Shown in pieces: positions 1 through 64,000 of a stretch of 64,000 bases of DNA. The position numbers were made by a program, and so were the translations under genes. Positions within the stretch are counted from its first letter, which is position 1, and every line of letters starts with the position of its first letter. The stretch lies in contig NC_086385.1 of NCBI RefSeq assembly GCF_036588685.1, forward strand, positions 45,717,216-45,781,215, written 5' to 3'. Source of the stretch: Mytilus trossulus (taxonomy: Eukaryota). A model generated the notes under the pieces. That model made no database searches, was not told the origin of the DNA, and was given only the letters and a program-made list of their open reading frames with translations.

Positions 1-1721
1 GAATAATATCGGATTTTTTAGCTTGTATTTAAAGATAATGTCCAAGACGAATAACCAAGAAGTTGGTTATTGACTTCGGAAGAAATTATATAACGATAAT
101 ACTATTGAAAAGCCCGAGTGTACCGATTGTTGTTTAAAGCTATTTATGCGTCTGGGTTATCCAGACTACTAATATATTTGTTCCTGGTCCGAGTTAGCAT
201 GTTACACTCTCAAAGATGGCGGGAGATGTTCTTTTTAATGAATTTTTAAAGTTGATGAGTTGACTATCCATACATATAGAAGATTTATTATCGTGTGTAC
301 TCCATTTCAAGGCATTTGTACTCAATGGTTCTCCAAGATAGTTGAGGAATAATACTACAACACTAAATAGAACAGAACATTTGAATTTTCAAATTCTATG
401 CCAGTTGAGATAAATTTAAAACTACCATTTCCGTACTCGTTAGTCTGTTCTTCAAAATCATTGATCGGATTTAAACTGTCTCTTAGAAAATTAAGAATGC
501 ATTTAGCATTTTTGTCTAGATTAAGGTAAGTTCTTGTGTAACATTTATAAATTTCTACTTTGGTGAAACATTTAATTGTAAACCGGGTACAAACGAAAGA
601 ACTTTAGTCATAACAAGGATTTGAATAGTAACTATATATAGATACAAATCCTTGGTCATAATAAGTAGTCCGACATAAAGCTATATAAATATAGTTACAG
701 AGTCGGTATATGCATTACACGTTGAAGTAAACATAAGCTCTGAAGAACTTTTAAAAGGTCAAAACTTTCAGAGTACAAAGTAATAGAATATATATAATTA
801 ACATGATTAAGAAGATGTGGTATGAGTGCCAATGAGACAACTCTCCATCCAAAAGGAAAGTCATAATTTGTAATTTAGAAAAAAACATTTTTATATGTCA
901 AAGTATGTGCCGTTATTTCCTAAGTCAGGAAAAACTATTAGTTCAGGTAAAATCCACAATTTGACATGATGACATGTAATGCTTCTGTCTTCTGGTGCTG
1001 TTTTTTTTTGAAAATGTTGACTAATGTCTGAAAAAAGGCGTGGATCCAAGGGAGGGGTGTAAATCACAAATTAATGGATTTTTACTACTGGTTGTTGTAT
1101 CCTTGAGTTTTCAGCAGTCCCAACTTCAATTTTTAGTTGAAATGAACAACAAGAGACTATGATCACATCTGGATAAAAAATAGATCATGTAGATGAAAAC
1201 TCAGAATTTATAAGTAGGAAAATGAAAATCATATACACATGACACACTGATACATGAGTTTTTAAGTTGGTTTATAATTCATCACTTTGTCAAAATCATT
1301 TCCATGCCATCCATTGCCATCACTAAGTAAGAAAGGTAAGTGACCACTTTGAATGTAGAAAGAAACATTGTAGAGCCACAGTCAAACCAGCACTTAATTC
1401 TCTTTCAAATCTCACCACTTCTCCCCAAGATTCTGAAGTAGTGCATGGTGAGCCCTGCAATGCACATGTTACATACATACATGTACATGTACTGAGTGGA
1501 AGACACATTGGTGGCCTTGGGCTGTTGTCTCTTTTAGATACTCCACATTTCCATTCTCAATTTTACACAGTATGTTTCTCTTAAACAAGATGTGTCAGAA
1601 AGACACAAATAACTGGGAGCAAGTCAACTAATTGCAAATTTCTATCATTGATAAAATTATACACATTATAAATACATGTAAATGAAATACATATACATGT
1701 ATATACAAAATATAAATTATA

Positions 1722-1895
1722 AGTCTAAACATCAGCCCAACAATGTTAGATCTGTAAATTTGCAGAAGCAAATTAAACATTTGTTCTTAAAATCAATTCC
1801 CTGGTTTGGATTTGAACTCATTCTTCTGAGATATTGTGGAACTAAATCACCTTGAACTATGCCCGATGTGCTAGACCACTCAACAACCTAGGCTC
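1722..1895 (-). mobile_element. Degenerate tRNA-derived SINE (same family as 8275-8440)
   Basis: gtctaaacatcagcccaacaatgttagatctgtaaatttgc is the reverse complement of the 3' part of the 8275-8440 element; decayed B-box at ~1808-1820. Confidence 0.65.
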
Positions 1896-4661
1896 TACAA
1901 CATGTACAATAATCAATCTTTCGATGGTTTGATCAGCTGAATTATCTAGAGTGTTGAACTGTTCTCCATTTTTCACTTAAGCCCTACTAAGGTGTGTGTT
2001 TTGAAAAAATCACTTGCAACCGAGTGTTTTTTTTTGTGTTTTAACATGTATATTTCCAATAATGTATTTGGTCTATAATGTTCCCCATCAGCATCATCAT
2101 CTGCTTTTCTTTCTGATTTATAATAAACACAATCATGATGATAAAGAAAACATTGAAAATTGAAAATCCTCCATTTTCATCAATGAAAACAAATCAGAGA
2201 GTTGTGATAAGTATTAAAATTTTTATGGTGTGGAACCGAAAAGAATCAAGAATTAAAAAAACCACACTGATCTATCGTAAACAATGGTAAAGGATCTTAC
2301 AAATTAATGCAGGATGCAGTCACTGAAAGCTTTCTCATTGTAAAGCATTTCTTCATCTAATGTTGTATGTCCTGTATAAACTTAAATGCAAGTGTGTTAT
2401 AATAATAACATGTACATGTATATATTTAGCTTTAAAACTATGAAACTTAGTAACAACAAATAATAATTATGTTCTACGTGTAACATAATATGACTGCAGG
2501 GGTCGACATCTGAACAATTGGGGCAAATGGACACAATATTCAAGATTGTTATATACTGTCCAGATGTCATAGCATATATATCCATTTATACATTCATGTA
2601 TAAATTATTGCTTTCTCAATTTCTTGAATGTTATTTATGTTAAAATTTTTGTAGTGTATAAAAGAAACACAAAAATGTCTATTATAGTAGAGTATGGTCC
2701 TCTGCTGTACATACATGTAGCGTGCAACCACAGGACATGCATTTATAGATAGGGGATGATTACAGTTTTAGCTCAACATAAATACAAATATATTTATTGT
2801 AACTACATAAACATGATAAAGTCCGTGTAAAACAAGAGTTGTAAATGCTTGGTATGACAGATTTAAAAACTAGTAAATAAGTGAAATTTTAGTACAGAGT
2901 TAATACATGTAGGTGCATGCACGACGTACATGTACCAATCCCCTTTGTTCAAGTGCATGGCTACCTTAATCACTTCTAAGTTTTTATGCCCCTCCTACAA
3001 TAATATGAACCCCGAAAAAAAATCCCTTCCCCTAAATGTTTTGAATCCTTTAATTTCTTAGAGCAAATACTCCCAAACTCAATCCCAGGCCACATTTAAA
3101 AGAATGTCTGTTTCCCCTCCCCCGTCATAGCATATACATGTGATATATGCATGGTCACATGAATGGTTTGACTTGTCCAGTGAAGCCACTTATCAGTTTT
3201 TTGCTCAATTTGATCAATCCTGTACTATTCAAAATTCATTGAAACCAATTAATTTCTGGAATATAAATATATTCAATTTTGTTGTGGAAAATAATGTTTT
3301 GACCCATGGGCTTATTTTTTACCTGGATGGGGAGAGGGGTAACAAACATATTTTTTATGTTTGCCCCAGCCTTTCCTTTGTTATATTTATACAATTTTTG
3401 AGAGATCCATACACTTATATTTATTAAACATGTTAAACACAAGTACTCTTGAACATGTTGAAACTAGAAAAATGCTTACAAGTTACATTGCGCTTTTTGT
3501 GTCCCTTATTCCTGCATGTTTAGGGCAATTACCCCAATACTCAATCCAAGCCTTCCCTTTGTGATATAACCAGATTATACGACCGCAGAGGTCCAACTCT
3601 GAACAGTTGGGGCAAGTATGGACACAACATTCAAGCTTGATATAATACAGCTCTGAATTTGAATTGTGATTAAATAGTTGACACAGCAAAGGTTTCTGAC
3701 ACAGAATGTATGTGGTCTAATGAACTTTAAAAAAAAATGTTTTTGACATGTTTGAGCAATACACTATGCTGTTGAATTCCCCTAAAACAAAATATTTGGA
3801 AAAATATCTTTTAAATTTCTGAAATCTGAAATTAGAAAAATGAGATCCATCAAGTTATTGTCTTGAAACTACAAAATGAATCCACACCTTCTTCAAGTTC
3901 ATGTGATATCAATTAACATTGTGGTACTATTTCAGAGCAATAGGAAAACTTATGACACTTATATTAAACAAGTAACTTCATGTTATCTAATATTAAACAA
4001 GTAACTTCATGTTATCTACAATGTATCATGAAACTAGAAAAAATCTTGTGTTGTGGGCCTCTAATTCATTTAATTCCTAAAAGGTTGGGCCCATCAGTCC
4101 CAAAATCAATCCCAACCTTATATTTGGGGTAAATGTATTAAACCCAGGTTTTCCCTACCAATAAATACTTTGCCAACCCTGGACCTAAAACATGTACATG
4201 ATGTACACGCATGTACAAGCTAGGTTCTTTTAATTTAAGATCATTGTTTTATTTCAAAGTTAAACCCAGGTTCTTACTTCATTGTGTACATGATAATATA
4301 AATTCTTCTTTATTACATATACAAAGTATTAACATGTACATGAAGGTAAATTAAAATATAACCCTGAAACTTTTTGCACTTTGGGCATATAACATGTACA
4401 AATGTATAAGCTGAAAAGTGACTTTTTTACAAAATTTCTATCTAATAAAAGTGAAAATCATTTCTTCTCATGTAGTTGACAAATAATAAAACCAATAGAT
4501 CATTCAAAGAAGTTGTCAATGTAAAATTCAAAATTTGCTGAAATTCATCTCTTAAAGGCCACAGACTACAATTAATTCCTCTTTCAGTCCTTATAATGTT
4601 TTGTATCATTAAACAAATTCCACCATGCTTTGTCATTTTTGTGTGTGTAATGTACATGATG

Positions 4662-6121
4662 TATATAGAGAATAATACATGGCAAAATCCGTATCATATG
4701 AATATCATCCCGAGACATCAATATCAGCCCGAGGGCCTTTAGGCCCGAGGGATGATATTGGTCGAGGGTGATACAGCATGTGATACGGATTTTGCCATGT
4801 ATTATACGCTTTATCATATATTTCAACAGAAGAGTATTATAGTATATGAACTGTTTTCTGATCCATAGCACTGGGTTACCTTCAGTTCTGCTTTTGTCTT
4901 GTTTCAAAGCTTTAAAATAACTGCTTTATACGAAGCACCTATGTTACCTTACAATCTGTTGTTTTGAAAATATTTTGTTCATTATTGTATAAATTTAAGT
5001 GTTTTGTATTTTTTATAGTTGCATTGAGTGTGCCAAAAAATATGTTGTAAAAACTTGATGTTTGTGACGTCACATACAATATGAAAACTTGATGTACGTG
5101 ACGTAACATACCAAACAATGACGTCATTCCAAAAAATTACCTATTTTTAGAAAAAAAATTCTTAAGCTAAAAAAAACCCTAAAAACTGAGTTTTAGTTAT
5201 AAAAAAAAAAAAAAAAAAAAAGTATGTGATACGGGTTTTACCATGCGATACAGGGTATGCGATACGGGTTTAGCCATGCGATACCGGGTATGCGATACAG
5301 GGTAGGTGATACAGACTGGAAAAAAGAACCTTTATTAGATATACAAAATAGCTGTATTTTATACTAAATATATGATAAAAATACTATATACATTTTTGTA
5401 TATATATTTATCATATATTTAGTTCAAAATACAGCTATTTTGTATATCTAATTAAGGTTGTTTTTCCAGTCTGTATCACCTACCCTGTATTGCATACCCC
5501 GTATCCCATAGCTAAACCCGTATCGCATGGTAAAACCCGTATTGCATACCTTTTTTTTTTTTTTTTACATAAAGTAAGTTTTTTGTTGTTTTTTTTGCTT
5601 AAGAAAAAATTTCCTCAAAATAGGTCATTTCTTTTAATGACGTCATTGTTTGGTATGTACAATGTAACGTCAAGAACGTCAAGTTTTCATATTGTATGTG
5701 ACGTCACGAACATGAAGTGTGCATATTTTTTGGCACACTAAATGCAACTATAAAAAATAAAAAAAACACTCAAATAAATACAATAATAAACAAAATATTT
5801 TTAAAACAGCAGCAGGCAAATAGTAAGGTAACCCAGGTGCTTTGTATAAGCATTTATTTTATGGCTTTGAAACATTAGACAAAAGCAGAACTGAAGGTAA
5901 CCCAGTGCTAATCTATGGATCAGAAAACAGTTCATATAATATAATACTCTTCTGTTGAAATATATGATAAAGCGTATAATACATGGCAAAATCCGTATCA
6001 CATGCCGTATCACCCTCGACCAATATCATCCCTCGGGCCTAAAGGCCCTTGGGCTGATATTGTTGTCTCGGGATGATACGACATATGATACAGATTTTGC
6101 CATGTATTATTCTCTATATAT
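4662..6121. mobile_element. Foldback / long inverted-repeat non-autonomous element with ~135-bp terminal hairpins (Crypton-like or MITE)
   Basis: 4662-~5378 is an imperfect reverse complement of ~5407-6121, with a ~28-bp AT spacer. Each outer end has its own hairpin (ataatacatggcaaaatccgtatca...gcccgagggcctttaggcccgagg...tgatacggattttgccatgtattat). Flanked by TA runs. Confidence 0.8.
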
Positions 6122-6367
6122 ACAGTAGCTAGTCCAAATATATATTCAAAATTCAGAAAGCATATATATACATGCAATGGACTGTGAAACTTTTTCATAA
6201 GATTTTTATTTTCATTTATTTACTTTTTATTTGTCTCTAGATAATAAAATGACGACTGTAACCCAAAGATACTTTCATTTATATAAAATATACATCTACA
6301 ACAATGGGCAATTTATCAATTTTTAAAAACATTAGTTAAACTAGCTTTAATTTACAACCCAACAAAT

Positions 6368-6497
6368 GGAAGTTTTCTTAACAACTTTGACTAGCTGTAC
6401 AGCCCTTGCACGGTCGGCTGTTTAAAACCCCAAAAATAGAAGTTTTTAACGACCTTGACTGGCTATACAGCCCTTGCGCGGTAGGTTTAAAACCCTA
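6368..6497. repeat. Two tandem ~70-bp units
   Basis: gaagttttt..aac.ac.ttgact.gct.tacagcccttgc.cggt..g..tttaaaaccc occurs twice. Confidence 0.7.
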
Positions 6498-7557
6498 ACT
6501 TGTCAAACTCTTTAATATAAATTTCAATTTAAGCCTTGAAAAGAGGTATACAACCCTCAAATAATTTCCAAATTATTATTTTCCTATTTGTCCTTAGACA
6601 TTTAAAATCATTTAATTATCATCCTCTTGGGTTATTTGTTCAATAATATATATGGACCATAATTTGGTATTAGGCCTTTGGTTTCTTTTTGTATCCTTTT
6701 TTATAAGTTCTAAAATTTTAACTTTTATTTTGTGGGTTGTGTTGCAAATGTGTTGGACCGTTGGTGTTAGAATAGTATGAATGGAACAATTGAGTTTTTC
6801 GAGAAAAAATTAATACATTTTGATTCACCATTTACGTGACATGAAACCAAACAGGAAACCAATCTTTATTTTCTTTATTTTGCACAATATAATTCAAAAG
6901 GCATAAATAAACACCATTACTAGTGTTACTTGCTTCATGTTAATATTTAAAATCTATTTTCAATGTTATATTAAAGGTTTTTTTAAACCTGACAGGAAAC
7001 CATAAGAAACCGAAAGCATTTTTTTAGTTTTATTTTATTGCAAAATCTGCTTAAAATAATCTGAACAGTATACTTTTTTCTTAAAATCCATCTTAAATGT
7101 AACAGTATTATAAAACTCCTAAATATGTGCTTGTTTTGAAAACAATTAGTACAATTTATTCAGAATTTTCCATATTTTCTTCATTGATACAGGATACCAT
7201 AATCGTTGTCATGATCTTGATGTTTAAACCAAAAAAATGTATTTATATTTGGTTTTGATAATCCAGTTATATACAATTTATTCCAAATCATTGGCAATGT
7301 AACATTCTTTAAATCCAGTAAAGAAAAAAAACCTTTTAACTTGGAATTAAAATCTTTAAAATAGGCACAATGTGATACTTGTGACCTGTACACCATCTAC
7401 ATGGTTTCCACATTTTAACCTACTTTAGTGGGCTTCATGAAATATCTCATACACAGGATTTTTTTCTCTTCAACAGAGGACGGGAGAAGACCCCTGAAAT
7501 AGGATTATTGTACTCCCGTCGGGAGCTTACATGCTTGAGAAAGATTGAAGCAATCAC

Positions 7558-8129
7558 TTTTCATATATTTTGTTTATCAAAAATATATACCTTGCCATAT
7601 ATTAATGAACAAAAAACAGACCTATAGAAATATTTGGATATTTTTCATCTTCTTGTACATTAGAGTTTACAAATAAAAATTGAGGTCCCGCTCATTTTAC
7701 GTTTTTATTTAGATGCAATGCAATGCTTTCCCAATAAATTCTTCACTCCTCTATTTGCCCCTTTTATTATGAAGAAATTTCAATTTGAAAAGACAATAAA
7801 TATTGTTTTATCAGATAATGTAGTAACACTTCAGAGTAACACTTCAGATAGTATCACTTTTAATGAGTTTACATTAATTAAAAACTGATTTGTCATTCCC
7901 TCTTGAAGGACGCTGCTATGAAATTTCTTCAAATGTTTCATGTATGCAAACCTTTCAATGTTAATTAGGTGGAAATGTCAAAATGATTGGATTTATTGCA
8001 TCTATAACTGACCTCAGTGGAAATACCACATTGAATAAATAGAGTTTAATTGGTTTGACAAATAGCTGATGCATTTACAACTGAGGTTTAACTGCATCAA
8101 AAATAAATAGGAACATTTGATTAGTTTCA
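7558..8129 (+). repeat. Dispersed ~570-bp repeat; inverted copy at 45808-46370
   Basis: Long exact shared blocks, e.g. gtggaaataccacattgaataaatagagtttaattggtttgacaaatagctgatgcatttac and its reverse complement at ~45860-45920. Confidence 0.85.
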
Positions 8130-8274
8130 GATACTTATAATATATATCCAGCAAGTGATAATATCAACCTATTGATATATATAATCTGAATTTCTCACCC
8201 TTTTCATATATCATGATGCATGAAATAGTGACCTATTCCAGCAGCTCATTCCTACCAGTCTTTACATAGGAAGT

Positions 8275-8440
8275 GCCGATATCACAGTAGAATGGTTTCG
8301 GACGGCTGCAGTGCAGGTGATTTGGTGTCACGATATCACAGTAGCATGGGTTCGAATCCCGGCAAGGGAAGAACCAAAAATTTGCGAAAGCAAATTTACA
8401 GATCTAACATTGTTGGGTTGATGTTTAGACGAGTTGTATA
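8275..8440 (+). mobile_element. tRNA-derived SINE
   Basis: A-box-like tagaatgg, perfect B-box GGTTCGAATCC (~8350), family-specific 3' body ending in (TA)n; second copy at 1722-1895. Confidence 0.75.
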
Positions 8441-10538
8441 TGCATATATATATATATATACTCATCCATATACATTCCCAAAAATGTAAATGTTACCTTT
8501 TTGCACTTTGCCTAATCACTCATTCCATATATCATGTACAGTATATATCAAAATCAGTTTAAATACAACATTCAAAAATTTATTTCACTTCCATTTTTGA
8601 CTTCTCTTCTTTGAGCCCCCCATTTTTGGGAAAAAAATTGGTTGCTTATATAAGGAATCATTTAAGCGTGAACGCAGCAGACCCCCTCTTAAGTAGGCGG
8701 TCAGTGGGCCCCCACTTATGAAAATTCTTGGATCCACCACTGAGCACACCAGAGAAAAATTGTTAAAGCATGTTTTTACATCTCAAAACTTGGGAATTTT
8801 TGTGGAATTGATCATCATTATACAAGTAAATTTTTGAGAAAATTAAGGGGAGATTATTCGAAGTGTAACCTGCCAGTCATGCTTCAGTGTTTCCCAATAT
8901 AATTAACCAAATTTCACCCAGAATTAACCTATGTATGTTATTTAGATCTCAAAGCTACATGTAGCAAGAATCATATGATTGCTTACAAAACTAATTTCTG
9001 ACTTGATTTTTTTTCCATACATGTCTTGAATTCACTTTGTAAGTAGTGACTATTGATAAATCATAATTTTTCTTTCATAAATATGTGATAAACTGGCGCT
9101 CCTTACATAATTACTGTGCATCCAAGTCACAATATGTAAAAGTTAACCATTATACATAGATCAAAGTATGGTCTTCAACATGGAGGCTTGGCTGCTCACA
9201 GAGAACAGCAAGTCATAGAGGACCCCAGAATTGATTACTATACATGCTATAGAGGACCCCAAAAATTATAAGTGTAAAAACAAAACAAAAAAAATCAACC
9301 ATCTAATCTATAATTTATAACAAGAAACACTTATGAACCATATAAAAAAAAACATCAGCTACTTATATATACTGAACATCAGGTTCCTGACTTGTGTCAT
9401 GAGCAGATTTACTGGATTGCATCGTACTGCTGATGGGTTATTGTCTTTTGTAAACTAAATGATTGATCAACAATATTTTTCTGTATGCAGTGAACCTTTT
9501 TAAAACTATTAAACATCTCATTAACACTTTGATCACTGCACAGTGCAAGTCTTGTAAACGTGATGAAAGATAGAAAACAAGTGTGCACTAGTCAGTGTTT
9601 TAGAACATTTATATAAAAATGAGGATATGTGATATAACTGTCAATATGACAACTATCCACCAAGTCCAAATGAGGTGATTGTAAGCAATTATAGGTAACA
9701 GTACGGACTTCAACAATGAGTAAAACCCATAGCGTATATAGTCAGCTTTATAAGGCCCATGCAGACATGATTAACATTAGCAGTGATTAGTCCAAATAAT
9801 TATGACGACTGGCAAGCTATTTTATTTTTTTTCTGGGACAGCTTCCTTTGTGTAGTCTTGCCAGACGTCATAATTATTTGAACTAGATTAACATTAAGAA
9901 AACTAACCGCCTTATTTAATAATTTATAACAATTTACGAAAAAAAACAAATATGACAGACAAGAACCATGCAATACAACCATTGAACCACCAATTTATAC
10001 AGAATGACAATTTGATAAACATTTAATTTTAAATTTAAGAATTATCTATCAGTCTGACAAGACTTATTGTGAAAGCGAGGTTTCCATCATTTGTCCATTA
10101 TGAAACAAACGTCATAATTATTTGAACAACAGTACTTGGCCGAAAGTATTTGTCACCTTCATTTTTTTGCCATCTTCTTCCGAATACGGGAGTAGACTCC
10201 TAGGTAGGAGTGTAAAACTCCATCTATTCATATAAAAATTCATTTTTTTTTAAATATTTTGAGGGCATTTATGGTTGGATTTTGATTAACAAGGCCTTTA
10301 AAGACGTAGAATTGTCTAAAGTATGTTTGTTTATTTGGTAATAGTTTTGTCCGCTGGTGTTTTTGTTTTCTATTGATATGAACACATACAATAAATTTTT
10401 ATAATCTAATTTGGTTGGATATTGTGAATTTCTGAACAGAAAATAATATTTTGTGTTTATCATGTGAAAAAATAAAAATGATCCACAAAACAACATGAAC
10501 AATATATATATATATATATAACCAAATAAACCTGTGAC

Positions 10539-10925
10539 AATAAACCACTTTCGAGTTCATCCGTCACCGGAAAAATTTTATCAATTATACACGCCTTTAT
10601 GACGTCATTTACCAGATAAAGGGGGTTGCCTGTATCCCTACACTATTAACGTTCATCAAGCGTCTTCGTGATCGTCATAGTGCAGGATAAACTAGAAATA
10701 ATTATTGTTCTGTAGGTACTTAATGACAATTCCCTAATAACAGCAGTGCTGATCGACAATTTTGAGAATTCAATTTGCGGAATAATTTGTACAATATAAA
10801 GTTATAGTTTTACAACCACTCGCTCAACATTGGAATGGAAGTGACGACGCCCCTAAACGTACAAATGACGTTCACTAAAACCAAAGTTTTTGACGGTAAT
10901 GCATCAAACTCAAAAGTTGTCTATT
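10539..10925. mobile_element. MITE (~385 bp) with imperfect ~19-bp TIRs
   Basis: 5' AATAAACCACTTTCGAGTT versus 3' AACTCAAAAGTTGTCTATT; GC/CpG-richer interior; no ORF. Confidence 0.6.
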
Positions 10926-11238
10926 GTTGGTGCAACACAGTATCTATTCTCCTTCTATTCGCAAAAATGAACCAAGATATTTTTTTTGAAAAAAGTAGTT
11001 TTATATAAAATAGATAATATATATAGGAAAAAATCTCAAGTGACGAATACTTTTGGCCAAACTCCTGTAATTATGTCGCGGTGGGTTACGCTAAACATGA
11101 TAAATGTTCCAATCAAATGGGGCGAACGCTCTGTCAACACCCTCCCCTCCACCTGTTTTGTCTGTTATTTTGTGGAGTAAGGTTTGAGGTGTATAACGCA
11201 ACTGTTGTTCATTGTTTATGATCTGACAGGGGAATATA

Positions 11239-11313
11239 TAGTCCGAGATTACTCTTGACGTCCGACGGCTGTTTAGCCAGACAAGCTGGGGCCGTCAGAG
11301 TAATCTCGGACTA
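11239..11313. mobile_element. 75-bp miniature DNA transposon, 17-bp perfect TIR, 8-bp TSD
   Basis: TAGTCCGAGATTACTCT...AGAGTAATCTCGGACTA, flanked by GGAATATA at 11231-11238 and 11314-11321. Confidence 0.9.
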
Positions 11314-11771
11314 GGAATATACTGATAGGGTTATGATAAACTTTACCAGACGACAGCCATGACACTTCTTCAATGAGTAGATTCCTCCGATATCAGAGCA
11401 CCTGTGTCATACGTTATGAATTCATGACAAATCGCCACACTGTCAAATCGCCCCACACTTAAGTCCTGAAAAAAATCAAGTCCTATACAGTATAATACGG
11501 TTTACCTGTGTGTTTCCTTTAAACAATCAATATCTGAAGACCTTCACATGTCTAAAAACACACATCAATTTCATTGGTTGGCTTTTTTAAATCACGTATT
11601 GACCTTTTTAAAATCTGATAAAATAGTCATTTCCATCAAAAGTGTTTAATCAAAGAGAGGTAACTCAAGTTTATTTTGTTTGCCCACATGTAACTCGATT
11701 CAAGCCCTTTCCGTGTCCGATTTTCTCCCACACGCTCTAACATGTGGGCTAACCCGAATAATTCAGTCGTT

Positions 11772-14700
11772 ATAAGATAAGATATGATAACTTTATTATC
11801 ACTAACACATTGACAATAAATGGTTATGGCAACACATTAAAGACTAAATACAATAACATATATACAATGAAGGAGTGACAGTGGATAATTATGAGAGATA
11901 TATTTAAAAAAAAAAATGAGAAGCATATACATTATTACAGAAATCAAGTACCTTTTAATAATGAGTTTCTCACCAACAAGCATTCATTCAAATAGTTGAC
12001 AACAATTTTTAATATTGTTTGGGAATTATTATTTAGAATTGATATAAGCAAGTTATATGACAAATGTATGATAAGGAAGGAAATTTGCTGTTCAATAGAA
12101 CATTATATTTAATTTTTTAATAAGGTTATCTCTCACATATTTATAGGAGGAACATTTTAAAAGAAAGTGAAGTTCATCTTCAATGTCTCCATTGTTGCAG
12201 CAAAGACATACCCTACTCTGCTTTGGTATTTTTAGATATCGCCCTCTTTCAATAGATAAAGTATGAGCGCTTTTAACCTCAATTTACATAATGTTGATCT
12301 ATCACTTTTGGATTTGCATTGATCAACATACGATGGTTTTTTATTTGGTTTATAAAGTATATTAAAAAAAATCATTTTTTTATTTTGATTGATGTCAGTT
12401 TCTTGCTTTTGGAAGGCTATATCATTGATTCTTTCTTGAATGGGTTTTAAATACACCTTAATATCAATAGGATTTAGATTAATAAAATGAAATCCAAGTC
12501 TTGAAATGAGATTTTTCATATTTATTATCCAAGAGTTATTTTTTTCAGTTGCTTTATAAATTTTTAGGGCTAGTGAATTATTTGATTCAAGTATATGAAG
12601 CCAATATTTTATTGCTGAAAATTCTATTTTGGTATACATAGGCAATCTATTTAGCTCGGCTAAACATGCAGCATTTGATGCTTTACAATGTATTCCTAGA
12701 ATTTCTTTAATGAATTTATACTGCAAGTGTTCAAAGGGATCTGAATCCCTGTGCTGTTTGCCTATTCCCCATACTTCACTACCGTATAGAGCAATAGGCA
12801 CAACTAGGTAGTCAAATAATTTTTCTAATAGCTTGCATTGGTTATTAAGTCCAATTGGTTTTTTTATTTTAAAAAGTGCTTTTCTACCCTTTTCAACAAG
12901 CAATGAGCTGCACAGATTTAGATTTCCTGTGTGCTGCCAGTGTCATGCCAAGGTAGCAGTATGATTTGACAGTTTCCAGGAATTCGTTATTATATTTAAA
13001 AAAAATATTATGGGTTTTTCCATTTGAGTTAATATAATGACTTTTGATTTGTTTATGTTGACTTCTAGTTTCCAGCATTTAAAAAAATCACTAAGAACAT
13101 TTAAAGCTGTTTGTAGTCCCTTTTCAGAATTTGATAATAAAACTATATCATCTGCAAATAAAAGGGAATTTATTGTTGTATCTCCAATTACAATGGGATC
13201 TGTATTAGCATCTTGGAGACTTTTTACCAAATTATTTATGTAAAGATTAAATAATAAAGGACTAAGAACATCTCTCTGTTTAACGCCACGGTTGGAGATA
13301 AATTCTTCACTGAGACCATTTTGGAATTTAATTCTACATGTAGTATCGTCATACATAGAATGAATTATATTAAAAAGTTTACAGGGTAATTTAAGTTCTA
13401 AAAGGATATAAAATAATCCATTTCTCCAAACTGTGTCAAAGGCCTTTCTGAGATCAACAAAGGCAGCAAGCACCTTCTGTTTCTTATTTTTCTTTTGTTC
13501 TATAATAGATTTCAAGGTGAATATTTGATCTGAGGTACGGGATTTTTCTTTAAATCCAATTTGGTTTTCACTAATAATGTTGTTGTTCATTCATGAATTT
13601 TGTAATTCTAATATATATAATTTTATTTAATAATTTTCCAAGATTGGAGGTTATAGAAATACCTCTGTAATTTGAAGGGTCTAGCTTATTGCCCTTTTTG
13701 TGTATTAATGAAATGAAACTTTCATTCCATATCTTGGGAAATGTTCCTTCTTTGAAGATTAGGTTAAATAATTTAGTTAAAGGGTCAACTAGTACAGGTA
13801 AACCATATTTAATCATTTCATTTGAAATCAAGTCCTTTGCACTGGATTTGCCATTTTTTAAGGTTTTAGAGACTTTGATTATTTCATCTGATGTTATTGG
13901 TTGGTTATAGGACATATTTATATTATTGTTTTTTAGTGCAGTTATTAGCTCATCTAATTTTTTAAGGATAGTTTGGTGAAATTTATTGTCCTTTGGTTGA
14001 GCTTCACAAGAATTTAAATTTTTGAAGAAGTTATAGAATGTTTGCTCGTCTAGTTTTTCAGTAGTATTATTTTCTGATGCTCGTTTCAATTTATTAAGTA
14101 AGTCCCAGAAGGATTTTGGGTCATTTTTGATATTATTGGACAGATCTGAACATATTTTATTCTTGTATAATTTTTCTTCTTGTTTACATTTTCGCCTCAA
14201 TTTTGAGCGATAAGAGTAGTATTCTTTTCTGTAAGCTCCATTAAATGGAAATTTATTAATAAGAAAGGCATAGTGCTTAACAGTTTTATATAAGTCATCA
14301 CATGAACCTGAAAACCAGGGTTTTCTTTTTGGTTTATTTGTTTGCTTTTTAAGGCGCCCTTTGATAAATTTGACCGAAGCCAAAGCTGTTTCTTGAAGAA
14401 TTGTGTTAAAGTCATTAACAGCCTCATTACAATTTAAGTATTTTCTACTGAGAAATTTTCTGAGTTTGGTACTAGTATTTTTATCCTGTATAAGGGTAGA
14501 GTAACGATTTATAGCTTCTGAATCCCATACAAATTTACCTGGGAGTGGTTTTAAATATGCTTGTTGGGTTTTAGTATTGTCATAAAAAGATGTTAACAAG
14601 CTACAGCTTATTGCACAATGATCTGATAATGTTGTAAAGTCGTGCACAGTAAAACTATTTATGGCATAAACATGTAATAAATTTGCAGATGCAACTGCAT

Positions 14701-16705
14701 AGTCAACAACACTAGAACCATTATATTTTATACAAGTATATTTACCAAGAAGATCGCCAATTGTTCTACCATTCAAAATTCGTAGCCCATCTTCTTTACA
14801 GAGCTCTATTAATAATTTGCAACTCTTTTTTGGCCTTTTATGATCAAGACTATTTCTTGGTGTACCTATATCATATACATAGCTATCATCCTCAGCATGA
14901 GGATAGATAGATTCATCAGAGTATACAAAGTCTGGTGTTGTGCTAGTGTAGGCATTAAAATCGCCTTGAATCAATACTTCACCATATTGACTATAGTTTT
15001 CTATATTACAGAGTAATTTTGAATACATTTCTTCAATATCTTTTGGTTGCCCAGAAGAATTTTCTGGGGAAAAATAGATAAAAGCAAGATATATATCTTT
15101 TGGAAGATTAAAAAACTTATGGTTTAGCTTTACCCACTGGATATCACTATGTTCATTTGGAAGCTTAGTCAAACCTTTGATCAAAGAAAGTTTGGCATAT
15201 ATTGCAATTCCACCAGAATTACGCCTTGCTTTTTATGTTTAGATCGACTACTGTTGCAAATAAGTGCATAATCTGGTATATTCAAAGTAGTTCCACTGTC
15301 ACTCCATGTTTCAATTAAATTAAATAGATGCATATTAGATATAATATTCAAAAAAGCAGGGTCCTTAATTTTGTCTTGATTTAAGCCCTGGATATTCCAT
15401 AAACCAATTTTCAGGTTATTCGTGGTCATTGTTAAAGAATCAATGATGGTAAGATGACGGGAAGTTTTGTAATAAATTGGATTTCTTAAGGCATGATTGC
15501 ATGTGTTTAGATGTTGGTTTGGTTATATGTAAAGGATCTAAATGAAGATATTAAATACCTTAATGAATGTCCTATGGTATAGGTACCTTTTAATAATAGT
15601 ATAAGAAAAAAAAAAAAAAAAAAAAAAAAGTTAACAATTTACTTTAAAGGTGCATTAAGAAGTCAATTATTGACTTTTTTGGTGTAAAGAGGGATAACTC
15701 TAATTCATAAGTAAGCTTGAATAAAAAGATTGATAAAAAGATTGATAAAAAGATACATAAAAATAAAATGAAGATATAATAACTGTTGATGATGCACAGG
15801 TAATGACTAGAATCAATGTACACAGGATATATGTAAATGATATCAAGATACATAATGGTACAAATATAATGTTATATTGATATGAAACACAATTCATATT
15901 TTCAATGTAAAATGAATAACAACCAAAAAATAATAATAAACAAAGTAAAAAAAAACCAAACCAATATACAAAAAAAATAAAATAATACAGTACTGACAGT
16001 TAACAATGAGAATCAGAATGGTTCATTAATAAAGAAAATATTTATTAGAAGTCCATTCTCTGCCTAGCTGATGGCATGTTCCAAGGTCCAAAAAGCCAAG
16101 GGTTGAAGTATGGCATGTTCAAGTTGAAGGGTGGACAAGGTGGATTTCCTAACGGTTGTTGGTATTGATTATTGTTATAATTTGGGTTTTCAATTGGTGG
16201 TTGTTATTGACTATTTCCGAGCGATTGTTGGTATTGACTATTGTTATAATTTGGGTTTTCCTTTGGTGGTTTGTATTGACTTTTTCCAAGCGATTGTTGG
16301 TATTGACTATTGTTATAATTTGGGTTTTCAATTGGTGGTTGGTATTGACCATTGTTATTGTATGGATTCCTCAGTAGTGGTTGGCCTGTATTATTGTTAT
16401 AGTATGGATTTCTGTGCGGCGGTGAGTATTGATTGTTGTTATTAATGTCAGCCTTGTTTTGTCTGTAGTTCTTTGTTTCGCCGTGATACACACTAGGTTT
16501 GTTACTAGTCCTTGGTGGTGTGTTAGCTTGCGTGAATGGGATCTTCATCTGGCGCTTCAAAAATTTCACAATTGCAGGTATACCTCTGCTGTCATTGAGG
16601 TGTACATAGTCGAAGAACATATCGTCTGTGGGTATAAAACCTTTGAGTATGTTGAAAGATGGATAGTCATGAGCTACGGATATTATCCTGTCGTTTGCTT
16701 CATCA
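11772..16705 (-). mobile_element. Non-LTR retrotransposon (RTE-X/CR1-group-like), copy 1, truncated in ORF1
   Basis: APE endonuclease motifs (WNIQGL, ETW, GDFNA, SVVDY, SDH), RT motifs (FVDLRKAFDTV, GVKQ, FADD), C-terminal CCHC-type region, TAAGA/TGATA microsatellite tail at ~11772. Confidence 0.92.
11960..15429 (-). pseudogene. LINE ORF2 (endonuclease + reverse transcriptase), frameshifted, copy 1
   Basis: Split across ORFs 15181-15429, 13571-15184, 12943-13590, 12893-13078 and 12232-12903 in different frames; 3' end approximate. Confidence 0.9.
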
Positions 16706-16979
16706 GTCAGAGCTCTGACATAAACAAGTCAGAATAAACTGACTTCTATAAGTCAGATATAATTTGATGTAAGTGTTATCTCCCTTCTTGCACTTAACAG
16801 AATATGACTTGTACGGGTCAGTTTTTGTCAGACTTTAGTTTATCATAAAATGACTTAAGCAGGTCAGCTTTTGCACATTAAAATGTGACTTTATATCTCA
16901 ATATTTTAACAAGATTTATGCCCCTTTTAGATGCATTTTGACCTACAGAAGTCAATTTTGTTCTGACTTGAAGCAGTCA
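16706..16979. promoter_or_regulatory. Subterminal array of TGAC-N8-GTCA palindromes (putative transposase/accessory-protein binding sites) after a 14-bp terminal palindrome
   Basis: GTCAGAGCTCTGAC at 16706-16719; perfect TGAC-N8-GTCA at 16716, 16740, 16805, 16851, 16939, 16964. Confidence 0.75.
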
Positions 16980-17734
16980 ATACTACAACTTTAAAAATAT
17001 ACATTTATATATTAAATAAACCGTGATTTCTTGTATATTCACCATTTGTTTACTGAATATTGTAAAATAAATAAAGAAACAAACAAACAAACAACAGTTA
17101 AGAATAAAATGTTTATTCACTGACAAGAAATAACTGTACATTTAAAAACATGTAAATGAATATAAAAACATGTAAATGAATCTAAAAAAAATACATTTAA
17201 TTATAACCATATCTGTTAAAAGTTTTTGTATAAAAGAATGTGTAAAGTAAGTGTAACAACAGCTGTGCCAAAAGTGTACTTTAAATTATTTGATTACCAG
17301 TATTTAGGAACATGTTTCTTTTGTCTTAAATATGTGATACTTAAAAATACAAAGCAAAATTAAAAAGTAAAAACACAAAAATACTGAACTCCGAGAAATA
17401 ACAAATACTCGGAGAAGGTGGCTCGGGACCGAACAATAAACACTATATATAACAACCTAATTATCCATAACATTTGTACAATCTTATCAACAAACATCCT
17501 TACGTAAATTATAAAATGGTTATGCACTTATGTTAAATGTTTTGGTACCTTAATACATATTGATAGATTATTATTTCTATTATGTAACTGAATGTATATA
17601 AGCAGTTATCAAACACAATTTCATAAAAAGGTGTATTTTTGTTAAAAAATGAATTTAGTGTGGTATATTCTATATTTGAAAATAGCATTCACATAGTTAG
17701 GAAATCCATTAAACATACATTTACATCATCACAT

Positions 17735-19735
17735 AGTGAACAAAGAAAAATAAAACATTATTGGCAGTGAGTTATAAAGTCATATCAATAAGCACTTTTT
17801 TTAAAATGTTTCTGCACCCAACTTGGCAGTGTAATTTTACAGTACCTTATCTTGACACTATTACAAAATAAGGCAAAAGTAACTGAACCCTACTTGGCAG
17901 AGTTTGAGGTCATCTTATTTAGCACTGTGCCCATCTTGGCTTTCATCATAGATATTTTAAATCACAAAAGTTGCATATAAATTTGGTGACAGTCTTTTGG
18001 GGTATTGTACAACATGTTGAAGAGTGAACAAAGAAAAATAAAACATTATTGGCAGTGAGTTATAAAGTCATATCAATAAGCACTTTTTTAAAAATGTTTC
18101 TGCACCCAACTTGGCAGTGTAATTTTACAGTACCTTATCTTGACACTATTACAAAATAAGGCAAAAGTAACTGAACCTTACTTGGCAGAGTTTGAGGTCA
18201 TCTTATTTAGCACTGTACCCATCTTGGCTTTCATCATAGATATTTTTAAATCACAAAAGTTGCATATAAATTGGGTGACAGTCTTTTGGGGTATTGTACA
18301 ACATGTTGAAGAGTGAACAAAGAAAAATAAAACATTATTGGCAGTGAGTTATAAAGTCATATCAATAAGCACTTTTTTTAAAATGTTTCTGCACCCAACT
18401 TGGCAGTGTAATTTTACAGTACCTTATCTTGACACTATTACAAAATAAGGCAAAAGTAACTGAACCCTACTTGGCAGAGTTTGAGGTCATCTTATTTAGC
18501 ACTGTGCCCATCTTGGCTTTCATCATAGATATTTTAAATCACAAAAGTTGCATATAAATTTGGTGACAGTCTTTTGGGGTATTGTACAACATGTTGAAGA
18601 GTGAACAAAGAAAAATAAAACATTATTGGCAGTGAGTTATAAAGTCATATCAATAAGCACTTTTTTAAAAATGTTTCTGCACCCAACTTGGCAGTGTAAT
18701 TTTACAGTACCTTATCTTGACACTATTACAAAATAAGGCAAAAGTAACTGAACCCTACTTGGCAGAGTTTGAGGTCATCTTATTTAGCACTGTACCCATC
18801 TTGGCTTTCATCATAGATATTTTTAAATCACAAAAGTTGCATATAAATTGGGTGACAGTCTTTTGGGGTATTGTACAACATGTTGAAGAGTGAACAAAGA
18901 AAAATAAAACATTATTGGCAGTGAGTTATAAAGTCATATCAATAAGCACTTTTTTAAAAATGTTTCTGCACCCAACTTGGCAGTGTAATTTTACAGTACC
19001 TTATCTTGACACTATTACAAAATAAGGCAAAAGTAACTGAACCCTACTTGGCAGAGTTTGAGGTCATCTTATTTAGCACTGTACCCATCTTGGCTTTCAT
19101 CATAGATATTTTTAAATCACAAAAGTTGCATATAAATTGGGTGACAGTCTTTTGGGGTATTGTACAACATGTTGAAGAGTGAACAAAGAAAAATAAAACA
19201 TTATTGGCAGTGAGTTATAAAGTCATATCAATAAGCACTTTTTTAAAAATGTTTCTGCACCCAACTTGGCAGTGTAATTTTACAGTACCTTATCTTGACA
19301 CTATTACAAAATAAGGCAAAAGTAACTGAACCCTACTTGGCAGAGTTTGAGGTCATCTTATTTAGCACTGTACCCATCTTGGCTTTCATCATAGATATTT
19401 TTAAATCACAAAAGTTGCATATAAATTGGGTGACAGTCTTTTGGGGTATTGTACAACATGTTGAAGAGTGAACAAAGAAAAATAAAACATTATTGGCAGT
19501 GAGTTATAAAGTCATATCAATAAGCACTTTTTTAAAAATGTTTCTGCACCCAACTTGGCAGTGTAATTTTACAGTACCTTATCTTGACACTATTACAAAA
19601 TAAGGCAAAAGTAACTGAACCCTACTTGGCAGAGTTTGAGGTCATCTTATTTAGCACTGTACCCATCTTGGCTTTCATCATAGATATTTTTAAATCACAA
19701 AAGTTGCATATAAATTGGGTGAAAGTCTTTTGGGG
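17735..19735. repeat. Tandem satellite, 288/289-bp unit, ~6.9 copies
   Basis: Unit start agtgaacaaagaaaaataaaacattattggcag at 17735, 18023, 18312, 18600, 18889, 19178, 19467; units nearly identical. Confidence 0.98.
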
Positions 19736-19807
19736 GACTGAGGGACTGACAGACAGACAAATGTACAACGGTACACCATAATAGGTCCCCTTTTAAAAAA
19801 AACAAGC

Positions 19808-21122
19808 TTTTTCAAAAACAAAACTATAAAAAGCACCAATAAAGACTAGATCCAACTCTTTAAAACTTAACATATACATGATATATACAAAAACTAACAT
19901 ATTTACAAACAAAACAAAAACATTTAATTTGACTTGTCAAATATAGAAATGCATATTTGAAGGTGGAGGTATGGCAAGGTCATAAAAAAAAATATTCATT
20001 TCATTGTCATTACAACATAGAAAACACCTATGAAATTGACGAATAAAACCAAAACTACACATGTTTAGAACATGATAGTTTACCAAAACAACTTTACCAC
20101 AAAAATATCTATATTGTTATGGTTTTGGCTCTTAAATATCAAAGACACTATTTCTTAAGATCAACTAATTTTTTTTTTTAATAACCTCTATTTCAAAAAG
20201 TTTCAAGACGGACACCTTCCTATTCCTTCTTTACCAAACAAAAAACAAAAAAAGCATAATAACTTTGAAAAATACGAAAGATGCATTTTTTTTATTTTGA
20301 TAATTCCTGTTCCTTTTTTCAAATTAAAGAGTTAAAAAAGCCACATCATCATACCTTCTCCTTCCCAAAAACTAAACATAATATCAGAGTCAGAATACGA
20401 CATCTCATCACATTCAAAACACAAACTAAAACCAGAGGAGAAAAAAATTGATCATACATTTTTCAAAAACAAAACTATAAAAAGCACCAATAAAGACTAG
20501 ATCCAACTCTTTAAAACTTAACATATACATGATATATACAAAAAGTAACATATATACAAACAAAACAAAAACATTTAATTTGACTTGTCAAATATAGAAA
20601 TCCATATTTGAAGGTGGAGGTATGGCAAGGTCCTTCATTTATCAATGATATTACTTTTTCTATATACTTTATCTAGACACTATAAATTAAATAAAAATAT
20701 TCATTTCATTGTAATTATGACATAGAAAACACCTATGAAATTGACGAATAAAACCCAAACTACATATGTTTAGAACATAATATTTTACGAAAACAACTTT
20801 ACAACAAAATATCTACCGGTATATTGTTATGGTTTTGGCTCTTAAATATCAAAGACACTATTTCTTAAGATCAACTAATTTGGTTGTCTTTTTTTTTTAA
20901 TAAACTCTATTTCAAAAAGTTTCAAGACGGACACCTTCCTATTCTTTCTTAACCCAAAAAAAACAAGAAAGGGTATATAACTTTGAAAAATACGAAAGAT
21001 GTATTTTTTTTATTTTGATAATTCCTGTTCCTTTTTTCAAATTAAAGAGTTAAAAAAGCCACATCATCATACCTTCTCCTTCCCAAAAACTAAACATAAT
21101 ATCAGAGTCAGAATACGACATC
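19808..21122. repeat. Tandem duplication of ~650 bp
   Basis: ttttcaaaaacaaaactataaaaagcacc...gatcatacattttt at ~19808 and ~20460, with several indels. Confidence 0.92.
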
Positions 21123-21837
21123 TCATCACATTCAAAACACAAACTAAAACCAGAGGAGAAAAAAATTGATCATACATTTTTCTAAATATCAAAAGATAAA
21201 AAAAATCTTATGAAAATTTGGCACATATGCTAGCACCATGACAATACTTCACATCTTCCCAGGAAAAATAATGCACTCATTCAGACTAAGGCTATAATAA
21301 AAAAAAATCATTCTCATCCTGTTTTAGCCAAGTTTATAGTAAAACATTGGTTAGTTTTAATATCAATTTCATTTTCAGAATGAATCACACTTGGAAATTA
21401 ACAAAATAAAAAAAACAATAACTTTAAATGTCTCTTTAAAAATATAAGAAAAATAAAGGATTTTTTTCATTATAGCCTCAATTAATTCTAAGATTATAAA
21501 ATAAACATGATATATAAAGTAAGACATTTATAAAACATGTGAAAAGTAACTAGTAACCACTTTGTGATCAGTTCTGTAATTAAAACACTGTCAATTACTT
21601 CAATATGTTCAACTTGACCTAAAAATGACCTTGACCTTAAGGACAAACTTCCCAACCAAGAATCCACCCCACATAGAGCCTCAGGAAAAGTTGCACAACA
21701 TTCGATTACACTAGGTTTTGAAAAGAGATCTTAATTTCTTAATGTAATTTTGAATAAGTTATAATGAATAATTAATAAAATATTTGTCCAAATATAAAAT
21801 CATTTTTAATTTTCAGTCAGAATTATGAGTCACAAAT

Positions 21838-21979
21838 TGACCTCAACAAGTCTGTCATATTTTGACTTTGACAAGTCAGTATTGTACACATATTTTTTTC
21901 ATAATACACTATATGATGAGAAAATGTGTTTACAATATGGACTTGTCAGAGTCAGAATATGACCGACTTATTGAGGTCA
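21838..21979. promoter_or_regulatory. Internal cluster of TGAC-N8-GTCA-type palindromes
   Basis: Sites at 21838 (GTCT end), 21863 (perfect), 21939 (GGAC start), 21964 (CGAC start); two pairs each 25 bp apart. Confidence 0.6.
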
Positions 21980-22154
21980 ATTTGTGTTAAATAAAACTTG
22001 ATGAGGAAACTTAATTTTTCAGTTAATTATCACCTGAACTGTGACTGATAATCTTAAGTACATTTAAAAAAAAACATTTTCTTACTGGTATGTTTTATTC
22101 CGAGAGCCAGAAGGATGCAAATTTAAATGGAAATATTCAAATAAAAAATATAAG

Positions 22155-25100
22155 TTATTGAAAGTATTTTTTACAGTAATTTTCATATTTTTGAAGAACC
22201 TGTTCAAAATTGTTTATGCTCCAGACTCTTCCTGAAGAGTCTCGAGCATAAATGTCAATATCAGTTTCGAATATAAATTTTTGGTCAACTGTGTCTTGAT
22301 CTTCCTTTGAAGGCCACTTGAATGAATTTTTTGAGCTGGACTGCTCCATGCAGTTAACTTGACACATCAGACCGTCCTTTCCAATGATCTGTCCCAGAAA
22401 CATTTTGTCTGAATAAGCAACACCAACATATTGTCCAACCATATTTTTTTCACCATTATCTGAAAATTTAAAATGTAGTGTAAAGGAGTATGTTCGATAA
22501 GGTCCTAAAATGGCCCCCATTTTAAGGGTAAATTTCAAATTCTGATTTATCGACCAATATCATGATAAATTATAGCTAATACATTGACTAGCTAGGATAT
22601 AAACAATTTTGTTGAAAATTTTACGTTTCTGCGTTCATTATTACGTCACAAGTTTCATGTTTCTTATGTAGATGATGTGATTCTTGAGTTCCTAAATGAA
22701 AGTCTGGTGTCTTTTATATTTTCTTATAGTATTTTTTAAAAGAAAAGTATTTCATTGGCAGTTAAAATTTTGAAATCTTTTGTAATTTATTAATTTTACC
22801 TTCATTTTCTTCTGTCTTGTTTCCTTCTGTCTTTTTTTCTTCTACGCTAAAGGTCAAAAGACCTTCTGAATTATTCACCTGAAACAAAGGAAGAAGTTTA
22901 AAAAAATGAACACTGAAAAGCTATCATTTAATACACTTTCCAAAAAATAATTTTAACTTTGCTGGTCATGCTGGTAGGATAAATGAAAAATTTATATGAT
23001 TGTCATTCAACTTCAATGGACATTTGTCTCATTGGCAATGGCTCCAACATTACTTTTTCATATATTTAAAGAGGAAAAATATTCAATTTCATCTCCATTT
23101 TTATTAAATATTAAACAAAAGTTTCATAGGCCTTACCTGGAAAAGTAAAAGATCTTGTATCATTGGATCTGCCATCTCTTCTAAAAGTTGCTCTGTTTGA
23201 GAGACAGATAACAGGCTAAAAAAAATAAAAAATATATAATTGTTTAGTAGTTATCTCCTGCTTATTTCACATCTAGTATATGTAAACAAGTTTTCCATGA
23301 AATCTTGAGTCAAATTCGTAAAATATAACAAAACAAAATGTTGTCAAGAGACTCTTATTTGGCATTAAAATAAAAAGATCATATCATAGGGAACCATTGT
23401 ACTAAGTTTCAGGTAGACTGGACTTTAACTTAATTAAAAAACTACCTTGACCAAAAATTTAATCCAAAGCAGGATGGACGGACGGATGCACAGAAGCACA
23501 AACCAAAAGACATAATGCCCCTATCCAATTAAAAGTAGGGTATAAAAAAGGTTGTGATAGGACAGTTAATTGAAAAATGTACAATCTTCTTTAAAGGCAC
23601 AATTTTTTTTATGACTACGTTTGATTTCAATAATTTTGTATTTGCAGCCATATGGTAGGTATAAATAAAAATATCAATACTTGAGCACTAATCCAAAATA
23701 TATTTTGATTACAAACCTTTCCTTCTGGCTCTCTTCCTCACTGTCTTCTACACTGAAAAATTAAAATTTGCATAATTACTTTTTGAGGGGGCAGATGGTT
23801 TTTTTTTGTCCTTCTTGATCTTGGAATTTTGCTTACTGTGCTTTGTTATTTCATGGATTTATTGTCCATGAATTATGAAAAGTGCATTTACCCTGACACA
23901 TTTTTATTTCATTTTTATAATCGTCTCTTTGATTAAGGCTTTAAATTGTTGTTTTCCTGTGAACAGTGATGAATGTGTTAAAGTATCAGACTATATAAAC
24001 ATTCCTTACAATACTTTTAATATTAAGAACAATAAATAATTGGTAATTGCATTCTTGTTAAAAATTCAATCTGTCTCTCTCTTACCCATGGCATGTGAAG
24101 TTTATGTTATTTGCTAGAAACCAGTCAAAATTTCTGAAGGAGTATTTATTTATCATGGCAAAAATATAATGTCTTGCAAGACTTTTGTAGACGTGATAGA
24201 TTTTCTATTAATTCTTGGTTATTTTCAATTCAAAAGCATATACTTACATCTCCGAGGTATGAGAACAGGTTTTCTGCTTTTTTGTCACTGGCTCATCATC
24301 CTCATCACTCTGTTCATCAAACAAGTCAGACATCTTTTTTCTTTTCTGAGGGAGATTTGATGTTGTTTCTCTACCTCTACCTCTACCTCTAATGGCTGAT
24401 GACTTTCCTCTACCCTTTCCTTTACCTCTTACCCCTCCTCTGGCATGTCCGGTGATCTGATTACTAAAGAAAATTACCAAAATGATTGAAGGGTGTTAAT
24501 AGATAAGTGATTTTTACATTTTAACTTGTTAAACAAGTAGAAACCACAAATAAATGATGTTTCGATTAAAACAATAGTTTAAAATTACTGTAAATATAAA
24601 ATAGAAGATGTAGTGTGATTGTCCACAAAAGACCAAAATGACACAGACATAAACAACTGTAGATCACTGTAAGGCCTTCAACAATGAGCAAACCCTTTCT
24701 TTTTTTGAAGAAAAGTAATAAGAATAAATACGCTGCTGTAAATTGCCAGCAATTAAGTGTGCTGCTACATTTTTAAAACTCCTTGAAATTTATCTGTTAA
24801 AAGTTGTTTCATCGTTTGTATTGTATACCTTCTATCTTTTCTTGACTCGGCATACAGAGCCCTCTTTGCTGATCTTATATCAAAATTGCTGCTACTTGGG
24901 TCATAGCTGGTGCTTGGTCTGTTGGTGTTGCTTGATTCATCATGTTCATTGCTGGTACTTGGTCTGTTAGTGTTGCTGGGTTCATTGCTGGTACTTGGTC
25001 TGTTAGTGTTGCTGGGTTCACTGCTGGTGCCTGGTCTGTTGGTGTTACATGTGGATGTTGATGGTAGTCTGAAATAAGATGCACTGTTTATTAACAAAAG

Positions 25101-28100
25101 GGCATCACAATTTAAGTTTATAAAGGTCATTCGCATTTAGACTGGTCAAAATATAACTGTAAAAATACAAATAAAATGATACACATCCAGTGTGGAATTC
25201 TTAAATTGCTAACATGAGTATATTAATCATGTGTACATTGTTAATTAACAATTCAAACCATACCACAGCATTTTGCATAGATGTTAATGTAAAGCATTCA
25301 TTTCATATTAACGTTTAAAGTAACAATCATACTTTGGTGTTTTTTTGTTGTTTTGAACCTGGGGGTTTCACAATACCAGTTCCCATTCTTAATCTATTTA
25401 TATTAATAAAGTTAAATGTGGATATTACAACTTACACATTCACATCTGCTGGTGTCACATTAATCTCCATTTGCTCCAGCATTTCTTTCTGCTCCCTGGC
25501 CAAATTTCTCCCGCTGCCGACACCAAAGTTGAAAGGATCTTTCTCTGGTGTCAGCAGAATGACTTCTTGGTCCGGGGTCACCTCAGGCATAGTTGGCAGC
25601 TTCTTCCTATGGCTGTATGGTAGTTTGTCTGTAATGGGGAGGCCTTCCGAAAAACGTTTAATCATTTCCCCATATCCAAATGCTTTAATTACTTTACTCC
25701 CCTTCCTCCTAATGAGGAAGAGGGTATCAACGGGCTCATATACCTGTTCTCTTTCCAATTTGGTTGCAAATTTTTGTAAATTTTTGACAATTCTGCTTTT
25801 TGACTTTTGTAAGGCGTTAATTTTACAGTTTCTCTCCTGGTACTTGTTGTCATAATTTCTTTTCTCCCCTGGTTTTAGTTTCTCCTCTCTACTCTCTTCC
25901 TCCTCTCTACTCTCTATAACTGAAAAAAAAGTAAATATAAACAATTGAAATTACAAACTTACAAACATATACTGTAAAATCTAGGAATGAGGTTTAAGGA
26001 CTTACAATAATTTCAAAAAGAAAAAAAAACACATTTTTTTAATTCTGTTTGTTTATTTTATGTTATAGGTTAGTCATTTAAGGTGTTACCCAACACTGTC
26101 AGTAAAATTAAAATTTGACAAAGTATTTTCTTTGACCCTTTAACAAAAATTTCCAAATTTTGGTTATATTGCAGTTTGACAAACATCAATTTTGTTCATT
26201 TAAAAGCTTAATATTCCATTAAAACAACTTAATTAACGCATTTAGCTGACTTTACAGAGTTATCTCACTGTAGTGTTAGGTACCACCTTAAGGGATATGA
26301 CATGCACAGAGTAGAGTTAATTATATATTTGCATGCATTGGTGTTGATGAAAAATTGATTTTATGATTTTTGTTCATAAATTCAGATCAATTCAATCTTA
26401 TAATTCTGAGAGCTCAAATTGTATGCATACATGTACATGCTGTATGTATGTTAATAGTGGATGATTCAAATCAAATTCAAAGTCAGGTCTCTCCTCTCAA
26501 ACATATTAATTAATAGCAATATATTTAATCCTGAAGATCATAATAAATAAATTATAAATGTCTAGTAGAATAATTATTAACTTCATATCTCATTTCTCGT
26601 ATCTCATTTCTGTTTAACAGATGGTCTTATTTGTTCCATGAATTTCAATAGTTAAAAATATCCAGAATTCGATTTTACCTTGCTTTTATGGAAAATCTGC
26701 ATCTTCTTTCCATTATTATAATGGAAAGAAGGATCATCAGGCATATTAGTGCAATGCTGATTGCCACAAAACACATAAATTCCATGCTCATGCTTTCATC
26801 TATAATAAAACATTATAATAAATAATCTTAATAATTAGACATTGATGGCAATATATAAAATAAATTCATACAATGGTAAAATTTTAAAAGAATGTTTTTT
26901 TCACCACAAGTAAAATTTAAACCAGGCTTATAATTTATATTATGGCAGACGGGCACTATAAAAGACTCATCTGATAAAAGATACATGTAAATTCAATCAG
27001 TTACTGTATGTGACCTGATTAAACACCTCCTCCCTTATAAATCAACATTTCATTTTTATAGTTAAAGCTAGAAATAAAGAATCTTTGATTCATTTTACCA
27101 AACGTGTGCATATATTTTTTTCTGCCAAAAATTGTTTTAGTTTATTGTGAAATCTATAAAAAGACTCTGAAAGAACAAAAGTTAGAAAGTTAAAATTTAG
27201 CTTATACTCATAAAAAGGCTGAATTGAAAACTAGTAACACACAAACATAAAATAATGAACATCACATGCAATTGCATAACTTAACATGCTTAAGGGAACA
27301 TAACAATATATAATTTTCATTCTGACTTCCAAGGATTTTTTTTTTTAACTCAAACAAGTCAAATCTATCTATAAAGTATGACTTTATACCTTAACCCTTT
27401 CCTCGTGAATGATGCCTTTTGATGCCTTTGTAGTACCTCAGTTAAACCACTTTGACTATGAAATGTCTGCGTAAATTTTATATCCAATATGAAAAGGATA
27501 TTCATAAGAATATCTGACTTACATTTATTTGATGAAATTTTTGTTTTTCGCAATGCATTAATACTTTAAAGCATATTTTCAGTATCTTATTGAAAAATCC
27601 TAGGCAAATCAAGAATGCAAAAAGAAACGCATTGAGGAAAGGGTTAACATGCATAGATATTAATTTGTGTATATATATAACACATGTATCATGCACATAT
27701 ATACATAAGGTGTCAGCCCTGTATAACAAATGGTTATCAAATGTCACGCTGAAGCATCTGACAACTTTTTCACATGTTTAGATGTGTATAATGCATAAAG
27801 AGAATGCCTGTCATAAATTTTTAATGAGACCTTCCCTGAGATAACCATTGGTAATACAGGATTAATGCATATTATTCAGAACATACAATATATATAGTAT
27901 TTAATGGTACAAAACATGCTAAATTATAAATACTGGCAAACATGTATATAGATAAACTGACATACATGAGAATCATACATACATTTTGTAGATGAAAATG
28001 TATACATTTCTTGAGATATAACATGCATTAATAAAATCAAACATGCCTCCAAACATTTATCATTTTGTTTATCATTACTATATAATACAAGTATCCACAA

Positions 28101-31100
28101 ACAAGAGTCAGACATATTGAAAGCATAGAACCAAACATGCAATTTTTTCTAAATATACCTCTAAAAATGAAAATTAATCTCATTGTGTCTCATTGTCTTT
28201 ATTCAGATTTTCTAACACATCAGTAAGCTCCCTCAAGAAATGAACAAGTTTGGCCTTTCCCTTTGTTTTAACCTCCTTCTGATACAATTGTTTGTGGTAA
28301 TCAAATTGAAAAGGATCTTCAATCTTGTCCAAACATTTTTCAATCTCATACTGGAGTTGTTTGTTAGTCATGTTACTTGTGCTAAATAGCTTCTCTCGCT
28401 CTGACGGAGTAACTGGGACAGGATGACGGAAGTTGTAATGGTCTGTCTGAATTGGATGTCCTAAAAATTCTGTTTTCATAAGGTGAATTCTTTTTCGTAC
28501 TGATAGTTTTAAAAAATCCACTAGTCCTTCATCAAGAGCCATCCCTGAAATAGATACATGGTCACCTTTTTTCCCTAAGTAATCAGTTTTCCTGAGTAAG
28601 ATCCTATATGCAATTATACCATTTTCGATTCCCAGAGAACGACTGTTACCTTTATCAGATTTAATGTTAAAGGTTGACAAAGAATGGTCTTTGATGGTTT
28701 CTAGCAGCTTGTTATTACGGCAAACAGTTAACCAAATTTTGTCTGTAGGTACACCTTTGGGGATCCATGACTTCAACTGCTTGTTCTTTTCTTCTAAAAT
28801 GAAGTCGAAATCTTCACCCAGGGACTTATTTCCACTTGTTGTGATTGATGAATATTTGTCACTTAAACTTCTTACTTCTTCTGGCATCATAAGGTCTTGA
28901 ATGGTGTCAAAAATTTCTATAACTTGATATTTGGGATGTGATCTTCCATGAAACAGTTCTTTTGTCATGTATTTGGCACTCTTAAGGAGGTCAGAATTGT
29001 TTCTTCTTGTTGCCATTCTAAAATTTATTATACCTTGGGAAAATCTGCATACCTGGTCCATCATATATGTAAAATTTGAGTTTGATGGAACCCCATACTT
29101 CTCAGTGCTGTATTTCAGGAAACCTTTTGCAGTCGGGTGAACCTTTGACAACATACAGAGTCGAACAAATGGTAAAACCAACTCCTGTAATGTTCCCAGG
29201 TGAAAGATTAGTAGTAATCTCCATGTTTTGTGGTGATCTTTGCATGCCTTTGCAAATTGTTTGGCAGCATCAGACTCAAATCCCATTAGTTGACATAAGT
29301 GTTCCAAGGCAGGTGTCCAGTTTAATTCAAAGAAAGATTTCATAAGATTCATTTCATAGTGACCAGACCCTATCCTCAGATATAACCAATCAAATTCTAG
29401 CATGAATTTTCTCTCCATTTGGGGATGAAATTCCTTTGCATGACTATTATAAAGATCTGTTGACAAAAATGACTTTGCACACCCTTCAATGGCACAAACA
29501 ACAGCTTCCTCTTTCAATTTCTTTATGATAAGGTATGGTAACCCATCACAGCATACAAATGTCCAGTGGCGCTGGTTGCCACCATATCTGACAATGCCAT
29601 TTTCTTCCCCAATCTTTCTTAAAACTCTTGCAACAGTTATCATGCTGTTTGGGTTACAGAATACAGGATCACTAATAATAATTTCATGTCTTCCATCATG
29701 GTTAGACTTAACATGGTTGAATTGGGTGAACTCGCTATGCACCTCTGTGATCTCTGACTTATCGTCATTTTCATCTTCCTCAAAAATAATTAGGTAGCAG
29801 GTGTCTTGGTCTTTTACAAATGAGTCATTGGTACAATCTTTCTTTTTATTCTTGGCTGATTTCAATCCATCTTTTCTACTGCAACTTGTACAAATTAGTT
29901 TGCGCTTACCATTCAATGCTCCACAGTGTTCACATTTAATATAGTTTTCATCCTGCACATCCTTTTTAACCTGATCATCAATAAAATCTTCAAAATTTCT
30001 CTCAGTTTGCTTCTGCTCCTTCGACACAGTGTCAATGGCATGGTCAATAAAATAGTACAACTGTTCGTAATGATCTGTTTCCATTTTTGAATATCTTTCT
30101 GTGTCCTGATCAATCATTTCATTGATAAGAGATTGAAGTTTTGAAGTTTGTGTAGTATCATTCTCATTGACATTTTCAGCTATATCATCTTTTTCCATCT
30201 TGGGTAACTGTAACTTTTTTTCAGGTTTCAAGTCTGCTTTAGTTTGTAAACTTTCAGGAGATTGCAATTCCATAAAGGCTTTGTTAGTAATTATGGATAT
30301 TGCAATTTTGTTTTTTGGCTTTATTGACCATGTTTTTCCTATTACTTGTTCGTTGTCAAACACATTCATCAGATCACATGAAGGTAATTCTGCGGGGTGG
30401 CTACTTTGCTCCTTAACCCAATTAGTGACAGTCTTGTAATGACCTGCTGGATTGGTATTTCCAAGTAAATCCACAACTAACCTGCTCCCAGTTAATGTAT
30501 ATGCAGTTAGATTCAGCAAAAAAGAAAGAGGTGAAATTAAACTTCTATTGCATACACTGTAAGATTGTTCTACTGCTCTACAAATTGGCAAGATGTCACC
30601 CGGTCTTTCTTTCAGCTTATGGAGAGAGATGTCAAGGTTACCAAGTCCCATTATGTAACCTATTAAGGGTTCATATCTGTTGTGGATCCATTTTAAAACA
30701 TCAAAATTTGCCACGGCATGGGGGTCCTTGTAAACATTTGAAAAGTTACTTGAATCCTCAGATATAGGTTTATGCTGCTTTTCCCAATACAGTTGCATAA
30801 CAGAGATTCTTCTTTCAGAGATAAAATGTTCAAAAATTCATTAAAAAAAACCTGTTTTTGGTTATCTTCCATCTTTAACAATGCATCTTTCATGTATTCT
30901 ATCAAACTGTTTAACTGTGAATATTCAGTAGCTAAGGGTGTAGTACTTTTTTGACTTTGGTCGTCCTCAAAGTTACTTTTAAATTCAGTATTCATGGGTG
31001 GGTATGTACTCTGAGAAGCATCATCATCATCATTGGTCCTCTTTCTCTTTTTAGGCCTCCCCCGAACTTGATCAGTTTTAGAGCACACTTCACAACCTAT

Positions 31101-32146
31101 GGTATGAGGTGGGAAATAAACCTTTGGCTTGGTCAATTTCAGTTCATTGGAGTTTGACAAGCTCTCCCCTTTTGTTTCCCTATATCTATATAATAACCTT
31201 GAGTGCCTAAGGCAAACAAATGGAGGGTATGTTTCGTCATTTTCCTCTTTAACATCAATTCCGTATATGGCAATTATTTCGGAAGCGTAAAGAACTTTTT
31301 GGTACTTTTTCTTAGAATCTCTAATAAATTCATTACAAAGGCGACATACAGTTTGTAGCTTTGATATGTGTTCCCGGCAATCAGAGATTTCACTCATGAT
31401 GAAGTAAGTTGTAACATTTATGATCTTTTCGATTGTATCAAGAGGAGGATAAAAACAAAAGAAAGCAAGGTTTTAACCATCAGCTTTTCTCTGAAAATAA
31501 AGGCCATGAAACTTGTACATGTGTTCATTTGGTGTACAAATTATGTAGCTACAATATATAATCTCAAGGCATACTTGTTTGCTAGTTGGGTATAAGAAAA
31601 AAAAATTGAACCAGACAATATGCAATGAAGTACATCATAGAGATCAGCTCAATTGCTGAACATCAATGAATTCTACAATAATATATCCTTGAGTCTTGCC
31701 ATTAAAAATGATCAAAAATTAAATCCTTTAAAAAGATCATAGAGAACATGTTTACTAAGTTTGAAGTTTATTGGACTTCATAAAGACAACCTTGACCAAA
31801 ATTTAACCCAATACAGGAACAGATGAAAGAATGAACTAACTGAGAGGTGGGTGCATTGACTGCAAAACTTAATAAAAAGCTAATGCAATTAAAATACATA
31901 CATGACAGCTGATACATGATTCTTAATTACAATCTTAAATGTCATAAGACAAATCAATTAACCAGAACAAGTCCTAATTTTTTTACTTAGTCAAAAGTTA
32001 GAATAAATAATTTGACTTGATCTTTCAAAATTCTTTAAATACTATTGATGATCAGTGATTGAGAACAATAACCATATATCACTATAAACTGAAAAATGAA
32101 CTTTTCACTTACCATGTTGATCGTCACTACTGCTGTTTCCAGACAT
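22155..32146 (-). CDS. 8-exon accessory gene, 490 aa: basic N-terminal region, Ser/Thr/Asn repeat, RG-rich tract, acidic linker, C-terminal Tudor/SH3-like barrel
   Basis: Exons 32146-32113, 25919-25436, 25068-24829, 24463-24248, 23752-23717, 23215-23137, 22878-22800, 22459-22155. All introns GT-AG; phases 1,2,2,2,2,0,1 all match; 1473 nt with no internal stop (MSGNSSSDDQHVIESREEE...YENYCKKYFQ). AATAAA at 22094-22099 (minus strand). The short first exon is the least certain. Confidence 0.82.
24900..25048 (-). repeat. Coding minisatellite, 36-bp unit (NTNRPSTSNEPS) x~4
   Basis: Repeated peptide in ORF 24765-25136, within exon 3 of the accessory gene. Confidence 0.85.
28180..30798 (-). CDS. Putative DDE transposase core (Academ/DUF6589-like), 872-aa ORF
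   Basis: Intronless ORF. Motif order VFDNEQ ... VCCDGLPY ... IGSGHYEMN ... GEDFDFILEEKNK, plus a CxxC-x11-CxxC ribbon and a C2H2-like finger (CAIEGC...H...H). Family recalled from motif pattern, not searched. Confidence 0.7.
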   Translation of the reverse strand: MQLYWEKQHKPISEDSSNFSNVYKDPHAVANFDVLKWIHNRYEPLIGYIMGLGNLDISLHKLKERPGDILPICRAVEQSYSVCNRSLISPLSFLLNLTAYTLTGSRLVVDLLGNTNPAGHYKTVTNWVKEQSSHPAELPSCDLMNVFDNEQVIGKTWSIKPKNKIAISIITNKAFMELQSPESLQTKADLKPEKKLQLPKMEKDDIAENVNENDTTQTSKLQSLINEMIDQDTERYSKMETDHYEQLYYFIDHAIDTVSKEQKQTERNFEDFIDDQVKKDVQDENYIKCEHCGALNGKRKLICTSCSRKDGLKSAKNKKKDCTNDSFVKDQDTCYLIIFEEDENDDKSEITEVHSEFTQFNHVKSNHDGRHEIIISDPVFCNPNSMITVARVLRKIGEENGIVRYGGNQRHWTFVCCDGLPYLIIKKLKEEAVVCAIEGCAKSFLSTDLYNSHAKEFHPQMERKFMLEFDWLYLRIGSGHYEMNLMKSFFELNWTPALEHLCQLMGFESDAAKQFAKACKDHHKTWRLLLIFHLGTLQELVLPFVRLCMLSKVHPTAKGFLKYSTEKYGVPSNSNFTYMMDQVCRFSQGIINFRMATRRNNSDLLKSAKYMTKELFHGRSHPKYQVIEIFDTIQDLMMPEEVRSLSDKYSSITTSGNKSLGEDFDFILEEKNKQLKSWIPKGVPTDKIWLTVCRNNKLLETIKDHSLSTFNIKSDKGNSRSLGIENGIIAYRILLRKTDYLGKKGDHVSISGMALDEGLVDFLKLSVRKRIHLMKTEFLGHPIQTDHYNFRHPVPVTPSEREKLFSTSNMTNKQLQYEIEKCLDKIEDPFQFDYHKQLYQKEVKTKGKAKLVHFLRELTDVLENLNKDNETQ
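30693..31397 (-). CDS. N-terminal part of the same transposase: RAG1 N-terminal/Chapaev-like Zn-binding domain plus AT-hook/NLS
   Basis: H-x7-CRLC...YGIDV...YPPFVCLRH...FPPHTIGCEVC...RGRPKKRKR parallels RAG1 CRIC...FRIDV...HPTEFCHNC...WHPHTPSCDIC. Overlaps the 872-aa ORF; one added A in the run at 30779-30782 fuses them. Confidence 0.75.
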   Translation of the reverse strand: MSEISDCREHISKLQTVCRLCNEFIRDSKKKYQKVLYASEIIAIYGIDVKEENDETYPPFVCLRHSRLLYRYRETKGESLSNSNELKLTKPKVYFPPHTIGCEVCSKTDQVRGRPKKRKRTNDDDDASQSTYPPMNTEFKSNFEDDQSQKSTTPLATEYSQLNSLIEYMKDALLKMEDNQKQVFFNEFLNILSLKEESLLCNCIGKSSINLYLRIQVTFQMFTRTPMPWQILMF

Positions 32147-32504
32147 GTTTGATTTTTCTGAGAAAAAAAATGAGAGAAATTGTAACATATAAATAAATAA
32201 CCATTCGACTTAAAATTATTTATAAAAAAAATGTTAAATATAAAAAAACAATGGCAGATTCAGAAAAAAAGGGGGGTCTTAGTGGAAGATTTAGATCTGT
32301 ATTTCTTGACTTTTCTTTTCTTCTAAGTACACATAAATATTATGGTTTAAAAAAAATATTTTAGCAACCATTTGACCCAATTTTTTCTCAATACATTTGT
32401 TTGTACTTCTAAAATGATCAACTACAAAATGTAGCAGTGGCAGATTCTGAAAGGGGCTTCCAAAGAAGAAAAATAGATTTTATTTGAAACTTTGTTCTGC
32501 AAAC

Positions 32505-32546
32505 TGACTTAAACAAGTCAAATCATGTTCTGACTTTACAAAGTCA
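32505..32546. promoter_or_regulatory. Pair of TGAC-N8-GTCA palindromes near the right breakpoint, upstream of both genes
   Basis: TGACttaaacaaGTCA at 32505 and TGACtttacaaaGTCA at 32531. Confidence 0.65.
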
Positions 32547-32687
32547 GTAATTAACTAAATTTATTGAGATGGTCAGGCATTGTAAAATGATATTAATGAA
32601 TGTATTGAAAAGGTTATTTTAAGACACCGGAAATACATGTAAGATCCTGTAAAAATAAATAACCATTTGACTTTAAATTATTTATAA

Positions 32688-35600
32688 AAAATCTGATAAA
32701 ATAGTCATTTCCATCAAAAGTGTTTAATCAAAGAGAGGTAACTCAAGTTTATTTTGTTTGCCCACATGTAACTCGATTCAAGCCCTTTCCGTGTCCGATT
32801 TTCTCCCACACGCTCTAACATGTGGGCTAACCCGAATAATTCAGTCGTTATAAGATAAGATATGATAACTTTATTATCACTAACACATTGACAATAAATG
32901 GTTATGGCAACACATTAAAGACTAAATACAATAACATATATACAATGAAGGAGTGACAGTGGATAATTATGAGAGATATATTTAAAAAAAAAAATGAGAA
33001 GCATATACATTATTACAGAAATCAAGTACCTTTTAATAATGAGTTTCTCACCAACAAGCATTCATTCAAATAGTTGACAACAATTTTTAATATTGTTTGG
33101 GAATTATTATTTAGAATTGATATAAGCAAGTTATATGACAAATGTATGATAAGGAAGGAAATTTGCTGTTCAATAGAACATTATATTTAATTTTTTAATA
33201 AGGTTATCTCTCACATATTTATAGGAGGAACATTTTAAAAGAAAGTGAAGTTCATCTTCAATGTCTCCATTGTTGCAGCAAAGACATACCCTACTCTGCT
33301 TTGGTATTTTTAGATATCGCCCTCTTTCAATAGATAAAGTATGAGCGCTTTTAACCTCAATTTACATAATGTTGATCTATCACTTTTGGATTTGCATTGA
33401 TCAACATACGATGGTTTTTTATTTTGTTTATAAAGTATATTAAAAAAAATCATTTTTTTATTTTGATTGATGTCAGTTTCTTGCTTTTGGAAGGCTATAT
33501 CATTGATTCTTTCTTGAATGGGTTTTAAATACACCTTAATATCAATAGGATTTAGATTAATAAAATGAAATCCAAGTCTTGAAATGAGATTTTTCATATT
33601 TATTATCCAAGAGTTATTTTTTTCAGTTGCTTTATAAATTTTTAGGGCTAGTGAATTATTTGATTCAAGTATATGAAGCCAATATTTTATTGCTGAAAAT
33701 TCTATTTTGGTATACATAGGCAATCTATTTAGCTCGGCTAAACATGCAGCATTTGATGCTTTACAATGTATTCCTAGAATTTCTTTAATGAATTTATACT
33801 GCAAGTGTTCAAAGGGATCTGAATCCCTGTGCTGTTTGCCTATTCCCCATACTTCACTACCGTATAGAGCAATAGGCACAACTAGGTAGTCAAATAATTT
33901 TTCTAATAGCTTGCATTGGTTATTAAGTCCAATTGGTTTTTTTATTTTAAAAAGTGCTTTTCTACCCTTTTCAACAAGCAATGAGCTGCACAGATTTAGA
34001 TTTCCTGTGTGCTGCCAGTGTCATGCCAAGGTAGCAGTATGATTTGACAGTTTCCAGGAATTCGTTATTATATTTAAAAAAAATATTATGGGTTTTTCCA
34101 TTTGAGTTAATATAATGACTTTTGATTTGTTTATGTTGACTTCTAGTTTCCAGCATTTAAAAAAATCACTAAGAACATTTAAAGCTGTTTGTAGTCCCTT
34201 TTCAGAATTTGATAATAAAACTATATCATCTGCAAATAAAAGGGAATTTATTGTTGTATCTCCAATTACAATGGGATCTGTATTAGCATCTTGGAGACTT
34301 TTTACCAAATTATTTATGTAAAGATTAAATAATAAAGGACTAAGAACATCTCTCTGTTTAACGCCACGGTTGGAGATAAATTCTTCACTGAGACCATTTT
34401 GGAATTTAATTCTACATGTAGTATCGTCATACATAGAATGAATTATATTAAAAAGTTTACAGGGTAATTTAAGTTCTAAAAGGATATAAAATAATCCATT
34501 TCTCCAAACTGTGTCAAAGGCCTTTCTGAGATCAACAAAGGCAGCAAGCACCTTCTGTTTCTTACTTTTCTTTTGTTCTATAATAGATTTCAAGGTGAAT
34601 ATTTGATCTGAGGTACGGGATTTTTCTTTAAATCCAATTTGGTTTTCACTAATAATGTTGTTGTTCATTCATGAATTTTGTAATTCTAATATATATAATT
34701 TTATTTAATAATTTTCCAAGATTGGAGGTTATAGAAATACCTCTGTAATTTGAAGGGTCTAGCTTATTGCCCTTTTTGTGTATTAATGAAATGAAACTTT
34801 CATTCCATATCTTGGGAAATGTTCCTTCTTTGAAGATTAGGTTAAATAATTTAGTTAAAGGGTCAACTAGTACAGGTAAACCATATTTAATCATTTCATT
34901 TGAAATCAAGTCCTTTGCACTGGATTTGCCATTTTTTAAGGTTTTAGAGACTTTGATTATTTCATCTGATGTTATTGGTTGGTTATAGGACATATTTATA
35001 TTATTGTTTTTTAGTGCAGTTATTAGCTCATCTAATTTTTTAAGGATAGTTTGGTGAAATTTATTGTCCTTTGGTTGAGCTTCACAAGAATTTAAATTTT
35101 TGAAGAAGTTATAGAATGTTTGCTCGTCTAGTTTTTCAGTAGTATTATTTTCTGATGCTCGTTTCAATTTATTAAGTAAGTCCCAGAAGGATTTTGGGTC
35201 ATTTTTGATATTATTGGACAGATCTGAACATATTTTATTCTTGTATAATTTTTCTTCTTGTTTACATTTTCGCCTCAATTTTGAGCGATAAGAGTAGTAT
35301 TCTTTTCTGTAAGCTCCATTAAATGGAAATTTATTAATAAGAAAGGCATAGTGCTTAACAGTTTTATATAAGTCATCACATGAACCTGAAAACCAGGGTT
35401 TTCTTTTTGGTTTATTTGTTTGCTTTTTAAGGCGCCCTTTGATAAATTTGACCGAAGCCAAAGCTGTTTCTTTAAGAATTGTGTTAAAGTCATTAACAGC
35501 CTCATTACAATTTAAGTATTTTCTACTGAGAAATTTTCTGAGTTTGGTACTAGTATTTTTATCCTGTATAAGGGTAGAGTAACGATTTATAGCTTCTGAA

Positions 35601-37782
35601 TCCCATACAAATTTACCTGGGAGTGGTTTTAAATATGCTTGTTGGGTTTTAGTATTGTCATAAAAAGATGTTAACAAGCTACAGCTTATTGCACAATGAT
35701 CTGATAATGTTGTAAAGTCGTGCACAGTAAAACTATTTATGGCATAAACATGTAATAAATTTGCAGATGCAACTGCATAGTCAACAACACTAGAACCATT
35801 ATATTTTATACAAGTATATTTACCAAGAAGATCGCCAATTGTTCTACCATTCAAAATTCGTAGCCCATCTTCTTTACAGAGCTCTATTAATAATTTGCAA
35901 CTCTTTTTTGGCCTTTTATGATCAAGACTATTTCTTGGTGTACCTATATCATATACATAGCTATCATCCTCAGCATGAGGATAGATAGATTCATCAGAGT
36001 ATACAAAGTCTGGTGTTGTGCTAGTGTAGGCATTAAAATCGCCTTGAATCAATACTTCACCATATTGACTATAGTTTTCTATATTACAGAGTAATTTTGA
36101 ATACATTTCTTCAATATCTTTTGGTTGCCCAGAAGAATTTTCTGGGGAAAAATAGATAAAAGCAAGATATATATCTTTTGGAAGATTAAAAAACTTATGG
36201 TTTAGCTTTACCCACTGGATATCACTATGTTCATTTGGAAGCTTAGTCAAACCTTTGATCAAAGAAAGTTTGGCATATATTGCAATTCCACCAGAATTAC
36301 GCCTTGCTTTTTATGTTTAGATCGACTACTGTTGCAAATAAGTGCATAATCTGGTATATTCAAAGTAGTTCCACTGTCACTCCATGTTTCAATTAAATTA
36401 AATAGATGCATATTAGATATAATATTCAAAAAAGCAGGGTCCTTAATTTTGTCTTGATTTAAGCCCTGGATATTCCATAAACCAATTTTCAGGTTATTCG
36501 TGGTCATTGTTAAAGAATCAATGATGGTAAGATGACGGGAAGTTTTGTAATAAATTGGATTTCTTAAGGCATGATTGCATGTGTTTAGATGTTGGTTTGG
36601 TTATATGTAAAGGATCTAAATGAAGATATTAAATACCTTAATGAATGTCCTATGGTATAGGTACCTTTTAATAATAGTATAAGAAAAAAAAAAAAAAAAA
36701 AAAAAAGTTAACAATTTACTTTAAAGGTGCATTAAGAAGTCAATTATTGACTTTTTTGGTGTAAAGAGGGATAACTCTAATTCATAAGTAAGCTTGAATA
36801 AAAAGATTGATAAAAAGATTGATAAAAAGATACATAAAAATAAAATGAAGATATAATAACTGTTGATGATGCACAGGTAATGACTAGAATCAATGTACAC
36901 AGGATATATGTAAATGATATCAAGATACATAATGGTACCTATATAATGTTATATTGATATGAAACACAATTCATATTTTCAATGTAAAATGAATAACAAC
37001 CAAAAAATAATAATAAACAAAGTAAAAAAAAACCAAACCAATATACAAAAAAAATAAAATAATACAGTACTGACAGTTAACAATGAGAATCAGAATGGTT
37101 CATTAATAAAGAAAATATTTATTAGAAGTCCATTCTCTGCCTAGCTGATGGCATGTTCCAAGGTCCAAAAAGCCAAGGGTTGAAGTATGGCATGTTCAAG
37201 TTGAAGGGTGGACAAGGTGGATTTCCTAACGGTTGTTGGTATTGATTATTGTTATAATTTGGGTTTTCAATTGGTGGTTGTTATTGACTATTTCCGAGCG
37301 ATTGTTGGTATTGACTATTGTTATAATTTGGGTTTTCCTTTGGTGGTTTGTATTGACTTTTTCCAAGCGATTGTTGGTATTGACTATTGTTATAATTTGG
37401 GTTTTCAATTGGTGGTTGGTATTGACCATTGTTATTGTATGGATTCCTCAGTAGTGGTTGGCCTGTATTATTGTTATAGTATGGATTTCTGTGCGGCGGT
37501 GAGTATTGATTGTTGTTATTAATGTCAGCCTTGTTTTGTCTGTAGTTCTTTGTTTCGCCGTGATACACACTAGGTTTGTTACTAGTCCTTGGTGGTGTGT
37601 TAGCTTGCGTGAATGGGATCTTCATCTGGCGCTTCAAAAATTTCACAATTGCAGGTATACCTCTGCTGTCATTGAGGTGTACATAGTCGAAGAACATATC
37701 GTCTGTGGGTATAAAACCTTTGAGTATGTTGAAAGATGGATAGTCATGAGCTACGGATATTATCCTGTCGTTTGCTTCATCA
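32688..37782 (+). repeat. 5.1-kb direct repeat, copy 2
   Basis: Near-identical to 11610-16705; continues uninterrupted into the rest of LINE ORF1. Confidence 0.97.
33040..36507 (-). pseudogene. LINE ORF2 (endonuclease + reverse transcriptase), frameshifted, copy 2
   Basis: Same fragment pattern as copy 1 (36259-36507, 34649-36262, 34021-34668, 33971-34156, 33310-33981). Confidence 0.9.
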
Positions 37783-39334
37783 TGTTCATCAATAGTAAGG
37801 TTTTCAATATCTTTTCTATATAGAATTGGTAAGATGTAAATGTCCGAGGTTAGCCATGTTTTAATGATAGATTCAAACATAAGTTTGAATTCATTTTTGT
37901 TGACGCCATCTTTTTGCACGTCACGTGCACCAATGTGTATTAACACTCTTTTCGGACGGAAGTTTTCACCATTGTTGTTAATGAACTGTGTGCAAGTATT
38001 TGCACCACCTCATATGTATCTTTTCTTTGTGGTTTCATTTGGAGAAAATTGGCTAGGGTTAATCCTCTTCAATATTGAGTCACTTAGTAAAAGATTATCG
38101 CATTGTGATAATTTATCATCTAAATTATTTTTCAGAGGCATTGTGTTAATCTTTGGAGTCAGTTGCCCATTTTCTTGTTGTTGCATGGGTTTGCTTTTAG
38201 AATTTAAGCTATCTGTGTTTTTGATATCAATGTGTTTCTCAATATTCTCACTAGTATTGGAAATATTGTAGACACTCGATTCTTCATTAGATGTTTTAAT
38301 TAATAGTTGTTGAGAAATTACATCCAATTTAGCCATGATACCTTCCTGATTTTCAGTAAGTTTTTTTAGTTGATTGTCAGTTGTGTTGACTTTGACATGT
38401 ATTGATTCGACACCTTGGTTGCTATGTTTTACTTTGGATTCTAAGGAATTCAATAGCTCTTTAAAGACTTTATTGTTTTTTGTTAATTGACCTCCAAAGT
38501 CTGAGGAGAATTTAGCAGCTACGGCTCTCACTTCTGATACAAGGTTTGTAATAGTTTGTATTGCGGAATCAACGTTTATCAGGGCGGTATTTATACATGA
38601 AAGTTTGACAGCTAGTGTTTCTTGGTGTTCTGCTAATCTTTCTTTAATTTTTTGGAGATGGTATTGGCGTTTAGTTTTCATGAAGAAAAACTCTTTTCTT
38701 TACAGATTGAATTGGTGTTGAAATATTTGTATCATTAGTAGATGCGTTTGCTATTTCTGACATTTCTATAATTGTTGTGTCGTTGGTAGATTCATCTAGA
38801 ACTTTAGGTTTAGTTTCATCGTAGTCAGAGTTTTCAGGACAGTCAAAAATGTCCATGTTTTCTATAACTGTTTTTGTATCATTGTGGATTTGCTTACACT
38901 CATCTTCAGAATTGGCAGCATTTTGGTTAACAATAACTTTAAGGGTTTCAAAGTACTTGGAGGTAAAGACTTTACATTTTGCTCCTTGAATAGTTACTAT
39001 TCCGGATTTGTAAAAAATAAATTTTACGCCAATAGTTTCATCAGGGTTGTTTCCCTTGCATTGGATTTTAATAGTGGCACCATCTTTAAGTTCAGAACAG
39101 TGTTCAAAGTATGAGTAAATGGATTTTTTTCCAAATATTCGCCCGATTTGTTTTAAAAGACACATTGTTCGTCTTCCCATCGCATTGATCATGTATAATG
39201 GGGGTCTCGTCACGGGACTCGTGTTGTTCAATGTTGATGGTTGTGTCATCAATAATGTTGTCTATTTCATCGCCAGTAAAGCAATCGCTTAATTTAGATG
39301 GTGGTTTTATTTGTCTAGACATTTTTTTTATCAC
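37120..39334 (-). pseudogene. LINE ORF1 (coiled coil + SGNH/GDSL esterase-like + N/Q/Y-rich tail), frameshifted
   Basis: Fragments 39104-39334, 38671-39252, 38010-38681, 37281-37946; motifs LLLSDSILK, LIHIGARD, DYVHLN. Confidence 0.82.
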
Positions 39335-41867
39335 ATTGTGATAATCATTTTTATGGTTTAATGCTTCCCAACATCTTTGTATGGTTATTTTATAGGAGCT
39401 TTTGAAAATGCATGGGCGTCGCCATGTTACATTAATTGTAGCTTTTGTAGATTAGCGGAATCACATGTTATCAAATGGCACTTTTCTTCTATCTGTTTCT
39501 GGAAATTAGTTTCTAAAAATAAAAATATATAAAATCAAGTATGAATGGTAGGCTTTCAATGAAAGTAAATAGTGTTGCACTGTATAGTATAATTATTTTA
39601 CATATTTTTTTTCACAAAAAAATGCATTTTTTTCATATTTTAAATTATTTTGAGTTTTAATGCAAAAAATCTAAAAATAAGAACATAGGGGTAAAATGCA
39701 GTGTTTGGCTTTTAACTCAAAAACTATGGCATTTAGAGCAAATCTGACTGGGTAAAATTGTTCAGCAGGTGAAGATCTATCTGCCCTGATATTTTCAGTT
39801 GAATCGGACAACCCGTTGTTGGGTTGCTGCCCCTGAATTGGTAATTTTAAGGAAATTTTGCTGTTTTTGTTTATTATCTTGAATATTATTATAGATAGAG
39901 ATAAACTGTAAACAGCAATAATGTTAAGCAATGTAAGATTTACAAATAAGTCAACGTGACCGAAATGGTCATTTGACCCCTTTAGGAGTGATTGCCCTTT
40001 ATAGTCAATTTTAAACCATTTTTCGTAAATCTTAGTTATCTTTTACAAAAATCTTCTCTGAAACTACTGGGCCAAATTAATCCAAACTTGGCCACAATCA
40101 TCTTTGGTGTATCTAGTTTAAAAAATGTGTCAAATGACCCGGCCATCAAATCAAGATGGCCACTACAGCAAAAAATAGAATATAGGGGTAAAATGCAGTT
40201 TTTGGCTTATAACTCAAAAACCAAATCATTTAGAGCAAATCTGACTGGGTAAAATTGTTCAGCAGGTGAAGATCTATCTGCCCTGAAATTTTCAGTTACA
40301 TCGGACAACCCGTTGTTGGGTTGCTGCCCCTGAATTGGTAATTTTAAGGAAATTTTGCTGTTTTTGTTTATTATCTTGAATATTATTATAGATAGAGATA
40401 AACTGTAAACAGCAATAATGTTCAGCAATGTAAGATTTACAAATAAGTCAACGTGACCGAAATGGTCATTTGACCCTTTAGGAGTGATTGCCCTTTATAG
40501 TCAATTTTAAACCATTTTTCGTAAATCTTAGTTATCTTTTACAAAAATCTTCTCCTCTGAAACTACTGGGCCAAATTAATCCAAACTTGGCCACAATCAT
40601 CTTTGGGGTATCTAGTTTAAAAAATGTGTCCGGTGATCCGGCCATCAAATCAAGATGGGCACTACAGCTAAAAATTGAACATAGGGGTAAAATGCAGTTT
40701 TTGGCTTATAACTCAAAAACCAAATCATTTAGAGCAAATCTGACATGGGATAAAATTGTTTATCAGGTCAAGATCTATCTGCCCTCAAATTTTTAGATGA
40801 ATCAGACAACCTATTGTTGGGTTCCTGTCCCTGAATCGGTAATTTTAAGGAATTTTTGCTGTTTTTGGTTATTATTTTGAATATATTATAGATAGAGATA
40901 AACTGTAAACAGCAATAATGTTCAGTCAGCAAAGTAAGATTTATAAATAAGTCAACATGATCCAATGGTCAATTTGACCCCCTAAGGAGTTATTGTCCTT
41001 TCCCAGACAACATGAGTATGTTGGCCCAACATTGGCACAACGTATATCATTGCATTGGCCCATCGTTGTATTTTAACGTTGGCCCAACGTGTAAGTGCAA
41101 AGTGGGCCTACGTTGTCCCAACATGATGGCTTCATGTTGGCCCAACGTTGTACGGTTATATGCAATACATAGAGCCAACGTCGGCCCATTGTATGAAAAA
41201 CGAAATCCATGTTGGCACAACGTTGGACCAACGTAGAAATATCTTTTCTTATGTTGGCACTATGTTGGTCCAAGGTAGGTACATGGATTTCTCATTTTTA
41301 AGTTGGCAATACGTTGGTCTATTGTTTCAACCAAATTACAATGGATGCTGAATGAGGAGCTGTATATGATAAATACGCCGGAGCGCATTTGATCTTTTTT
41401 TGTATTCCAAACTGCCAAAGTTTAAGGTAGCAATTCTGTATTTTTGTATTACCCATTGTTGTTACTGTCCTTGTTTTTTTCATGAACTTTGCCTCTTTAA
41501 TTGTATTTATTGTGTGACGCTAAGATATTTCTTTGGCAATGTTTGATGGATCGACCAGATAACTATGTGTCATTTGGTGTCTTGTAAAGAGTTGTCTCAT
41601 TAGCAATCATACCACATCTTCTTTTTTCGTATCAATTTCATTTATTTCTTTAACAGAACAAATGACGTATGGCTTATGGTTAGGCGATCATACAAATATT
41701 TTTTTCGGAGATATAATTTTAGTTGTATTGGTTCCAGATCCAGAATGAAAATTAAATAATTCAGAAGATGAAACTTTATTTATTTTAAATTTGATATCAT
41801 TGGTCGTCACCACAAGTATTGTCCTCCTCAATTTGAACTTCAACAGTGTCATTATTATTTATATATG

Positions 41868-41998
41868 TTATTCTTTTTTTTCCCTTCTCTGTTTCTTGCC
41901 ACCTTCTCTGTCAAGGCTTAAGCACCGCCAATCTTTAGCTGCATCATCTATCTCCTTATCAGAAGACTCTTTACAGCTATGTTTTTTTTTAACCGACT
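41868..41998 (-). pseudogene. Terminal exon remnant of an EnSpm accessory (DUF4806-like) gene
   Basis: After an AG acceptor reads ESVKKKHSCKESSDKEIDDAAKDWRCLSLDREGGKKQRREKKE*, matching the W..(A)xDRxGG end motif of that family (from memory). Confidence 0.55.
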
Positions 41999-43530
41999 CT
42001 GTAATAAAGTTATAAGTAAACTTGAATTGCGTATTTGTCTAATGCATGCGTGCGTAATCTCCCTTCTAGATATGTAATATAAATTAATGTATATTCTTAA
42101 TAGTTTAAACACTTTATGTAATACAAAATAAAATCTTAAATAACATTTTTTTTTATATTGGTTATTTGTCTAATGGTCAGAAATTTGTTAGTATTAGACG
42201 GATTTTTGGGTATAACAAACCCTTATTACTATTATTCACAGAATTCGGTATCATACTTTATATATTCGTAATATACATGATATATAAAGAATAATTTGAT
42301 GTGTATTAATGAACAGTTATATATTTGATATATAAAAACACTGTTACACATTCAAGTGTGTATATGATCAGGTTTCACAAATATATCGTATCTGTTTGCA
42401 TGCGATTTAGAAATACAATAAAACTAACAAATTCATTTATATTTTAATGAAGTAGAAATCATTATACCACATTTTTGAAAAAATACGGAATAAGGTACAT
42501 CTTAAGACAATTTTATTCAATCAACTTCAGTAATGATCATACATGTTGTGGTTATACATTTATATATATATAATTTACCATTTGTTTGAAGATACTAATG
42601 TTCAGTAGCAAATATTTCATGATAAGTAATAGGATTGAAATGATTTAGAATTTAGAAAATATGTCGCACGAAACGTATAAACTTCAAGATCAGCATTATA
42701 AAAAGATAGGAATTAATATATGTTTTGATTTTTAACAACACCCCTCAGTTTAAAAAATCATAGTGTATTTCTCATTCTGAATCGTATATATATATATCAG
42801 ATTTTTTAAAGTTACAACTTGCATGTTACTATCTTTCTCTTTGAATCTCAGATGACATGATTTTCTCTTTTTGTTTTCTTCATATCACTGCTTTCTTACA
42901 AATACACAACAGGAAATAATCACAAAAGTGACCATCCCATTACATTCAGATTTCCTATAAACTTAATTACCATAGCAACTATCTTTGAAATTTGTCGAAC
43001 ATATGGTCAACCTTATCAGAATGGGCTTGATTAACAGACTGGCTGTATCAAATATCACTCTGCATATAATTGCTATTATTCTGTTTCACAAAGTTTAATG
43101 AATAAAGTTATTATAAATAATGATTGCAATAAATTTAAATTTTTAACCAGGCAATCAATGTTTACGATATACTTTTTTTTTATTACAGTAATGATATTCC
43201 AGTATAAATTTTAACTGACTTATATATAGAGTATAATATATGATCACGCAACGTTGGGCCAGCATTGGCCCAACATAGAGTTGTAAATGTAATTTTAGTT
43301 GATAAACACTTTCGGTATAACATTAACTTTTCATAAAGCCTGCTGCAATCGTAATTAACCGCCTCCCAAGAGAAATAAAGCGTAAAATATTATATAATCA
43401 ATTCTAGTAACAAAATTTCATATCGGCCCTATGTTGCTACTTACATAATGCCAACATTTGCCCGATTATTTATAACCAACATGAGATAATAATATGAATT
43501 TACAACAACAGACCAACATTGGGTTAATGA

Positions 43531-43800
43531 TGTGCAGCCGACACCAACGTGCGACCAATGTACCGACAATTTGCCAACGTTGGGCCAATGTTGTGCAGCC
43601 AACATAAACTTGCGACCAACGGACCGACAATTTGCCAACGTTGGGCCAATGTTGTGCAGCCAACATAAACTTGCTACAAACGGACCGACAATTTGCCAAC
43701 GTTGGGCCAATGTTGTGCAGCCAACATAAACTTGCGACCAACGGACCGACAATTTGCCAACGTTGGGCCAATGTTGTGAAGCCAACACCAACGGTCGACC
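43531..43800. repeat. 61-bp tandem repeat (~4.5 copies) in the CACTA subterminal region
   Basis: gacaatttgccaacgttgggccaatgttgtgcagccaacataaacttgcgaccaacggacc repeated. Confidence 0.92.
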
Positions 43801-45589
43801 AACGGGCCGACCATTTGTCAACGCTGGCCCACTGTTAGTCTGCTGACTGGGTTATTGTCAATTTTTAACAATTTTCATACAATTTGTAAATTTTTATTAA
43901 CATTTTCCACTGAAACTACTGGGCCAAGTTCATTATAGATAAAGATAATTGTAAGCAGCAAGACTGTTTAGTAAAGAAAGATGTACAAACACATCACTAT
44001 CACCAAAACACAATTTTGTCATGAATCCATCTGCTTCCTTTGTTTAATATTCACATAGACCAAGGTGAGCGACACAGGCTCGTTAGAGCCTCTAGTTTAG
44101 TGTCTAGATTTGCACTCTAGTTACCTTCCATGAAAATGACGTCCTAGACGTAAACAAAAAAGATGGCAGCGTTCACGTTACACTGACAGCCCATCGAGAG
44201 ACGAGGACATACAGTTGGAAAGCAGGTCACGGTTAGACCCCAAATTTATCAGCAACAATAGAGGTCAGGTGACCGTGAAAATTTAGTAAACCTACGGATG
44301 AGACAAACCTCTGTTTTACTCATTAAATACCACTGTCGTGATAAAAACTTATTGATTAAAATAATCTTGAATATACATAGATTAACTCGTCAAACTTTAC
44401 ACACCATTTCAAAGTCCTGAATAAGGCTTTGGAAATGAATAGAGTGCCAGCAGCCGATGTTATCTCCAATAAACGGTCCTTTTCAGGGCCATTAATATTT
44501 TATAAAAATATTCTACCTTTGTTGTACATCCGAGAAATTCTAGAACACACACATGACAAATGTATTTTCCTGAGCTATATTCAAACGTCAGCTTGTGTTT
44601 GTAAATAAAGGCAACAGTAGTATACCTGTATACCGCTGTTCAAAACTCATAAATCCATGGACAAAAAACCAAAAAATCGGGGTAACAAAATTAAACCGAG
44701 CGAAACGCATTAAATATAAGAGGAGAACAACGACACAACACTTAAATGTAATAGTCACACAGAAACGGACCAAGCATCAGACAAAATCCCACGAGAATAA
44801 AAAATATAACACCAAAACCAAATACATGAATTTGGGATAGACAAGTACCGTGACACGTCTTATCGCAATGTGAATTTACACTAAAAAAATAAGAGAAAAC
44901 AAACGACGCAACGTTGAAATGTAACACACACAGAAACGAACAATAATATAACAATGGCCATGCATATTCCTTACTTGGTACAGGACATTTTGAAAGGAAT
45001 AAATAATGGGTTGTACCTGGTTTTGTGGCTTGCCAAACCTCGCACTTTAATGGCAATGTTAAATATAACATTGTAAAAAATATATGCGCCCTCATTGAAA
45101 TAACCTTCTCATGTTGAAAATTTTGGATATTCACCTTTTCATCGGGCCTAAATGTATATTTTCACTTTATGCTCGAATTATTTCAAGATTTTGAAAACTT
45201 GTTTGTAACTGTAAATCTATAATCATGAATATCACCATTGAAGTATATTGTACCTTTTTATTTAATGATTAGTACTTCCAATTTGAACCCATGGAAAAGC
45301 ATAGTAATCGAAATAAAGAACATTCAATCATCTGTTTTGTCTTTGGTGGATAGTTGACCCATTGGTTATCATGTACAACTATCATTTATATAATACATAC
45401 ACGTATGAGCTACTTGTCAATGTATTTTATCAGTTTAACATTTGAAGTTAGATTATTTTTTCATTACTGATTAATGTTTTAACTTATTAAGATACACAAG
45501 TTAGGCTTGAAAAAATGTAATATTTTCTTGCAATTAGTATAACAAGTTAATAAACTCATTAAATATACCAGGACTAAATTTGTATATAT

Positions 45590-45633
45590 ACGCCAGACGC
45601 GCGTTTCGTCTACAAAAGACTCATCAGTGACGT
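45590..45633 (-). ncRNA. Minimal type I hammerhead ribozyme (retrozyme/Penelope-type)
   Basis: Minus strand ACGUCA-CUGAUGA-GUC(UUUUGUA)GAC-GAAA-C(GCGC)G-UC/UGGCGU: full core, 6-bp stem I, 3-bp stem II, palindromic loop III, GUC cleavage triplet. Confidence 0.85.
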
Positions 45634-45807
45634 TCGAATCCAAATAGTTAAAAAGGCCAAAATATAAGTACAAATTCATATTATGTGTTCATATATTAGA
45701 AGTAAGGAAACTAATTATTTATGGTATTGAAATGTTTAAAAAATGGACTGCAGTATAAATCATAAAAAATCTGGTTTGATGATTTAACTTCACATTTTTT
45801 TGTTTTG

Positions 45808-46370
45808 TGAAACTAATCAAATGTTCGTATTTATTTTTGATGCGGTTAAACCTCAGTCGTAAATGCATCAGCTATTTGTCAAACCAATTAAACTCTATTT
45901 ATTCAATGTGGTATTTCCACTGAGGTCAGTTATAGATGCAATAAATCCAATCATTTTGACATTTCCACCTAATTAACATTGAAAGGTTTGCATACATGAA
46001 ACATTTGAAGAAATTCCATAGCAGCGTCTTTCAAGAGGGAACGACAAATCAGTTTTTAATTAATGTATACTCAGTCAAAGTGATACTATCTGAAGTGTTA
46101 CTACATTTATCTGATAAAACATTATTTATTGTCTTTTCAAATTGAAATTTCTTAATAATTTAAGTTATAAAAGGGATAAATAGCAGTGGCAAATACTAGT
46201 AGAGGAGTGAAGAATTTATTGGAAAAGCAAGGTGAGCGGGACCTTAATATTTTTTTGTAAACTTTAATGTACAAGAAGATGATATATATCCAAATATTTC
46301 TATAGGTCTGTTTTTTGTTCATTATTATATGACAAGGTATATATTTTCGATAAACAAAATATATGAAAAG
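45808..46370 (-). repeat. Inverted copy of 7558-8129
   Basis: Reverse-complement match with scattered substitutions and indels. Confidence 0.85.
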
Positions 46371-47329
46371 GGTGGGGTACTTGATGTCTCAGCTGCTTGC
46401 CCCTACCCAAAAAAGTTTGAAGTTGCCCCCCCCCCCCCCCCGGGTTAGGATTATATCCTAATGGTATGTTTAGGGTTATTCTAGTCATTTTAAATCCAAC
46501 ATTATAGCTGTTAAATGATTTAATTTTAAGGAATACAATAAGAGGGTGAAGACATTAAATAATTTTGTGTAGAGTATTATTGTGCAGAGTACATTGCTGA
46601 TGAAAACATGCACGCAGCACGTGAGGGTATTGAAGAAGCTGGAAATTACCCTAAATGTCATTGTTGTGCTGTTATATAATCTAACAGTTTTCCGTCATAT
46701 TCCTTTAGATTGTTACTTCTTTCGTCCCATATATGAATCACATGTTTCCCTACATAGTTTGTTGGTTCGTTAACATCATTTTGCACTTAATGATCAAGTA
46801 TGGACGTGTCCATTATACATGTGATATTGTTGTTGTTATCACTTTCAATACTAATGGCCCCAATCCAGTCATGTCTCAGTGAGTTCCTATATAATTTACC
46901 AAAATTTTCAATCAAAAAGGAGGGTGCCAAGGCCCACTCTTGATTCTCCTATGGTTGTTGATAATCCAGTTGTGAATTTGTTTTTCACCTTGACCTTTGA
47001 CACAGGAAGTTGTACATACAACGTTCATTATGGCGCACTCTCTGATGTTGGTTAACATACATTAAACTTTGAAATTATAACATTTCTACAGATAAAGAGC
47101 AGACACAATTTATTACAAACAGACAAACTGATCACTATAGGGTGTCCCCAATTTGGCGGGGCCCTTTTTACATCTCTAAGAAAGTCATACATTGACTTTG
47201 TTACAATACAGTTATTTCAAAGTAGAATGCTGATATCACTTTGTTTTGTTTCAATTTATAATTTTCAATATCCCTAATACATGTAGGTATCTTTTGTCTC
47301 TATTTAAACTAACAGGGCTTATTAAAATT

Positions 47330-48361
47330 ACCTAATGTAAATTTTGTGTGTCTGTAAACAGTTTTATACCATACTTATGGCGTCCTCTCTTGATTGTTGC
47401 ATCCCGCAGTAAGGTTTAATTGTTACTGTTCGACATAGTTTCTTTTATAAACTGTAGTTCCGACAAAATACCAGCTTCTTGCCATTGTACTAATTGATGA
47501 TTGAGCTGGTAAAGCAGTTATGTCCTCTCCAGTAAAAATTCTGATAATGTCCTTAATTAGTGGTGAAATGTGATCTCATGAAACATTGAACTGCAGACAG
47601 CTGACCTGTAAACATATTTCATGCACAAAACTATTGTGGGAATTGAAACATGATATTTGTGAATAATTTGTGAAATTATCTTTGCAAGAGTAGGGGTTTC
47701 CTCATCCGTCTTCTTTCAATTCAAATTTAAATGTTGGAGCATGGGCTTCATCTTGTTGTTGTAAGGTTTTTGTCTGCCTAAATGATATTTCTTCTCTCAA
47801 CTTTACACTGTTTGCATTTAGTAGATTGCATTGGTTACTCTTTTCTAAGACCAATTTTTCGGTACACTTTTTTGACAGCTTTTGGTTGTCTGTTTCAGTT
47901 TTGAGATTGAGATGCTGTTGAAGTCCCAAGCTTTCTTTTTAGTTAATATTCTGTCTTTCTTTCGTTTTATTTGCCTGTATTAGTTTTGAAAGGTTTGACG
48001 ATGCTATAAATAGTTTTCTTTTTACAGTTGTCAGTTCTTTAGTCTTGGTTTCTTTAACGTAAAGTGCGCATATGGTTGAATTGTTGAGAGCGGGTAATTG
48101 GAAAGTTTCTTGTAGAAAAGCTGAAATTCTAGAAGTATTTTTGCTGGATTTAATTCTATTATAATCTCTTAGTAATGATTTTATCCTGTTTATCAAGCTA
48201 GTTAAATTTATATGGTTGGTTGGTGATAATACCGATATCCAGTTGTGAAAAATTCTTTGACTTCCAGATTTATAGTAAAATCTACTATTGTTGAAGAGAT
48301 CAAAAGCAATTAGATTTGTAAGTTTTTCAACCTTTAATGGGAGTGGTAACATATGTGCCAT
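47330..48361 (-). pseudogene. Decayed DDE transposase (N-terminal half), family unassigned
   Basis: ORFs 47939-48361 and 47702-47929 continue through stops and frameshifts into LPAQSSISTMAR...TLLRDATIKRGRHKYG...FTLG, which resembles a first catalytic Asp strand. Confidence 0.55.
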
Positions 48362-50069
48362 GTTAATTAATATTACCTAATACATGTACTAAGCTGTAGC
48401 TGCAGGATTAGCACTTAAAGCAAATAAAAATCTGTTCAGACACTATATCACATGCACATAAACATTAACAGAATATATATATACATGAAAAGTGCAAAAT
48501 ACATGTATAGACTTAAAATAAATACAGTAAATTTAAACCTGACAGTTTATTTGATAAATGCCTTAATATTATTGCATAAAGATAGACATAAATTACTCAT
48601 TATTTTCTTCATGATTAAGTCTTATATAAGTTTATATTGAAAACAATGTTTGATGCTTCATATTAAAGACAAGGGAGATAAAACAAATCTTAATTTAATT
48701 CTTTAATTTTTTTGTTGTACATATATTTTCAAGCATACGTTTAACAGTAAAGCCACATTAAGCACATGCATTACAGAAAAACAAAAGCACACTGACTTCA
48801 CAAATAGTACAAATTGTAAGCATAATATGATTAGAATTTCAAAACATATGTTGAAAAAAATAGTAAACCGGAAGTATAACAAAATTAATGTTGCATTGCT
48901 AAGTTCCTGTCCTTTTGTAGATATGAAAACACTACTAACATTTTTTTCTACCATCTATTAATGGAGGGAAAATTTGAACCAACAATGTAGTTCAAATGAA
49001 GTTCACTTATACACTTTCAATTGATAAAAACAGCTTAACTTTAAATGAAACAACATAACGTGAAATTTTGCCCATTTTCAGCGTGTATTGTAGTTTTTTT
49101 TTTTTTTTATCAAAACGGCAACGCCTATGCATGATGTTTGATATTCATTGTGAAACCCTACATTATCTTCTTCAGTTCAAAGATGTATTACTTATGTTAA
49201 GTTTATCTTCTTGTCTTTACAAGCCTATAACATAAACCCATTATGAAATGTATATCTGATCTTGGCTAGGCCGTATAGGTCAACTATACTTAATGTATTG
49301 AGTGATTGTCAGGTCTAACTGTTTTTTCTTTAGTATGTTTAGGTTTATATGACCATGACATAATTTTCTTGGATCATCTTAAGTTTATGTGATAGTTATA
49401 GTAAAGCTTTATGTTTAGGGCTATCAACATGATCAACATAATATCGATGGTTTGTAAAGAAGAACTTGAAAGACATTTCAGCATGTGCATTCCTGTCATT
49501 CGTGTTATTGGAATAGTTTTATGCTTATACATATCTATTTTCTATTTCAGCTTATTAATGAACGAATGTTTTGGATGTTTGGTTTGTGTGTACATAGTAG
49601 TAACAGTACTTATGCCAGTGAACTGCGTATGTGCATTTCCCAATATTCAAGGTTAGTGAGGTATAGCATATTTTGAAATAGAAGTATCAAGATATGTCCA
49701 TTAAATTAAAACTTTTGATATTATACGTCTATTGATTAGCCCTGTGGATGCATATTAGAGTCATGGTTAAATATAATGTTTACGGACAATCTTGCGTGTT
49801 AATTTTTGGATACAGGTGTGATACACATGAAAACTGCAAACATGTACTATAACCAATGGATAAAGGTGCATTGCCTGTCATTTGTTAACTCTTGATAACT
49901 CTTCAACAAGCAAAAGCTTGAACATACGTATCTTTCCTCGTTTGAATTTCGTTTTGTCGTGTGTTTTTCTATGTTGTGATGTTATACTATTGTTTCATCC
50001 CGCTGTTAATGTTTTCACCTGTCCTAAGTCAGTAATCTGATGTACATTAATTGTCGTTTATTTATTTAA

Positions 50070-50285
50070 TTTATAAAAGAGGGACGAAAGACACCAAATG
50101 GACAGTCAAACTCGTAAATCTAAAACAAACTGACAACGCCATGGCTAAAAATGAAAAAGACAAACAGAAAAACAATAGTACACATGACACAACATAGAAA
50201 ACTAAAGAATAAACAACACGAACCCCACCAAAAACTAGGGGTGATCTCAGGTGCTCCAAAAGGGTAAGCAGATCCTGCTCCACAT
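50070..50285 (-). mobile_element. SINE-like repeat with Nin-like core
   Basis: Minus strand GGAGCAGGATCTGCTTACCCTT..GGAGCACCTGAGATCACCCC resembles the conserved core of molluscan SINEs (recalled). Confidence 0.55.
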
Positions 50286-51319
50286 AACGTGTTTCTTGTT
50301 TCTTACATATATTAGACCTTTGGTTTTCCTGTTTGAATGGTTTTACTCTTGTAATTTTGTGGCCCTTTATAGCTTGTGGTTCAGTGTGAGCCAAGGCTCC
50401 GTGTTGAGGGCCGTGCATTGACTTATTATGGTTTACTTTTATAAAATGTTAGATTTGTCTCATTGGCACTCATACCACATCTTCCTATATCTATTTGCTC
50501 ATCGTTGAAGGCCGTATGGTGACATATTTGTTCTCGTTTGAATTGTTTTACATCGTCATTCGGTGCCTTTTATAGCTGACTATGCGGTAAGGACTTTGCT
50601 CATTGTTGAAGGCCGTAGTGTGACTTATAGCTGTTAATTTCTGTGTCATCTAGTCTTTTTTGGAGAGTTCCTAATGGTAACTCATGCCAAATCGTCTTTT
50701 TTATTTTGTGTATTAAGTTTTGTAGCATTTGGTTGAGGCAACTTAAGTTAAGAGAATGGAACCTTTTTTTTACGTTCGGGACGAACGGACTAGAGTTACT
50801 ATTTATGCCCTCTTTATGGTAGCAACACAGAAGTTCGTACTGAAAGTCAATATTATATAGTAATGTATAGTAATATTCTCCAAGTTCAACGGGAACATTA
50901 GAAGAATCTAGAATAGAACCCAGATGGAACCAAGAAGTCGGGTTGCTATAACCAAAGAACCCGGATGTTGAACCAGCTACCATTGTTTCGAACCAAAGAA
51001 CCCGGAAAAAACCAAGGTTCAGAACCAAACAACCCATATGAAACCAACGTTTAGAACCAGAGTGCCCGGATAGAACATATTTGCATTCGGAATTCTCTTG
51101 ACTTTTTATACCTTCAACGTATTTTACAAATCATTATTTATATAGTATACAAGATTGATCGATTATACCTCTTTATTCTCATAACCATTGCAGATACATA
51201 GGTACAGAGATAGTGCACAATTTGTACATGAATGTGCATCTATTTACAAAAATACATATATACATATATAAAATACAGTGGTTTCAAAATAAGATACATT
51301 TTAGCCAGGAGGACCCACA

Positions 51320-52131
51320 TGTTTATTTATACACTGTATAAGCTTACATAATCTTTTTTACTCTGACTTTTTGTTTGCCCATCAGTTTTCCAAATTTTAG
51401 TGTATTAACACGAGCCAAATAGTACTTATCAAGGTATTATTTTCTGCTGTCGTTAAAATATGGACATTCTAGCAGATAATGTAATTCGTCTCCAATACTA
51501 CCAATATTACAAAGATGACATTTTCTATCATTTCTATTAACATTATTCCACCTCCCTTTCTCTATAAGAAGTCTGTGCTTTGTGGTTCTTTATCTACATA
51601 AAATAATACTTTCGTGCATATCCAAGATATCGAAATATTTTTCAAAATTTTATTTTAAGTTAAAAATTCTATAATTTACTGCTTTTTCAGACTCTTGTAA
51701 TTGTGTATTCCACAACTGTTTATAATTGTCTTGTAATCGCAACTTGAGTGCATTTTTTAACCATATATCATTAACAAAACATTGAGAAATTCAAATATTT
51801 GAAAAACCACATTCATCCAAAATATTTTTAACTTTACTCACAAATGTACATACATTATTAACAGTAAATAGTGTTTTTGATAGTCTATATGCGATAGAAG
51901 ATAGCTTAGTCTCTTTAGCGAATAATAACTTACACCAATAAGTGTTTCTGTGCTATTTTAGTATTACCAGTTCTAGATAATAATATGCCCAAATAGTTCA
52001 AATCTTTAACAATTTCAATGTCCTTGCCGTCTATATCAAAATGCAGTTTGGACAGCATTCTGCTTCTAGAAAAAAATTATCACTTTAGTTTTCGTGGAGT
52101 TAACTTTAAGATTCCAACCATTACAATATTC
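51320..52131 (-). mobile_element. 5'-truncated, decayed LINE fragment (ORF2 C-terminus)
   Basis: Minus strand reads HRLLIEKGRWNN...RKCHLCNIGSIGDELHYLLECPYF, homologous to the C-terminus of the large LINE but diverged. Confidence 0.75.
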
Positions 52132-52414
52132 GTACGTCCCGCTTCAGTTTAAAGTTTTTGGTCAAGGTAGTTTTTGATGAAGTTAAAGTCCAATCAACTT
52201 GAGACTTAGTACACATGTTCCACATGTTCCTTATGATATGATCTTTCTAATTTTAATGCCAAATAAGAGTTTTGACCCCAATTTCACGGTCCACTGAACA
52301 TAGAAAATGACAGTACGAGTAGGGCATCCGTGTAGACACATTCTTGGTTGCCATTACAATCGATATTGCGGATGAATTTCACGTGAAATCTCGCCGCTAT
52401 TTATAGATTTGTCT

Positions 52415-52710
52415 TATGCTATGATGAAATGGTCTTCTGATATAGTGAAACGGTATAATAATATGGTGAAATGGTATTATGATATGATAAAATGGGCTTA
52501 TGATATACATGGTAAAATGGTATTATGGTATGATGAAATAGTGTTATGATATAGTGAAATGGTATTATGATTTGATAAAATGGTGTTAGGATATGATAAA
52601 ATGGTATTATGATATGTAAAATTGGGTTATGATATGATAAAATGGCCTTATGATATGCATGGTGAAATGGTATCATGATATTGTGAAATGGTATAATGGT
52701 ATGACAAAAC
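52415..52710. repeat. AT-rich minisatellite, ~22-bp unit
   Basis: tatgatatgataaaatggtat-like units, decaying toward ~53270. Confidence 0.8.
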
Positions 52711-53950
52711 CGTCCAATAGTGTAATCAAATAGTCTACTGGTATATAGATGACACCTCGTGATATAAGAACTGTTAGCTTGATATTAAATATGTCTTTAC
52801 ATGCTTTATAAGATAGTAAATTGACATAATAGTATGACACAATTGTTCTATGTTGTATCCAGATGATTGTATAGTGAACAAATGTATCGTTATAATAAAC
52901 AGGGGTGACAAAATAGTATGAACAAGATGCTTCATATCGTTAAGATATCTTTATAGTTAGAAATGTATCTTTATGACATAGCAATATCACATAATGGTTT
53001 AGTTAAATGACAAATCAATATGAAAATGTAGCTCACTGTTATATCAAGACGTCTTCATAGTATGAAAAAATATCTTCATAACAAATTGAAATGACATAAT
53101 AGTATGAAAAGGTAGCTCCATGTTGAATCAAAGTGTCTATAGTATATTCATTTATCTTAGAGATATAGCAAATTGACAGAGTATTATAGTCAATAAAATT
53201 AACGGTACCAATTTTCTTGCACCAGATGCGTCAAATGTCGTTATAGTATAGAACATTTGCTTCGTAATATATCTTTACCTGTAATGATATGGTTATTGTT
53301 ATCATAAGGCAGCTGTGGCGTTCGATGATCATAGTAGCAAACTCAATTGGAAATTTACATGACATAAGAACAAATTTTGAAAATCAGTTGAAAAAGGCTT
53401 AACTCGTCGGATCAAGTCAATTTTTGACATAAGGTGTTTTCTGGCAATGACATCCCTGTGATAGTTAACAATTTGTAAGTTTTGTGCTTAATTCAGTTAG
53501 ATAGACATGATAGAAAGTTTAGTTCCAACTTCATAGAAGTAATCATTGATCTATCACAAGTACATACTTTCCCCAGCTAGAGTTGTAACACATTTTATTA
53601 TATACTAAGCATGACGATGGAATAGATTGCAGTTAGCTAAATAAGTTATCTAATATAAATATTAAGAGTTTATCAAGCAGAGAATGTCCTTAAATTTTCG
53701 TATACTATTAACTGCTCTTTTTTATAAGGGGGCCATACAAAAATGGGCATATTTCCACTTAATCAGTATCGAATACTTTCCAATACTATCCTACCTTTAT
53801 TTTCATCAGCATTGAAAAAAGATATAATAATTCTTGTAAAACATTACTTTGATTGTTTTTCACTGTTCTCACCCCACAAGAATCAGTTAGTTCCTTCTTT
53901 AAATTAAGAATTGGTAATCTAGGTTACGAAATCAGTTAATTTGTTTACAG

Positions 53951-56900
53951 AATCTGAAGATGCCGAGGTACAATGTAAAAATAATACTGCTGATAGAGGA
54001 GGAAGATTTGTTAATCTTCAATGTACCATCAACTCACATTATATAACCTGTGCAAGCGACATATATTGGGTAAATGTTAATACTGGAGAAAAGATTAACA
54101 CAACAGGGGAACTTTACAAAGTATCCTGTGAGGTATGTATAGGTATGTTTAATCTGTTGATGATTTATTCAATCAAAGGAAAAGTTAAAAACATAATAAA
54201 GAATTAGATAACGAACAACAATCACCTTGAGTTGTGATAGGTGAACAATATTTATTGATTGAACGTTTGTTTCTCAATGTCTAGTGGCAAATATTTCATG
54301 CAGGTTCAGGACATAGTAAGTGTTTGTGTTTCGGTCTGTTTTTCTTAAACTTTAAGAAATGGGTCAGCTTCGTTTGTTTGATCGAAGTATTGTAAGCTGT
54401 TCATGTCTGCCTTCCATGATCTATCTGACCCTGACCTAATTTTTATGGTTTATTGGTCAATGTTAAGTTTTCTTGGTTAAGTCTGTTTCTGATAATCTAC
54501 AAGCAGTTGGTCAACTATATTAAGTGCATTGCATGATTGTAAATAAACTCATTTTATATACCAGGATTGAAATTTTATATTATGCTTAAGTTTAGAAAAG
54601 ACTGATCAATGACACTCGAATCAAAGAATGATAAAAAGGCAAAAATAAAGAACGAAGTCAAAGAGAATTGAGTACCAAAAATTCACAAAAGTTTTGCAAA
54701 ATACAGCTACGGTAGTGTGAACATGTACAGTGTTCTCCTTTTTTCACTAAGGTAAGGTTGGTGTTTTGATTGTATTTTTTATTTGGTTTATATAACCATG
54801 ACCTCATTTTCTTGTTTCATTAAGATCATGTTAAGTTTATGTGATAGTAGTAAAGCTTTATATTTAGAACAATATATCAACATTATATCACTATTAAGTA
54901 TAAAGGGGAGATATTTCATTGAGTGTACTCTTGTTTCCTATTAAACCATAATTTTTAATGTTTCTTCCACAGGGTAGTGTCAATAATTCTTCCATTACAA
55001 CTTCATTGCATATCAACACAGTAACGGATGAAGTCATCAAAACGAATTTCACAATGGTGTATGTCAACAGATATCAGACTACTCATCGCTTCTTAGTTCA
55101 TACAACATTTAATCAAGGTAGTGTAATTCATACAGAAACACTCATAAAATATTTTTAAACGGCTTAGGAACCGGTAGAACTTGAGGAATTATCAGTAATA
55201 AAATGCTCTGAAAGTGTGTTCAATATATAAATTAGTAAAATACCATTAAGGAACAAGAAAATGTAGCAATCGGAAAGTATTAGAAAAACAAACAAAATCC
55301 AAAACTGAAGATCAGCAAACTTGTTTAATCTGCCAGGTATTTTGTTGTTTTTATACGCCCGTCAAAATTTTGACGGGACGTATTTTGGTATACAATTGTC
55401 CGGTGTCGGTCCGTCCGTCCGTCCGTCTGTCTGTCCATCTGTCTGTCCGGCGTAAACATGTTGCACCGTAACTTGAGAATGACTTATCCAAATTTCATGA
55501 AACTTAACATAGTTGTTTCTTATGATGGTCAAATGATCTGTATACTTTTTGGTGAAAATAAGATTAAAACTTTTTGAGTTATGGCACTTTATAACTAAAA
55601 CATTTTTTTTTTCACATGTCGCACCGTATCTCAAAAACAATTCTTGATTATGGCTTAAAACTTTAAACACTTCTTAGTTATATTAATCTTAATATCTGTA
55701 TACTTTGTGGTGATGATTCCAAATTCTAACATGACGTCCTTCAAACGCTTTGAGTACACACCCGTGGTAAAATTTGAATATATTTCATGGGCTGTTCCGA
55801 TCGTACTCCCACGTCATATGCTTTTTTATGAATGAGTTTCGCGACGTCATAATACGATGACGTTAGAATATGAGCATTTTACGGGAAAATACACGCTTGA
55901 AAAACCGAAAATCATCACAACATGGCAACGTAAACAAACGATGCTAAAATGTGTTATAAGCCATATTTGTTTAAACATTTAAGACATATAAGTAAATTAT
56001 CATTTAAAATAATTCAAAACTATCTATATGCGTTATTTTAAATAGTTTAAGCATGTCACTAATTCAGTTTACTCCGTTCTTTTACGCCAATTTAATAGTG
56101 CGTTTATTTATGGGAATGGCAAATATTTGCCTCCACCTAGAGCGCTTCGATCCAAAAGAATTGCCGTATTTGACCTATTAGAATCGAAATAATTCATGGG
56201 GGCTTGAATATATCTAGATTTTACCACAGGTTGTCCCTTTATGCCGATATTTTACCCCTCGCTATCGCTCAGGGTAAAATATTTGTCATAAAGGGCCAAC
56301 CCGTGGTAAAATCACGATATATTCAAGCCCCCATGAATTATTTCTTAATTTTATTTTTGAGTTATTGAGTAATTTAAAAAAGGGGGAGGTTTTTTTTACA
56401 TGTCGCATCATATCTCAAAAACGATTTATGATTATTGCTTAAAACTTTACACATGTCTTTGTTGTATTCATCTAAAGATCTGCATACTTTTTGGTGATGA
56501 TTCAAAATTTTATTTTGGAGTTATTGAGTATTTTGTTAAACAGGGGAGTTTTTTTTTTACATGTCGCGCCTATCTCAAAAATGATTTATGATTATTGCTT
56601 AAAACTTGACACACTTCTTTGCTATATTAATCTAAAGATCTATATACTCTTTGGTTTTGATTCAAAATTTTATTTTAGTGATATTTATTTTTTTGTCTCA
56701 AAAACAATATATGGTAATTGCTTAAAACTTTCTCAGAAACTATTTATGATAAAGGCATAAAACTTCCACACAAGACGTCGGGCGTATCATGCGCTCATGG
56801 CACAGCTGTTAATTGTTTTTGAGGTACCACTTTTTCATGTATACCCAACATCTACTTTTATTCATATAAAAAGTTTATTTCAAACATTAATGAATAGTAA

Positions 56901-59900
56901 AATACAACTTTGATCGATAAGATCATTCTTTTTAAATGGCACCCTTTTTAGCTCACCTGGCTTTTCTCATCACTTGGCGTCCGTCGTCGTCCGTCGTCGT
57001 GAACTTTTACAAAAATCTTCCTTTGAAACTACTGGGCCAAATTTAACAAAACTTGGCGACAATCATCATTGGGGTATCTAGTTCAAAATATCTGTGGCGT
57101 GACCCTGCCAACCAATCAAGCTGGCCGCCATGGCTAAACATAGAACATCGGGGTAAAACGCAGTTTTTGGCTTATAACTCAAAAACCAAAGCATTTAGAT
57201 CAAATCTGACAAGGGTAAAATTGTTTATCAGGTCAATGTCTATCTGCCCTGCAATTTTCAGATGAATCCGACAACCCGTTGTTGGGTTGCTGCCCCTGAA
57301 TTTGTAATTTTAGGGAAATTTTGCTGTTTTTGGTTATTATCTTAAATATAATTATAGATAGAGGTAAACTGTAAACAGCAATAATGTTTAGCAAAATAAG
57401 ACCTAAAAATAACTCAATATGACTAAAATGGTCAACTGACACCCTAAGGAGTTATTCTCCTTTATAGTCAATTTTTAACAATTTTCATTAAAATTTGTAA
57501 ATTTTTACTTACATTTTCTACTGAAACTACTGGAACAAGTTCATTATAGATAGAAATAGTTGTAAGCAGCAAGCATGTTCAGTAAAGTAAGATGTACAAA
57601 CACATCACCATCACCAAAACACAATTTTGTCATGAATCCATCTGTGTCCTTTGTTTAATATTCACATAGACCAAGGTGAGCGACACAGGCTCTTTAGAGC
57701 CTCTACTTTTTATATTCCAAGTTTTACTCCAAGGGGCTACAATTGCAGTTTTTGTTTTGTTGAAAAAAATGGGAAGAAAAAAACAGGGAAAAAATCAGTA
57801 ACTGCTAGTAGAAAAAAATATACTATGGCTACAAATTAAGATACAGCAACAATATTCATGATCTATAAAACACTACAGAGAAAGCGATATACCAAAATAA
57901 AGCAAATTGTAATTTCTTGTCTTGGGAAAAATTGGGATGCTTTTCCATAGCCAACAGCATAAAATTTGTATTCGACCGCAAAATATTTGTGTGAGAATAT
58001 TGCTATCTTGCTATCGTTCAAAGACATTTGGTTTCTAGACAATAACTTAAGTAAAACTGAATGGATCTCTGTGAAAGGTTCAATAGAACAAAAAGAAGGT
58101 TGTGATTAATTGTGGGGTTTATAGTACCTTCTATTTAAGAATGAGGGGTCTATATTACCATGTATTTTAAAATTGGATATCGTGACATTTTTAAAAAGGT
58201 CTGCATTGGGCTCCAAAATTTGATAAGAAACTCAATTCATGTGATGTTATGATATGCTGAATCAAACTGTGCAATTTGTTTTTAATTTTGAGATTAGTTT
58301 TCAAATAGGTCTATATTGACAATGATTGAGGTCCATAGGTTCCAAAATCAAACTTGTTTTGAATTCATGTTTTTTTGTCTATTTTCTATGTAAACCTCAT
58401 GTTCCACAATGGTTTTGACTGAGGGTAACTATGTTGTTATTGTTTTCTGTTTACCCTTGTATTCACAAAAGTTATCGAATAAACTTGTTTAGCTTGTGAC
58501 TTTAGTTGCAAAACGCTCTACATGGGGATAGTGATCTGACAGTGCAGCAGCGTTTTAACTAACTTCTTTTAAAAAGCTTCATACTTTAGAAAGTGGAAGA
58601 CCTGTGGATGCTTCATACTTTGTATATTGATGCTATATTTTAGGGGTTTTTAGTCTGTCACATGTTCATCTTCCTTGACCTCGTTTTGATGGTTCAGTGA
58701 CTACTTGACTACAGTTTTCACTTGACCTCAACCTCATTTCATGGATAAGTGAACAAGTTTAAGTTTTAGTTGTCAAGTATATTTGGTTGTAAGGTGTACA
58801 TGTCCAACTCACAGGCACTCGTCTCAGAAAACTTATTTCTTATATAACTTTATATAACACACAGTACTTAACTCGCGATTTAGAAAAATGTCAGGCGGTG
58901 ATGAAATTACGTTATATGCCGATTTCTCGGCTTTCAACCCTACTAAAATTTGTTATATTTAAATCTTAATTGATTTATCTTCACAATGGTATATAACACT
59001 TTTGTTATCGGAATCATCCGTAACAATCCTACCTAAATAATTTATTTGAATATATAGGGATTCACTGAAGTATGACTGGAGCGCTCCTGCCCCCCTCCCC
59101 ATTTTAGGTCAGTCAGTGGACCTCCCTAATGAAACATTCTTGACCCGCTGATCCGCTGCTGAAGGGTATATATATATACTTGATCAGGTTTACTGAAAAT
59201 TTCACCCTTTAACATTTAGACTCTTGAATGTTAAGAGACAATAAAGGATGAACGGATCGTATAAATCGCAGGGAAAATATGATACAAGCCCAAACGAATA
59301 ATATAAACGAGTCTAAATTGAAATCTACGTTCAAACCTATGATTCCGTTGGATTAAAACTGCAATTTTTATACGTGTGCATGTAAAACAAATTTTGTTGT
59401 AGAAGGGTCTAAATACAGCACAAACAACATTTTCCAAAATACCAAAAAAGTGAAAACATATATTTAAACAAAACGCATTTGACTAACAGGTCGAACAACT
59501 GATGTTCTTAAACCCTGCTGACTGTAATTGGCGATTGCCAAATAAAATTGATCACGAGATGTAACAAAATGGATCTTAATATAAATTTAATACTAAACAG
59601 AAAACGATAAACTTGTGACCAAGATGTAATACCACAAGTTGTCAATATTTTTTTTTGTACACTAGATCTAGATTTCGTCAATATATGTCTCTTCAGTGAT
59701 GTTAGGGATCGAAACGATATTTGGAAGGCCATATAATTTACCCTCAATTTCATATAGACTCTTGAATTTTAAGAGTCAATATAGGATGAACGAATCATAT
59801 AATTCGGAGGGAAAGAATGATACAAGCCCAAACGAACAAATATAAACGAGTCTAAATTGAAAACTAAGTTCAAACCTATGATTGCGTTGGATAAAAACCG

Positions 59901-61836
59901 CAATTTTTATACGTGTGCATGTAAAACAAATTTCGTTGTAGAAACAACATTTTCCATAAGACCAAAAAAATTGAAAAAGTACATTTAAACAAAACGCAAA
60001 ACGCATTTGACTTATAGGTCGAAAAACTGATGTTTTTAAACCTTGCTGACTGGCATTGAATTCCAAATAAAATTTACCACGAGATGTAATAAAATGAACT
60101 TCGTCATAATGCCATGAAAAATTACATTCACTTTACATACATGATATATGTGGTTCATTTTTCTTTTAATTTTAAAAGCTTTCTCAAACTATCATGGATT
60201 TTTACCAAAGTTGGACAGACGCTTGTTAATGATGACAAAATCTTGTATCTAGAAGCACATTTTGTTAAAATGTTGTGTCCGTTTTTTGCTTATAAATGGA
60301 AACAGTTTTCTTCCAATTATTAATTACAGTCATGACAGTCTGCATTTAAAGTTTTTTTAGATTCATAAACTATATTTGATTTTTTCAAAACATGGACAGA
60401 AGCTTCTTACAATCAAATGCTAGTATCAAGAGGATTTTTTTATCAATCTGTTTGCTTGTTTTGTTGAGCCTGTGATTCAAACAGCAAAGTAGGTGAGACA
60501 CCATGCAGGTCCCTCTGATCCCTTTGGAATGTTTGTTAAAATGACCAATGTTATGATTTTGAAGTGTATGACTGTCTTTCTAGTTTAATTTATTTGACTA
60601 TGATCTTATATCTATTGATTGTTTATTATGTCAAGTTTATGTGATTATACTTGTACAAGTTGTAGTCAATCGGTATTGTTAGGACTGTCAACTTAAACTA
60701 AATAATGAATATTTAAGCTGCCAAGACATTTCAGCATTTGTCTTATTTGAAAAATATAAATGTCAATTTGTAGAATGCTTGTATAGAAAACACTCATCAA
60801 AGATACCAGGATTGCAATTTCATATTTTGTCTTTTATATTTGCGCAAGTAAGCATTTTGTCTACAAAAGACTCACCAGTGACCCTAGAATCAAATAATTT
60901 TACAGGCCAAATAAAGTACCGGGTTCAAGAGTTATAGATCATAGTTGGTAATGATTATAATAGAAAGCAAACCAAAAGAAATGTTCATTATTTGTTTTGA
61001 ATAATGCAGTTCCTTTCAAATTGGCCCCATATGTTCTAAATTCATATTGACATAATGAGTAGGATAATTTAATGTATTGTACTGTTATATCACACTGATC
61101 TTCTATTAATGAAATGGTACATATAACGTATACATGATATAATGGTTTTGTGATGTCATACGTTGACCTGATCTTTATAACTCTTACCTGGACATATCAT
61201 AAACATCAAAATACTAAATTTATTGGTAAATGAACAGACATTGATAAGTTTAACTCGAACTTATATCATGTCATCTGCCAGTTTGCTGGTGAAACAAAAA
61301 AAAACCAACAACACTTGATTCTCTCATACAAAATACCAAATACAATCTGATTTTTCTGCATATTTATAGGGTAAATTATCAGCTGCTCGACACAATAGGA
61401 TACTGTTTTAAAATGGTTTACTTCGCTCACCAGACAAAAAGCTTCATATTATGACTCATAGCTGATATTTTACAATATGACTTTAACATTTAAACACATA
61501 ATTAATACAATGTTAAAACAAGCTACTTTTTCATTTCAGATTTACACCTGGATCTGCAAACAGATATTGTTATCAACAGACCTGTAATATTGAGATGTAC
61601 CAGTGTCAAAAGTAATCACAAATCTTGGTACCTTTACAAAGGGGATACTATTTTGATTGATGATGGTTCAGTGAACAGTAAATACAGTCTTTATGAAATC
61701 TATACAAACCACACAATGCGTACCATTGATATCATATTTAAAAGATTTAGTCAAGACTTATTAGATGTATACAAATGTGTTCGGGAACAGGGAGCCCCAT
61801 CAAACAGTCTTGATTTAAACGACGTATACAAAAAAG
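53951..61836 (+). CDS. Host immunoglobulin-domain gene, three internal exons (partial)
   Basis: Exons 53951-54132, 54973-55117, 61540-61836 with AG/GT ends and compatible phases (1-0, 0-1, 1-1). Peptides VNLQCTI...IYWVN and VILRCTS...WYLYKG...DVYKC give Ig-like C...W...YxC spacing. Confidence 0.78.
55349..56810 (+). mobile_element. Second HINE/Helentron-type family element, interrupted at 55727-56348
   Basis: 5' TACGCCCG subTIR with hairpin, (GTCC/GTCT)n microsatellite, internal repeats, 3' CGGGCGTA plus short stem-loop. Confidence 0.7.
55727..56348. mobile_element. Nested insertion with ~160-bp terminal hairpin (Crypton-like non-autonomous)
   Basis: Hairpin 56186-56344 (gaaataattcatgggggcttgaatatatc...gatatattcaagcccccatgaattatttc); host repeat resumes after 56348. 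Confidence 0.6.
56946..57706 (+). mobile_element. HINE/Helentron-type non-autonomous element
   Basis: TTTTAGCTCACCT start, (CGT/GTCC) microsatellite, AGGTGAGC subTIR and AGGCTC-TTTA-GAGCCT 3' hairpin. Confidence 0.82.
59217..60100. repeat. Two diverged tandem copies of a ~350-540-bp repeat
   Basis: tagactcttgaat.ttaagag.caata.aggatgaacg... at 59217 and 59755. Confidence 0.8.
59660..59701 (-). ncRNA. Degenerate minimal hammerhead ribozyme (second family, CUGAAGA core)
   Basis: Minus strand CAUCA-CUGAAGA-GACAUAUAUUGAC-GAAA-U(CUAG)A-UC/UAGUG; one mismatch each in stems I and II. Confidence 0.55.
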
Positions 61837-62790
61837 GTAAGAAGATTATTATGATTTAATTGGCACATTTCCATGCAGTTTATATGGTCCTCAGTCCCCT
61901 CAGTCCCCTTTATTGACTTTGAAACTTAAGCATTAGTTTGTGATTAAGTCAGTAGATGGGAACCATTACTGGTATGCATATGTTAATTGGTATGCAGTTG
62001 TATAAGCATTGGTATATATCTCATTTTATGGAGATTTTAAGCTCCCCCTCTAAGTTGTCTTTGAAAATTTAAAAAGTTAACATACATACTAGTTTTTTTA
62101 TAATTGAAGGTCTGTTCAAGGGTAACACTTACTGTTATGCAAATGTTTATTGGTATTCAGTTGTATAAGCATTATCACATCTCATTTCCATGGAGAATAT
62201 TTTATCTTTCCCCGCCCATGGTCTATCGAGTTTGAAACTTTTGCTTAGTTTAAATTGGTATTTGGTAAGCAAATTTATTGGCAATTGCAAGTATCTTTTC
62301 CAATGAGATTATATAGCACCACCTTCTTTTCATGACTCATTGACTTTGAACTTTTGCATAGTTACAAGTTAATGTTTGTGTTTAGGTTTGTGTAAAGGGA
62401 ACGACTTCTAATAAGTCAATTGTATTTTGACACGTTGGAATGCAGGTGTAATTCAACATTGACACATCTCATTTACATAGAGATTGTTTTAAAGTCATGT
62501 ATCTCAGTCATGGTTCATTGACTTAGAATATTTGCATAACTTCTGTAACATGTTAGTAAAACTATTTTAATTTCAACAATTGCATAATCAAAATTACAAA
62601 AAGGTAAGACATATATCTGTGTTTATTTGTTCTTCTTTTGTCATCTATGAGCATGTTCATAATGTTATACACCTCACTTGTGAAAGTTACATGATAGAAT
62701 TTGTTTTTATGTAAAGATTGCATTCATGCGATCAAAACCTTATGGGACTGACTTGATATCAAAATCTTCCAAGATTTATCACTACCTTAT

Positions 62791-63968
62791 CAGCTCACCT
62801 GGCCCACAGGGCCAAGTGAGCTTTTCTCATCACTTGGCGTCCGTCGTCCGTCGTCGTCTTATTCGTCGTTAGCTTTTACAAAAATCTTCTCCTCTGAAAC
62901 TACTGGGCCAAATTAAACCAAACTTGGCCACAATCATTATTAGGGTATCTAGTTTTAAAAATGTGTCTGGTGACTTCCCCCCTCCCCAAAACCAACCAAC
63001 CAAAATGGCCGCCATGGCTAAAAATAGAACATAGGTGTAAAATGCAGTTTTTGGCTTATTACTCAAAAACCAAAGCATTTAGAGAAAAAATCTGACGGGG
63101 GGTTAAATTGTTTATCAGGTCAAAATCTGTCTGCCCTGAAATTTTCAGATGAATCGTAAAACCCGTTTTTGGGTTGCTGTCCCTAAATTGGTAATTTTAA
63201 GGAAATTTTACTGTTTTTGGTTCATCTTTAATATTGTTATGGATAGAGATAAACTGTAAACAGCAATAATGAAAATCTTAGTTATTTTTTACAAAAATCT
63301 TCTCCTCCGAAACTACTGGGCCAAATTAATCCAAACTTGGCAACAATCATCTTTGTGGTATCTATTTAAAAAATGTGTCACATTACCCGGCCATCCAACC
63401 AAGATGGCCGCCACGACTAAAAATAGAACATAGGAGTGAAATGTAGTTTTTGGCTTATAATCCAGAAACCAAAGCATTTAGAGCAAATCTAACACAGGGG
63501 TTGAATTTATTTATCAGGTCAAGATCTATCTGCCCTGAAATTATCAGATGAATCGGACAACCCGTTGTTGCCCCTGAATTGGTAATTTTAAGGAAATTTT
63601 GCTGTTTTTTGTTATTATCTTGAATATTTGTATAAAGAACAATAATGTTCAGCAAAGTAAGATATTCAAATAAGTCAACATGACCGAAATGGTATATTGA
63701 CCCCCGAAGGAGTTATGGTCCTTTATAGTCAATTTTTAACAATTTTCATACAATTTGTAAATTTTTATTAACATTTTCCACTGAAACTACCGGGCCAATT
63801 TCATTATAGATAGAGATAATTGCAAGCAGCAAGAATGTTCAGTTAAGTAAGATGTACAAACACATCACCATCACCTTAACACAATTTTGTCATGAATCCA
63901 TTTGCTTCCTTTGTTTAATATTCACATAGACCAAGGTGAGCGACACAGGCTCTTTAGAGTCTCTAGTT
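62791..63968 (+). mobile_element. HINE/Helentron-type element with internal duplication
   Basis: GCTCACCTGGCCC..GGGCCAAGTGAG 5' hairpin, (CGT)n, two internal units, AGGTGAGC and 3' hairpin remnant. Confidence 0.82.
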
Positions 63969-64000
63969 TTTGATACACAAAATATATTGCATTGATCATA

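What the first reader, a model, noticed from the sequence alone, without database searches (positions are those of the whole stretch)
11610..37782. 5.1-kb direct duplication bracketing a one-ended transposon
Seen: layout A-X-A. A includes ~160 bp of non-LINE flank and identical LINE frameshifts, so it is a DNA-level duplication, not two retrotranspositions. The left junction sits exactly at the element's palindromic end. The right junction lies in AAAAT microhomology inside a short internal repeat (32189-32232 versus 32652-32691). Copies differ at ~6 positions. Known: alternative or one-ended transposition at replication forks produces direct duplications with partial element inserts (maize Ac/Ds). 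Inference: either such an event, a template switch between filled and empty alleles, or a false haplotype duplication in the assembly.
Basis: partly seen in the sequence, partly recalled or inferred. Interest (0 to 1): 0.7.

Follow-up and report, generated by a model that had tools for sequence, protein, structure and literature searches.

The report
Transposon excision scar marks mussel duplication
In this mussel-like genome a 5.1-kb stretch is duplicated on either side of a DNA transposon that has lost its right end, and the second copy carries a 9-base scar where the same transposon was likely cut out, so the transposon's own enzyme likely caused the duplication, though reads across the new junction are untested and an assembly error is not excluded.

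Summary
The A-X-A layout is real in the assembly: 11610-16705 and 32688-37782 are 99.88% identical and share LINE frameshifts. Copy 2 is not an empty site: it carries a 9-bp insertion exactly where copy 1 meets the transposon. An intact ORF1 homolog (95% identical), 46 of 48 homologs and LINE contigs from three samples are shorter there. It reads as an excision footprint (5-bp target duplication plus CA|TG).

X (16704-32687) is a young DDE transposon. It has a RAG1-type N-terminal zinc finger and a DUF6589-like core whose closest solved fold is P-element transposase. Related copies continue past 32687, so the right join (4-nt microhomology) is an internal break.

Best reading (0.40): a hybrid-element-type transposition between sister chromatids with an imprecise right join. 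Rivals are microhomology duplication then excision (0.25), assembly artefact (0.22) and an inter-allelic switch (0.10). No read evidence for the new junction was obtained.

The rearrangement type is known from P elements and Ac. The element fits neither Academ nor Chapaev cleanly.

The parts
11610..16703 (+). Copy A1 of the duplication (alignment runs to 16705 because the element's first CA also fits copy 2)
11610..11771 (.). about 162 bp of non-LINE flank included in the duplication (copy in A2 at 32688-32849)
   Evidence: boundary approximate
11772..16703 (-). 3' part of a decayed LINE (endonuclease and RT frames, end of ORF1), cut off by the transposon
   Evidence: PF14529, PF00078
16699..16703 (+). 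inferred left copy of a 5-bp target-site duplication (TTCAT)
   Evidence: inference
16704..32687 (-). X: DDE DNA transposon, left terminus intact, right end missing
16704..16992 (+). left terminus (CAGTCAGAGCTCTGAC) and dense cluster of TGACTT/AAGTCA subterminal motifs; 90% identical to the end of L001
17735..19735 (.). 289-bp x 6.9 tandem array inside X
22158..25950 (-). open frames of a probable second, multi-exon gene of X (predicted; no Pfam family above cut-off)
28180..31397 (-). transposase gene, about 1070 aa: RAG1-type N-terminal zinc finger (PF12560) plus DDE core; split by a 1-bp frameshift near 30830 that contigs of two other samples appear to lack
   Evidence: (records 13, 22)
32189..32687 (+). 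right subterminal tandem unit (about 460 bp) with the second motif cluster at 32500-32550; X breaks off at the start of the next unit
   Evidence: (table 5c)
32688..32691 (+). new junction X|A2, AAAA microhomology
32688..37780 (+). Copy A2 of the duplication
37781..37789 (+). 9-bp scar (CA + TG + TTCAT), in frame in LINE ORF1 (+3 aa); read as an excision footprint
37790..39261 (-). 5' part of the LINE (rest of ORF1), present once, after A2 only

Best explanation
A DNA transposon sits between two copies of a 5.1-kb stretch, with one intact end, one broken end and a 9-base scar at the same site in the second copy; this was likely produced in one aberrant transposition, in which the enzyme would have cut opposite ends of the element on the two sister chromatids. 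Steps: (1) shown: the element lies in LINE ORF1 at 16703/16704. (2) inferred: after replication the transposase cut the left end on chromatid 1 and the right end on chromatid 2; the two host ends were rejoined and left the footprint. (3) inferred: the right end on chromatid 2 was directed to a site about 5 kb back on chromatid 1, giving flank-A-X-A-footprint-LINE 5'. (4) shown: the right terminus is missing and the join is a 4-nt microhomology inside a subterminal tandem unit; inferred: that end was resected before joining, or deleted afterwards, which immobilised the element. The reciprocal product would be a deletion of A next to a whole element.
For: The scar lies exactly at the position of the element's left junction. 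The 95%-identical intact ORF1 P0038 lacks these 3 aa; 46 of 48 homologs spanning the site, of 63 hits, are 3-4 aa shorter. LINE contigs across the site are net 9, 9 and 11 bases shorter in 3 of the 4 runs; X1 has no depth there, and the gap positions are not listed (table 8). A 7-mer repeat with a 0-4 spacer ends at 201 of 63960 window positions, 0.3%. The scar parses with no extra change as 5-bp TSD + CA|TG. The break lies in the right subterminal repeats: an X2 contig runs to 32691 and continues into another unit (table 5c), and L001 does the same. The family looks young: other samples' contigs differ by 0-17 letters per 0.5-4.8 kb. The core's best solved match is P-element transposase, Z 11.9, rmsd 5.1, 286 residues, next row 9.6; P elements are the known hybrid-element-insertion system (PMC3744419, passages). 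The window holds no N, and a 4-nt overlap is not how overlap assemblers join paths (own knowledge).
Against: A clean hybrid-element insertion predicts a precise right terminus at the new junction; there is none, so an added resection or deletion is needed. Nothing in one sequence shows that scar and duplication arose together. No listed contig bridges 32687/32688 (0 of 32 listed). The right terminus (TG) and the TSD length are inferred from one scar and one other locus. The junction falls at the start of a tandem array, where assemblies often break.
Confidence: 0.4

Rival explanations
1. Two ordinary, independent steps. A microhomology-mediated tandem duplication of about 21 kb (A plus most of X) gave flank-A-X(part)-A-X(whole)-LINE 5'; later the only complete element excised and left the footprint.
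For: Explains every junction with no imprecise transposase step: AAAA microhomology, break in a repeat-rich subterminal region, standard footprint. Zhang et al. 2013 excluded later excision in maize only because a footprint was absent (PMC3744419, section 11 read); here one is present. Fork stalling and template switching in repetitive transposon ends is proposed for animals (PMC8277862, passages).
Against: Needs a rare duplication to break by chance in the element's right subterminal region and the same element to excise later. The intermediate allele was not observed; it was not searchable here.
Confidence: 0.25
2. Assembly artefact. The individual is heterozygous for a filled and an excised allele, and the assembler wrote both haplotypes in tandem, breaking the filled one in the tandem array.
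For: The junction is at the start of an array that other copies repeat (table 5c; X1 record 6 has depth 125 against 36 for the body). Five substitutions between copies could be allelic. No bridging contig is listed. False duplications are a known problem in bivalve assemblies (search listing only).
Against: No N gap in 64 kb. The overlap is only 4 nt. It needs one animal to carry two sub-alleles of the same LINE-plus-transposon insertion, 0.1% apart. The differences are mostly substitutions, not the indels typical of noisy consensus.
Confidence: 0.22
3. Inter-allelic event. A break in the right part of X on a filled chromosome was repaired by a microhomology switch onto a homolog that already carried the excised allele.
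For: Gives the same structure and would explain the 5 substitutions as older allelic differences.
Against: Needs both alleles in one germline. A homologous repair template was available, so a 4-nt ectopic switch is unfavoured (inference).
Confidence: 0.1

Closest known systems
P-element hybrid element insertion (Drosophila)
   Same: Ends on sister chromatids recombine to give flanking duplications and deletions with the element at the breakpoint. HEI producing flanking rearrangements is cited in PMC3744419 and by title in the reference list of PMC3439972; the step-by-step geometry is recalled. The core fold here is nearest to P transposase.
   Different: The right junction is not a precise terminus. 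The inferred TSD is 5 bp, against 8 for P (recalled). The second copy comes from an excised site, not from an element-free homolog. Identity to P transposase is 8%.
Maize Ac/fAc reversed-ends tandem direct duplications (Zhang, Zuo, Peterson 2013, PMC3744419)
   Same: Two direct copies separated by a transposon, with one breakpoint exactly at a terminus.
   Different: Those need two elements and keep precise termini and a shared 8-bp TSD, and their junctions lack a footprint. Here there is one fractured element, a footprint and a microhomology join.
Academ superfamily (DUF6589-like core)
   Same: Homologs match DUF6589 (10 of 31), and the atlas's named neighbours are DUF6589 clusters (scores 0.84-0.89, leads only). 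The GxGH motif after the second Asp and the link DUF6589 = Academ are recalled, not tested. Academ is expanded in bivalves (PMC10294476).
   Different: Left end CAG, not TAG (8 of the 9 curated consensi seen start TAG). Inferred TSD 5, against 3-4 or 9-10. No helicase or XPG frame was recognised. It has an N-terminal RAG1-type zinc finger.
Chapaev / CMCT clade
   Same: Chapa/NZD-like domain. CA.. terminus and a TSD within 2-5 bp, as described for CMCT (PMC12730594). C(2)C or C(4)C and H(3)H patterns lie between the putative second Asp and the Glu.
   Different: The core aligns better to P (Z 11.9) and Hermes (9.4) than to RAG1 (6.7), and the profile meets RAG1 only at its N-terminus. A footprint retaining element ends is not what flank-hairpin enzymes such as RAG/Transib leave (recalled).

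Membership tests
Hybrid-element-insertion duplication | One duplication breakpoint exactly at a transposon terminus | tested here: met
   A1 ends at the element's left end
Hybrid-element-insertion duplication | Host ends rejoined with an excision footprint at the donor site | tested here: met
   +9 bp scar
Hybrid-element-insertion duplication | Precise opposite terminus at the new junction | tested here: not met
   32687 is internal to the element (table 5c)
Hybrid-element-insertion duplication | Reciprocal deletion product sharing a new TSD | not testable with these tools
   needs population or pedigree data
Ac-type reversed-ends duplication | Precise termini at the duplication junction and no footprint | tested here: not met
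   microhomology join and footprint present
DDE cut-and-paste transposon | RNase H-fold transposase with conserved acidic triad | tested here: met
   model pLDDT 85; top folds are transposases and integrases; DN, DGLP and DxxxEE motifs in 29, 33 and 29 of 36 homologs; catalytic roles are inferred
DDE cut-and-paste transposon | Terminal inverted repeats at both ends | tested here: inconclusive
   left end found at a second locus; right end missing here and not recovered
Academ | TAG termini | tested here: not met
   left end CAG; 8 of 9 curated bivalve Academ consensi seen (of 100) start TAG
Academ | TSD of 3-4 bp (AcademX) or 9-10 bp (AcademH) | tested here: inconclusive
   5 bp inferred from one scar; definition from PMC10045372
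Academ | Helicase or XPG nuclease encoded | tested here: inconclusive
   none recognised among frames of 70 aa or more in X; short exons or the missing right end could hide one
Academ | Transposase groups with Repbase Academ proteins | not testable with these tools
   no reference set held; the AcademH paper was not held
Chapaev / CMCT | N-terminal Chapa (RAG1 NZD-like) domain | tested here: met
   PF12560 E 6.4e-8; 15 of 31 aligned members; profile hits RAG1 residues 102-254, E 1.7e-9
Chapaev / CMCT | CA..TG termini and 2-5 bp TSD | tested here: inconclusive
   left CA supported; TG and 5 bp inferred
Chapaev / CMCT | C(2)C and H(3-4)H between second D and E, homologous to those of RAG1 | tested here: inconclusive
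   C(2)C in 16, C(4)C in 14 and H(3)H in 21 of 36 homologs; homology to the RAG1 zinc site not tested
Chapaev / CMCT | Core closer to RAG1/Transib than to other transposases | tested here: inconclusive
   RAG1 Z 6.7 against P 11.9 and Hermes 9.4; no Chapaev structure or sequence was available
False haplotype duplication | No reads across the join and halved depth per copy | not testable with these tools
   only contigs of other samples were available

The most novel reading that the evidence does not exclude
X belongs to an undescribed, recently active lineage of DDE transposons in bivalves and other animals. It joins the RAG1-type N-terminal zinc finger, so far reported only from RAG-like and Chapaev elements, to a P-like DUF6589 core; it makes 5-bp target duplications and leaves CA|TG end remnants on excision. 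This locus is then a natural record of hybrid-element transposition in an animal germline outside flies.
Probability: 0.25. Interest if true: 0.7.

Novelty: new variant of a known kind. Interest (0 to 1): 0.45.

Why it matters
If real, this is a natural example of a cut-and-paste transposon generating a kilobase-scale tandem duplication in a mollusc, with the donor-site scar preserved. It suggests a searchable signature (element end at copy 1, footprint at copy 2) for counting such events in mussels. The scar gives a first hint of the cleavage chemistry of a poorly classified transposase group. The RAG1-type zinc finger on a core that is not RAG-like bears on where that domain came from: a 2026 preprint names Chapaev as the only lineage that consistently retains it outside RAG1/RAG1L, and PMC4411706 says the Chapa domain is in no other known elements. 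The limits are plain: the duplicated DNA is a dead LINE fragment with no evident host function, the rearrangement class is known, and the junction is unverified.

Tried and rejected
Two independent retrotranspositions: rejected, because non-LINE flank and locus-private indels are shared. A 5-kb 'target-site duplication' by a complete element: rejected, because 32687 is internal and the terminal palindrome occurs once in the window. A never-filled second allele: rejected.

Footprint parses with no extra change were enumerated for starts 16701-16707. Start 16706 (7-bp TSD plus 2 palindromic bases) is disfavoured because L001 shares ATCA upstream. Start 16701 is disfavoured because L001 differs at that base. 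Neither is excluded with one locus. In one search, 15 of 63 hits did not span both anchors and were left out; 2 of 48 showed no length difference (P0069 and P0085, 36% and 26% identity).

No whole genome was held. The left-end pattern gave 1 metagenome locus, 0 in genome contigs and 0 in viral contigs. Foldseek gave no match at E<=0.001. The 885-aa frame itself hits no Pfam family. Seven long frames outside the finding hit no Pfam family, so no host gene was identified. The curated bivalve DDE library had no match to the end motif, but its long sequences are cut in the held text, so interiors were not searched; 21 of 33 supplement files were not covered. The AcademH paper was not held. Searches for DUF6589/PF20231 gave 2 listings, neither about transposons. 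Four look-ups in earlier findings were blank.
Full report
Observation. The window is 31.6% GC with no N, and its only long near-identical direct repeat outside tandem arrays is 11610-16705 vs 32688-37782: 5096 bp, 99.88%. The copies differ by five substitutions, two of them adjacent, and one poly-A length. A is about 162 bp of non-LINE flank plus the 3' 4.9 kb of a minus-strand LINE (endonuclease PF14529, RT PF00078). The LINE's 5' part follows only the second copy. Both copies break ORF2 at the same places. The 1-bp indels at 34015, 34108 and 34661 are the same in A1 and read otherwise in LINE contigs of the 3 of 4 laid runs that cover them. So both copies descend from one insertion. The nearest named transposase homologs are from Mytilus coruscus (87%) and M. 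edulis (59%), so the genome is mussel-like; the species was not determined.

The scar. At the end of A2 the sequence reads TTCAT-CA-TG-TTCAT-CAATAG, where A1 reads TTCAT-CAGTCAGAG. This adds three residues in frame to LINE ORF1. The intact 725-aa ORF1 P0038, 95% identical, reads LTIDE---ANDRII. Of 63 hits, 48 span the site; 42 are 3 aa shorter, 4 are 4 aa shorter and 2 distant ones are equal. LINE contigs crossing the site are 9 (X2), 9 (X15) and 11 (X9) bases shorter than the window over their span; the gap positions are not in the listed rows, so this supports the size only. A 7-mer direct repeat with a 0-4 base spacer ends at 201 of 63960 positions in the window. The second copy therefore once held the element and lost it: it is an excised site, not an empty one.

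The element's left end. A pattern scan of metagenome contigs gave one locus, L001. It is an internally deleted relative in another flank, 90% identical to window 16702-16992. Identity begins at ATCAGTC, so the terminus lies at or just before 16704. Of the starts 16701-16707, three parse the scar with no extra change: 16704 gives a 5-bp TSD plus CA and TG from the two ends; 16706 gives a 7-bp TSD plus two palindromic bases; 16701 gives a 2-bp TSD. L001 favours 16704. This rests on one scar and one other locus, and the right terminus was not recovered.

The right junction. The subterminal motif clusters at 16500-17100 and 32400-32700 are the densest 300-bp bins of the window. An X2 contig matches to 32691, adds 14 letters and returns to 32244, at depth 60.8, close to the element's 62-85 in that run (table 5c; the tool warns that joints at this likeness can come from related repeats). 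An X1 record over 32296-32673 has depth 125 against 36 for the body. L001 also continues past the homolog of 32688 into further units. So 32687 is an internal break at the start of a roughly 460-bp tandem unit, joined to A through AAAA. None of the 32 listed records bridges the junction; 24070 were not shown, all are contigs, and none is known to come from the assembled individual. The junction is neither confirmed nor refuted.

The element. X carries a transposase gene at 31397-28180 (minus strand), split by a 1-bp frameshift near 30830. Contigs of X2 and X15 are each one base longer over that region, so the break looks private to this copy or to the assembly. The N-terminus matches PF12560 (E 6.4e-8), and the family profile hits RAG1 residues 102-254 (E 1.7e-9). 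Of 31 aligned members, 15 match PF12560, 10 match DUF6589 and 4 match both. The predicted core (pLDDT 85) aligns best to P-element transposase (Z 11.9, rmsd 5.1, 286 residues), then an SIV integrase core (9.6) and Hermes (9.4), with RAG1 at 6.7; Foldseek found nothing significant. Further frames at 22158-25950 suggest a second, spliced gene (predicted). Twenty runs from ten studies hold the 23600-33500 stretch or a part, 18 with half its words or more. The long contigs laid on X differ by 0-17 letters per 0.5-4.8 kb, so the family is young.

Mechanism. Four histories give flank-A-X(part)|A-scar-LINE 5'. (a) Hybrid-element-type transposition between sister chromatids yields the scar and the duplication in one event, and puts the new junction at the right end; the missing terminus needs resection or a later deletion (0.40). 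(b) A microhomology tandem duplication of A plus most of X, then excision of the complete distal copy (0.25). Zhang et al. excluded later excision in maize because no footprint was present; here one is. (c) A false tandem of a filled and an excised haplotype (0.22): the break at an array favours it, while the lack of a gap, the 4-nt overlap and the need for two sub-alleles in one animal count against it. (d) A switch onto an already excised homolog (0.10). The sequence shows the junctions, the scar and the truncation; the order of events and the role of the transposase are inferred. Divergence of 0.08-0.10% suggests a recent but not same-generation origin, if the differences are not consensus errors.

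Comparison with what is known. The rearrangement works like P-element hybrid element insertion and resembles Ac reversed-ends duplications, but fails the precise-terminus test of both, so it is not filed as a member. The element is a DDE transposon that fits neither nearest group cleanly. Against Academ, its left end is CAG, whereas 8 of the 9 curated consensi seen start TAG, and the inferred TSD is 5 bp against 3-4 or 9-10. For Chapaev/CMCT it has the Chapa-like domain, a CA end and a TSD in range, but its core sits nearer P than RAG1. The identification of DUF6589 with Academ and the P-element and RAG footprint chemistry are recalled and come from no call. My ten paper searches listed no paper describing this element or such a duplication in a bivalve; Repbase and most subscription journals are not covered.

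Papers seen. PMC3744419: passages and the Discussion section. PMC10294476: passages, supplement list, searches in 12 files and in file 24; its sequence files are cut in the held text and may bear on classification. Passages only: PMC10045372, bioRxiv 10.64898/2026.01.24.700457 (supplements not seen), PMC8277862, PMC5751038, PMC4298943, PMC9587614, PMC12730594, PMC4411706, PMC10799480, PMC3439972. The AcademH paper (PMC7165386) was not held: nothing seen beyond its citation.

Verdict. A real feature of the assembly and probably of the genome (about 0.75-0.8), best read as a transposase-linked duplication marked by an excision footprint. The class is known and the duplicated DNA is inert; the added value is the footprint and an unplaced transposon lineage with a RAG1-type zinc finger. 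New variant of a known kind, interest 0.45.

Noticed in passing
window 30840-31397 (minus) and homologs P0002-P0036: A RAG1-type N-terminal zinc finger (PF12560) sits on a DUF6589-like, P-like transposase core; the literature seen names only Chapaev and RAG-like elements as carriers.
   Followed up: partly
runs X1 and X9 over window 22000-39650: Two runs of one sample differ sharply: X1 covers the transposon flat at depth 36-38 with 0 over most of the LINE, while X9 has 7-9 per contig on the transposon and 15 on the LINE 5' part. Unexplained enrichment of the element in X1.
   Followed up: no
   Followed up: no
window 17735-19735: 289-bp x 6.9 tandem array at 99% identity inside the transposon.
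   Followed up: no
window 19808-21202: Two 650-700 bp direct copies (87%) inside X, homologous to the middle of L001.
   Followed up: partly
window 21831-21986: Palindrome with 66-nt arms (88%) built from the same TGACTT/AAGTCA motif as the element's subterminal clusters.
   Followed up: no
window 4662-6120: 1.46-kb self-inverted element (84.5%) with internally palindromic 150-bp ends; MITE- or foldback-like.
   Followed up: no
window 39673-41001, 57005-57711, 62820-63971: Related 500-bp-unit repeat family, 80-93% identical, tandem at 39673-41001.
   Followed up: no
window 11682-11751 and 32760-32829: A 10-bp inverted repeat (GCCCACATGT) about 70 bp from the start of A, within the duplicated flank.
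   Followed up: no
L001 1-1335: Internally deleted relative of X with the same left end and several right subterminal units; the contig ends before the right terminus.
   Followed up: partly

What the first reader, a model, noticed from the sequence alone, without database searches (positions are those of the whole stretch)
16704..32687. Candidate undescribed large two-gene DNA transposon system
Seen: a 16-kb block that cuts a LINE at a sharp junction. It carries a long intronless transposase-like gene, an intact 8-exon second gene, clustered palindromic sites and an internal satellite. Known: En/Spm (CACTA) uses a multi-exon DNA-binding gene (TnpA) with the transposase ORFs in its first intron, plus repeated subterminal binding sites; Academ elements carry XPG or helicase partners. 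Inference: this element combines an Academ-like catalytic core, a RAG1-N-like finger and an En/Spm-like layout, with no XPG, helicase or RAG2 gene visible. I do not recognise this combination as a named family. The truncated right part could have held more genes.
Basis: partly seen in the sequence, partly recalled or inferred. Interest (0 to 1): 0.9.

Follow-up and report, generated by a model that had tools for sequence, protein, structure and literature searches.

The report
Truncated RAG1-finger two-gene mussel transposon
The block is a real but right-truncated, frameshifted copy of a recently mobile cut-and-paste DNA transposon of a Mytilus mussel, whose transposase joins a RAG1-type N-terminal zinc domain to an Academ-like (DUF6589-type) catalytic core and which carries a conserved helper gene.

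Summary
The observation largely holds. At 16704 a 43-bp terminal inverted repeat (CAGTCAGAGCTCTGAC...) cuts a LINE. A 7.2-kb non-coding relative with the same ends has at least 25 young copies; all four whose right ends I fetched have 5-bp target duplications.

The right edge at 32687 is not a transposon end. It is the breakpoint of a 21,078-bp tandem duplication (11610-32687). In the second unit the LINE reads TTCAT-CATG-TTCAT at the same site, where an intact LINE copy has one TTCAT. That is an excision footprint.

The transposase (28180-31397, minus strand) is about 1,100 aa and is split here by a 1-base homopolymer difference. It has a RAG1 N-terminal-like domain and a DDE core related to PF20231. 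In this genome PF20231 genes sit beside helicase genes, the AcademH layout. The core resembles P-element and hAT transposases more than RAG1.

A second-gene exon (25436-25919) lies downstream of the transposase in 20 further diverged loci. The 8-exon model and the En/Spm-like splice over the transposase are plausible but unproven, because no RNA data were available.

N-RAG-TP (Aplysia, 2008) is a named precedent. This scan already reported the same transposase type elsewhere in this genome. Repbase and Dfam could not be searched.

The parts
11610..16703 (-). First copy of the duplicated flank. It comprises 161 bp of unique DNA (11610-11770) and the LINE from its 3' end (about 11771) up to the insertion site.
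   Evidence: 99.88% identical to 32688-37782. At least 38 other LINE copies begin at about 11771, so 11610-11770 is not LINE sequence.
16699..16703 (.). Target-site copy TTCAT abutting the left inverted repeat
   Evidence: Read directly from the sequence. The same pentamer flanks the footprint in the second unit.
16704..16746 (+). Left terminal inverted repeat, starting CAGTCAGAGCTCTGAC
   Evidence: All 14 fetched copies of the 7.2-kb non-coding family start with the same 16 bases. In that family the two ends match over 43 bp with 1 mismatch.
16704..16992 (+). Left subterminal region with six TGACTT-N4-AAGTCA-type palindromes
   Evidence: It is 89-90% identical to the left end of at least 25 non-coding relatives.
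17735..19735 (.). Internal 289-bp satellite, 6.9 copies
   Evidence: The C1 copy holds fewer units.
21028..21271 (+). Internal stretch shared (about 75-80% identity) with the non-coding relatives. It marks the left border of the coding block that they lack.
24248..24463 (-). Arginine/glycine-rich exon of the second gene
   Evidence: Strong acceptor and donor signals. It joins exon 2 in phase, as in a Mytilus galloprovincialis gene model (P0046). An RG-rich exon also follows exon 2 in the 49%-identity subfamily.
25436..25919 (-). Conserved exon 2 of the second (helper) gene
   Evidence: Homologous open frames lie 0.9-2.5 kb downstream of the transposase, on the same strand, in 20 further loci. 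Acceptor is T8CAG and donor is GT|GTAAGT.
28180..30798 (-). Transposase catalytic part (872 aa). The DDE residues are D148, D418 and E669, and a C2H2 finger follows D418.
   Evidence: The DDE residues are invariant in 25 relatives. The AF2 model has pLDDT 85.8. RNase H-like fold with an insertion domain: P element Z 9.8, Hermes 8.5, RAG1 5.4.
30693..31397 (-). Transposase N-terminal part with a RAG1 N-terminal-like zinc domain. The reading frame is broken at about 30778.
   Evidence: PF12560 at E 1.3e-7, above its cut-off. Alignment to a RAG1 N-terminal structure. The break is a T4 versus T5 run compared with the C1 copy.
32113..32146 (-). Putative exon 1 of the second gene (ATG ... G|GTAAGT), upstream of the transposase
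   Evidence: It is the only ATG-started, phase-compatible exon with a strong donor in 25926-32687 on this strand. There is no RNA evidence.
32435..32687 (+). Repeat-bearing stretch shared with the non-coding relatives, with two palindromes. It ends at the duplication junction 32687|32688.
32688..37782 (-). Second copy of the duplicated flank (unique 161 bp plus LINE). Here the LINE continues to about 38311.
37776..37789 (.). Excision footprint TTCAT-CATG-TTCAT at the same LINE position where the first unit carries the element
   Evidence: The intact LINE copy on C2 reads a single TTCAT at this site.

Best explanation
The block is the left 16 kb of an autonomous cut-and-paste DNA transposon of a Mytilus genome.

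The element encodes two things on the minus strand:
- A transposase of about 1,100 aa. It has a RAG1 N-terminal-like zinc domain, then a DDE RNase H-like core with an inserted helical domain and a C2H2 finger. The core is distantly related to PF20231/Academ-type transposases.
- Downstream, a spliced helper gene of unknown fold.

The ends are a 43-bp inverted repeat (5'-CAG...CTG-3') followed by arrays of TGACTT-N4-AAGTCA palindromes. I infer these are protein-binding sites. Integration duplicates 5 bp.

History of this locus, inferred from the sequence in three steps:
1. The element inserted into a LINE at TTCAT.
2. A 21,078-bp segment (11610-32687: flank, LINE part and most of the element) was duplicated in tandem.
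3. The complete element of the second unit was excised. It left TTCAT-CA-TG-TTCAT. The first unit's copy lacks a right end and is stuck.

The footprint keeps two bases from each transposon end. This suggests staggered cuts two bases inside the element, as in Tc1/mariner, and not hairpins on the flanking DNA as in hAT/Transib/RAG. That rests on a single event.

The helper gene may be made from the same promoter by splicing exon 1 (upstream of the transposase) to exon 2 (downstream of it), as in En/Spm. This is inferred from splice signals only.
For: Transposon ends and mobility:
- The inverted repeat and 5-bp duplications (GATAT, ATTAA, TAATG, AATGT) are seen in four complete copies of a 7.2-kb non-coding family. 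Its left 290 bp is 89-90% identical to 16704-16992.
- Copies of that family are 97-99% alike.
- A second copy of window 16717-31315 sits on C1 at 99.6% identity. It is truncated at both ends.

Locus history:
- The LINE is cut at 16703|16704, while the C2 copy of the LINE runs on.
- Footprint: the second unit reads TTCATCATGTTCAT where the C2 copy reads TTCAT.
- The duplicated unit starts 161 bp outside the LINE, in DNA that occurs only twice in the genome. A second LINE retrotransposition therefore does not explain it.
- The two units differ at 6 of 5,096 positions.

Transposase:
- PF12560 on the N-terminal part.
- D148, D418 and E669 are invariant across 25 relatives.
- PF20231 matches 9 of 25 relatives at E up to 0.01 and 11 of 25 at E up to 10, best E 6.7e-11.
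- At least 20 of 103 PF20231 matches in this genome lie 2.5-10 kb from a Helicase_C match on the opposite strand, against about 0.2 expected by chance.
- The fold is RNase H-like with an insertion domain. The P element is the best match (Z 9.8, 355 residues aligned). RAG1 scores Z 5.4.

Helper gene:
- A homologue of exon 2 lies downstream of the transposase on the same strand in 20 other loci, at 27-54% identity and mostly with open frames.
- Exon 2 has acceptor and donor signals in two subfamilies.
- There is only one phase-compatible upstream ATG exon with a strong donor.
Against: - No right inverted repeat is present, so the full length and right-hand content of this family are unknown.
- The window's own 872-aa frame does not reach PF20231 on its own. 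The link runs through its relatives.
- The equation PF20231 = Academ is indirect. It rests on helicase neighbours and on rust-fungus enrichment reported in PMC5751038 and in bioRxiv 10.1101/2025.10.24.684071.
- The 5-bp duplication fits neither AcademX (3-4 bp) nor AcademH (9-10 bp) (PMC10045372).
- There is only one footprint, and only one other LINE copy covers that site.
- No reads could be laid, so the tandem duplication has not been checked against raw data and no splice is shown.
- The helper protein gave no family hit, no Atlas hit and no usable model.
- No intact autonomous copy of this exact subfamily exists in the assembly.
Confidence: 0.8

Rival explanations
1. The element belongs to the Chapaev/Chapaev3-Transib (CMCT) group, whose transposases are the ones known to carry the RAG1 N-terminal 'Chapa' domain. 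On this view its core is a diverged RAG1-like core and not an Academ-like one.
For: - The termini are 5'-CA...TG-3' and the target duplication is 5 bp. Both fit the CMCT description in PMC12730594 (CA..TG termini, 2-5 bp).
- A C-x(2-4)-C motif follows the second D, and an H-x3-H motif (H617, H621) precedes the E.
- PMC4411706 states that the Chapa domain is found only in the Chapaev, Chapaev3 and TransibSU groups and in RAG1.
Against: - The family profile matches RAG1 only at residues 101-269 and never in the core.
- Structurally, RAG1 scores Z 5.4 against 9.8 for the P element and 8.5 for Hermes.
- The Cys pair forms a local C2H2 finger with H453 and H458. This differs from the split Zn site of RAG1.
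- The Pfam hits are PF20231 only, with no CACTA or RAG1 families.
Confidence: 0.1
2. The LINE-block-LINE arrangement is an assembly artefact, with two haplotypes (element-bearing and excised) joined in series. On this view it is not a real tandem duplication.
For: - Mussel genomes are highly heterozygous, and false haplotypic duplications are common in such assemblies (general knowledge).
- One unit carries the element and the other carries the footprint, which is what two alleles would look like.
Against: - There are no N runs in the window.
- The units differ at only 0.12% over 5.1 kb. This is low for two mussel haplotypes.
- The junction at 32687|32688 shows no long overlap that could mislead an assembler.
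- Even if this rival were true, the footprint and the transposon remain real.
Confidence: 0.12
3. The inverted repeat at 16704 belongs to a non-coding shell element. On this view the transposase and helper genes are an unrelated element nested inside that shell.
For: - The 7.2-kb relatives share only 16704-16992, 21028-21271 and 32435-32560 with the block. They lack everything between 21272 and 32434.
Against: - No inverted repeats or target duplications bracket 21272-32434.
- The C1 copy is colinear across both borders.
- The pattern is the usual one for internal-deletion derivatives of an autonomous element.
Confidence: 0.05

Closest known systems
N-RAG-TP transposon of Aplysia californica (Panchin and Moroz 2008)
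   Same: A mollusc mobile element whose protein resembles the N-terminal, non-core part of RAG1 (as summarised in PMC8355894, PMC8374863 and PMC2996935). Here the matching evidence is PF12560 and RAG1 residues 101-269.
   Different: The original paper was not held in the library. Its catalytic part, ends, target duplication and any second gene could therefore not be compared. Later reviews describe it as consisting only of RAG1-N-like sequence, whereas this protein has a full DDE core.
Academ superfamily (AcademH with helicase, AcademX with XPG)
   Same: Relatives of this transposase match PF20231. In this genome PF20231 marks transposase genes that pair with helicase genes, as AcademH does.
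   Different: There is no helicase or XPG partner. The target duplication is 5 bp and not 3-4 or 9-10 bp (PMC10045372). There is a RAG1-type N-terminal domain and a different partner gene.
En/Spm (CACTA)
   Same: Subterminal arrays of short binding-site-like repeats. Possibly one transcription unit whose first intron holds the transposase frame.
   Different: The termini are CAGTC and not CACTA. The target duplication is 5 bp and not 3 bp. The transposase is unrelated. The splice is unproven.
Chapaev/Chapaev3/TransibSU/RAG1
   Same: They carry the same RAG1 N-terminal ('Chapa') zinc domain. They have CA..TG termini. Transib and RAG also make 5-bp duplications (PMC4411706, PMC12730594).
   Different: The catalytic core shows no sequence match to RAG1 and only a weak structural one. 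The footprint does not fit hairpin formation on the flanks.
Drosophila P element transposase (nearest solved structure)
   Same: An RNase H-like DDE fold interrupted by a large inserted domain. Z 9.6-9.8 with about 355 residues aligned.
   Different: About 10% sequence identity and rmsd about 7 A. There is no THAP domain and no GTP-binding signature was seen. The similarity is at the level of fold class only.

Membership tests
Academ superfamily | Transposase core homologous to Academ transposases | tested here: inconclusive
   PF20231 matches 9 of 25 relatives at E up to 0.01 and 11 of 25 at E up to 10, best E 6.7e-11. The window protein itself does not match. PF20231 genes pair with helicase genes in at least 20 loci of this genome. 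No Repbase Academ sequences were available.
Academ superfamily | Target duplication of 3-4 bp (AcademX) or 9-10 bp (AcademH) | tested here: not met
   5 bp in four complete non-coding relatives and in the footprint. The reference lengths are from PMC10045372.
Academ superfamily | Partner XPG nuclease or helicase | tested here: not met
   No such Pfam hit in the block's frames. No Helicase_C or XPG_I match in the window or at the listed family loci.
N-RAG-TP | Mollusc transposon protein similar to the RAG1 N-terminal region | tested here: met
   PF12560 at E 1.3e-7. Family profile versus RAG1 residues 101-269 at E 2e-11. The host is Mytilus.
N-RAG-TP | Same catalytic part, termini and target duplication as the Aplysia element | not testable with these tools
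CMCT clade (EnSpm, Mirage, Chapaev, Transib) | 5'-CA..TG-3' termini and a 2-5 bp target duplication | tested here: met
   Termini are CAG...CTG and the duplication is 5 bp. The criterion is from PMC12730594.
CMCT clade (EnSpm, Mirage, Chapaev, Transib) | RAG1/Transib-like core with C(2)C and H(3-4)H motifs forming the split zinc site | tested here: not met
   No core match to RAG1 by profile. RAG1 scores Z 5.4, below the P element and Hermes. The Cys pair belongs to a local C2H2 finger.
En/Spm (CACTA) | CACTA termini and a 3-bp target duplication | tested here: not met
   Termini are CAGTC and the duplication is 5 bp.
En/Spm (CACTA) | Two products from one transcription unit by alternative splicing | not testable with these tools
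Only splice-signal logic is available.

The most novel reading that the evidence does not exclude
These elements may be a third, so far uncharacterised lineage of Academ-related transposons (the 'N-RAG-TP type').
- It would have its own helper protein in place of a helicase or XPG, a 5-bp target duplication, and Tc1-like staggered excision.
- It would use an En/Spm-like single transcription unit.
- Its RAG1-type N-terminal zinc domain sits on a non-Transib core.
- If so, that module has moved between unrelated transposase superfamilies, and the RAG1 N-terminal region need not have come from a Transib/Chapaev ancestor.
Probability: 0.35. Interest if true: 0.7.

Novelty: new variant of a known kind. 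Interest (0 to 1): 0.55.

Why it matters
- The origin of the non-core N-terminal region of RAG1 is still argued from a single 2008 report.
- This genome holds a large, recently active mollusc family that carries that domain on a core closer to Academ, P and hAT enzymes than to RAG1.
- The family has defined ends, a defined target duplication, a natural excision footprint and abundant non-coding passengers. That makes direct transposition assays practical.
- The conserved orphan helper gene adds another example of a two-protein eukaryotic cut-and-paste system.
- As a single locus this copy is a dead remnant. The value lies in the family and in the locus history, which documents very recent excision.

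Tried and rejected
Searches that gave nothing useful:
- Foldseek of the transposase model against the PDB gave nothing significant.
- Pfam at E up to 10 showed no other transposase family.
- The helper gene gave no Pfam hit, no Atlas hit, and an AF2 model of pLDDT 52.7 that I did not search with.
- An XPG search of the genome found only three host-like hits. It therefore cannot link PF20231 to AcademX.

Readings considered and rejected:
- I first read the two LINE copies as independent insertions. I rejected this because the duplicated unit includes 161 bp of unique flank.
- A 3'-transduced retrocopy was rejected because the second unit carries the footprint.
- P-nucleotide (hairpin) origin of CATG was rejected, because the flank TTCAT would give AT/AA and not CA/TG.
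- A nested-element reading was rejected because no inverted repeats flank the coding block.

Full-length relatives and their right ends could therefore not be fetched.
- The Panchin and Moroz paper and the AcademH paper were not held.

Full report
**What the window is.** The window is AT-rich (about 31% GC) and lies on contig C13 of a 1.3-Gb assembly. The closest protein relatives are from Mytilus species. One hit, named as Mytilus trossulus, sits on a contig whose length equals that of C3 of this assembly. The host is therefore a Mytilus mussel.

**The edges of the block.**
- A self-comparison shows that 11610-16705 and 32688-37782 are direct copies, 99.88% identical over 5,096 bp. They differ at six positions.
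- Both copies carry a minus-strand LINE with endonuclease and reverse-transcriptase frames.
- The LINE does not end at 16705/37782. A 97% identical copy on C2 continues to the equivalent of about 38311.
- At least 38 other LINE copies begin at about 11771. The duplicated unit begins at 11610, so 161 bp of DNA that occurs only twice in the genome is duplicated as well.
- This excludes a second retrotransposition. It shows that 11610-32687 (21,078 bp) is a tandem segmental duplication and that 32687|32688 is its junction.

**The left end is a transposon terminus.**
- The first 287 bp of the block match at least 25 loci at 89-90% identity.
- Fetching 14 of these loci showed a 7.2-kb family whose copies are 97-99% alike. 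It has no frame of 100 aa or more and no transposase similarity.
- All 14 copies start with CAGTCAGAGCTCTGAC. The two ends of a complete copy match as inverted repeats over 43 bp with one mismatch.
- The four copies whose right ends I fetched are flanked by 5-bp duplications: GATAT, ATTAA, TAATG and AATGT.
- The family is packed with TGAC-N8-GTCA palindromes, 31 in 7 kb. The window has nine against 0.78 expected, clustered at 16716-16979 and 32505-32546.
- The non-coding relatives share only 16704-16992, 21028-21271 and 32435-32560 with the block. This is the usual pattern for internal-deletion derivatives of an autonomous element.
- No inverted repeats bracket the coding part, and no right terminus exists in the window.

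**The excision footprint.**
- In the first unit the junction reads ...GCTTCAT|CAGTCAG...
- At the same LINE position the second unit reads GCTTCAT-CATG-TTCAT-CAATAG. The uninterrupted C2 copy reads GCTTCATCAATAG.
- The extra nine bases are exactly a second TTCAT plus CA and TG, the outermost two bases of each transposon end.
- The simplest history is insertion at TTCAT, then tandem duplication of flank plus most of the element, then excision of the complete copy from the second unit. The first unit's copy lacks a right end and remains stuck.
- The units differ by only 0.12%, so the excision was recent.
- Retention of CA/TG does not fit palindromic additions from hairpinned flanks, which would give AT/AA here. 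It fits cuts staggered two bases into the element, as in Tc1/mariner. This mechanistic point rests on one event and is inference.
A haplotype mis-join is a minor rival. It would not affect the footprint.

**The transposase.**
- On the minus strand, 30693-31397 (234 aa) and 28180-30798 (872 aa) overlap.
- A second copy of window 16717-31315 lies on C1 at 99.6% identity. It lacks 13 bp of the left repeat and the first codons of the gene. There the frame is continuous (1,057 aa open).
- The window differs from that copy by one base in a T4/T5 run at about 30778. This copy is therefore frameshifted, or the base was miscalled.
- The N-terminal part matches PF12560 above its cut-off. It aligns with RAG1's CRxC ... 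IDVK ... HP..FC ... PHT..C..C motifs.
- A profile of 25 relatives matches RAG1 residues 101-269 at E 2e-11 and nothing in the RAG1 core.
- In that alignment D148 (FDNEQ), D418 (CCDGLPY) and E669 (DFILEE) are invariant. A C2H2 finger follows D418.
- The AF2 model is confident, with pLDDT 85.8. Foldseek found nothing.
- Full alignment against PDB representatives gives an RNase H-like fold spanning residues about 139-708. Scores are P element transposase Z 9.6-9.8 (about 355 residues aligned), Hermes 8.5, ISCth4 8.4, integrase cores 8-9 and RAG1 only 5.4. The core is not RAG1-like.

**Which superfamily.**
- PF20231 (DUF6589) matches 9 of 25 relatives at E up to 0.01 and 11 at E up to 10, best E 6.7e-11. 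It is also the family named by the protein-language-model neighbours. The window protein itself stays below threshold.
- I tested what PF20231 stands for by searching it in this genome. There are 103 matches, none at our loci.
- At least 20 of these lie 2.5-10 kb from a Helicase_C match on the opposite strand. About 0.2 such pairs are expected by chance. This is the AcademH architecture.
- Published notes agree with this reading. Academ had no Pfam model in 2017 and is most abundant in rust fungi (PMC5751038). DUF6589 is reported as enriched in rusts (bioRxiv 10.1101/2025.10.24.684071).
- I therefore read the core as a distant Academ relative. It fails two Academ criteria: there is no helicase or XPG partner, and the duplication is 5 bp and not 3-4 or 9-10 bp (PMC10045372).
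- The CMCT alternative (Chapaev/Transib) shares CA..TG ends, a short duplication and the 'Chapa' domain (PMC4411706, PMC12730594). It fails on the core.
- The family is large. A profile search found 5,273 representatives at E up to 0.001. This genome has more than 58 matches in several subfamilies with open 1087-1142-aa frames.

**The second gene.**
- The 170-aa frame at 25432-25944 has homologues 0.9-2.5 kb downstream of the transposase, on the same strand, in 20 further loci. These span subfamilies whose transposases are only 37-66% identical to this one. The frames are mostly open.
- In both subfamilies I could read, the frame is bounded by a good acceptor and a donor that overlaps its stop codon. 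An arginine/glycine-rich exon follows it.
- It is therefore an internal exon of a spliced, conserved helper gene.
- In this subfamily exon 2 has no start codon near its 5' end.
- On this strand between 25926 and 32687, only one ATG-started frame ends in a GTRAGT donor in the required phase. It is 32146 (or 32188) to 32113, upstream of the transposase.
- A strict splice search gives a 5-exon product of about 310 aa. A Mytilus galloprovincialis gene model joins exon 2 directly to the RG-rich exon.
- The proposed last exon has relatives inside unrelated 1229-1252-aa frames. The 8-exon model is therefore one of several possibilities.
- The joined model was used only in a script to check reading phases.
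- The helper protein has no recognisable family or fold.

**Comparison with what is known.**
- N-RAG-TP of Aplysia (2008) is the named precedent for a mollusc transposon with a RAG1-N-like protein. I could not read the paper. Reviews describe it as made only of RAG1-N-like sequence (PMC8355894).
- PMC4411706 states that this domain occurs in no transposons outside the Chapaev/Transib groups. A full DDE core of Academ-like type attached to it is at odds with that statement.
- This scan has already reported the same transposase type on other DNA of this genome (s1-820510, s1-829896, s1-820499). The family itself is therefore not a first sighting here.
- New in this window are the locus history with a footprint, the genome-wide conservation of the helper exon, and the helicase-neighbour test for PF20231.

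**Verdict.** This is a real transposon remnant of an interesting, recently active family. I rate the novelty as a new variant of a known kind, subject to a Repbase/Dfam check that I could not run.

Noticed in passing
window 11771-16703 and 32849-38311; L036: A LINE family of about 5.6 kb (endonuclease plus RT). At least 38 copies are 93-97% alike at the 3' end, but only about four cover the 5' end. Its 5' frame holds a 69-bp tandem repeat (16144-16353).
   Followed up: partly
window 20423-20452 and 21141-21170 versus 25852-25881: Two inverted 30-bp fragments (87% complementary) of the helper gene's exon 2 lie in the internal roughly 700-bp duplicated stretch (19808-21202). They could pair with the exon in a read-through RNA.
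   Followed up: no
window 22158-22538: A 127-aa domain (GQYVGVAYSD...FKWP...) has relatives at the end of 1229-1252-aa open frames on C9, C75, C1 and C12. It may be a module shared with another mobile element.
   Followed up: partly
L019 (C1:28212000-28221999), about 17 kb from the C1 copy: A member of a second subfamily (transposase 49% identical, 1087 aa open, with its own helper exon) lies next to the C1 copy. It has two 99-100% identical twins on C11 and C14.
   Followed up: partly
G000 contig C5, about 43-56 Mb and 69-88 Mb: Dozens of degraded fragments of both the transposase and the helper exon cluster on one chromosome. This looks like a transposon graveyard.
   Followed up: no
window 39671-41001, 57000-57700, 62800-63970: A satellite of about 500 bp is repeated at several places in the window and near the C1 copy.
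   Followed up: no
window 7835-8129 and 45808-46102: A 295-bp inverted pair, 97% complementary, with arms 37.7 kb apart and enclosing the whole duplicated region.
   Followed up: no
G000 C14:48545013, C13:51389895, C7:38715296: PF20231 matches lie inside very long open frames (1816-2171 aa). These may be fused transposase-plus-partner proteins of Academ type.
   Followed up: no

What the first reader, a model, noticed from the sequence alone, without database searches (positions are those of the whole stretch)
22155..32146. Hidden intact 8-exon gene whose 6.2-kb first coding intron contains the whole transposase gene on the same strand
Seen: eight exons join with canonical splice sites and matching phases into a 490-aa stop-free frame; the ORF track shows only fragments. 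The product has an RG-rich tract (RGGVRGKGKGRG...RGRGRGR), NLS-like PQKRKK and a C-terminal VGQYVGVAY...FLGQI...FKWPSKED barrel resembling Tudor/SH3 modules. Inference: one promoter near 32.2-32.6 kb yields both proteins by alternative splicing or polyadenylation. The accessory protein may bind the palindromes or read chromatin for targeting.
Basis: partly seen in the sequence, partly recalled or inferred. Interest (0 to 1): 0.8.

Follow-up and report, generated by a model that had tools for sequence, protein, structure and literature searches.

The report
Transposon accessory gene co-transcribed with transposase
The "hidden" 8-exon gene is real: it is the second, accessory gene of a 16-kb mussel DNA transposon whose transposase carries a RAG1-like zinc finger, and both genes are transcribed from one start as in maize En/Spm, but RefSeq already annotates it and the accessory-only splice was not seen in the reads I could lay.

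Summary
The 8-exon, 490-aa frame is confirmed. It is not hidden. Models for the sister copy and for M. galloprovincialis join exons 2-8 exactly as proposed.

The gene lies in a ~16-kb DNA transposon (16704-32687, minus strand). Its family has CA..TG termini and 5-bp target duplications. The transposase has a RAG1-NZD/Chapa zinc finger, so the element is Chapaev-like.

RNA contigs show exon 1 is real, but there it splices to 31490, just upstream of the transposase ATG. That transcript runs through the whole transposase ORF. It then splices 28159>26799 into a 121-nt exon, and 26679>25919 into exon 2. So both ORFs lie on one long mRNA, and in it exon 1's ATG makes only a 14-codon uORF.

The direct 32113>25919 splice appears only in the RefSeq model. 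I did not see it in reads.

Homologues of the exon-2 domain follow the transposase in about 22 diverged copies. Exon 2 folds as helix-hairpin-helix (weakly MADS/NRF1-like). Exon 8 folds as a Tudor/SH3-like barrel.

This is an En/Spm tnpA/tnpD-like layout in an animal Chapaev-type element: a new variant of a known kind. Other notes from this scan cover the same stretch.

The parts
16704..32687 (-). Transposon copy (about 15,984 bp). The left terminal inverted repeat is present and the right one is missing. The genes are on the minus strand.
   Evidence: The left end CAGTCAGAGCTCTGACATAAAC... is shared with many ~7-kb relatives that have ~43-60-bp TIRs and 5-bp TSDs. No right TIR is found in the window. 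The insert is bounded by 5.1-kb direct repeats.
16704..16760 (+). Left terminal inverted repeat with GTCAG/CTGAC palindromes and AAGTCAG motifs
32113..32214 (-). Exon 1 (at least 102 nt in an RNA contig). The ATG at 32146 has A at -3. The donor is G|GTAAGT at 32113/32112.
   Evidence: The X2 contig has 102 loose nt, and the 30 letters shown equal window 32114-32143 exactly.
28159..31490 (-). Transposase exon of the long mRNA. The ORF runs from the ATG at 31397 to the stop at 28180-28182. The window copy has a 1-nt deletion at 30778.
   Evidence: X2 contig piece 28159-31491; an extra T behind 30778 in the X1 and X2 contigs; T5 in the C1 copy; Pfam RAG1_imp_bd E 1.3e-7; profile hit to the RAG1 NZD structure 21WB E 1.2e-8
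26679..26799 (-). 121-nt exon seen in RNA contigs between the transposase exon and exon 2. It has stops in the frame that would feed exon 2.
   Evidence: GT..AG joints 28159>26799 (X2) and 26679>25919 (X1 and X2); translation
25436..25919 (-). Exon 2: the conserved N-terminal accessory domain (long basic helix, hairpin, helix). It has no ATG before the domain, and the acceptor is in phase 1.
24829..25068 (-). Exon 3: Ser/Thr/Pro/Asn-rich 12-aa repeats. The sister copy has one more repeat.
24248..24463 (-). Exon 4: RG-rich tract, PQKRKK and an acidic stretch
23717..23752 (-). Exon 5
23137..23215 (-). Exon 6
22953..22970 (-). Coding part of an alternative last exon (HDQQS*) used by RefSeq model XP_063411498.1 in place of exons 7-8
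22800..22878 (-). Exon 7
22155..22459 (-). Exon 8: Tudor/SH3-like beta-barrel plus C-terminal helix, then the stop. An AATAAA lies about 45 nt downstream.
32417..32700 (.). Subterminal repeat region with an AAGTCAG/CTGACTT cluster (32504-32547). It is similar to internal repeats of the non-autonomous 7-kb relatives, and the putative promoter lies in or below it.
11610..16705 (+). Left copy of the 5.1-kb direct repeat that flanks the element. It is mostly a LINE-like element.
   Evidence: 99.88% identical to 32688-37782
32688..37782 (+). Right copy of the same 5.1-kb direct repeat

Best explanation
The eight exons are the accessory (second) gene of a ~16-kb Chapaev-like DNA transposon in Mytilus trossulus. 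The element belongs to the CACTA/Mirage/Chapaev/Transib group. One promoter upstream of 32214 drives a single transcription unit on the minus strand.

Shown: a long mRNA runs exon 1 > 31490-28159 (the whole transposase ORF) > 121-nt exon > exon 2 and onward. In this mRNA the first AUG, in exon 1, opens only a 14-codon uORF. Two more uORFs precede the transposase AUG. The accessory exons trail as untranslatable 3' sequence.

Inferred (RefSeq model, frame logic, comparison with relatives): when exon 1 is instead spliced to 25919, the same AUG opens the accessory protein. That protein is 490 aa with exons 7-8, or 368 aa with the alternative last exon. The splice choice at exon 1 would therefore decide which of the two products is made, as in maize En/Spm tnpA/tnpD.

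Inferred function: the conserved exon-2 domain (basic helix, hairpin, helix) is a dimeric DNA-binding module that recognises the GTCAG/CTGAC palindromes near the element's ends. The RG/NLS region takes the protein to the nucleus. The C-terminal Tudor-like barrel reads a methylated partner or chromatin. The protein would then help the transposase to assemble on the element's ends or to choose targets.
For: Frame and splice sites.

RNA: an X2 contig of 4119 nt links exon 1 (30 loose letters = window 32114-32143) to 31491-28159, to 26799-26679 and to 25919 onward. All joints are GT..AG. X1 shows the 25919/26679 joint independently.

Public models: P0040 (XP_063411498.1, M. trossulus) begins MSGNSSSDDQH|VIESREEE. 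It carries the window-specific F in exon 6 and the short exon 3. P0005 and P0041 join exons 2-8.

Linkage: exon-2 homologues (28-54% identity, open frames of 169-196 aa) lie 0.6-2.5 kb downstream of the transposase, on the same strand, in about 22 diverged copies. One 37%-identity family also has an exon-8-like exon further downstream.

Need for an upstream coding exon: the window, C75 and C5 lineages all lack an ATG in exon 2 and keep a phase-1 acceptor. Other lineages have an ATG just after the acceptor. The 121-nt exon has stops in the required frame.

Folds.

Transposon identity.

Precedent: Spm is a single transcription unit, and its tnpD mRNA has two tandem ORFs (PMC1636069).
Against: I found no read or contig that shows the 32113>25919 junction. 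The stretch I could lay ended at 31699, the raw RNA runs had almost no depth there, and 47 loose ends were not listed.

Depth of exon 2 equals depth of the transposase exon in both RNA-like runs, so a short isoform is at most minor there. In maize, by contrast, tnpA dominates.

I could not see the evidence behind the RefSeq model, which may be partly ab initio.

The window copy lacks a right TIR, and the C1 copy lacks both ends. This subfamily may therefore be immobile, and its accessory protein may have no current role.

The two copies differ by only ~0.1% everywhere, so they give no dN/dS signal.

The structural matches are weak: Z 5.7 for exon 2 and Z 7.3 for exon 8, both within the range that common small folds can reach.
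Confidence: 0.55

Rival explanations
1. The accessory exons of this subfamily are no longer translated. They are carried only as the 3' part of the transposase mRNA, and the exon1>exon2 join in RefSeq is an artefact of gene prediction. The open 490-aa frame persists only because the copies are very young.
For: Only the long isoform is seen. Exon 2 has no ATG of its own. The two copies are ~99.9% identical, so the open frames could be unselected. Both copies lack complete ends.
Against: Three lineages only 53-54% identical in exon 2 keep the open frame, the phase-1 acceptor and the donor. That requires translation entering from an upstream exon. Exon 1 carries an ATG in a good context and in exactly the right phase. 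The M. galloprovincialis protein is 100% identical over 394 aa. Distant homologues keep the same N-domain / RG / barrel order (P0033).
Confidence: 0.2
2. There are two tandem genes. The accessory gene has its own promoter between the transposase stop and exon 2 (about 26.8-28.1 kb). Translation starts at the internal Met of exon 2 (as in XP_063439514.1) or in an upstream exon at 27.9-28.1 kb (as in VDI36920.1). The long contig would then be read-through.
For: The X1 contig with the 25919/26679 joint runs on unspliced to 27051 and ends there. Public models P0005, P0041 and P0039 start in that way. The C1 sister copy lacks exon 1 yet still has a RefSeq model.
Against: The X2 contig joins the 121-nt exon to a donor 21 nt after the transposase stop and carries on to exon 1. 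The 121-nt exon gives no in-frame start. A start at Met 85 would remove the best-conserved half of the exon-2 domain (the basic helix). X1 depth is continuous from 27853 to 31567.
Confidence: 0.17
3. The gene is a host gene into whose first intron a transposase gene happened to insert. The two are unrelated.
For: The geometry alone. RefSeq names it as an ordinary LOC gene.
Against: The exon-2 domain follows the transposase at the same distance and on the same strand in about 22 copies, down to 37% transposase identity. Both lie inside one element whose left TIR is shared with a mobile family. They are co-transcribed.
Confidence: 0.03

Closest known systems
Maize En/Spm (CACTA) tnpA / tnpD
   Same: One transcription unit covers most of the element. 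The transposase ORF lies in what is the first intron of the accessory-protein mRNA. The long transcript carries two tandem ORFs, transposase first (PMC1636069, citing Masson 1989 and 1991). The accessory protein is proposed to bind repeated subterminal motifs. The element belongs to the same broad CMC/CMCT group.
   Different: No Transposase_21 domain. The termini are CAGTCAG, not CACTA, and the TSD is 5 bp, not 3 bp. The accessory protein is unrelated to TnpA in sequence. In the two runs examined the long isoform, not the short one, is what is seen. Here exon 1 supplies the accessory protein's start codon and serves as a uORF in the long form.
Chapaev / Chapaev3 transposons and N-RAG-TP of Aplysia
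   Same: The transposase has an N-terminal Chapa (RAG1 NZD-like) zinc finger, which is said to be confined to Chapaev among transposons (PMC4411706; bioRxiv 10.64898/2026.01.24.700457). The host is a mollusc. The ends are CA..TG.
   Different: I found no description of a second, spliced accessory gene or of a Tudor-like partner for these elements. This rests on a limited literature search. I could not align the transposase core to Repbase Chapaev sequences.
SmTRC1, a CACTA element of Schistosoma mansoni
   Same: It is an animal element of the same broad group with multiple alternatively spliced transcripts. One of those transcripts has two tandem ORFs (PMC1636069).
   Different: SmTRC1 has a Transposase_21 domain and no Chapa finger. 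Its small products are not reported as conserved elsewhere, whereas the exon-2 domain here is conserved across bivalve copies.
ProtoRAG / RAG1L-RAG2L transposon
   Same: 5-bp TSD. The transposase has an NZD-type zinc finger. It is a two-gene element whose partner carries a possible chromatin-reading module (PHD in RAG2; Tudor-like here).
   Different: The catalytic core shows no detectable similarity to RAG1 or Transib: only the NZD part matches. The partner is not a kelch propeller. The genes are co-linear and co-transcribed rather than separate.

Membership tests
Chapaev-like transposon (CMC/CMCT group) | Chapa / RAG1-NZD-like zinc finger at the transposase N-terminus | tested here: met
   Pfam RAG1_imp_bd is above its gathering score in the window ORF (32 bits, E 1.3e-7) and in relatives. 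A profile of four family members hits the RAG1 NZD structure 21WB at E 1.2e-8.
Chapaev-like transposon (CMC/CMCT group) | [quoted passage not shown] | tested here: inconclusive
   Invariant in alignment A3 (33-45% identity): D330, D600, C617-x4-C622, H635-x4-H640, E664, in the expected order. The Cys spacing is 4 rather than 2, and no reference Chapaev core was available to align. One relative gives a sub-threshold DUF6589 match (24.2 bits, below the 27-bit cut-off).
Chapaev-like transposon (CMC/CMCT group) | 5'-CA..TG-3' termini and 2-5-bp target site duplication | tested here: met
   Six of six complete ~7-kb relatives with the same TIR have 5-bp TSDs, and the ends are CAGTCAG..CTGACTG. The window copy has the left end only.
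En/Spm-type expression (works-like, not membership) | Single transcription unit with a long mRNA carrying the transposase ORF followed by the accessory exons | tested here: met
   X2 contig: exon 1 > transposase exon > 121-nt exon > exon 2
En/Spm-type expression (works-like, not membership) | Short alternatively spliced mRNA that skips the transposase ORF and encodes the accessory protein | tested here: inconclusive
   The junction is present in RefSeq XP_063411498.1. It was not seen in the one read-laying run allowed. Exon 2 and the transposase exon have equal depth.
CACTA (En/Spm) superfamily proper | Transposase_21 / Transposase_24 domains, CACTA termini and 3-bp TSD | tested here: not met
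   No such Pfam hit at E<=1 in five family members. The termini are CAGTCAG and the TSD is 5 bp.
Tudor / Royal-family domain (exon 8) | SH3-like five-stranded beta-barrel | tested here: met
   AF2 model with pLDDT 89. PHF1 Tudor: TM 0.68-0.71, rmsd 1.8-2.4 over ~60 columns, but E only 0.16-0.3. VIA: Z 7.3 to the PHF19 Tudor (26% identity, 53 aligned), tied with BAH, chromo-barrel and KOW domains.
Tudor / Royal-family domain (exon 8) | Sequence-profile membership and an aromatic cage | tested here: inconclusive
   No Pfam hit. Conserved aromatic positions (AY, WY/MF, FxWP; W48 invariant) are seen in alignment A1, but their geometry was not examined.
MADS / NRF1-like DNA-binding domain (exon 2) | Long basic helix followed by a beta-hairpin and a helix, forming a DNA-binding dimer | tested here: inconclusive
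   The model has helix 25-57, strands 65-70 and 77-82, and helix 84-91, with pLDDT above 90 in that part. The top five VIA rows are NRF1 (Z 5.7), MEF2A, SRF, MEF2D and SEP3 (Z 4.2-4.8), followed by unrelated rows at Z 4.0 or below. Foldseek E is 2-9. There is no sequence match.
RAG1/RAG2-type (ProtoRAG, Transib) | Transib/RAG1-like catalytic core and a RAG2-like partner | tested here: not met
   The profile search of PDB matches RAG1 only at the NZD (residues 138-234) and not at the core. The accessory protein has no kelch or PHD hit.

The most novel reading that the evidence does not exclude
A Chapaev-type transposon bearing a RAG1-NZD finger uses the splice choice at its first exon as a switch. 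One AUG either opens a conserved bivalve-wide accessory protein (DNA-binding-like N-domain, RG tract, Tudor-like reader) or becomes a short uORF that throttles the transposase. On this reading the accessory protein is an obligatory end-binding or chromatin-targeting partner. That would be a functional counterpart of TnpA, and loosely of RAG2, which arose independently in an animal lineage related to the source of the RAG1 N-terminus.
Probability: 0.3. Interest if true: 0.65.

Novelty: new variant of a known kind. Interest (0 to 1): 0.5.

Why it matters
Two-protein DNA transposons with a division of labour between a catalytic subunit and a DNA- or chromatin-reading subunit are rare and well studied in only a few cases, such as En/Spm and RAG1/RAG2. 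[quoted passage not shown] It has a transcribed copy, a family of short non-autonomous partners with clean 5-bp duplications, and an accessory protein family with no Pfam entry that is found across bivalves. If the splice switch and the partnership hold, the element offers a tractable system for asking how an accessory reader is recruited to a CMC/Transib-type transposase. It also shows that mussel 'LOC' genes of this family are transposon genes, which matters for annotation.

Tried and rejected
- **Joined protein:** Exons were searched one at a time. The public RefSeq model P0005 was used once, with a region restriction, and found only itself.
- **Sequence searches:** Pfam, PDB sequence search and the word-based protein search gave no named family for exons 2-8.
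- **Read laying:** I chose 25700-31699. The two raw RNA runs had almost no depth there.
- **Transposase look-up:** Exact look-ups of four transposase ORFs found nothing.
- **dN/dS:** The test between the two close copies is uninformative: 1/1439, 4/3136 and 5/4728 substitutions in accessory exons, transposase and non-coding DNA.
- **Right TIR:** A search for the right TIR in the window found none.
only one distant relative gives a sub-threshold DUF6589 match, plus language-model look-alikes at 0.84-0.86. This is a lead, not a classification.
- **Rfam:** A scan of 26000-27700 found nothing significant.


Full report
**1. What the window is.**
The window is G000:C13:45717216-45781215 of a 1.3-Gb, AT-rich assembly. 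A public protein identical to the sister copy's product (XP_063439514.1, Mytilus trossulus) sits on a contig of 113,486,924 bp, which is exactly the length of C1 here. So the genome is the M. trossulus RefSeq assembly.

**2. The observation.**
The exons are 32146-32113, 25919-25436, 25068-24829, 24463-24248, 23752-23717, 23215-23137, 22878-22800 and 22459-22155. Every exon has an AG acceptor after a pyrimidine tract and a GT donor. The phases fit, and the sum is 1473 nt = 490 codons without a stop. The 6193-nt intron between exons 1 and 2 holds the transposase frame, 28180-31397, on the same strand. Each exon was searched alone.

**3. The gene is real but not hidden.**
A full HMMER search with the exon-2 peptide, followed by a cluster look-up, returned four public models.
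- XP_063411498.1 (M. trossulus, 368 aa, contig of 63.2 Mb) begins MSGNSSSDDQH|VIESREEE. It continues through exons 3-6 and ends in an alternative last exon (HDQQS*, acceptor at 22970). It carries the window-specific Phe in exon 6 and the window's shorter exon 3, so it is the model for this locus.
- VDI36921.1 (M. galloprovincialis) does the same. It is 100% identical to the C1 product over 394 aa.
- VDI36920.1 starts in a predicted upstream exon at 27.9-28.1 kb.

**4. RNA evidence (one call allowed, at most 6,000 letters).**
I laid window 25700-31699 against two Logan contig sets that behave as RNA (X1, X2) and two raw RNA runs (X23, X24). The raw runs had almost no depth here.

A 4119-nt X2 contig in the sense orientation reads as follows:
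- 102 nt that do not lie on the stretch. The 30 letters shown equal window 32114-32143, which is exon 1.
- Then 31491-28159 without interruption.
- Then a GT..AG skip to 26799-26679.
- Then a GT..AG skip to 25919 and onward. It runs 342 nt past the stretch, which is the remaining 264 nt of exon 2 plus 78 nt.

X1 shows the 26679/25919 joint independently, but continues unspliced to 27051. X1 also has co-linear contigs over 27853-31567.

From this I conclude:
- Exon 1 and its donor at 32113 are real.
- The acceptor at 25919 is real.
- Transposase and accessory exons share one transcription unit.
- In these contigs, however, exon 1 is joined to an acceptor at 31490, 93 nt upstream of the transposase ATG.

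That 121-nt exon has stops in the frame that feeds exon 2, and no ATG after the last stop. The long mRNA therefore cannot make the accessory protein. Reading the sequence directly, exon 1's ATG in the long mRNA gives MSGNSSSDDQHEKS*. Two further short uORFs precede the transposase ATG. The direct 32113>25919 junction was not seen. The contig depth of exon 2 equals that of the transposase exon (13.2 vs 12.5; 14.9 vs 14.9), so a short isoform is at most minor in these samples.

**5. The transposase and the element.**
- The window splits the transposase into 234 + 872 aa because one T of a T5 run is missing at 30778. The C1 copy and both RNA contig sets have T5 and a single frame.
- The N-terminus matches Pfam RAG1_imp_bd (E 1.3e-7). 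A four-member profile hits the RAG1 NZD structure 21WB (E 1.2e-8) and nothing in the RAG1 core.
- According to PMC4411706 and bioRxiv 10.64898/2026.01.24.700457, this Chapa/NZD finger is a hallmark of Chapaev transposases.
- Invariant D330, D600, C617-x4-C622, H635-x4-H640 and E664 resemble the CMC/CMCT signature described in PMC12730594.
- The left end at 16704 (CAGTCAGAGCTCTGAC...) is shared at ~90% with many ~7-kb non-coding elements that have ~43-60-bp TIRs. Six of six such elements have 5-bp target duplications.
- No right TIR exists in the window.
- The region 32417-32700 resembles internal repeats of the 7-kb relatives and holds an AAGTCAG/CTGACTT cluster that mirrors the left end.
- The stretch 31333-32687, which contains exon 1, is unique in the genome.
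- The only close relative (C1, 99.6-99.8% identical over window 16717-31332) lacks 13 nt of the left TIR and everything upstream of 31332.

**6. The accessory module belongs to the transposon.**
Exon-2 homologues (28-54% identity, open frames of 169-196 aa) lie 0.6-2.5 kb downstream of the transposase, on the same strand, in about 22 copies. The transposases of these copies are only 37-66% identical to this one.

In the C14/C1 and C8 lineages this exon has its own ATG just after an acceptor. In the window, C75 and C5 lineages there is no ATG, and the acceptor phase (1) and the donor are conserved. This is what one expects if translation enters from a short upstream coding exon.

A C8 element also has an exon-8-like exon further downstream. 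A distant M. edulis protein (P0033) keeps the order N-domain, RG tract, acidic repeats, barrel.

Family members come from five Mytilus species and from Mercenaria. In Mercenaria the domain is fused to C2H2 fingers.

**7. Domains.**
- Exon 8 (alignment A1, AF2 pLDDT 89) is a small beta-barrel plus a helix. Foldseek ranks PHF1, SMN and PHF20 Tudor domains among its best (TM ~0.7 on the target, E 0.16-0.3). VIA gives Z 7.3 to the PHF19 Tudor, tied with BAH, chromo-barrel and KOW domains. The fold class is SH3-like/Royal, but finer membership is open.
- The same domain ends a 1203-aa single ORF on C9 that has no Pfam family.
- Exon 2 (A2, pLDDT above 90 for residues 20-100) is a 33-residue basic helix, a hairpin and a helix. 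The five best VIA rows are all dimeric DNA-binding domains: NRF1 at Z 5.7, then MEF2A, SRF, MEF2D and SEP3 at Z 4.2-4.8. Later rows are unrelated and score Z 4.0 or below. Foldseek is not significant. This is a lead for DNA binding, not a classification.

**8. How it most likely works.**
Shown: one promoter, one first exon, and a long mRNA with two tandem ORFs.

Inferred: the splice choice at exon 1 (to 31490 or to 25919) decides whether the first AUG opens a uORF ahead of the transposase or opens the accessory protein. The uORFs, and a stop codon followed by many exon junctions, should keep transposase output low. The accessory protein would bind the GTCAG/CTGAC palindromes through the exon-2 domain. 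It would read a methyl mark or a partner through the barrel.

This is the logic of maize En/Spm, in which a single transcription unit is alternatively spliced and the tnpD mRNA carries two tandem ORFs (PMC1636069). That paper also reports a similar pattern for the animal CACTA element SmTRC1.

**9. Verdict.**
The arrangement is an En/Spm-like two-product unit in a Chapaev-like element of bivalves, with a previously uncharacterised accessory protein family. The gene itself is already in RefSeq as an uncharacterized LOC. Other first-stage notes of this scan cover the same stretch.

Not done:
- The junction test across the 6.2-kb intron, because of the length limit.

Noticed in passing
window 11610-16705 and 32688-37782: A 5,096-bp direct repeat (99.88% identical) flanks the transposon exactly. 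It consists of 160 bp of unique DNA plus a ~4.9-kb LINE-like element that has other copies in the genome. The element's left TIR abuts the end of the left copy. A truncated right end with no TIR abuts the start of the right copy, and the right copy is followed by an 'empty site'. The cause could be aberrant or alternative transposition, unequal exchange or an assembly artefact; I did not resolve this.
   Followed up: partly
window 30778: The window has T4 where the C1 copy and the RNA contigs of two runs have T5. This 1-nt loss splits the transposase ORF. Because the RNA contigs also carry the locus-specific exon 1, other individuals have an intact frame at this locus. The difference is either a polymorphism or a homopolymer error in the assembly.
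   Followed up: partly
G000:C1:28181778-28195553 (L013+L015): The sister copy is 99.6-99.8% identical over 14.6 kb but lacks the first 13 nt of the left TIR and everything upstream of window-equivalent 31332. Its missing parts include exon 1 and the first Cys pair of the zinc finger. It looks like a segmental duplicate rather than a transposition product, yet RefSeq models a 406-aa accessory protein there.
   Followed up: partly
window 17735-19735 and 19808-21202: Inside the element, downstream of the accessory gene, lies a 289-bp tandem array of about 7 units. Next to it is a ~650-bp duplication containing two inverted 30-nt copies of the start of exon 2 (20423-20452 and 21141-21170 against 25852-25881). 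A 66-nt palindrome lies at 21831-21986.
   Followed up: no
window 26241-26292: A ~50-nt stretch inside the intron has enormous depth in all four runs (word depth 43,000 in X1), with loose ends on both sides. It is a fragment of a very abundant repeat or RNA. No Rfam family matched.
   Followed up: partly
L059:1065-4676 (G000:C9:75742464-75746075, minus strand): An intact 1203-aa single ORF with no Pfam family ends in the same Tudor-like C-terminal domain as exon 8 (39% identity in alignment A1). A similar 1234-aa frame lies on C75. It may be the protein of another mobile element that shares this module.
   Followed up: partly
P0025 (XP_053374115.1, Mercenaria mercenaria): A 1303-aa clam protein starts with the exon-2-type domain and an RG tract, then carries many C2H2 zinc fingers. 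It is a possible domesticated or fused derivative of the accessory protein.
   Followed up: no

What the first reader, a model, noticed from the sequence alone, without database searches (positions are those of the whole stretch)
28180..31397. RAG1-N-terminal-like Zn finger fused to a non-RAG, Academ/DUF6589-like transposase core
Seen: H-x7-CRLC...GIDV...YPxxVCxxH...PHxxxCxVC then RGRPKK, followed by a core with DN, CDG.PY, G.GH.EMN and D..LE..N motifs and two further Zn fingers. Known: this N-terminal Cys/His module is shared by RAG1, Chapaev transposases and the molluscan N-RAG-TP. Inference: the module moves between transposase superfamilies, which bears on how RAG1 acquired its non-core region. 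Predicted catalytic triad: D of VFDN, D of CCDG, E of ILEE.
Basis: partly seen in the sequence, partly recalled or inferred. Interest (0 to 1): 0.85.

Follow-up and report, generated by a model that had tools for sequence, protein, structure and literature searches.

The report
RAG1-type zinc domain on DUF6589 transposase
A mussel DNA transposon gene joins the two-zinc N-terminal domain known from the immune recombinase RAG1 to a catalytic core that is not RAG1-like, so this module has been shared between different kinds of transposase, though a mollusc element of this sort (N-RAG-TP) was reported in 2008.

Summary
On the minus strand, 31397-28180 encodes a transposase of about 1072 aa. This assembly splits it into two ORFs by one missing base in a T-run (30779-30782). 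A second genomic copy and four public runs carry the extra base.

- **N-terminus:** residues 1-110 are a RAG1 N-terminal zinc domain (NZD/Chapa). Pfam PF12560 scores above its cut-off, the family profile matches RAG1 at E 1.5e-11, and all eight zinc ligands are present.
- **Core:** it is an RNase H-fold DDE transposase related to Pfam DUF6589. D148, D418 and E669 are conserved at the canonical positions.
- **Nearest solved folds:** these are P element, Hermes and ISCth4 transposases (Z 8.4-9.8). The RAG1 core scores only Z 5.4 and shows no sequence similarity.
- **Element:** the gene lies in a 16-kb element that keeps only its left inverted repeat. About 30 non-coding 7.1-kb relatives share that end and have 5-bp target-site duplications in 9 of 9 copies checked.
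- **Activity:** the gene is transcribed as a spliced mRNA. The genome holds at least 20 intact paralogues.

The "Academ" label is not supported. Chapaev membership could not be excluded, because no reference sequences were available. The scan already found this architecture on other DNA of this genome. It is moderately interesting.

The parts
31068..31397 (-). N-terminal RAG1-type two-zinc domain (NZD/Chapa), residues 1-110. Inferred ligands are H10, C18, C21, C62, H65, H98, C102 and C105.
   Evidence: PF12560 at E 1.3e-7, above its cut-off. Profile match to RAG1 101-269 and 21WB at E 1.5e-11 with the ligands aligned. C62, H98, C102 and C105 are invariant. AF2 pLDDT is about 90 for residues 10-75.
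31038..31064 (-). Basic RGRPKKRKR stretch (AT-hook-like GRP core, probable nuclear localisation signal).
   Evidence: Seen directly in the sequence. GRPKKRK is the consensus in homologues. Its function is inferred.
30779..30782 (.). T-run (A-run on the coding strand) that is one base short in this assembly. It splits the gene into ORF1 (31397-30693) and ORF2 (30798-28180).
   Evidence: Alignment to homologues. Five T in the C1 copy. One extra T in contigs of 4 of 4 public runs (table 4).
28180..30798 (-). ORF2, 872 aa: helical region, DDE catalytic core and C-terminal helical region of the transposase. The stop codon TGA is at 28180-28182.
   Evidence: AF2 model with pLDDT 85.8 and pTM 0.83.
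28675..30384 (-). RNase H-like catalytic domain (ORF2 residues about 139-708). It carries a helical and zinc-ribbon insert between strands 2 and 3, and an all-alpha insertion domain (about 505-660) before the helix that holds the catalytic E.
   Evidence: VIA-align: P element transposase Z 9.6-9.8, retroviral integrase cores Z 8-9 spanning 139-708, Hermes 8.5, ISCth4 8.4, RAG1 5.4.
30355..30357 (-). D148 (VFDN), proposed first catalytic Asp.
   Evidence: Invariant. Lies in strand 142-153 of the model.
29545..29547 (-). D418 (CCDG), proposed second catalytic Asp.
   Evidence: The only column invariant in 51-56 distant homologues. Directly follows strand 413-417.
28792..28794 (-). E669 (ILEE), proposed catalytic Glu.
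   Evidence: Invariant and at least 90% conserved in distant homologues. Lies in helix 664-676 after the insertion domain.
29881..29934 (-). CxxC-x10-CxxC zinc ribbon (C289, C292, C303, C306) inside the catalytic domain.
   Evidence: Invariant cysteines. Weak zinc-ribbon Pfam hits in relatives.
29425..29496 (-). C2H2 finger (C435, C440, H453, H458), starting 17 residues after the second Asp.
   Evidence: Invariant C435, C440 and H453. Hairpin plus helix in the model.
28159..31490 (-). Main exon of the transposase mRNA. It holds the whole coding region.
   Evidence: A 4119-nt contig of run X8 covers 28159-31491 colinearly and continues on other sequence at both ends. CAG acceptor before 31490 and GT donor after 28159.
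32113..32215 (-). Upstream exon 1 (only 102 nt of its extent were seen). Its ATG at 32146 opens a short upstream ORF once spliced to 31490.
   Evidence: The loose end of the X8 contig maps to 32114-32143. GTAAGT donor.
26780..26799 (-). Start of a downstream 3'-UTR exon joined to 28159. The intron is 28158-26800.
   Evidence: Half of the X8 loose end maps to 26785-26799. TATAG acceptor. Only partly matched.
16704..16759 (+). Left terminal inverted repeat of the element. It starts CAGTCAGAGCTCTGAC.
   Evidence: Shared with at least 30 genomic elements, 96% over the 56-bp repeat and 90% over 289 bp. Occurs once in the window.
16716..16979 (.). Six TGAC-N8-GTCA palindromes at the left end, with pairs 24-25 bp apart. 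These are candidate transposase binding sites.
   Evidence: 9 sites in the window against 0.78 expected, all inside the element. Binding is inferred.
32505..32546 (.). Two TGAC-N8-GTCA palindromes 26 bp apart near the right end.
   Evidence: The region 32180-32690 resembles internal repeats of the non-coding relatives.
16704..32687 (-). The 16-kb element that carries the gene. It has a left inverted repeat and no right one, and it is bracketed by a duplicated LINE.
   Evidence: Self-comparison. Second copy at C1, 99.6-99.8% identical over window 16717-31316.

Best explanation
This is the transposase gene of a large cut-and-paste DNA transposon of a Mytilus-type mussel.

**Domain order of the roughly 1072-aa protein**
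1. A RAG1-type two-zinc N-terminal domain (NZD/Chapa).
2. A basic GRPKKRKR stretch.
3. A helical region.
4. A DDE catalytic domain of the RNase H fold, related to Pfam DUF6589. It carries an inserted zinc ribbon, a C2H2 finger and an all-alpha insertion domain.

**Shown**
- The domain identities and the conservation of D148, D418 and E669 at the canonical positions of the fold.
- A spliced transcript.
- At least 20 intact paralogues in the genome.
- Elements sharing this element's terminal repeat are flanked by 5-bp target-site duplications.

**Inferred**
- The protein binds the TGAC-N8-GTCA palindromes clustered at the element ends.
- It excises the element by DDE chemistry and reinserts it with a 5-bp staggered cut.
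- It also mobilises the non-coding 7.1-kb relatives.
- The NZD serves in DNA, chromatin or partner binding rather than catalysis.

**Lineage**
The core belongs to a lineage distinct from Transib/RAG1. The NZD is confined to part of that lineage. The module has therefore been gained or lost independently of the core.

**This copy**
The copy in the window is itself immobile. It lacks the right terminal repeat, and in this assembly it is one base short in a T-run.
For: **N-terminal domain**
- PF12560 scores 32 bits against a 23.3 cut-off.
- The family profile matches RAG1 101-269 and 21WB at E 1.5e-11 to 2e-11.
- The ligand columns are invariant.
- The protein atlas places the N-terminus with PF12560 clusters at 0.94.

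**Core**
- The AF2 model has pLDDT 85.8.
- The top structural matches are all DDE transposases or integrases: P element Z 9.8 with 355 aligned, Hermes 8.5, ISCth4 8.4, integrase cores 8-9, RAG1 5.4.
- DUF6589 is hit by 9 of 25 and by 26 of 51 relatives.
- The atlas neighbours are DUF6589 clusters.
- There is no RAG1-core sequence match at E up to 10.

**Family size**
- 5273 clusters at 50% identity match at E up to 1e-3.
- The genome has at least 20 full-length open frames of 990-1142 aa.
- All 14 PF12560 loci of the genome lie on this core.
- The RAG1 core family PF12940 has no match in the genome.

**Mobility**
- 9 of 9 elements with this terminal repeat have 5-bp duplications.
- The palindromes are enriched, 9 against 0.78 expected.

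**Expression and intactness**
- A spliced contig and the extra base are seen in 4 of 4 runs.

**NZD distribution**
- One clade of 44 rows has 40 with the NZD.
- Sea-urchin and Gigaspora relatives lack it.
Against: - The link between this transposase and the 5-bp-duplication elements rests on one shared 289-bp end and similar subterminal repeats. No copy with the gene and both terminal repeats was recovered.
- The structural Z scores of 8-10 are in the range the tool calls middling.
- No Chapaev, Academ or N-RAG-TP sequence could be compared. 'Distinct lineage' is therefore argued indirectly.
[quoted passage not shown] All of this fits Chapaev.
- The tree is a quick, unrooted search. Some rows scored as lacking the NZD may be truncated gene models.
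Confidence: 0.62

Rival explanations
1. It is an ordinary member of the Chapaev group (CACTA-Mirage-Chapaev, related to Transib), the transposons already known to carry the Chapa domain. It may be identical in kind to the Aplysia elements Chapaev-1 to 3_ACa or to N-RAG-TP. In that case nothing about domain exchange is new.
For: - The Chapa/NZD domain is the hallmark of Chapaev (PMC4411706; preprint 10.64898/2026.01.24.700457).
- The termini are 5'-CA...TG-3'. The 5-bp duplication lies within the 2-5 bp range of the clade. [quoted passage not shown]
- Repbase Chapaevs exist in a mollusc, Aplysia.
- Family members occur in amphioxus, where Chapaev was first described.
Against: - The profile shows no similarity to the RAG1 core at E up to 10.
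- No CACTA-type Pfam family is hit in 51 relatives at E up to 1.
- RAG1 is the only solved member of that clade. It is a clearly worse structural match (Z 5.4) than P element, hAT or IS256-type transposases.
- The C and H pairs form one local C2H2 finger. In RAG1 they bridge the insertion domain.
- CMC elements are described with 2-4 bp duplications (preprint 10.64898/2026.08.26.747230).
Confidence: 0.25
2. The core belongs to the Academ superfamily, as the first reader and earlier notes of this scan wrote.
For: - Academ is reported as abundant and expanded in bivalves, with long elements (PMC10294476).
- Academ has no Pfam family of its own that I know of, so an unnamed DUF could hide it.
- Relatives occur in animals and fungi, as AcademH does.
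Against: - Duplications are 5 bp here, against 3-4 bp (AcademX) or 9-10 bp (AcademH) (PMC10045372).
- No XPG nuclease is encoded. XPG_I has only 4 loci in the whole genome and none is in the element, while DUF6589 has at least 103 loci.
- The roughly 49 curated bivalve Academ consensus sequences held as text contain none of 11 DNA words coding the family's HYEMN and FDNEQ motifs, while a control word was found.
Confidence: 0.1
3. It is a domesticated host gene rather than a transposon gene.
For: - The frame is intact in other copies and runs.
- The mRNA is spliced.
- The sequence is present in runs of several organisms and 12 studies.
Against: - There are many near-identical paralogues at unrelated loci.
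- The gene lies between transposon-type ends.
- A second truncated copy at 99.6-99.8% identity sits on another chromosome-size contig.
- The family shows patchy copy numbers typical of mobile DNA.
Confidence: 0.03

Closest known systems
N-RAG-TP transposon of Aplysia californica (Panchin and Moroz 2008)
   Same: It is a mollusc mobile element whose protein resembles the N-terminal, non-core part of RAG1, as described by citing papers PMC8355894 and PMC8374863.
   Different: The accessible literature describes no DDE core type, terminal repeats or duplication length for it.
Chapaev / Chapaev3 transposases (CMC group)
   Same: They have an N-terminal Chapa domain homologous to the RAG1 NZD. The zinc-ligand pattern is type I, with one N-terminal and three C-terminal ligands for the second zinc. 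Termini are CA...TG.
   Different: - This core shows no detectable similarity to RAG1/Transib.
- It is structurally nearer to P element, hAT and IS256-type enzymes.
- It has no RING finger.
- Duplications are 5 bp, not 2-4 bp.
- No direct sequence comparison was possible.
RAG1 / RAG1-like N-terminal zinc domain (NZD, PDB 21WB)
   Same: The sequence profile matches at E about 1e-11 with all eight ligands aligned. It shares the motifs H-x3-L-x3-C-R-x-C and P-H-x3-C-x2-C noted by Kapitonov and Jurka 2005. A basic stretch follows the domain.
   Different: There is no RING/ZnF-A region, no nonamer-binding domain and no RAG1 core. It lacks the vertebrate-specific helix H2 region (inferred from its length). 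No RAG2-like partner was seen.
Pfam DUF6589 (PF20231)
   Same: The relatives' region from the second Asp to the catalytic Glu matches it. The atlas neighbours are DUF6589 clusters, commonest in molluscs.
   Different: This protein itself does not reach E 1 against the model. The Pfam entry carries no function. Here the domain is shown to be the C-terminal two thirds of a DDE transposase core.
P element (THAP9) and hAT (Hermes) transposases
   Same: These are the best solved structural matches over 270-360 residues. They share the RNase H fold with a large alpha-helical insertion domain before the catalytic Glu. The terminal repeat starts CAG as in many hAT elements, and 5-bp duplications are known for the hAT5 group.
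   Different: - There is no sequence-level match to any hAT or P Pfam family.
- There is no hAT C-terminal dimerisation domain, THAP or BED finger.
- There is an extra helical and zinc-ribbon insert between strands 2 and 3.
Academ superfamily
   Same: Both are long bivalve-rich DDE transposons with transposases of about 1000 aa.
   Different: The duplication length differs. There is no XPG nuclease. The indirect word test against curated bivalve Academ sequences was negative.

Membership tests
RAG1 N-terminal zinc domain (NZD/Chapa; Pfam PF12560 region) | Significant profile match to the RAG1 N-terminal region | tested here: met
   PF12560 scores 32 bits against a 23.3 cut-off. The family profile matches RAG1 101-269 and 21WB at E 1.5e-11. 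17 of 25 homologues hit PF12560.
RAG1 N-terminal zinc domain (NZD/Chapa; Pfam PF12560 region) | Eight zinc ligands for two interleaved sites (H...CxxC...CxxC/H...HxxxCxxC) | tested here: met
   H10, C18, C21, C62, H65, H98, C102 and C105 are present. They align to the RAG1 ligand positions. C62, H98, C102 and C105 are invariant.
RAG1 N-terminal zinc domain (NZD/Chapa; Pfam PF12560 region) | NZD fold (helices H1, H3, H4 around two zincs) | tested here: inconclusive
   The AF2 model has helices 2-14, 34-45 and 63-75 at pLDDT about 90. Foldseek finds only ZAD domains (E 0.05), as the NZD preprint reports for the first zinc module. 21WB did not appear in the Foldseek results.
DDE transposase of the RNase H fold | RNase H-like catalytic fold | tested here: met
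   The top structural matches are all DDE transposases or integrases spanning residues 139-708.
DDE transposase of the RNase H fold | Three conserved acidic residues on strand 1, after strand 4, and on the following helix, meeting in space | tested here: inconclusive
   Conservation and secondary-structure positions fit.
DDE transposase of the RNase H fold | Terminal inverted repeats and target-site duplications | tested here: inconclusive
   Non-coding relatives have 56-bp repeats and 5-bp duplications in 9 of 9 copies. This copy has only the left repeat.
Pfam DUF6589 | Match above the gathering score | tested here: not met
   The window protein has no hit at E up to 1. Relatives hit at up to 6.7e-11, so it is a divergent relative, not a scored member.
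Transib / RAG1 core | Sequence similarity of the core to RAG1 or Transib | tested here: not met
   The profile against PDB sequences matches RAG1 only at 101-269, with nothing in the core at E up to 10. PF12940 is never hit.
Transib / RAG1 core | RAG1 as the closest solved structure | tested here: not met
   RAG1 scores Z 5.4 against 9.8 for the P element transposase.
Transib / RAG1 core | 5-bp target-site duplications | tested here: met
   9 of 9 related elements have them.
Chapaev (CMC) | N-terminal Chapa domain | tested here: met
Chapaev (CMC) | [quoted passage not shown] | tested here: inconclusive
   C-x4-C here (C-x2-C in most relatives) plus H-x4-H are present. They form one compact C2H2 finger, unlike the arrangement known from RAG1.
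Chapaev (CMC) | 2-4 bp target-site duplications | tested here: not met
   The duplication is 5 bp. The range is taken from preprint 10.64898/2026.08.26.747230.
Chapaev (CMC) | Sequence relation of the core to Repbase Chapaev transposases | not testable with these tools
   No Chapaev protein sequence was available. Only a tree file was found.
Academ | 3-4 bp (AcademX) or 9-10 bp (AcademH) target-site duplications | tested here: not met
   The duplication is 5 bp. The lengths are taken from PMC10045372.
Academ | Element encodes an XPG nuclease (AcademX) | tested here: not met
   PF00867 has 4 loci in the genome and none is in or near the element. The long ORFs of the element have no such hit. 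A helicase (AcademH) was not searched for by family.
Academ | Sequence relation to Academ transposases | not testable with these tools
   The only check was an indirect word test on a curated bivalve library, which was negative.
N-RAG-TP | Sequence identity or similarity to the Aplysia N-RAG-TP protein | not testable with these tools
   The paper (PMC2719772) is not held. No Aplysia protein appeared among the named hits.

The most novel reading that the evidence does not exclude
The RAG1 N-terminal zinc domain is a module that has been exchanged between at least three unrelated DDE transposase lineages: Transib/RAG-like, Chapaev, and this DUF6589-type lineage with 5-bp duplications. The DUF6589-type lineage is widespread in molluscs, annelids and amphioxus and is still active in mussels. 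It is then a candidate donor, or sister of the donor, of RAG1's non-core region. It also offers a living system in which to ask what the domain does for a transposase.
Probability: 0.35. Interest if true: 0.75.

Novelty: new variant of a known kind. Interest (0 to 1): 0.55.

Why it matters
Two sources state that the Chapa/NZD domain occurs in no transposable elements other than RAG-like and Chapaev ones: Kapitonov and Koonin 2015, and a 2026 preprint that solved the NZD structure. Here a large family carries that domain on a core that looks unrelated to RAG1. The family is intact and transcribed.

If the core is confirmed as a separate lineage, three things follow:
- The origin of RAG1's non-core region becomes a question of module exchange among transposons, which can be tested by phylogeny of the domain against phylogeny of the cores.
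- Pfam DUF6589 gets a function, as the catalytic core of a cut-and-paste transposase.
- Mussels would provide an active element for bench tests of what the NZD does.

If the core proves to be Chapaev or N-RAG-TP, the finding is a well-annotated new member of a known group.

Tried and rejected
**Searches that gave nothing**
- Foldseek of the whole 872-aa model against the PDB found nothing at E up to 0.001. VIA-align was needed.
- Foldseek of the N-terminal model found only ZAD domains.
- Searching the RAG1 core family in the mussel genome found nothing. This left no reference sequence for a profile-profile test.
- A second word-indexed protein search with the alignment reached no new taxa.

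**Papers not held**
- The Panchin and Moroz paper, Kojima's AcademH paper, and Yuan and Wessler 2011.

**Attempts to find a complete autonomous element**
- The non-coding elements with both terminal repeats, including a 16.1-kb and a 10.3-kb copy, contain no transposase. tblastn was empty, and the 16.1-kb copy is only an expanded tandem array.
- The paralogue on C1, C14 and C11 shares more than 15 kb of homology that runs beyond the fetched DNA.

**Readings considered and rejected**
- The two ORFs are two genes, or are joined by an intron. The overlap is a 1-nt shift inside a homopolymer, and it is absent from other copies.
- The element's right end is a degenerate terminal repeat at 32546. 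No matching 5-bp duplication is present, and homology to family-internal repeats runs on to 32690.

**Not used**
- Complex prediction. No protein-protein binding claim is made.

Full report
**What is there**

The window is AT-rich animal DNA. It lies on a chromosome-size contig of a 1.30-Gb assembly. The best protein hits are from Mytilus species, so I take it for a mussel.

The minus strand holds two overlapping ORFs, 31397-30693 (234 aa) and 30798-28180 (872 aa).

Full-length homologues of 1000-1130 aa align with ORF1 up to ...CIGK206 and with ORF2 from (K)QHKPISEDSS. The two ORFs are therefore one gene, broken by a 1-nt shift in the T-run 30779-30782.
- The second genomic copy has five T at this place and reads as one 1057-aa frame.
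- Contigs from four public runs of three coded organisms all carry one extra T after 30778.
- The break is private to this assembled copy, or it is a homopolymer error.
- I did not build a joined sequence. The two pieces were searched apart.

**N-terminal domain**

- ORF1 hits Pfam PF12560 (RAG1 importin-binding region) above the curated cut-off, 32 bits against 23.3.
- A profile of 25 homologues matches mouse RAG1 residues 101-269, and the 137-residue chain 21WB, at E 1.5e-11 to 2e-11. 21WB is the NMR structure of the RAG1 N-terminal zinc domain, NZD (preprint 10.64898/2026.01.24.700457).
- The alignment pairs H10, C18/C21, C62/H65 and H98/C102/C105 with the RAG1 ligands. C62, H98, C102 and C105 are invariant in the family.
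- This is the 'type I' pattern of that preprint: one N-terminal and three C-terminal ligands for the second zinc.
- The motifs H-x3-L-x3-C-R-x-C and P-H-x3-C-x2-C are those Kapitonov and Jurka noted in 2005 (PMC1131882).
- The AF2 model is confident for residues 10-75. Foldseek finds only ZAD domains, which is what the preprint reports for the first zinc module.
- The domain is therefore a RAG1-type NZD/Chapa domain, not merely a ZAD.
- It is followed by RGRPKKRKR.

**Core**

- ORF2 itself has no Pfam hit.
- 9 of 25 close homologues and 26 of 51 distant ones hit DUF6589. No known transposase family appears.
- The protein atlas puts ORF2 next to DUF6589 clusters.
- The AF2 model is good, with pLDDT 85.8 and pTM 0.83.
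- VIA-align against 48,161 chains gives only DDE enzymes at the top:

| Match | Z | Residues aligned |
|---|---|---|
| P element transposase | 9.6 | 358 |
| Retroviral integrase cores (spanning 139-708) | 8-9 | about 125 |
| Hermes | 8.5 | 278 |
| ISCth4 | 8.2 | 260 |

- Tn5 and Mos1 also appear in that list.
- In the second look, RAG1 reaches only Z 5.4 against 9.8 for the P element.
- The family profile finds no RAG1-core similarity at E up to 10.
- D148 lies in strand 142-153. D418 directly follows strand 413-417. E669 lies in helix 664-676 after an all-alpha insertion domain.
- D418 is the only fully invariant column in 51-56 distant relatives. D148 and E669 are at least 90% conserved.
- I could not measure distances in the model.
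- Two zinc modules sit inside the catalytic domain: a CxxC-x10-CxxC ribbon at 289-306 and a C2H2 finger at 435-458.

**Family**

- A profile search of 1.84 billion representatives finds 5273 clusters at E up to 1e-3 and 684 at E up to 1e-30.
- Named members come from bivalves, the annelid Owenia, amphioxus, the sea urchin Lytechinus and the fungus Gigaspora.
- In this genome at least 20 loci match the whole profile in open frames of 990-1142 aa. They fall into several subfamilies of 2-6 near-identical copies.
- All 14 PF12560 loci of the genome lie on this core.
- The RAG1 core family has no match in the genome.
- A quick maximum-likelihood tree of the core puts the window protein in a 44-row clade (SH-aLRT 98), of which 40 rows have the NZD.
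- The other side of the tree holds 20 rows without it, among them the sea urchin and Gigaspora, plus three amphioxus proteins that have it.
- The tree is unrooted and is not the careful search. It shows only that the domain is confined to part of the family.

**The element**

- Window 11610-16705 and 32688-37782 are 99.88% identical copies of a LINE.
- Between them lies a 16-kb unit, 16704-32687.
- A second copy on contig C1 matches window 16717-31316 at 99.6-99.8% and is cut at both ends.
- The unit starts with CAGTCAGAGCTCTGAC.... This end is shared with at least 30 non-coding elements of about 7.1 kb, 90% over 289 bp and 96% over the first 56 bp.
- Those elements have 56-bp terminal inverted repeats. 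In 9 of 9 copies examined they have 5-bp target-site duplications.
- The window unit has no right terminal repeat.
- Its right side (32180-32690) resembles the internal repeat units of the 7.1-kb family and stops inside them.
- TGAC-N8-GTCA occurs 9 times in the window against 0.78 expected. All nine are inside the unit and most are at its two ends, in pairs 24-26 bp apart.
- I read the unit as a damaged autonomous partner of the 7.1-kb family. The link rests on shared ends, not on a complete copy.

**Expression**

- The gene's words are held by runs of 12 studies.
- One 4119-nt contig (run X8) covers 28159-31491 colinearly. It continues at both ends on sequence that maps to 32114-32143 and, in part, to 26785-26799.
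- Both joins have GT-AG borders.
- This is a spliced mRNA with a leader exon, one coding exon, and a 3'-UTR intron starting 21 nt after the stop codon.
- The ATG at 32146 in the leader opens only a short upstream ORF in this splice form.

**Classification**

*Academ.* This label is not supported.
- Academ makes 3-4 or 9-10 bp duplications (PMC10045372).
- No XPG nuclease is present. XPG_I has 4 loci genome-wide and none here.
- The held part of a curated bivalve Academ library contains none of 11 DNA words coding the family's best motifs, although a control word is found.

*Transib/RAG1.* This is excluded by sequence and by structural ranking.

*Chapaev.* This is the serious rival.
- This family has a C-x2/4-C...H-x4-H finger 17 residues after D418, CA...TG termini and 5-bp duplications.
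- Against this, the finger is a compact C2H2 unit.
- No CACTA Pfam family is hit.
- RAG1 is the only solved member of that clade and is a poor structural match.
- No Chapaev, Academ or N-RAG-TP sequence was available, so membership stays open.

**Novelty**

- N-RAG-TP (Aplysia, 2008) already showed a mollusc transposon with a RAG1 N-terminal-like protein (PMC8355894, PMC8374863).
- Kapitonov and Koonin 2015 state that the Chapa domain is in no other known transposable elements (PMC4411706).
- The 2026 NZD preprint states that Chapaev is the only other lineage that retains it.
- A large, active family with this domain on a DUF6589-type core would revise both statements, if the core is indeed not Chapaev.
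- Earlier follow-ups of this scan reported the same architecture on two other pieces of this genome. This is therefore not its first sighting in the scan.

**Limits**

- Model coordinates could not be read.

Noticed in passing
window 11610-16705 and 32688-37782: Two 99.88% identical direct copies of a 5.1-kb LINE (endonuclease plus reverse transcriptase ORFs) bracket the 16-kb element. They include about 160 bp not found in other LINE copies. At the left junction the LINE 5' end abuts the first base of the terminal repeat, with a 2-bp CA overlap. The origin is unexplained. It could be a rearrangement, a one-ended event or a haplotype mis-assembly.
   Followed up: partly
window 22155-25944 (minus strand) and exon 1 at 32113-32146: ORFs of 170, 123, 78 and 127 aa on the same strand, downstream of the transposase, have no Pfam hit. 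They may be exons of a second element-encoded protein that shares the leader exon and its ATG, as another first-stage note proposed. Only the splice of exon 1 to the transposase exon was seen here.
   Followed up: partly
window 17735-19735: A tandem array of about seven 289-bp units (98-99% identical) lies inside the element. The copy number differs from that of the C1 copy.
   Followed up: no
window 21831-21986: An inverted repeat with 66-nt arms (88% complementary, 24-nt loop) inside the element contains the only internal TGAC-N8-GTCA site (21863).
   Followed up: no
G000:C1:28211939-28215133, about 17 kb from the C1 copy; also C14:69830902-69834096 and C11:4363130-4365205: A different family member has an intact 1087-aa frame and is 47% identical to the window protein. 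It is present in three copies at 99.8% identity. They share more than 15 kb of flanking homology, so it is another very large element or segmental duplication.
   Followed up: partly
L049-L055, C8 (L056+L057), C1 (L058+L059): The non-coding 7.1-kb family consists largely of internal tandem repeats bearing the palindrome motif. One copy is expanded to 16.1 kb by more repeat units, and another (10.3 kb) carries a nested insertion with ORFs of 336 and 208 aa.
   Followed up: partly
proteins P0029 and P0200: One homologue is deposited as a protein of a 'Candidatus Thiodiazotropha' metagenome-assembled genome, a bivalve symbiont. This is probably host DNA binned into the bacterial genome. Another is named 'RAG1 [Mytilus coruscus]', a misleading automatic name based on the N-terminal domain alone.
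   Followed up: no
G000 whole genome: Pfam DUF6589 has at least 103 loci in this genome, many in open frames of about 1000 aa and a few in frames of 1800-2170 aa. The wider family is a major and largely unannotated transposase group in this mussel.
   Followed up: no
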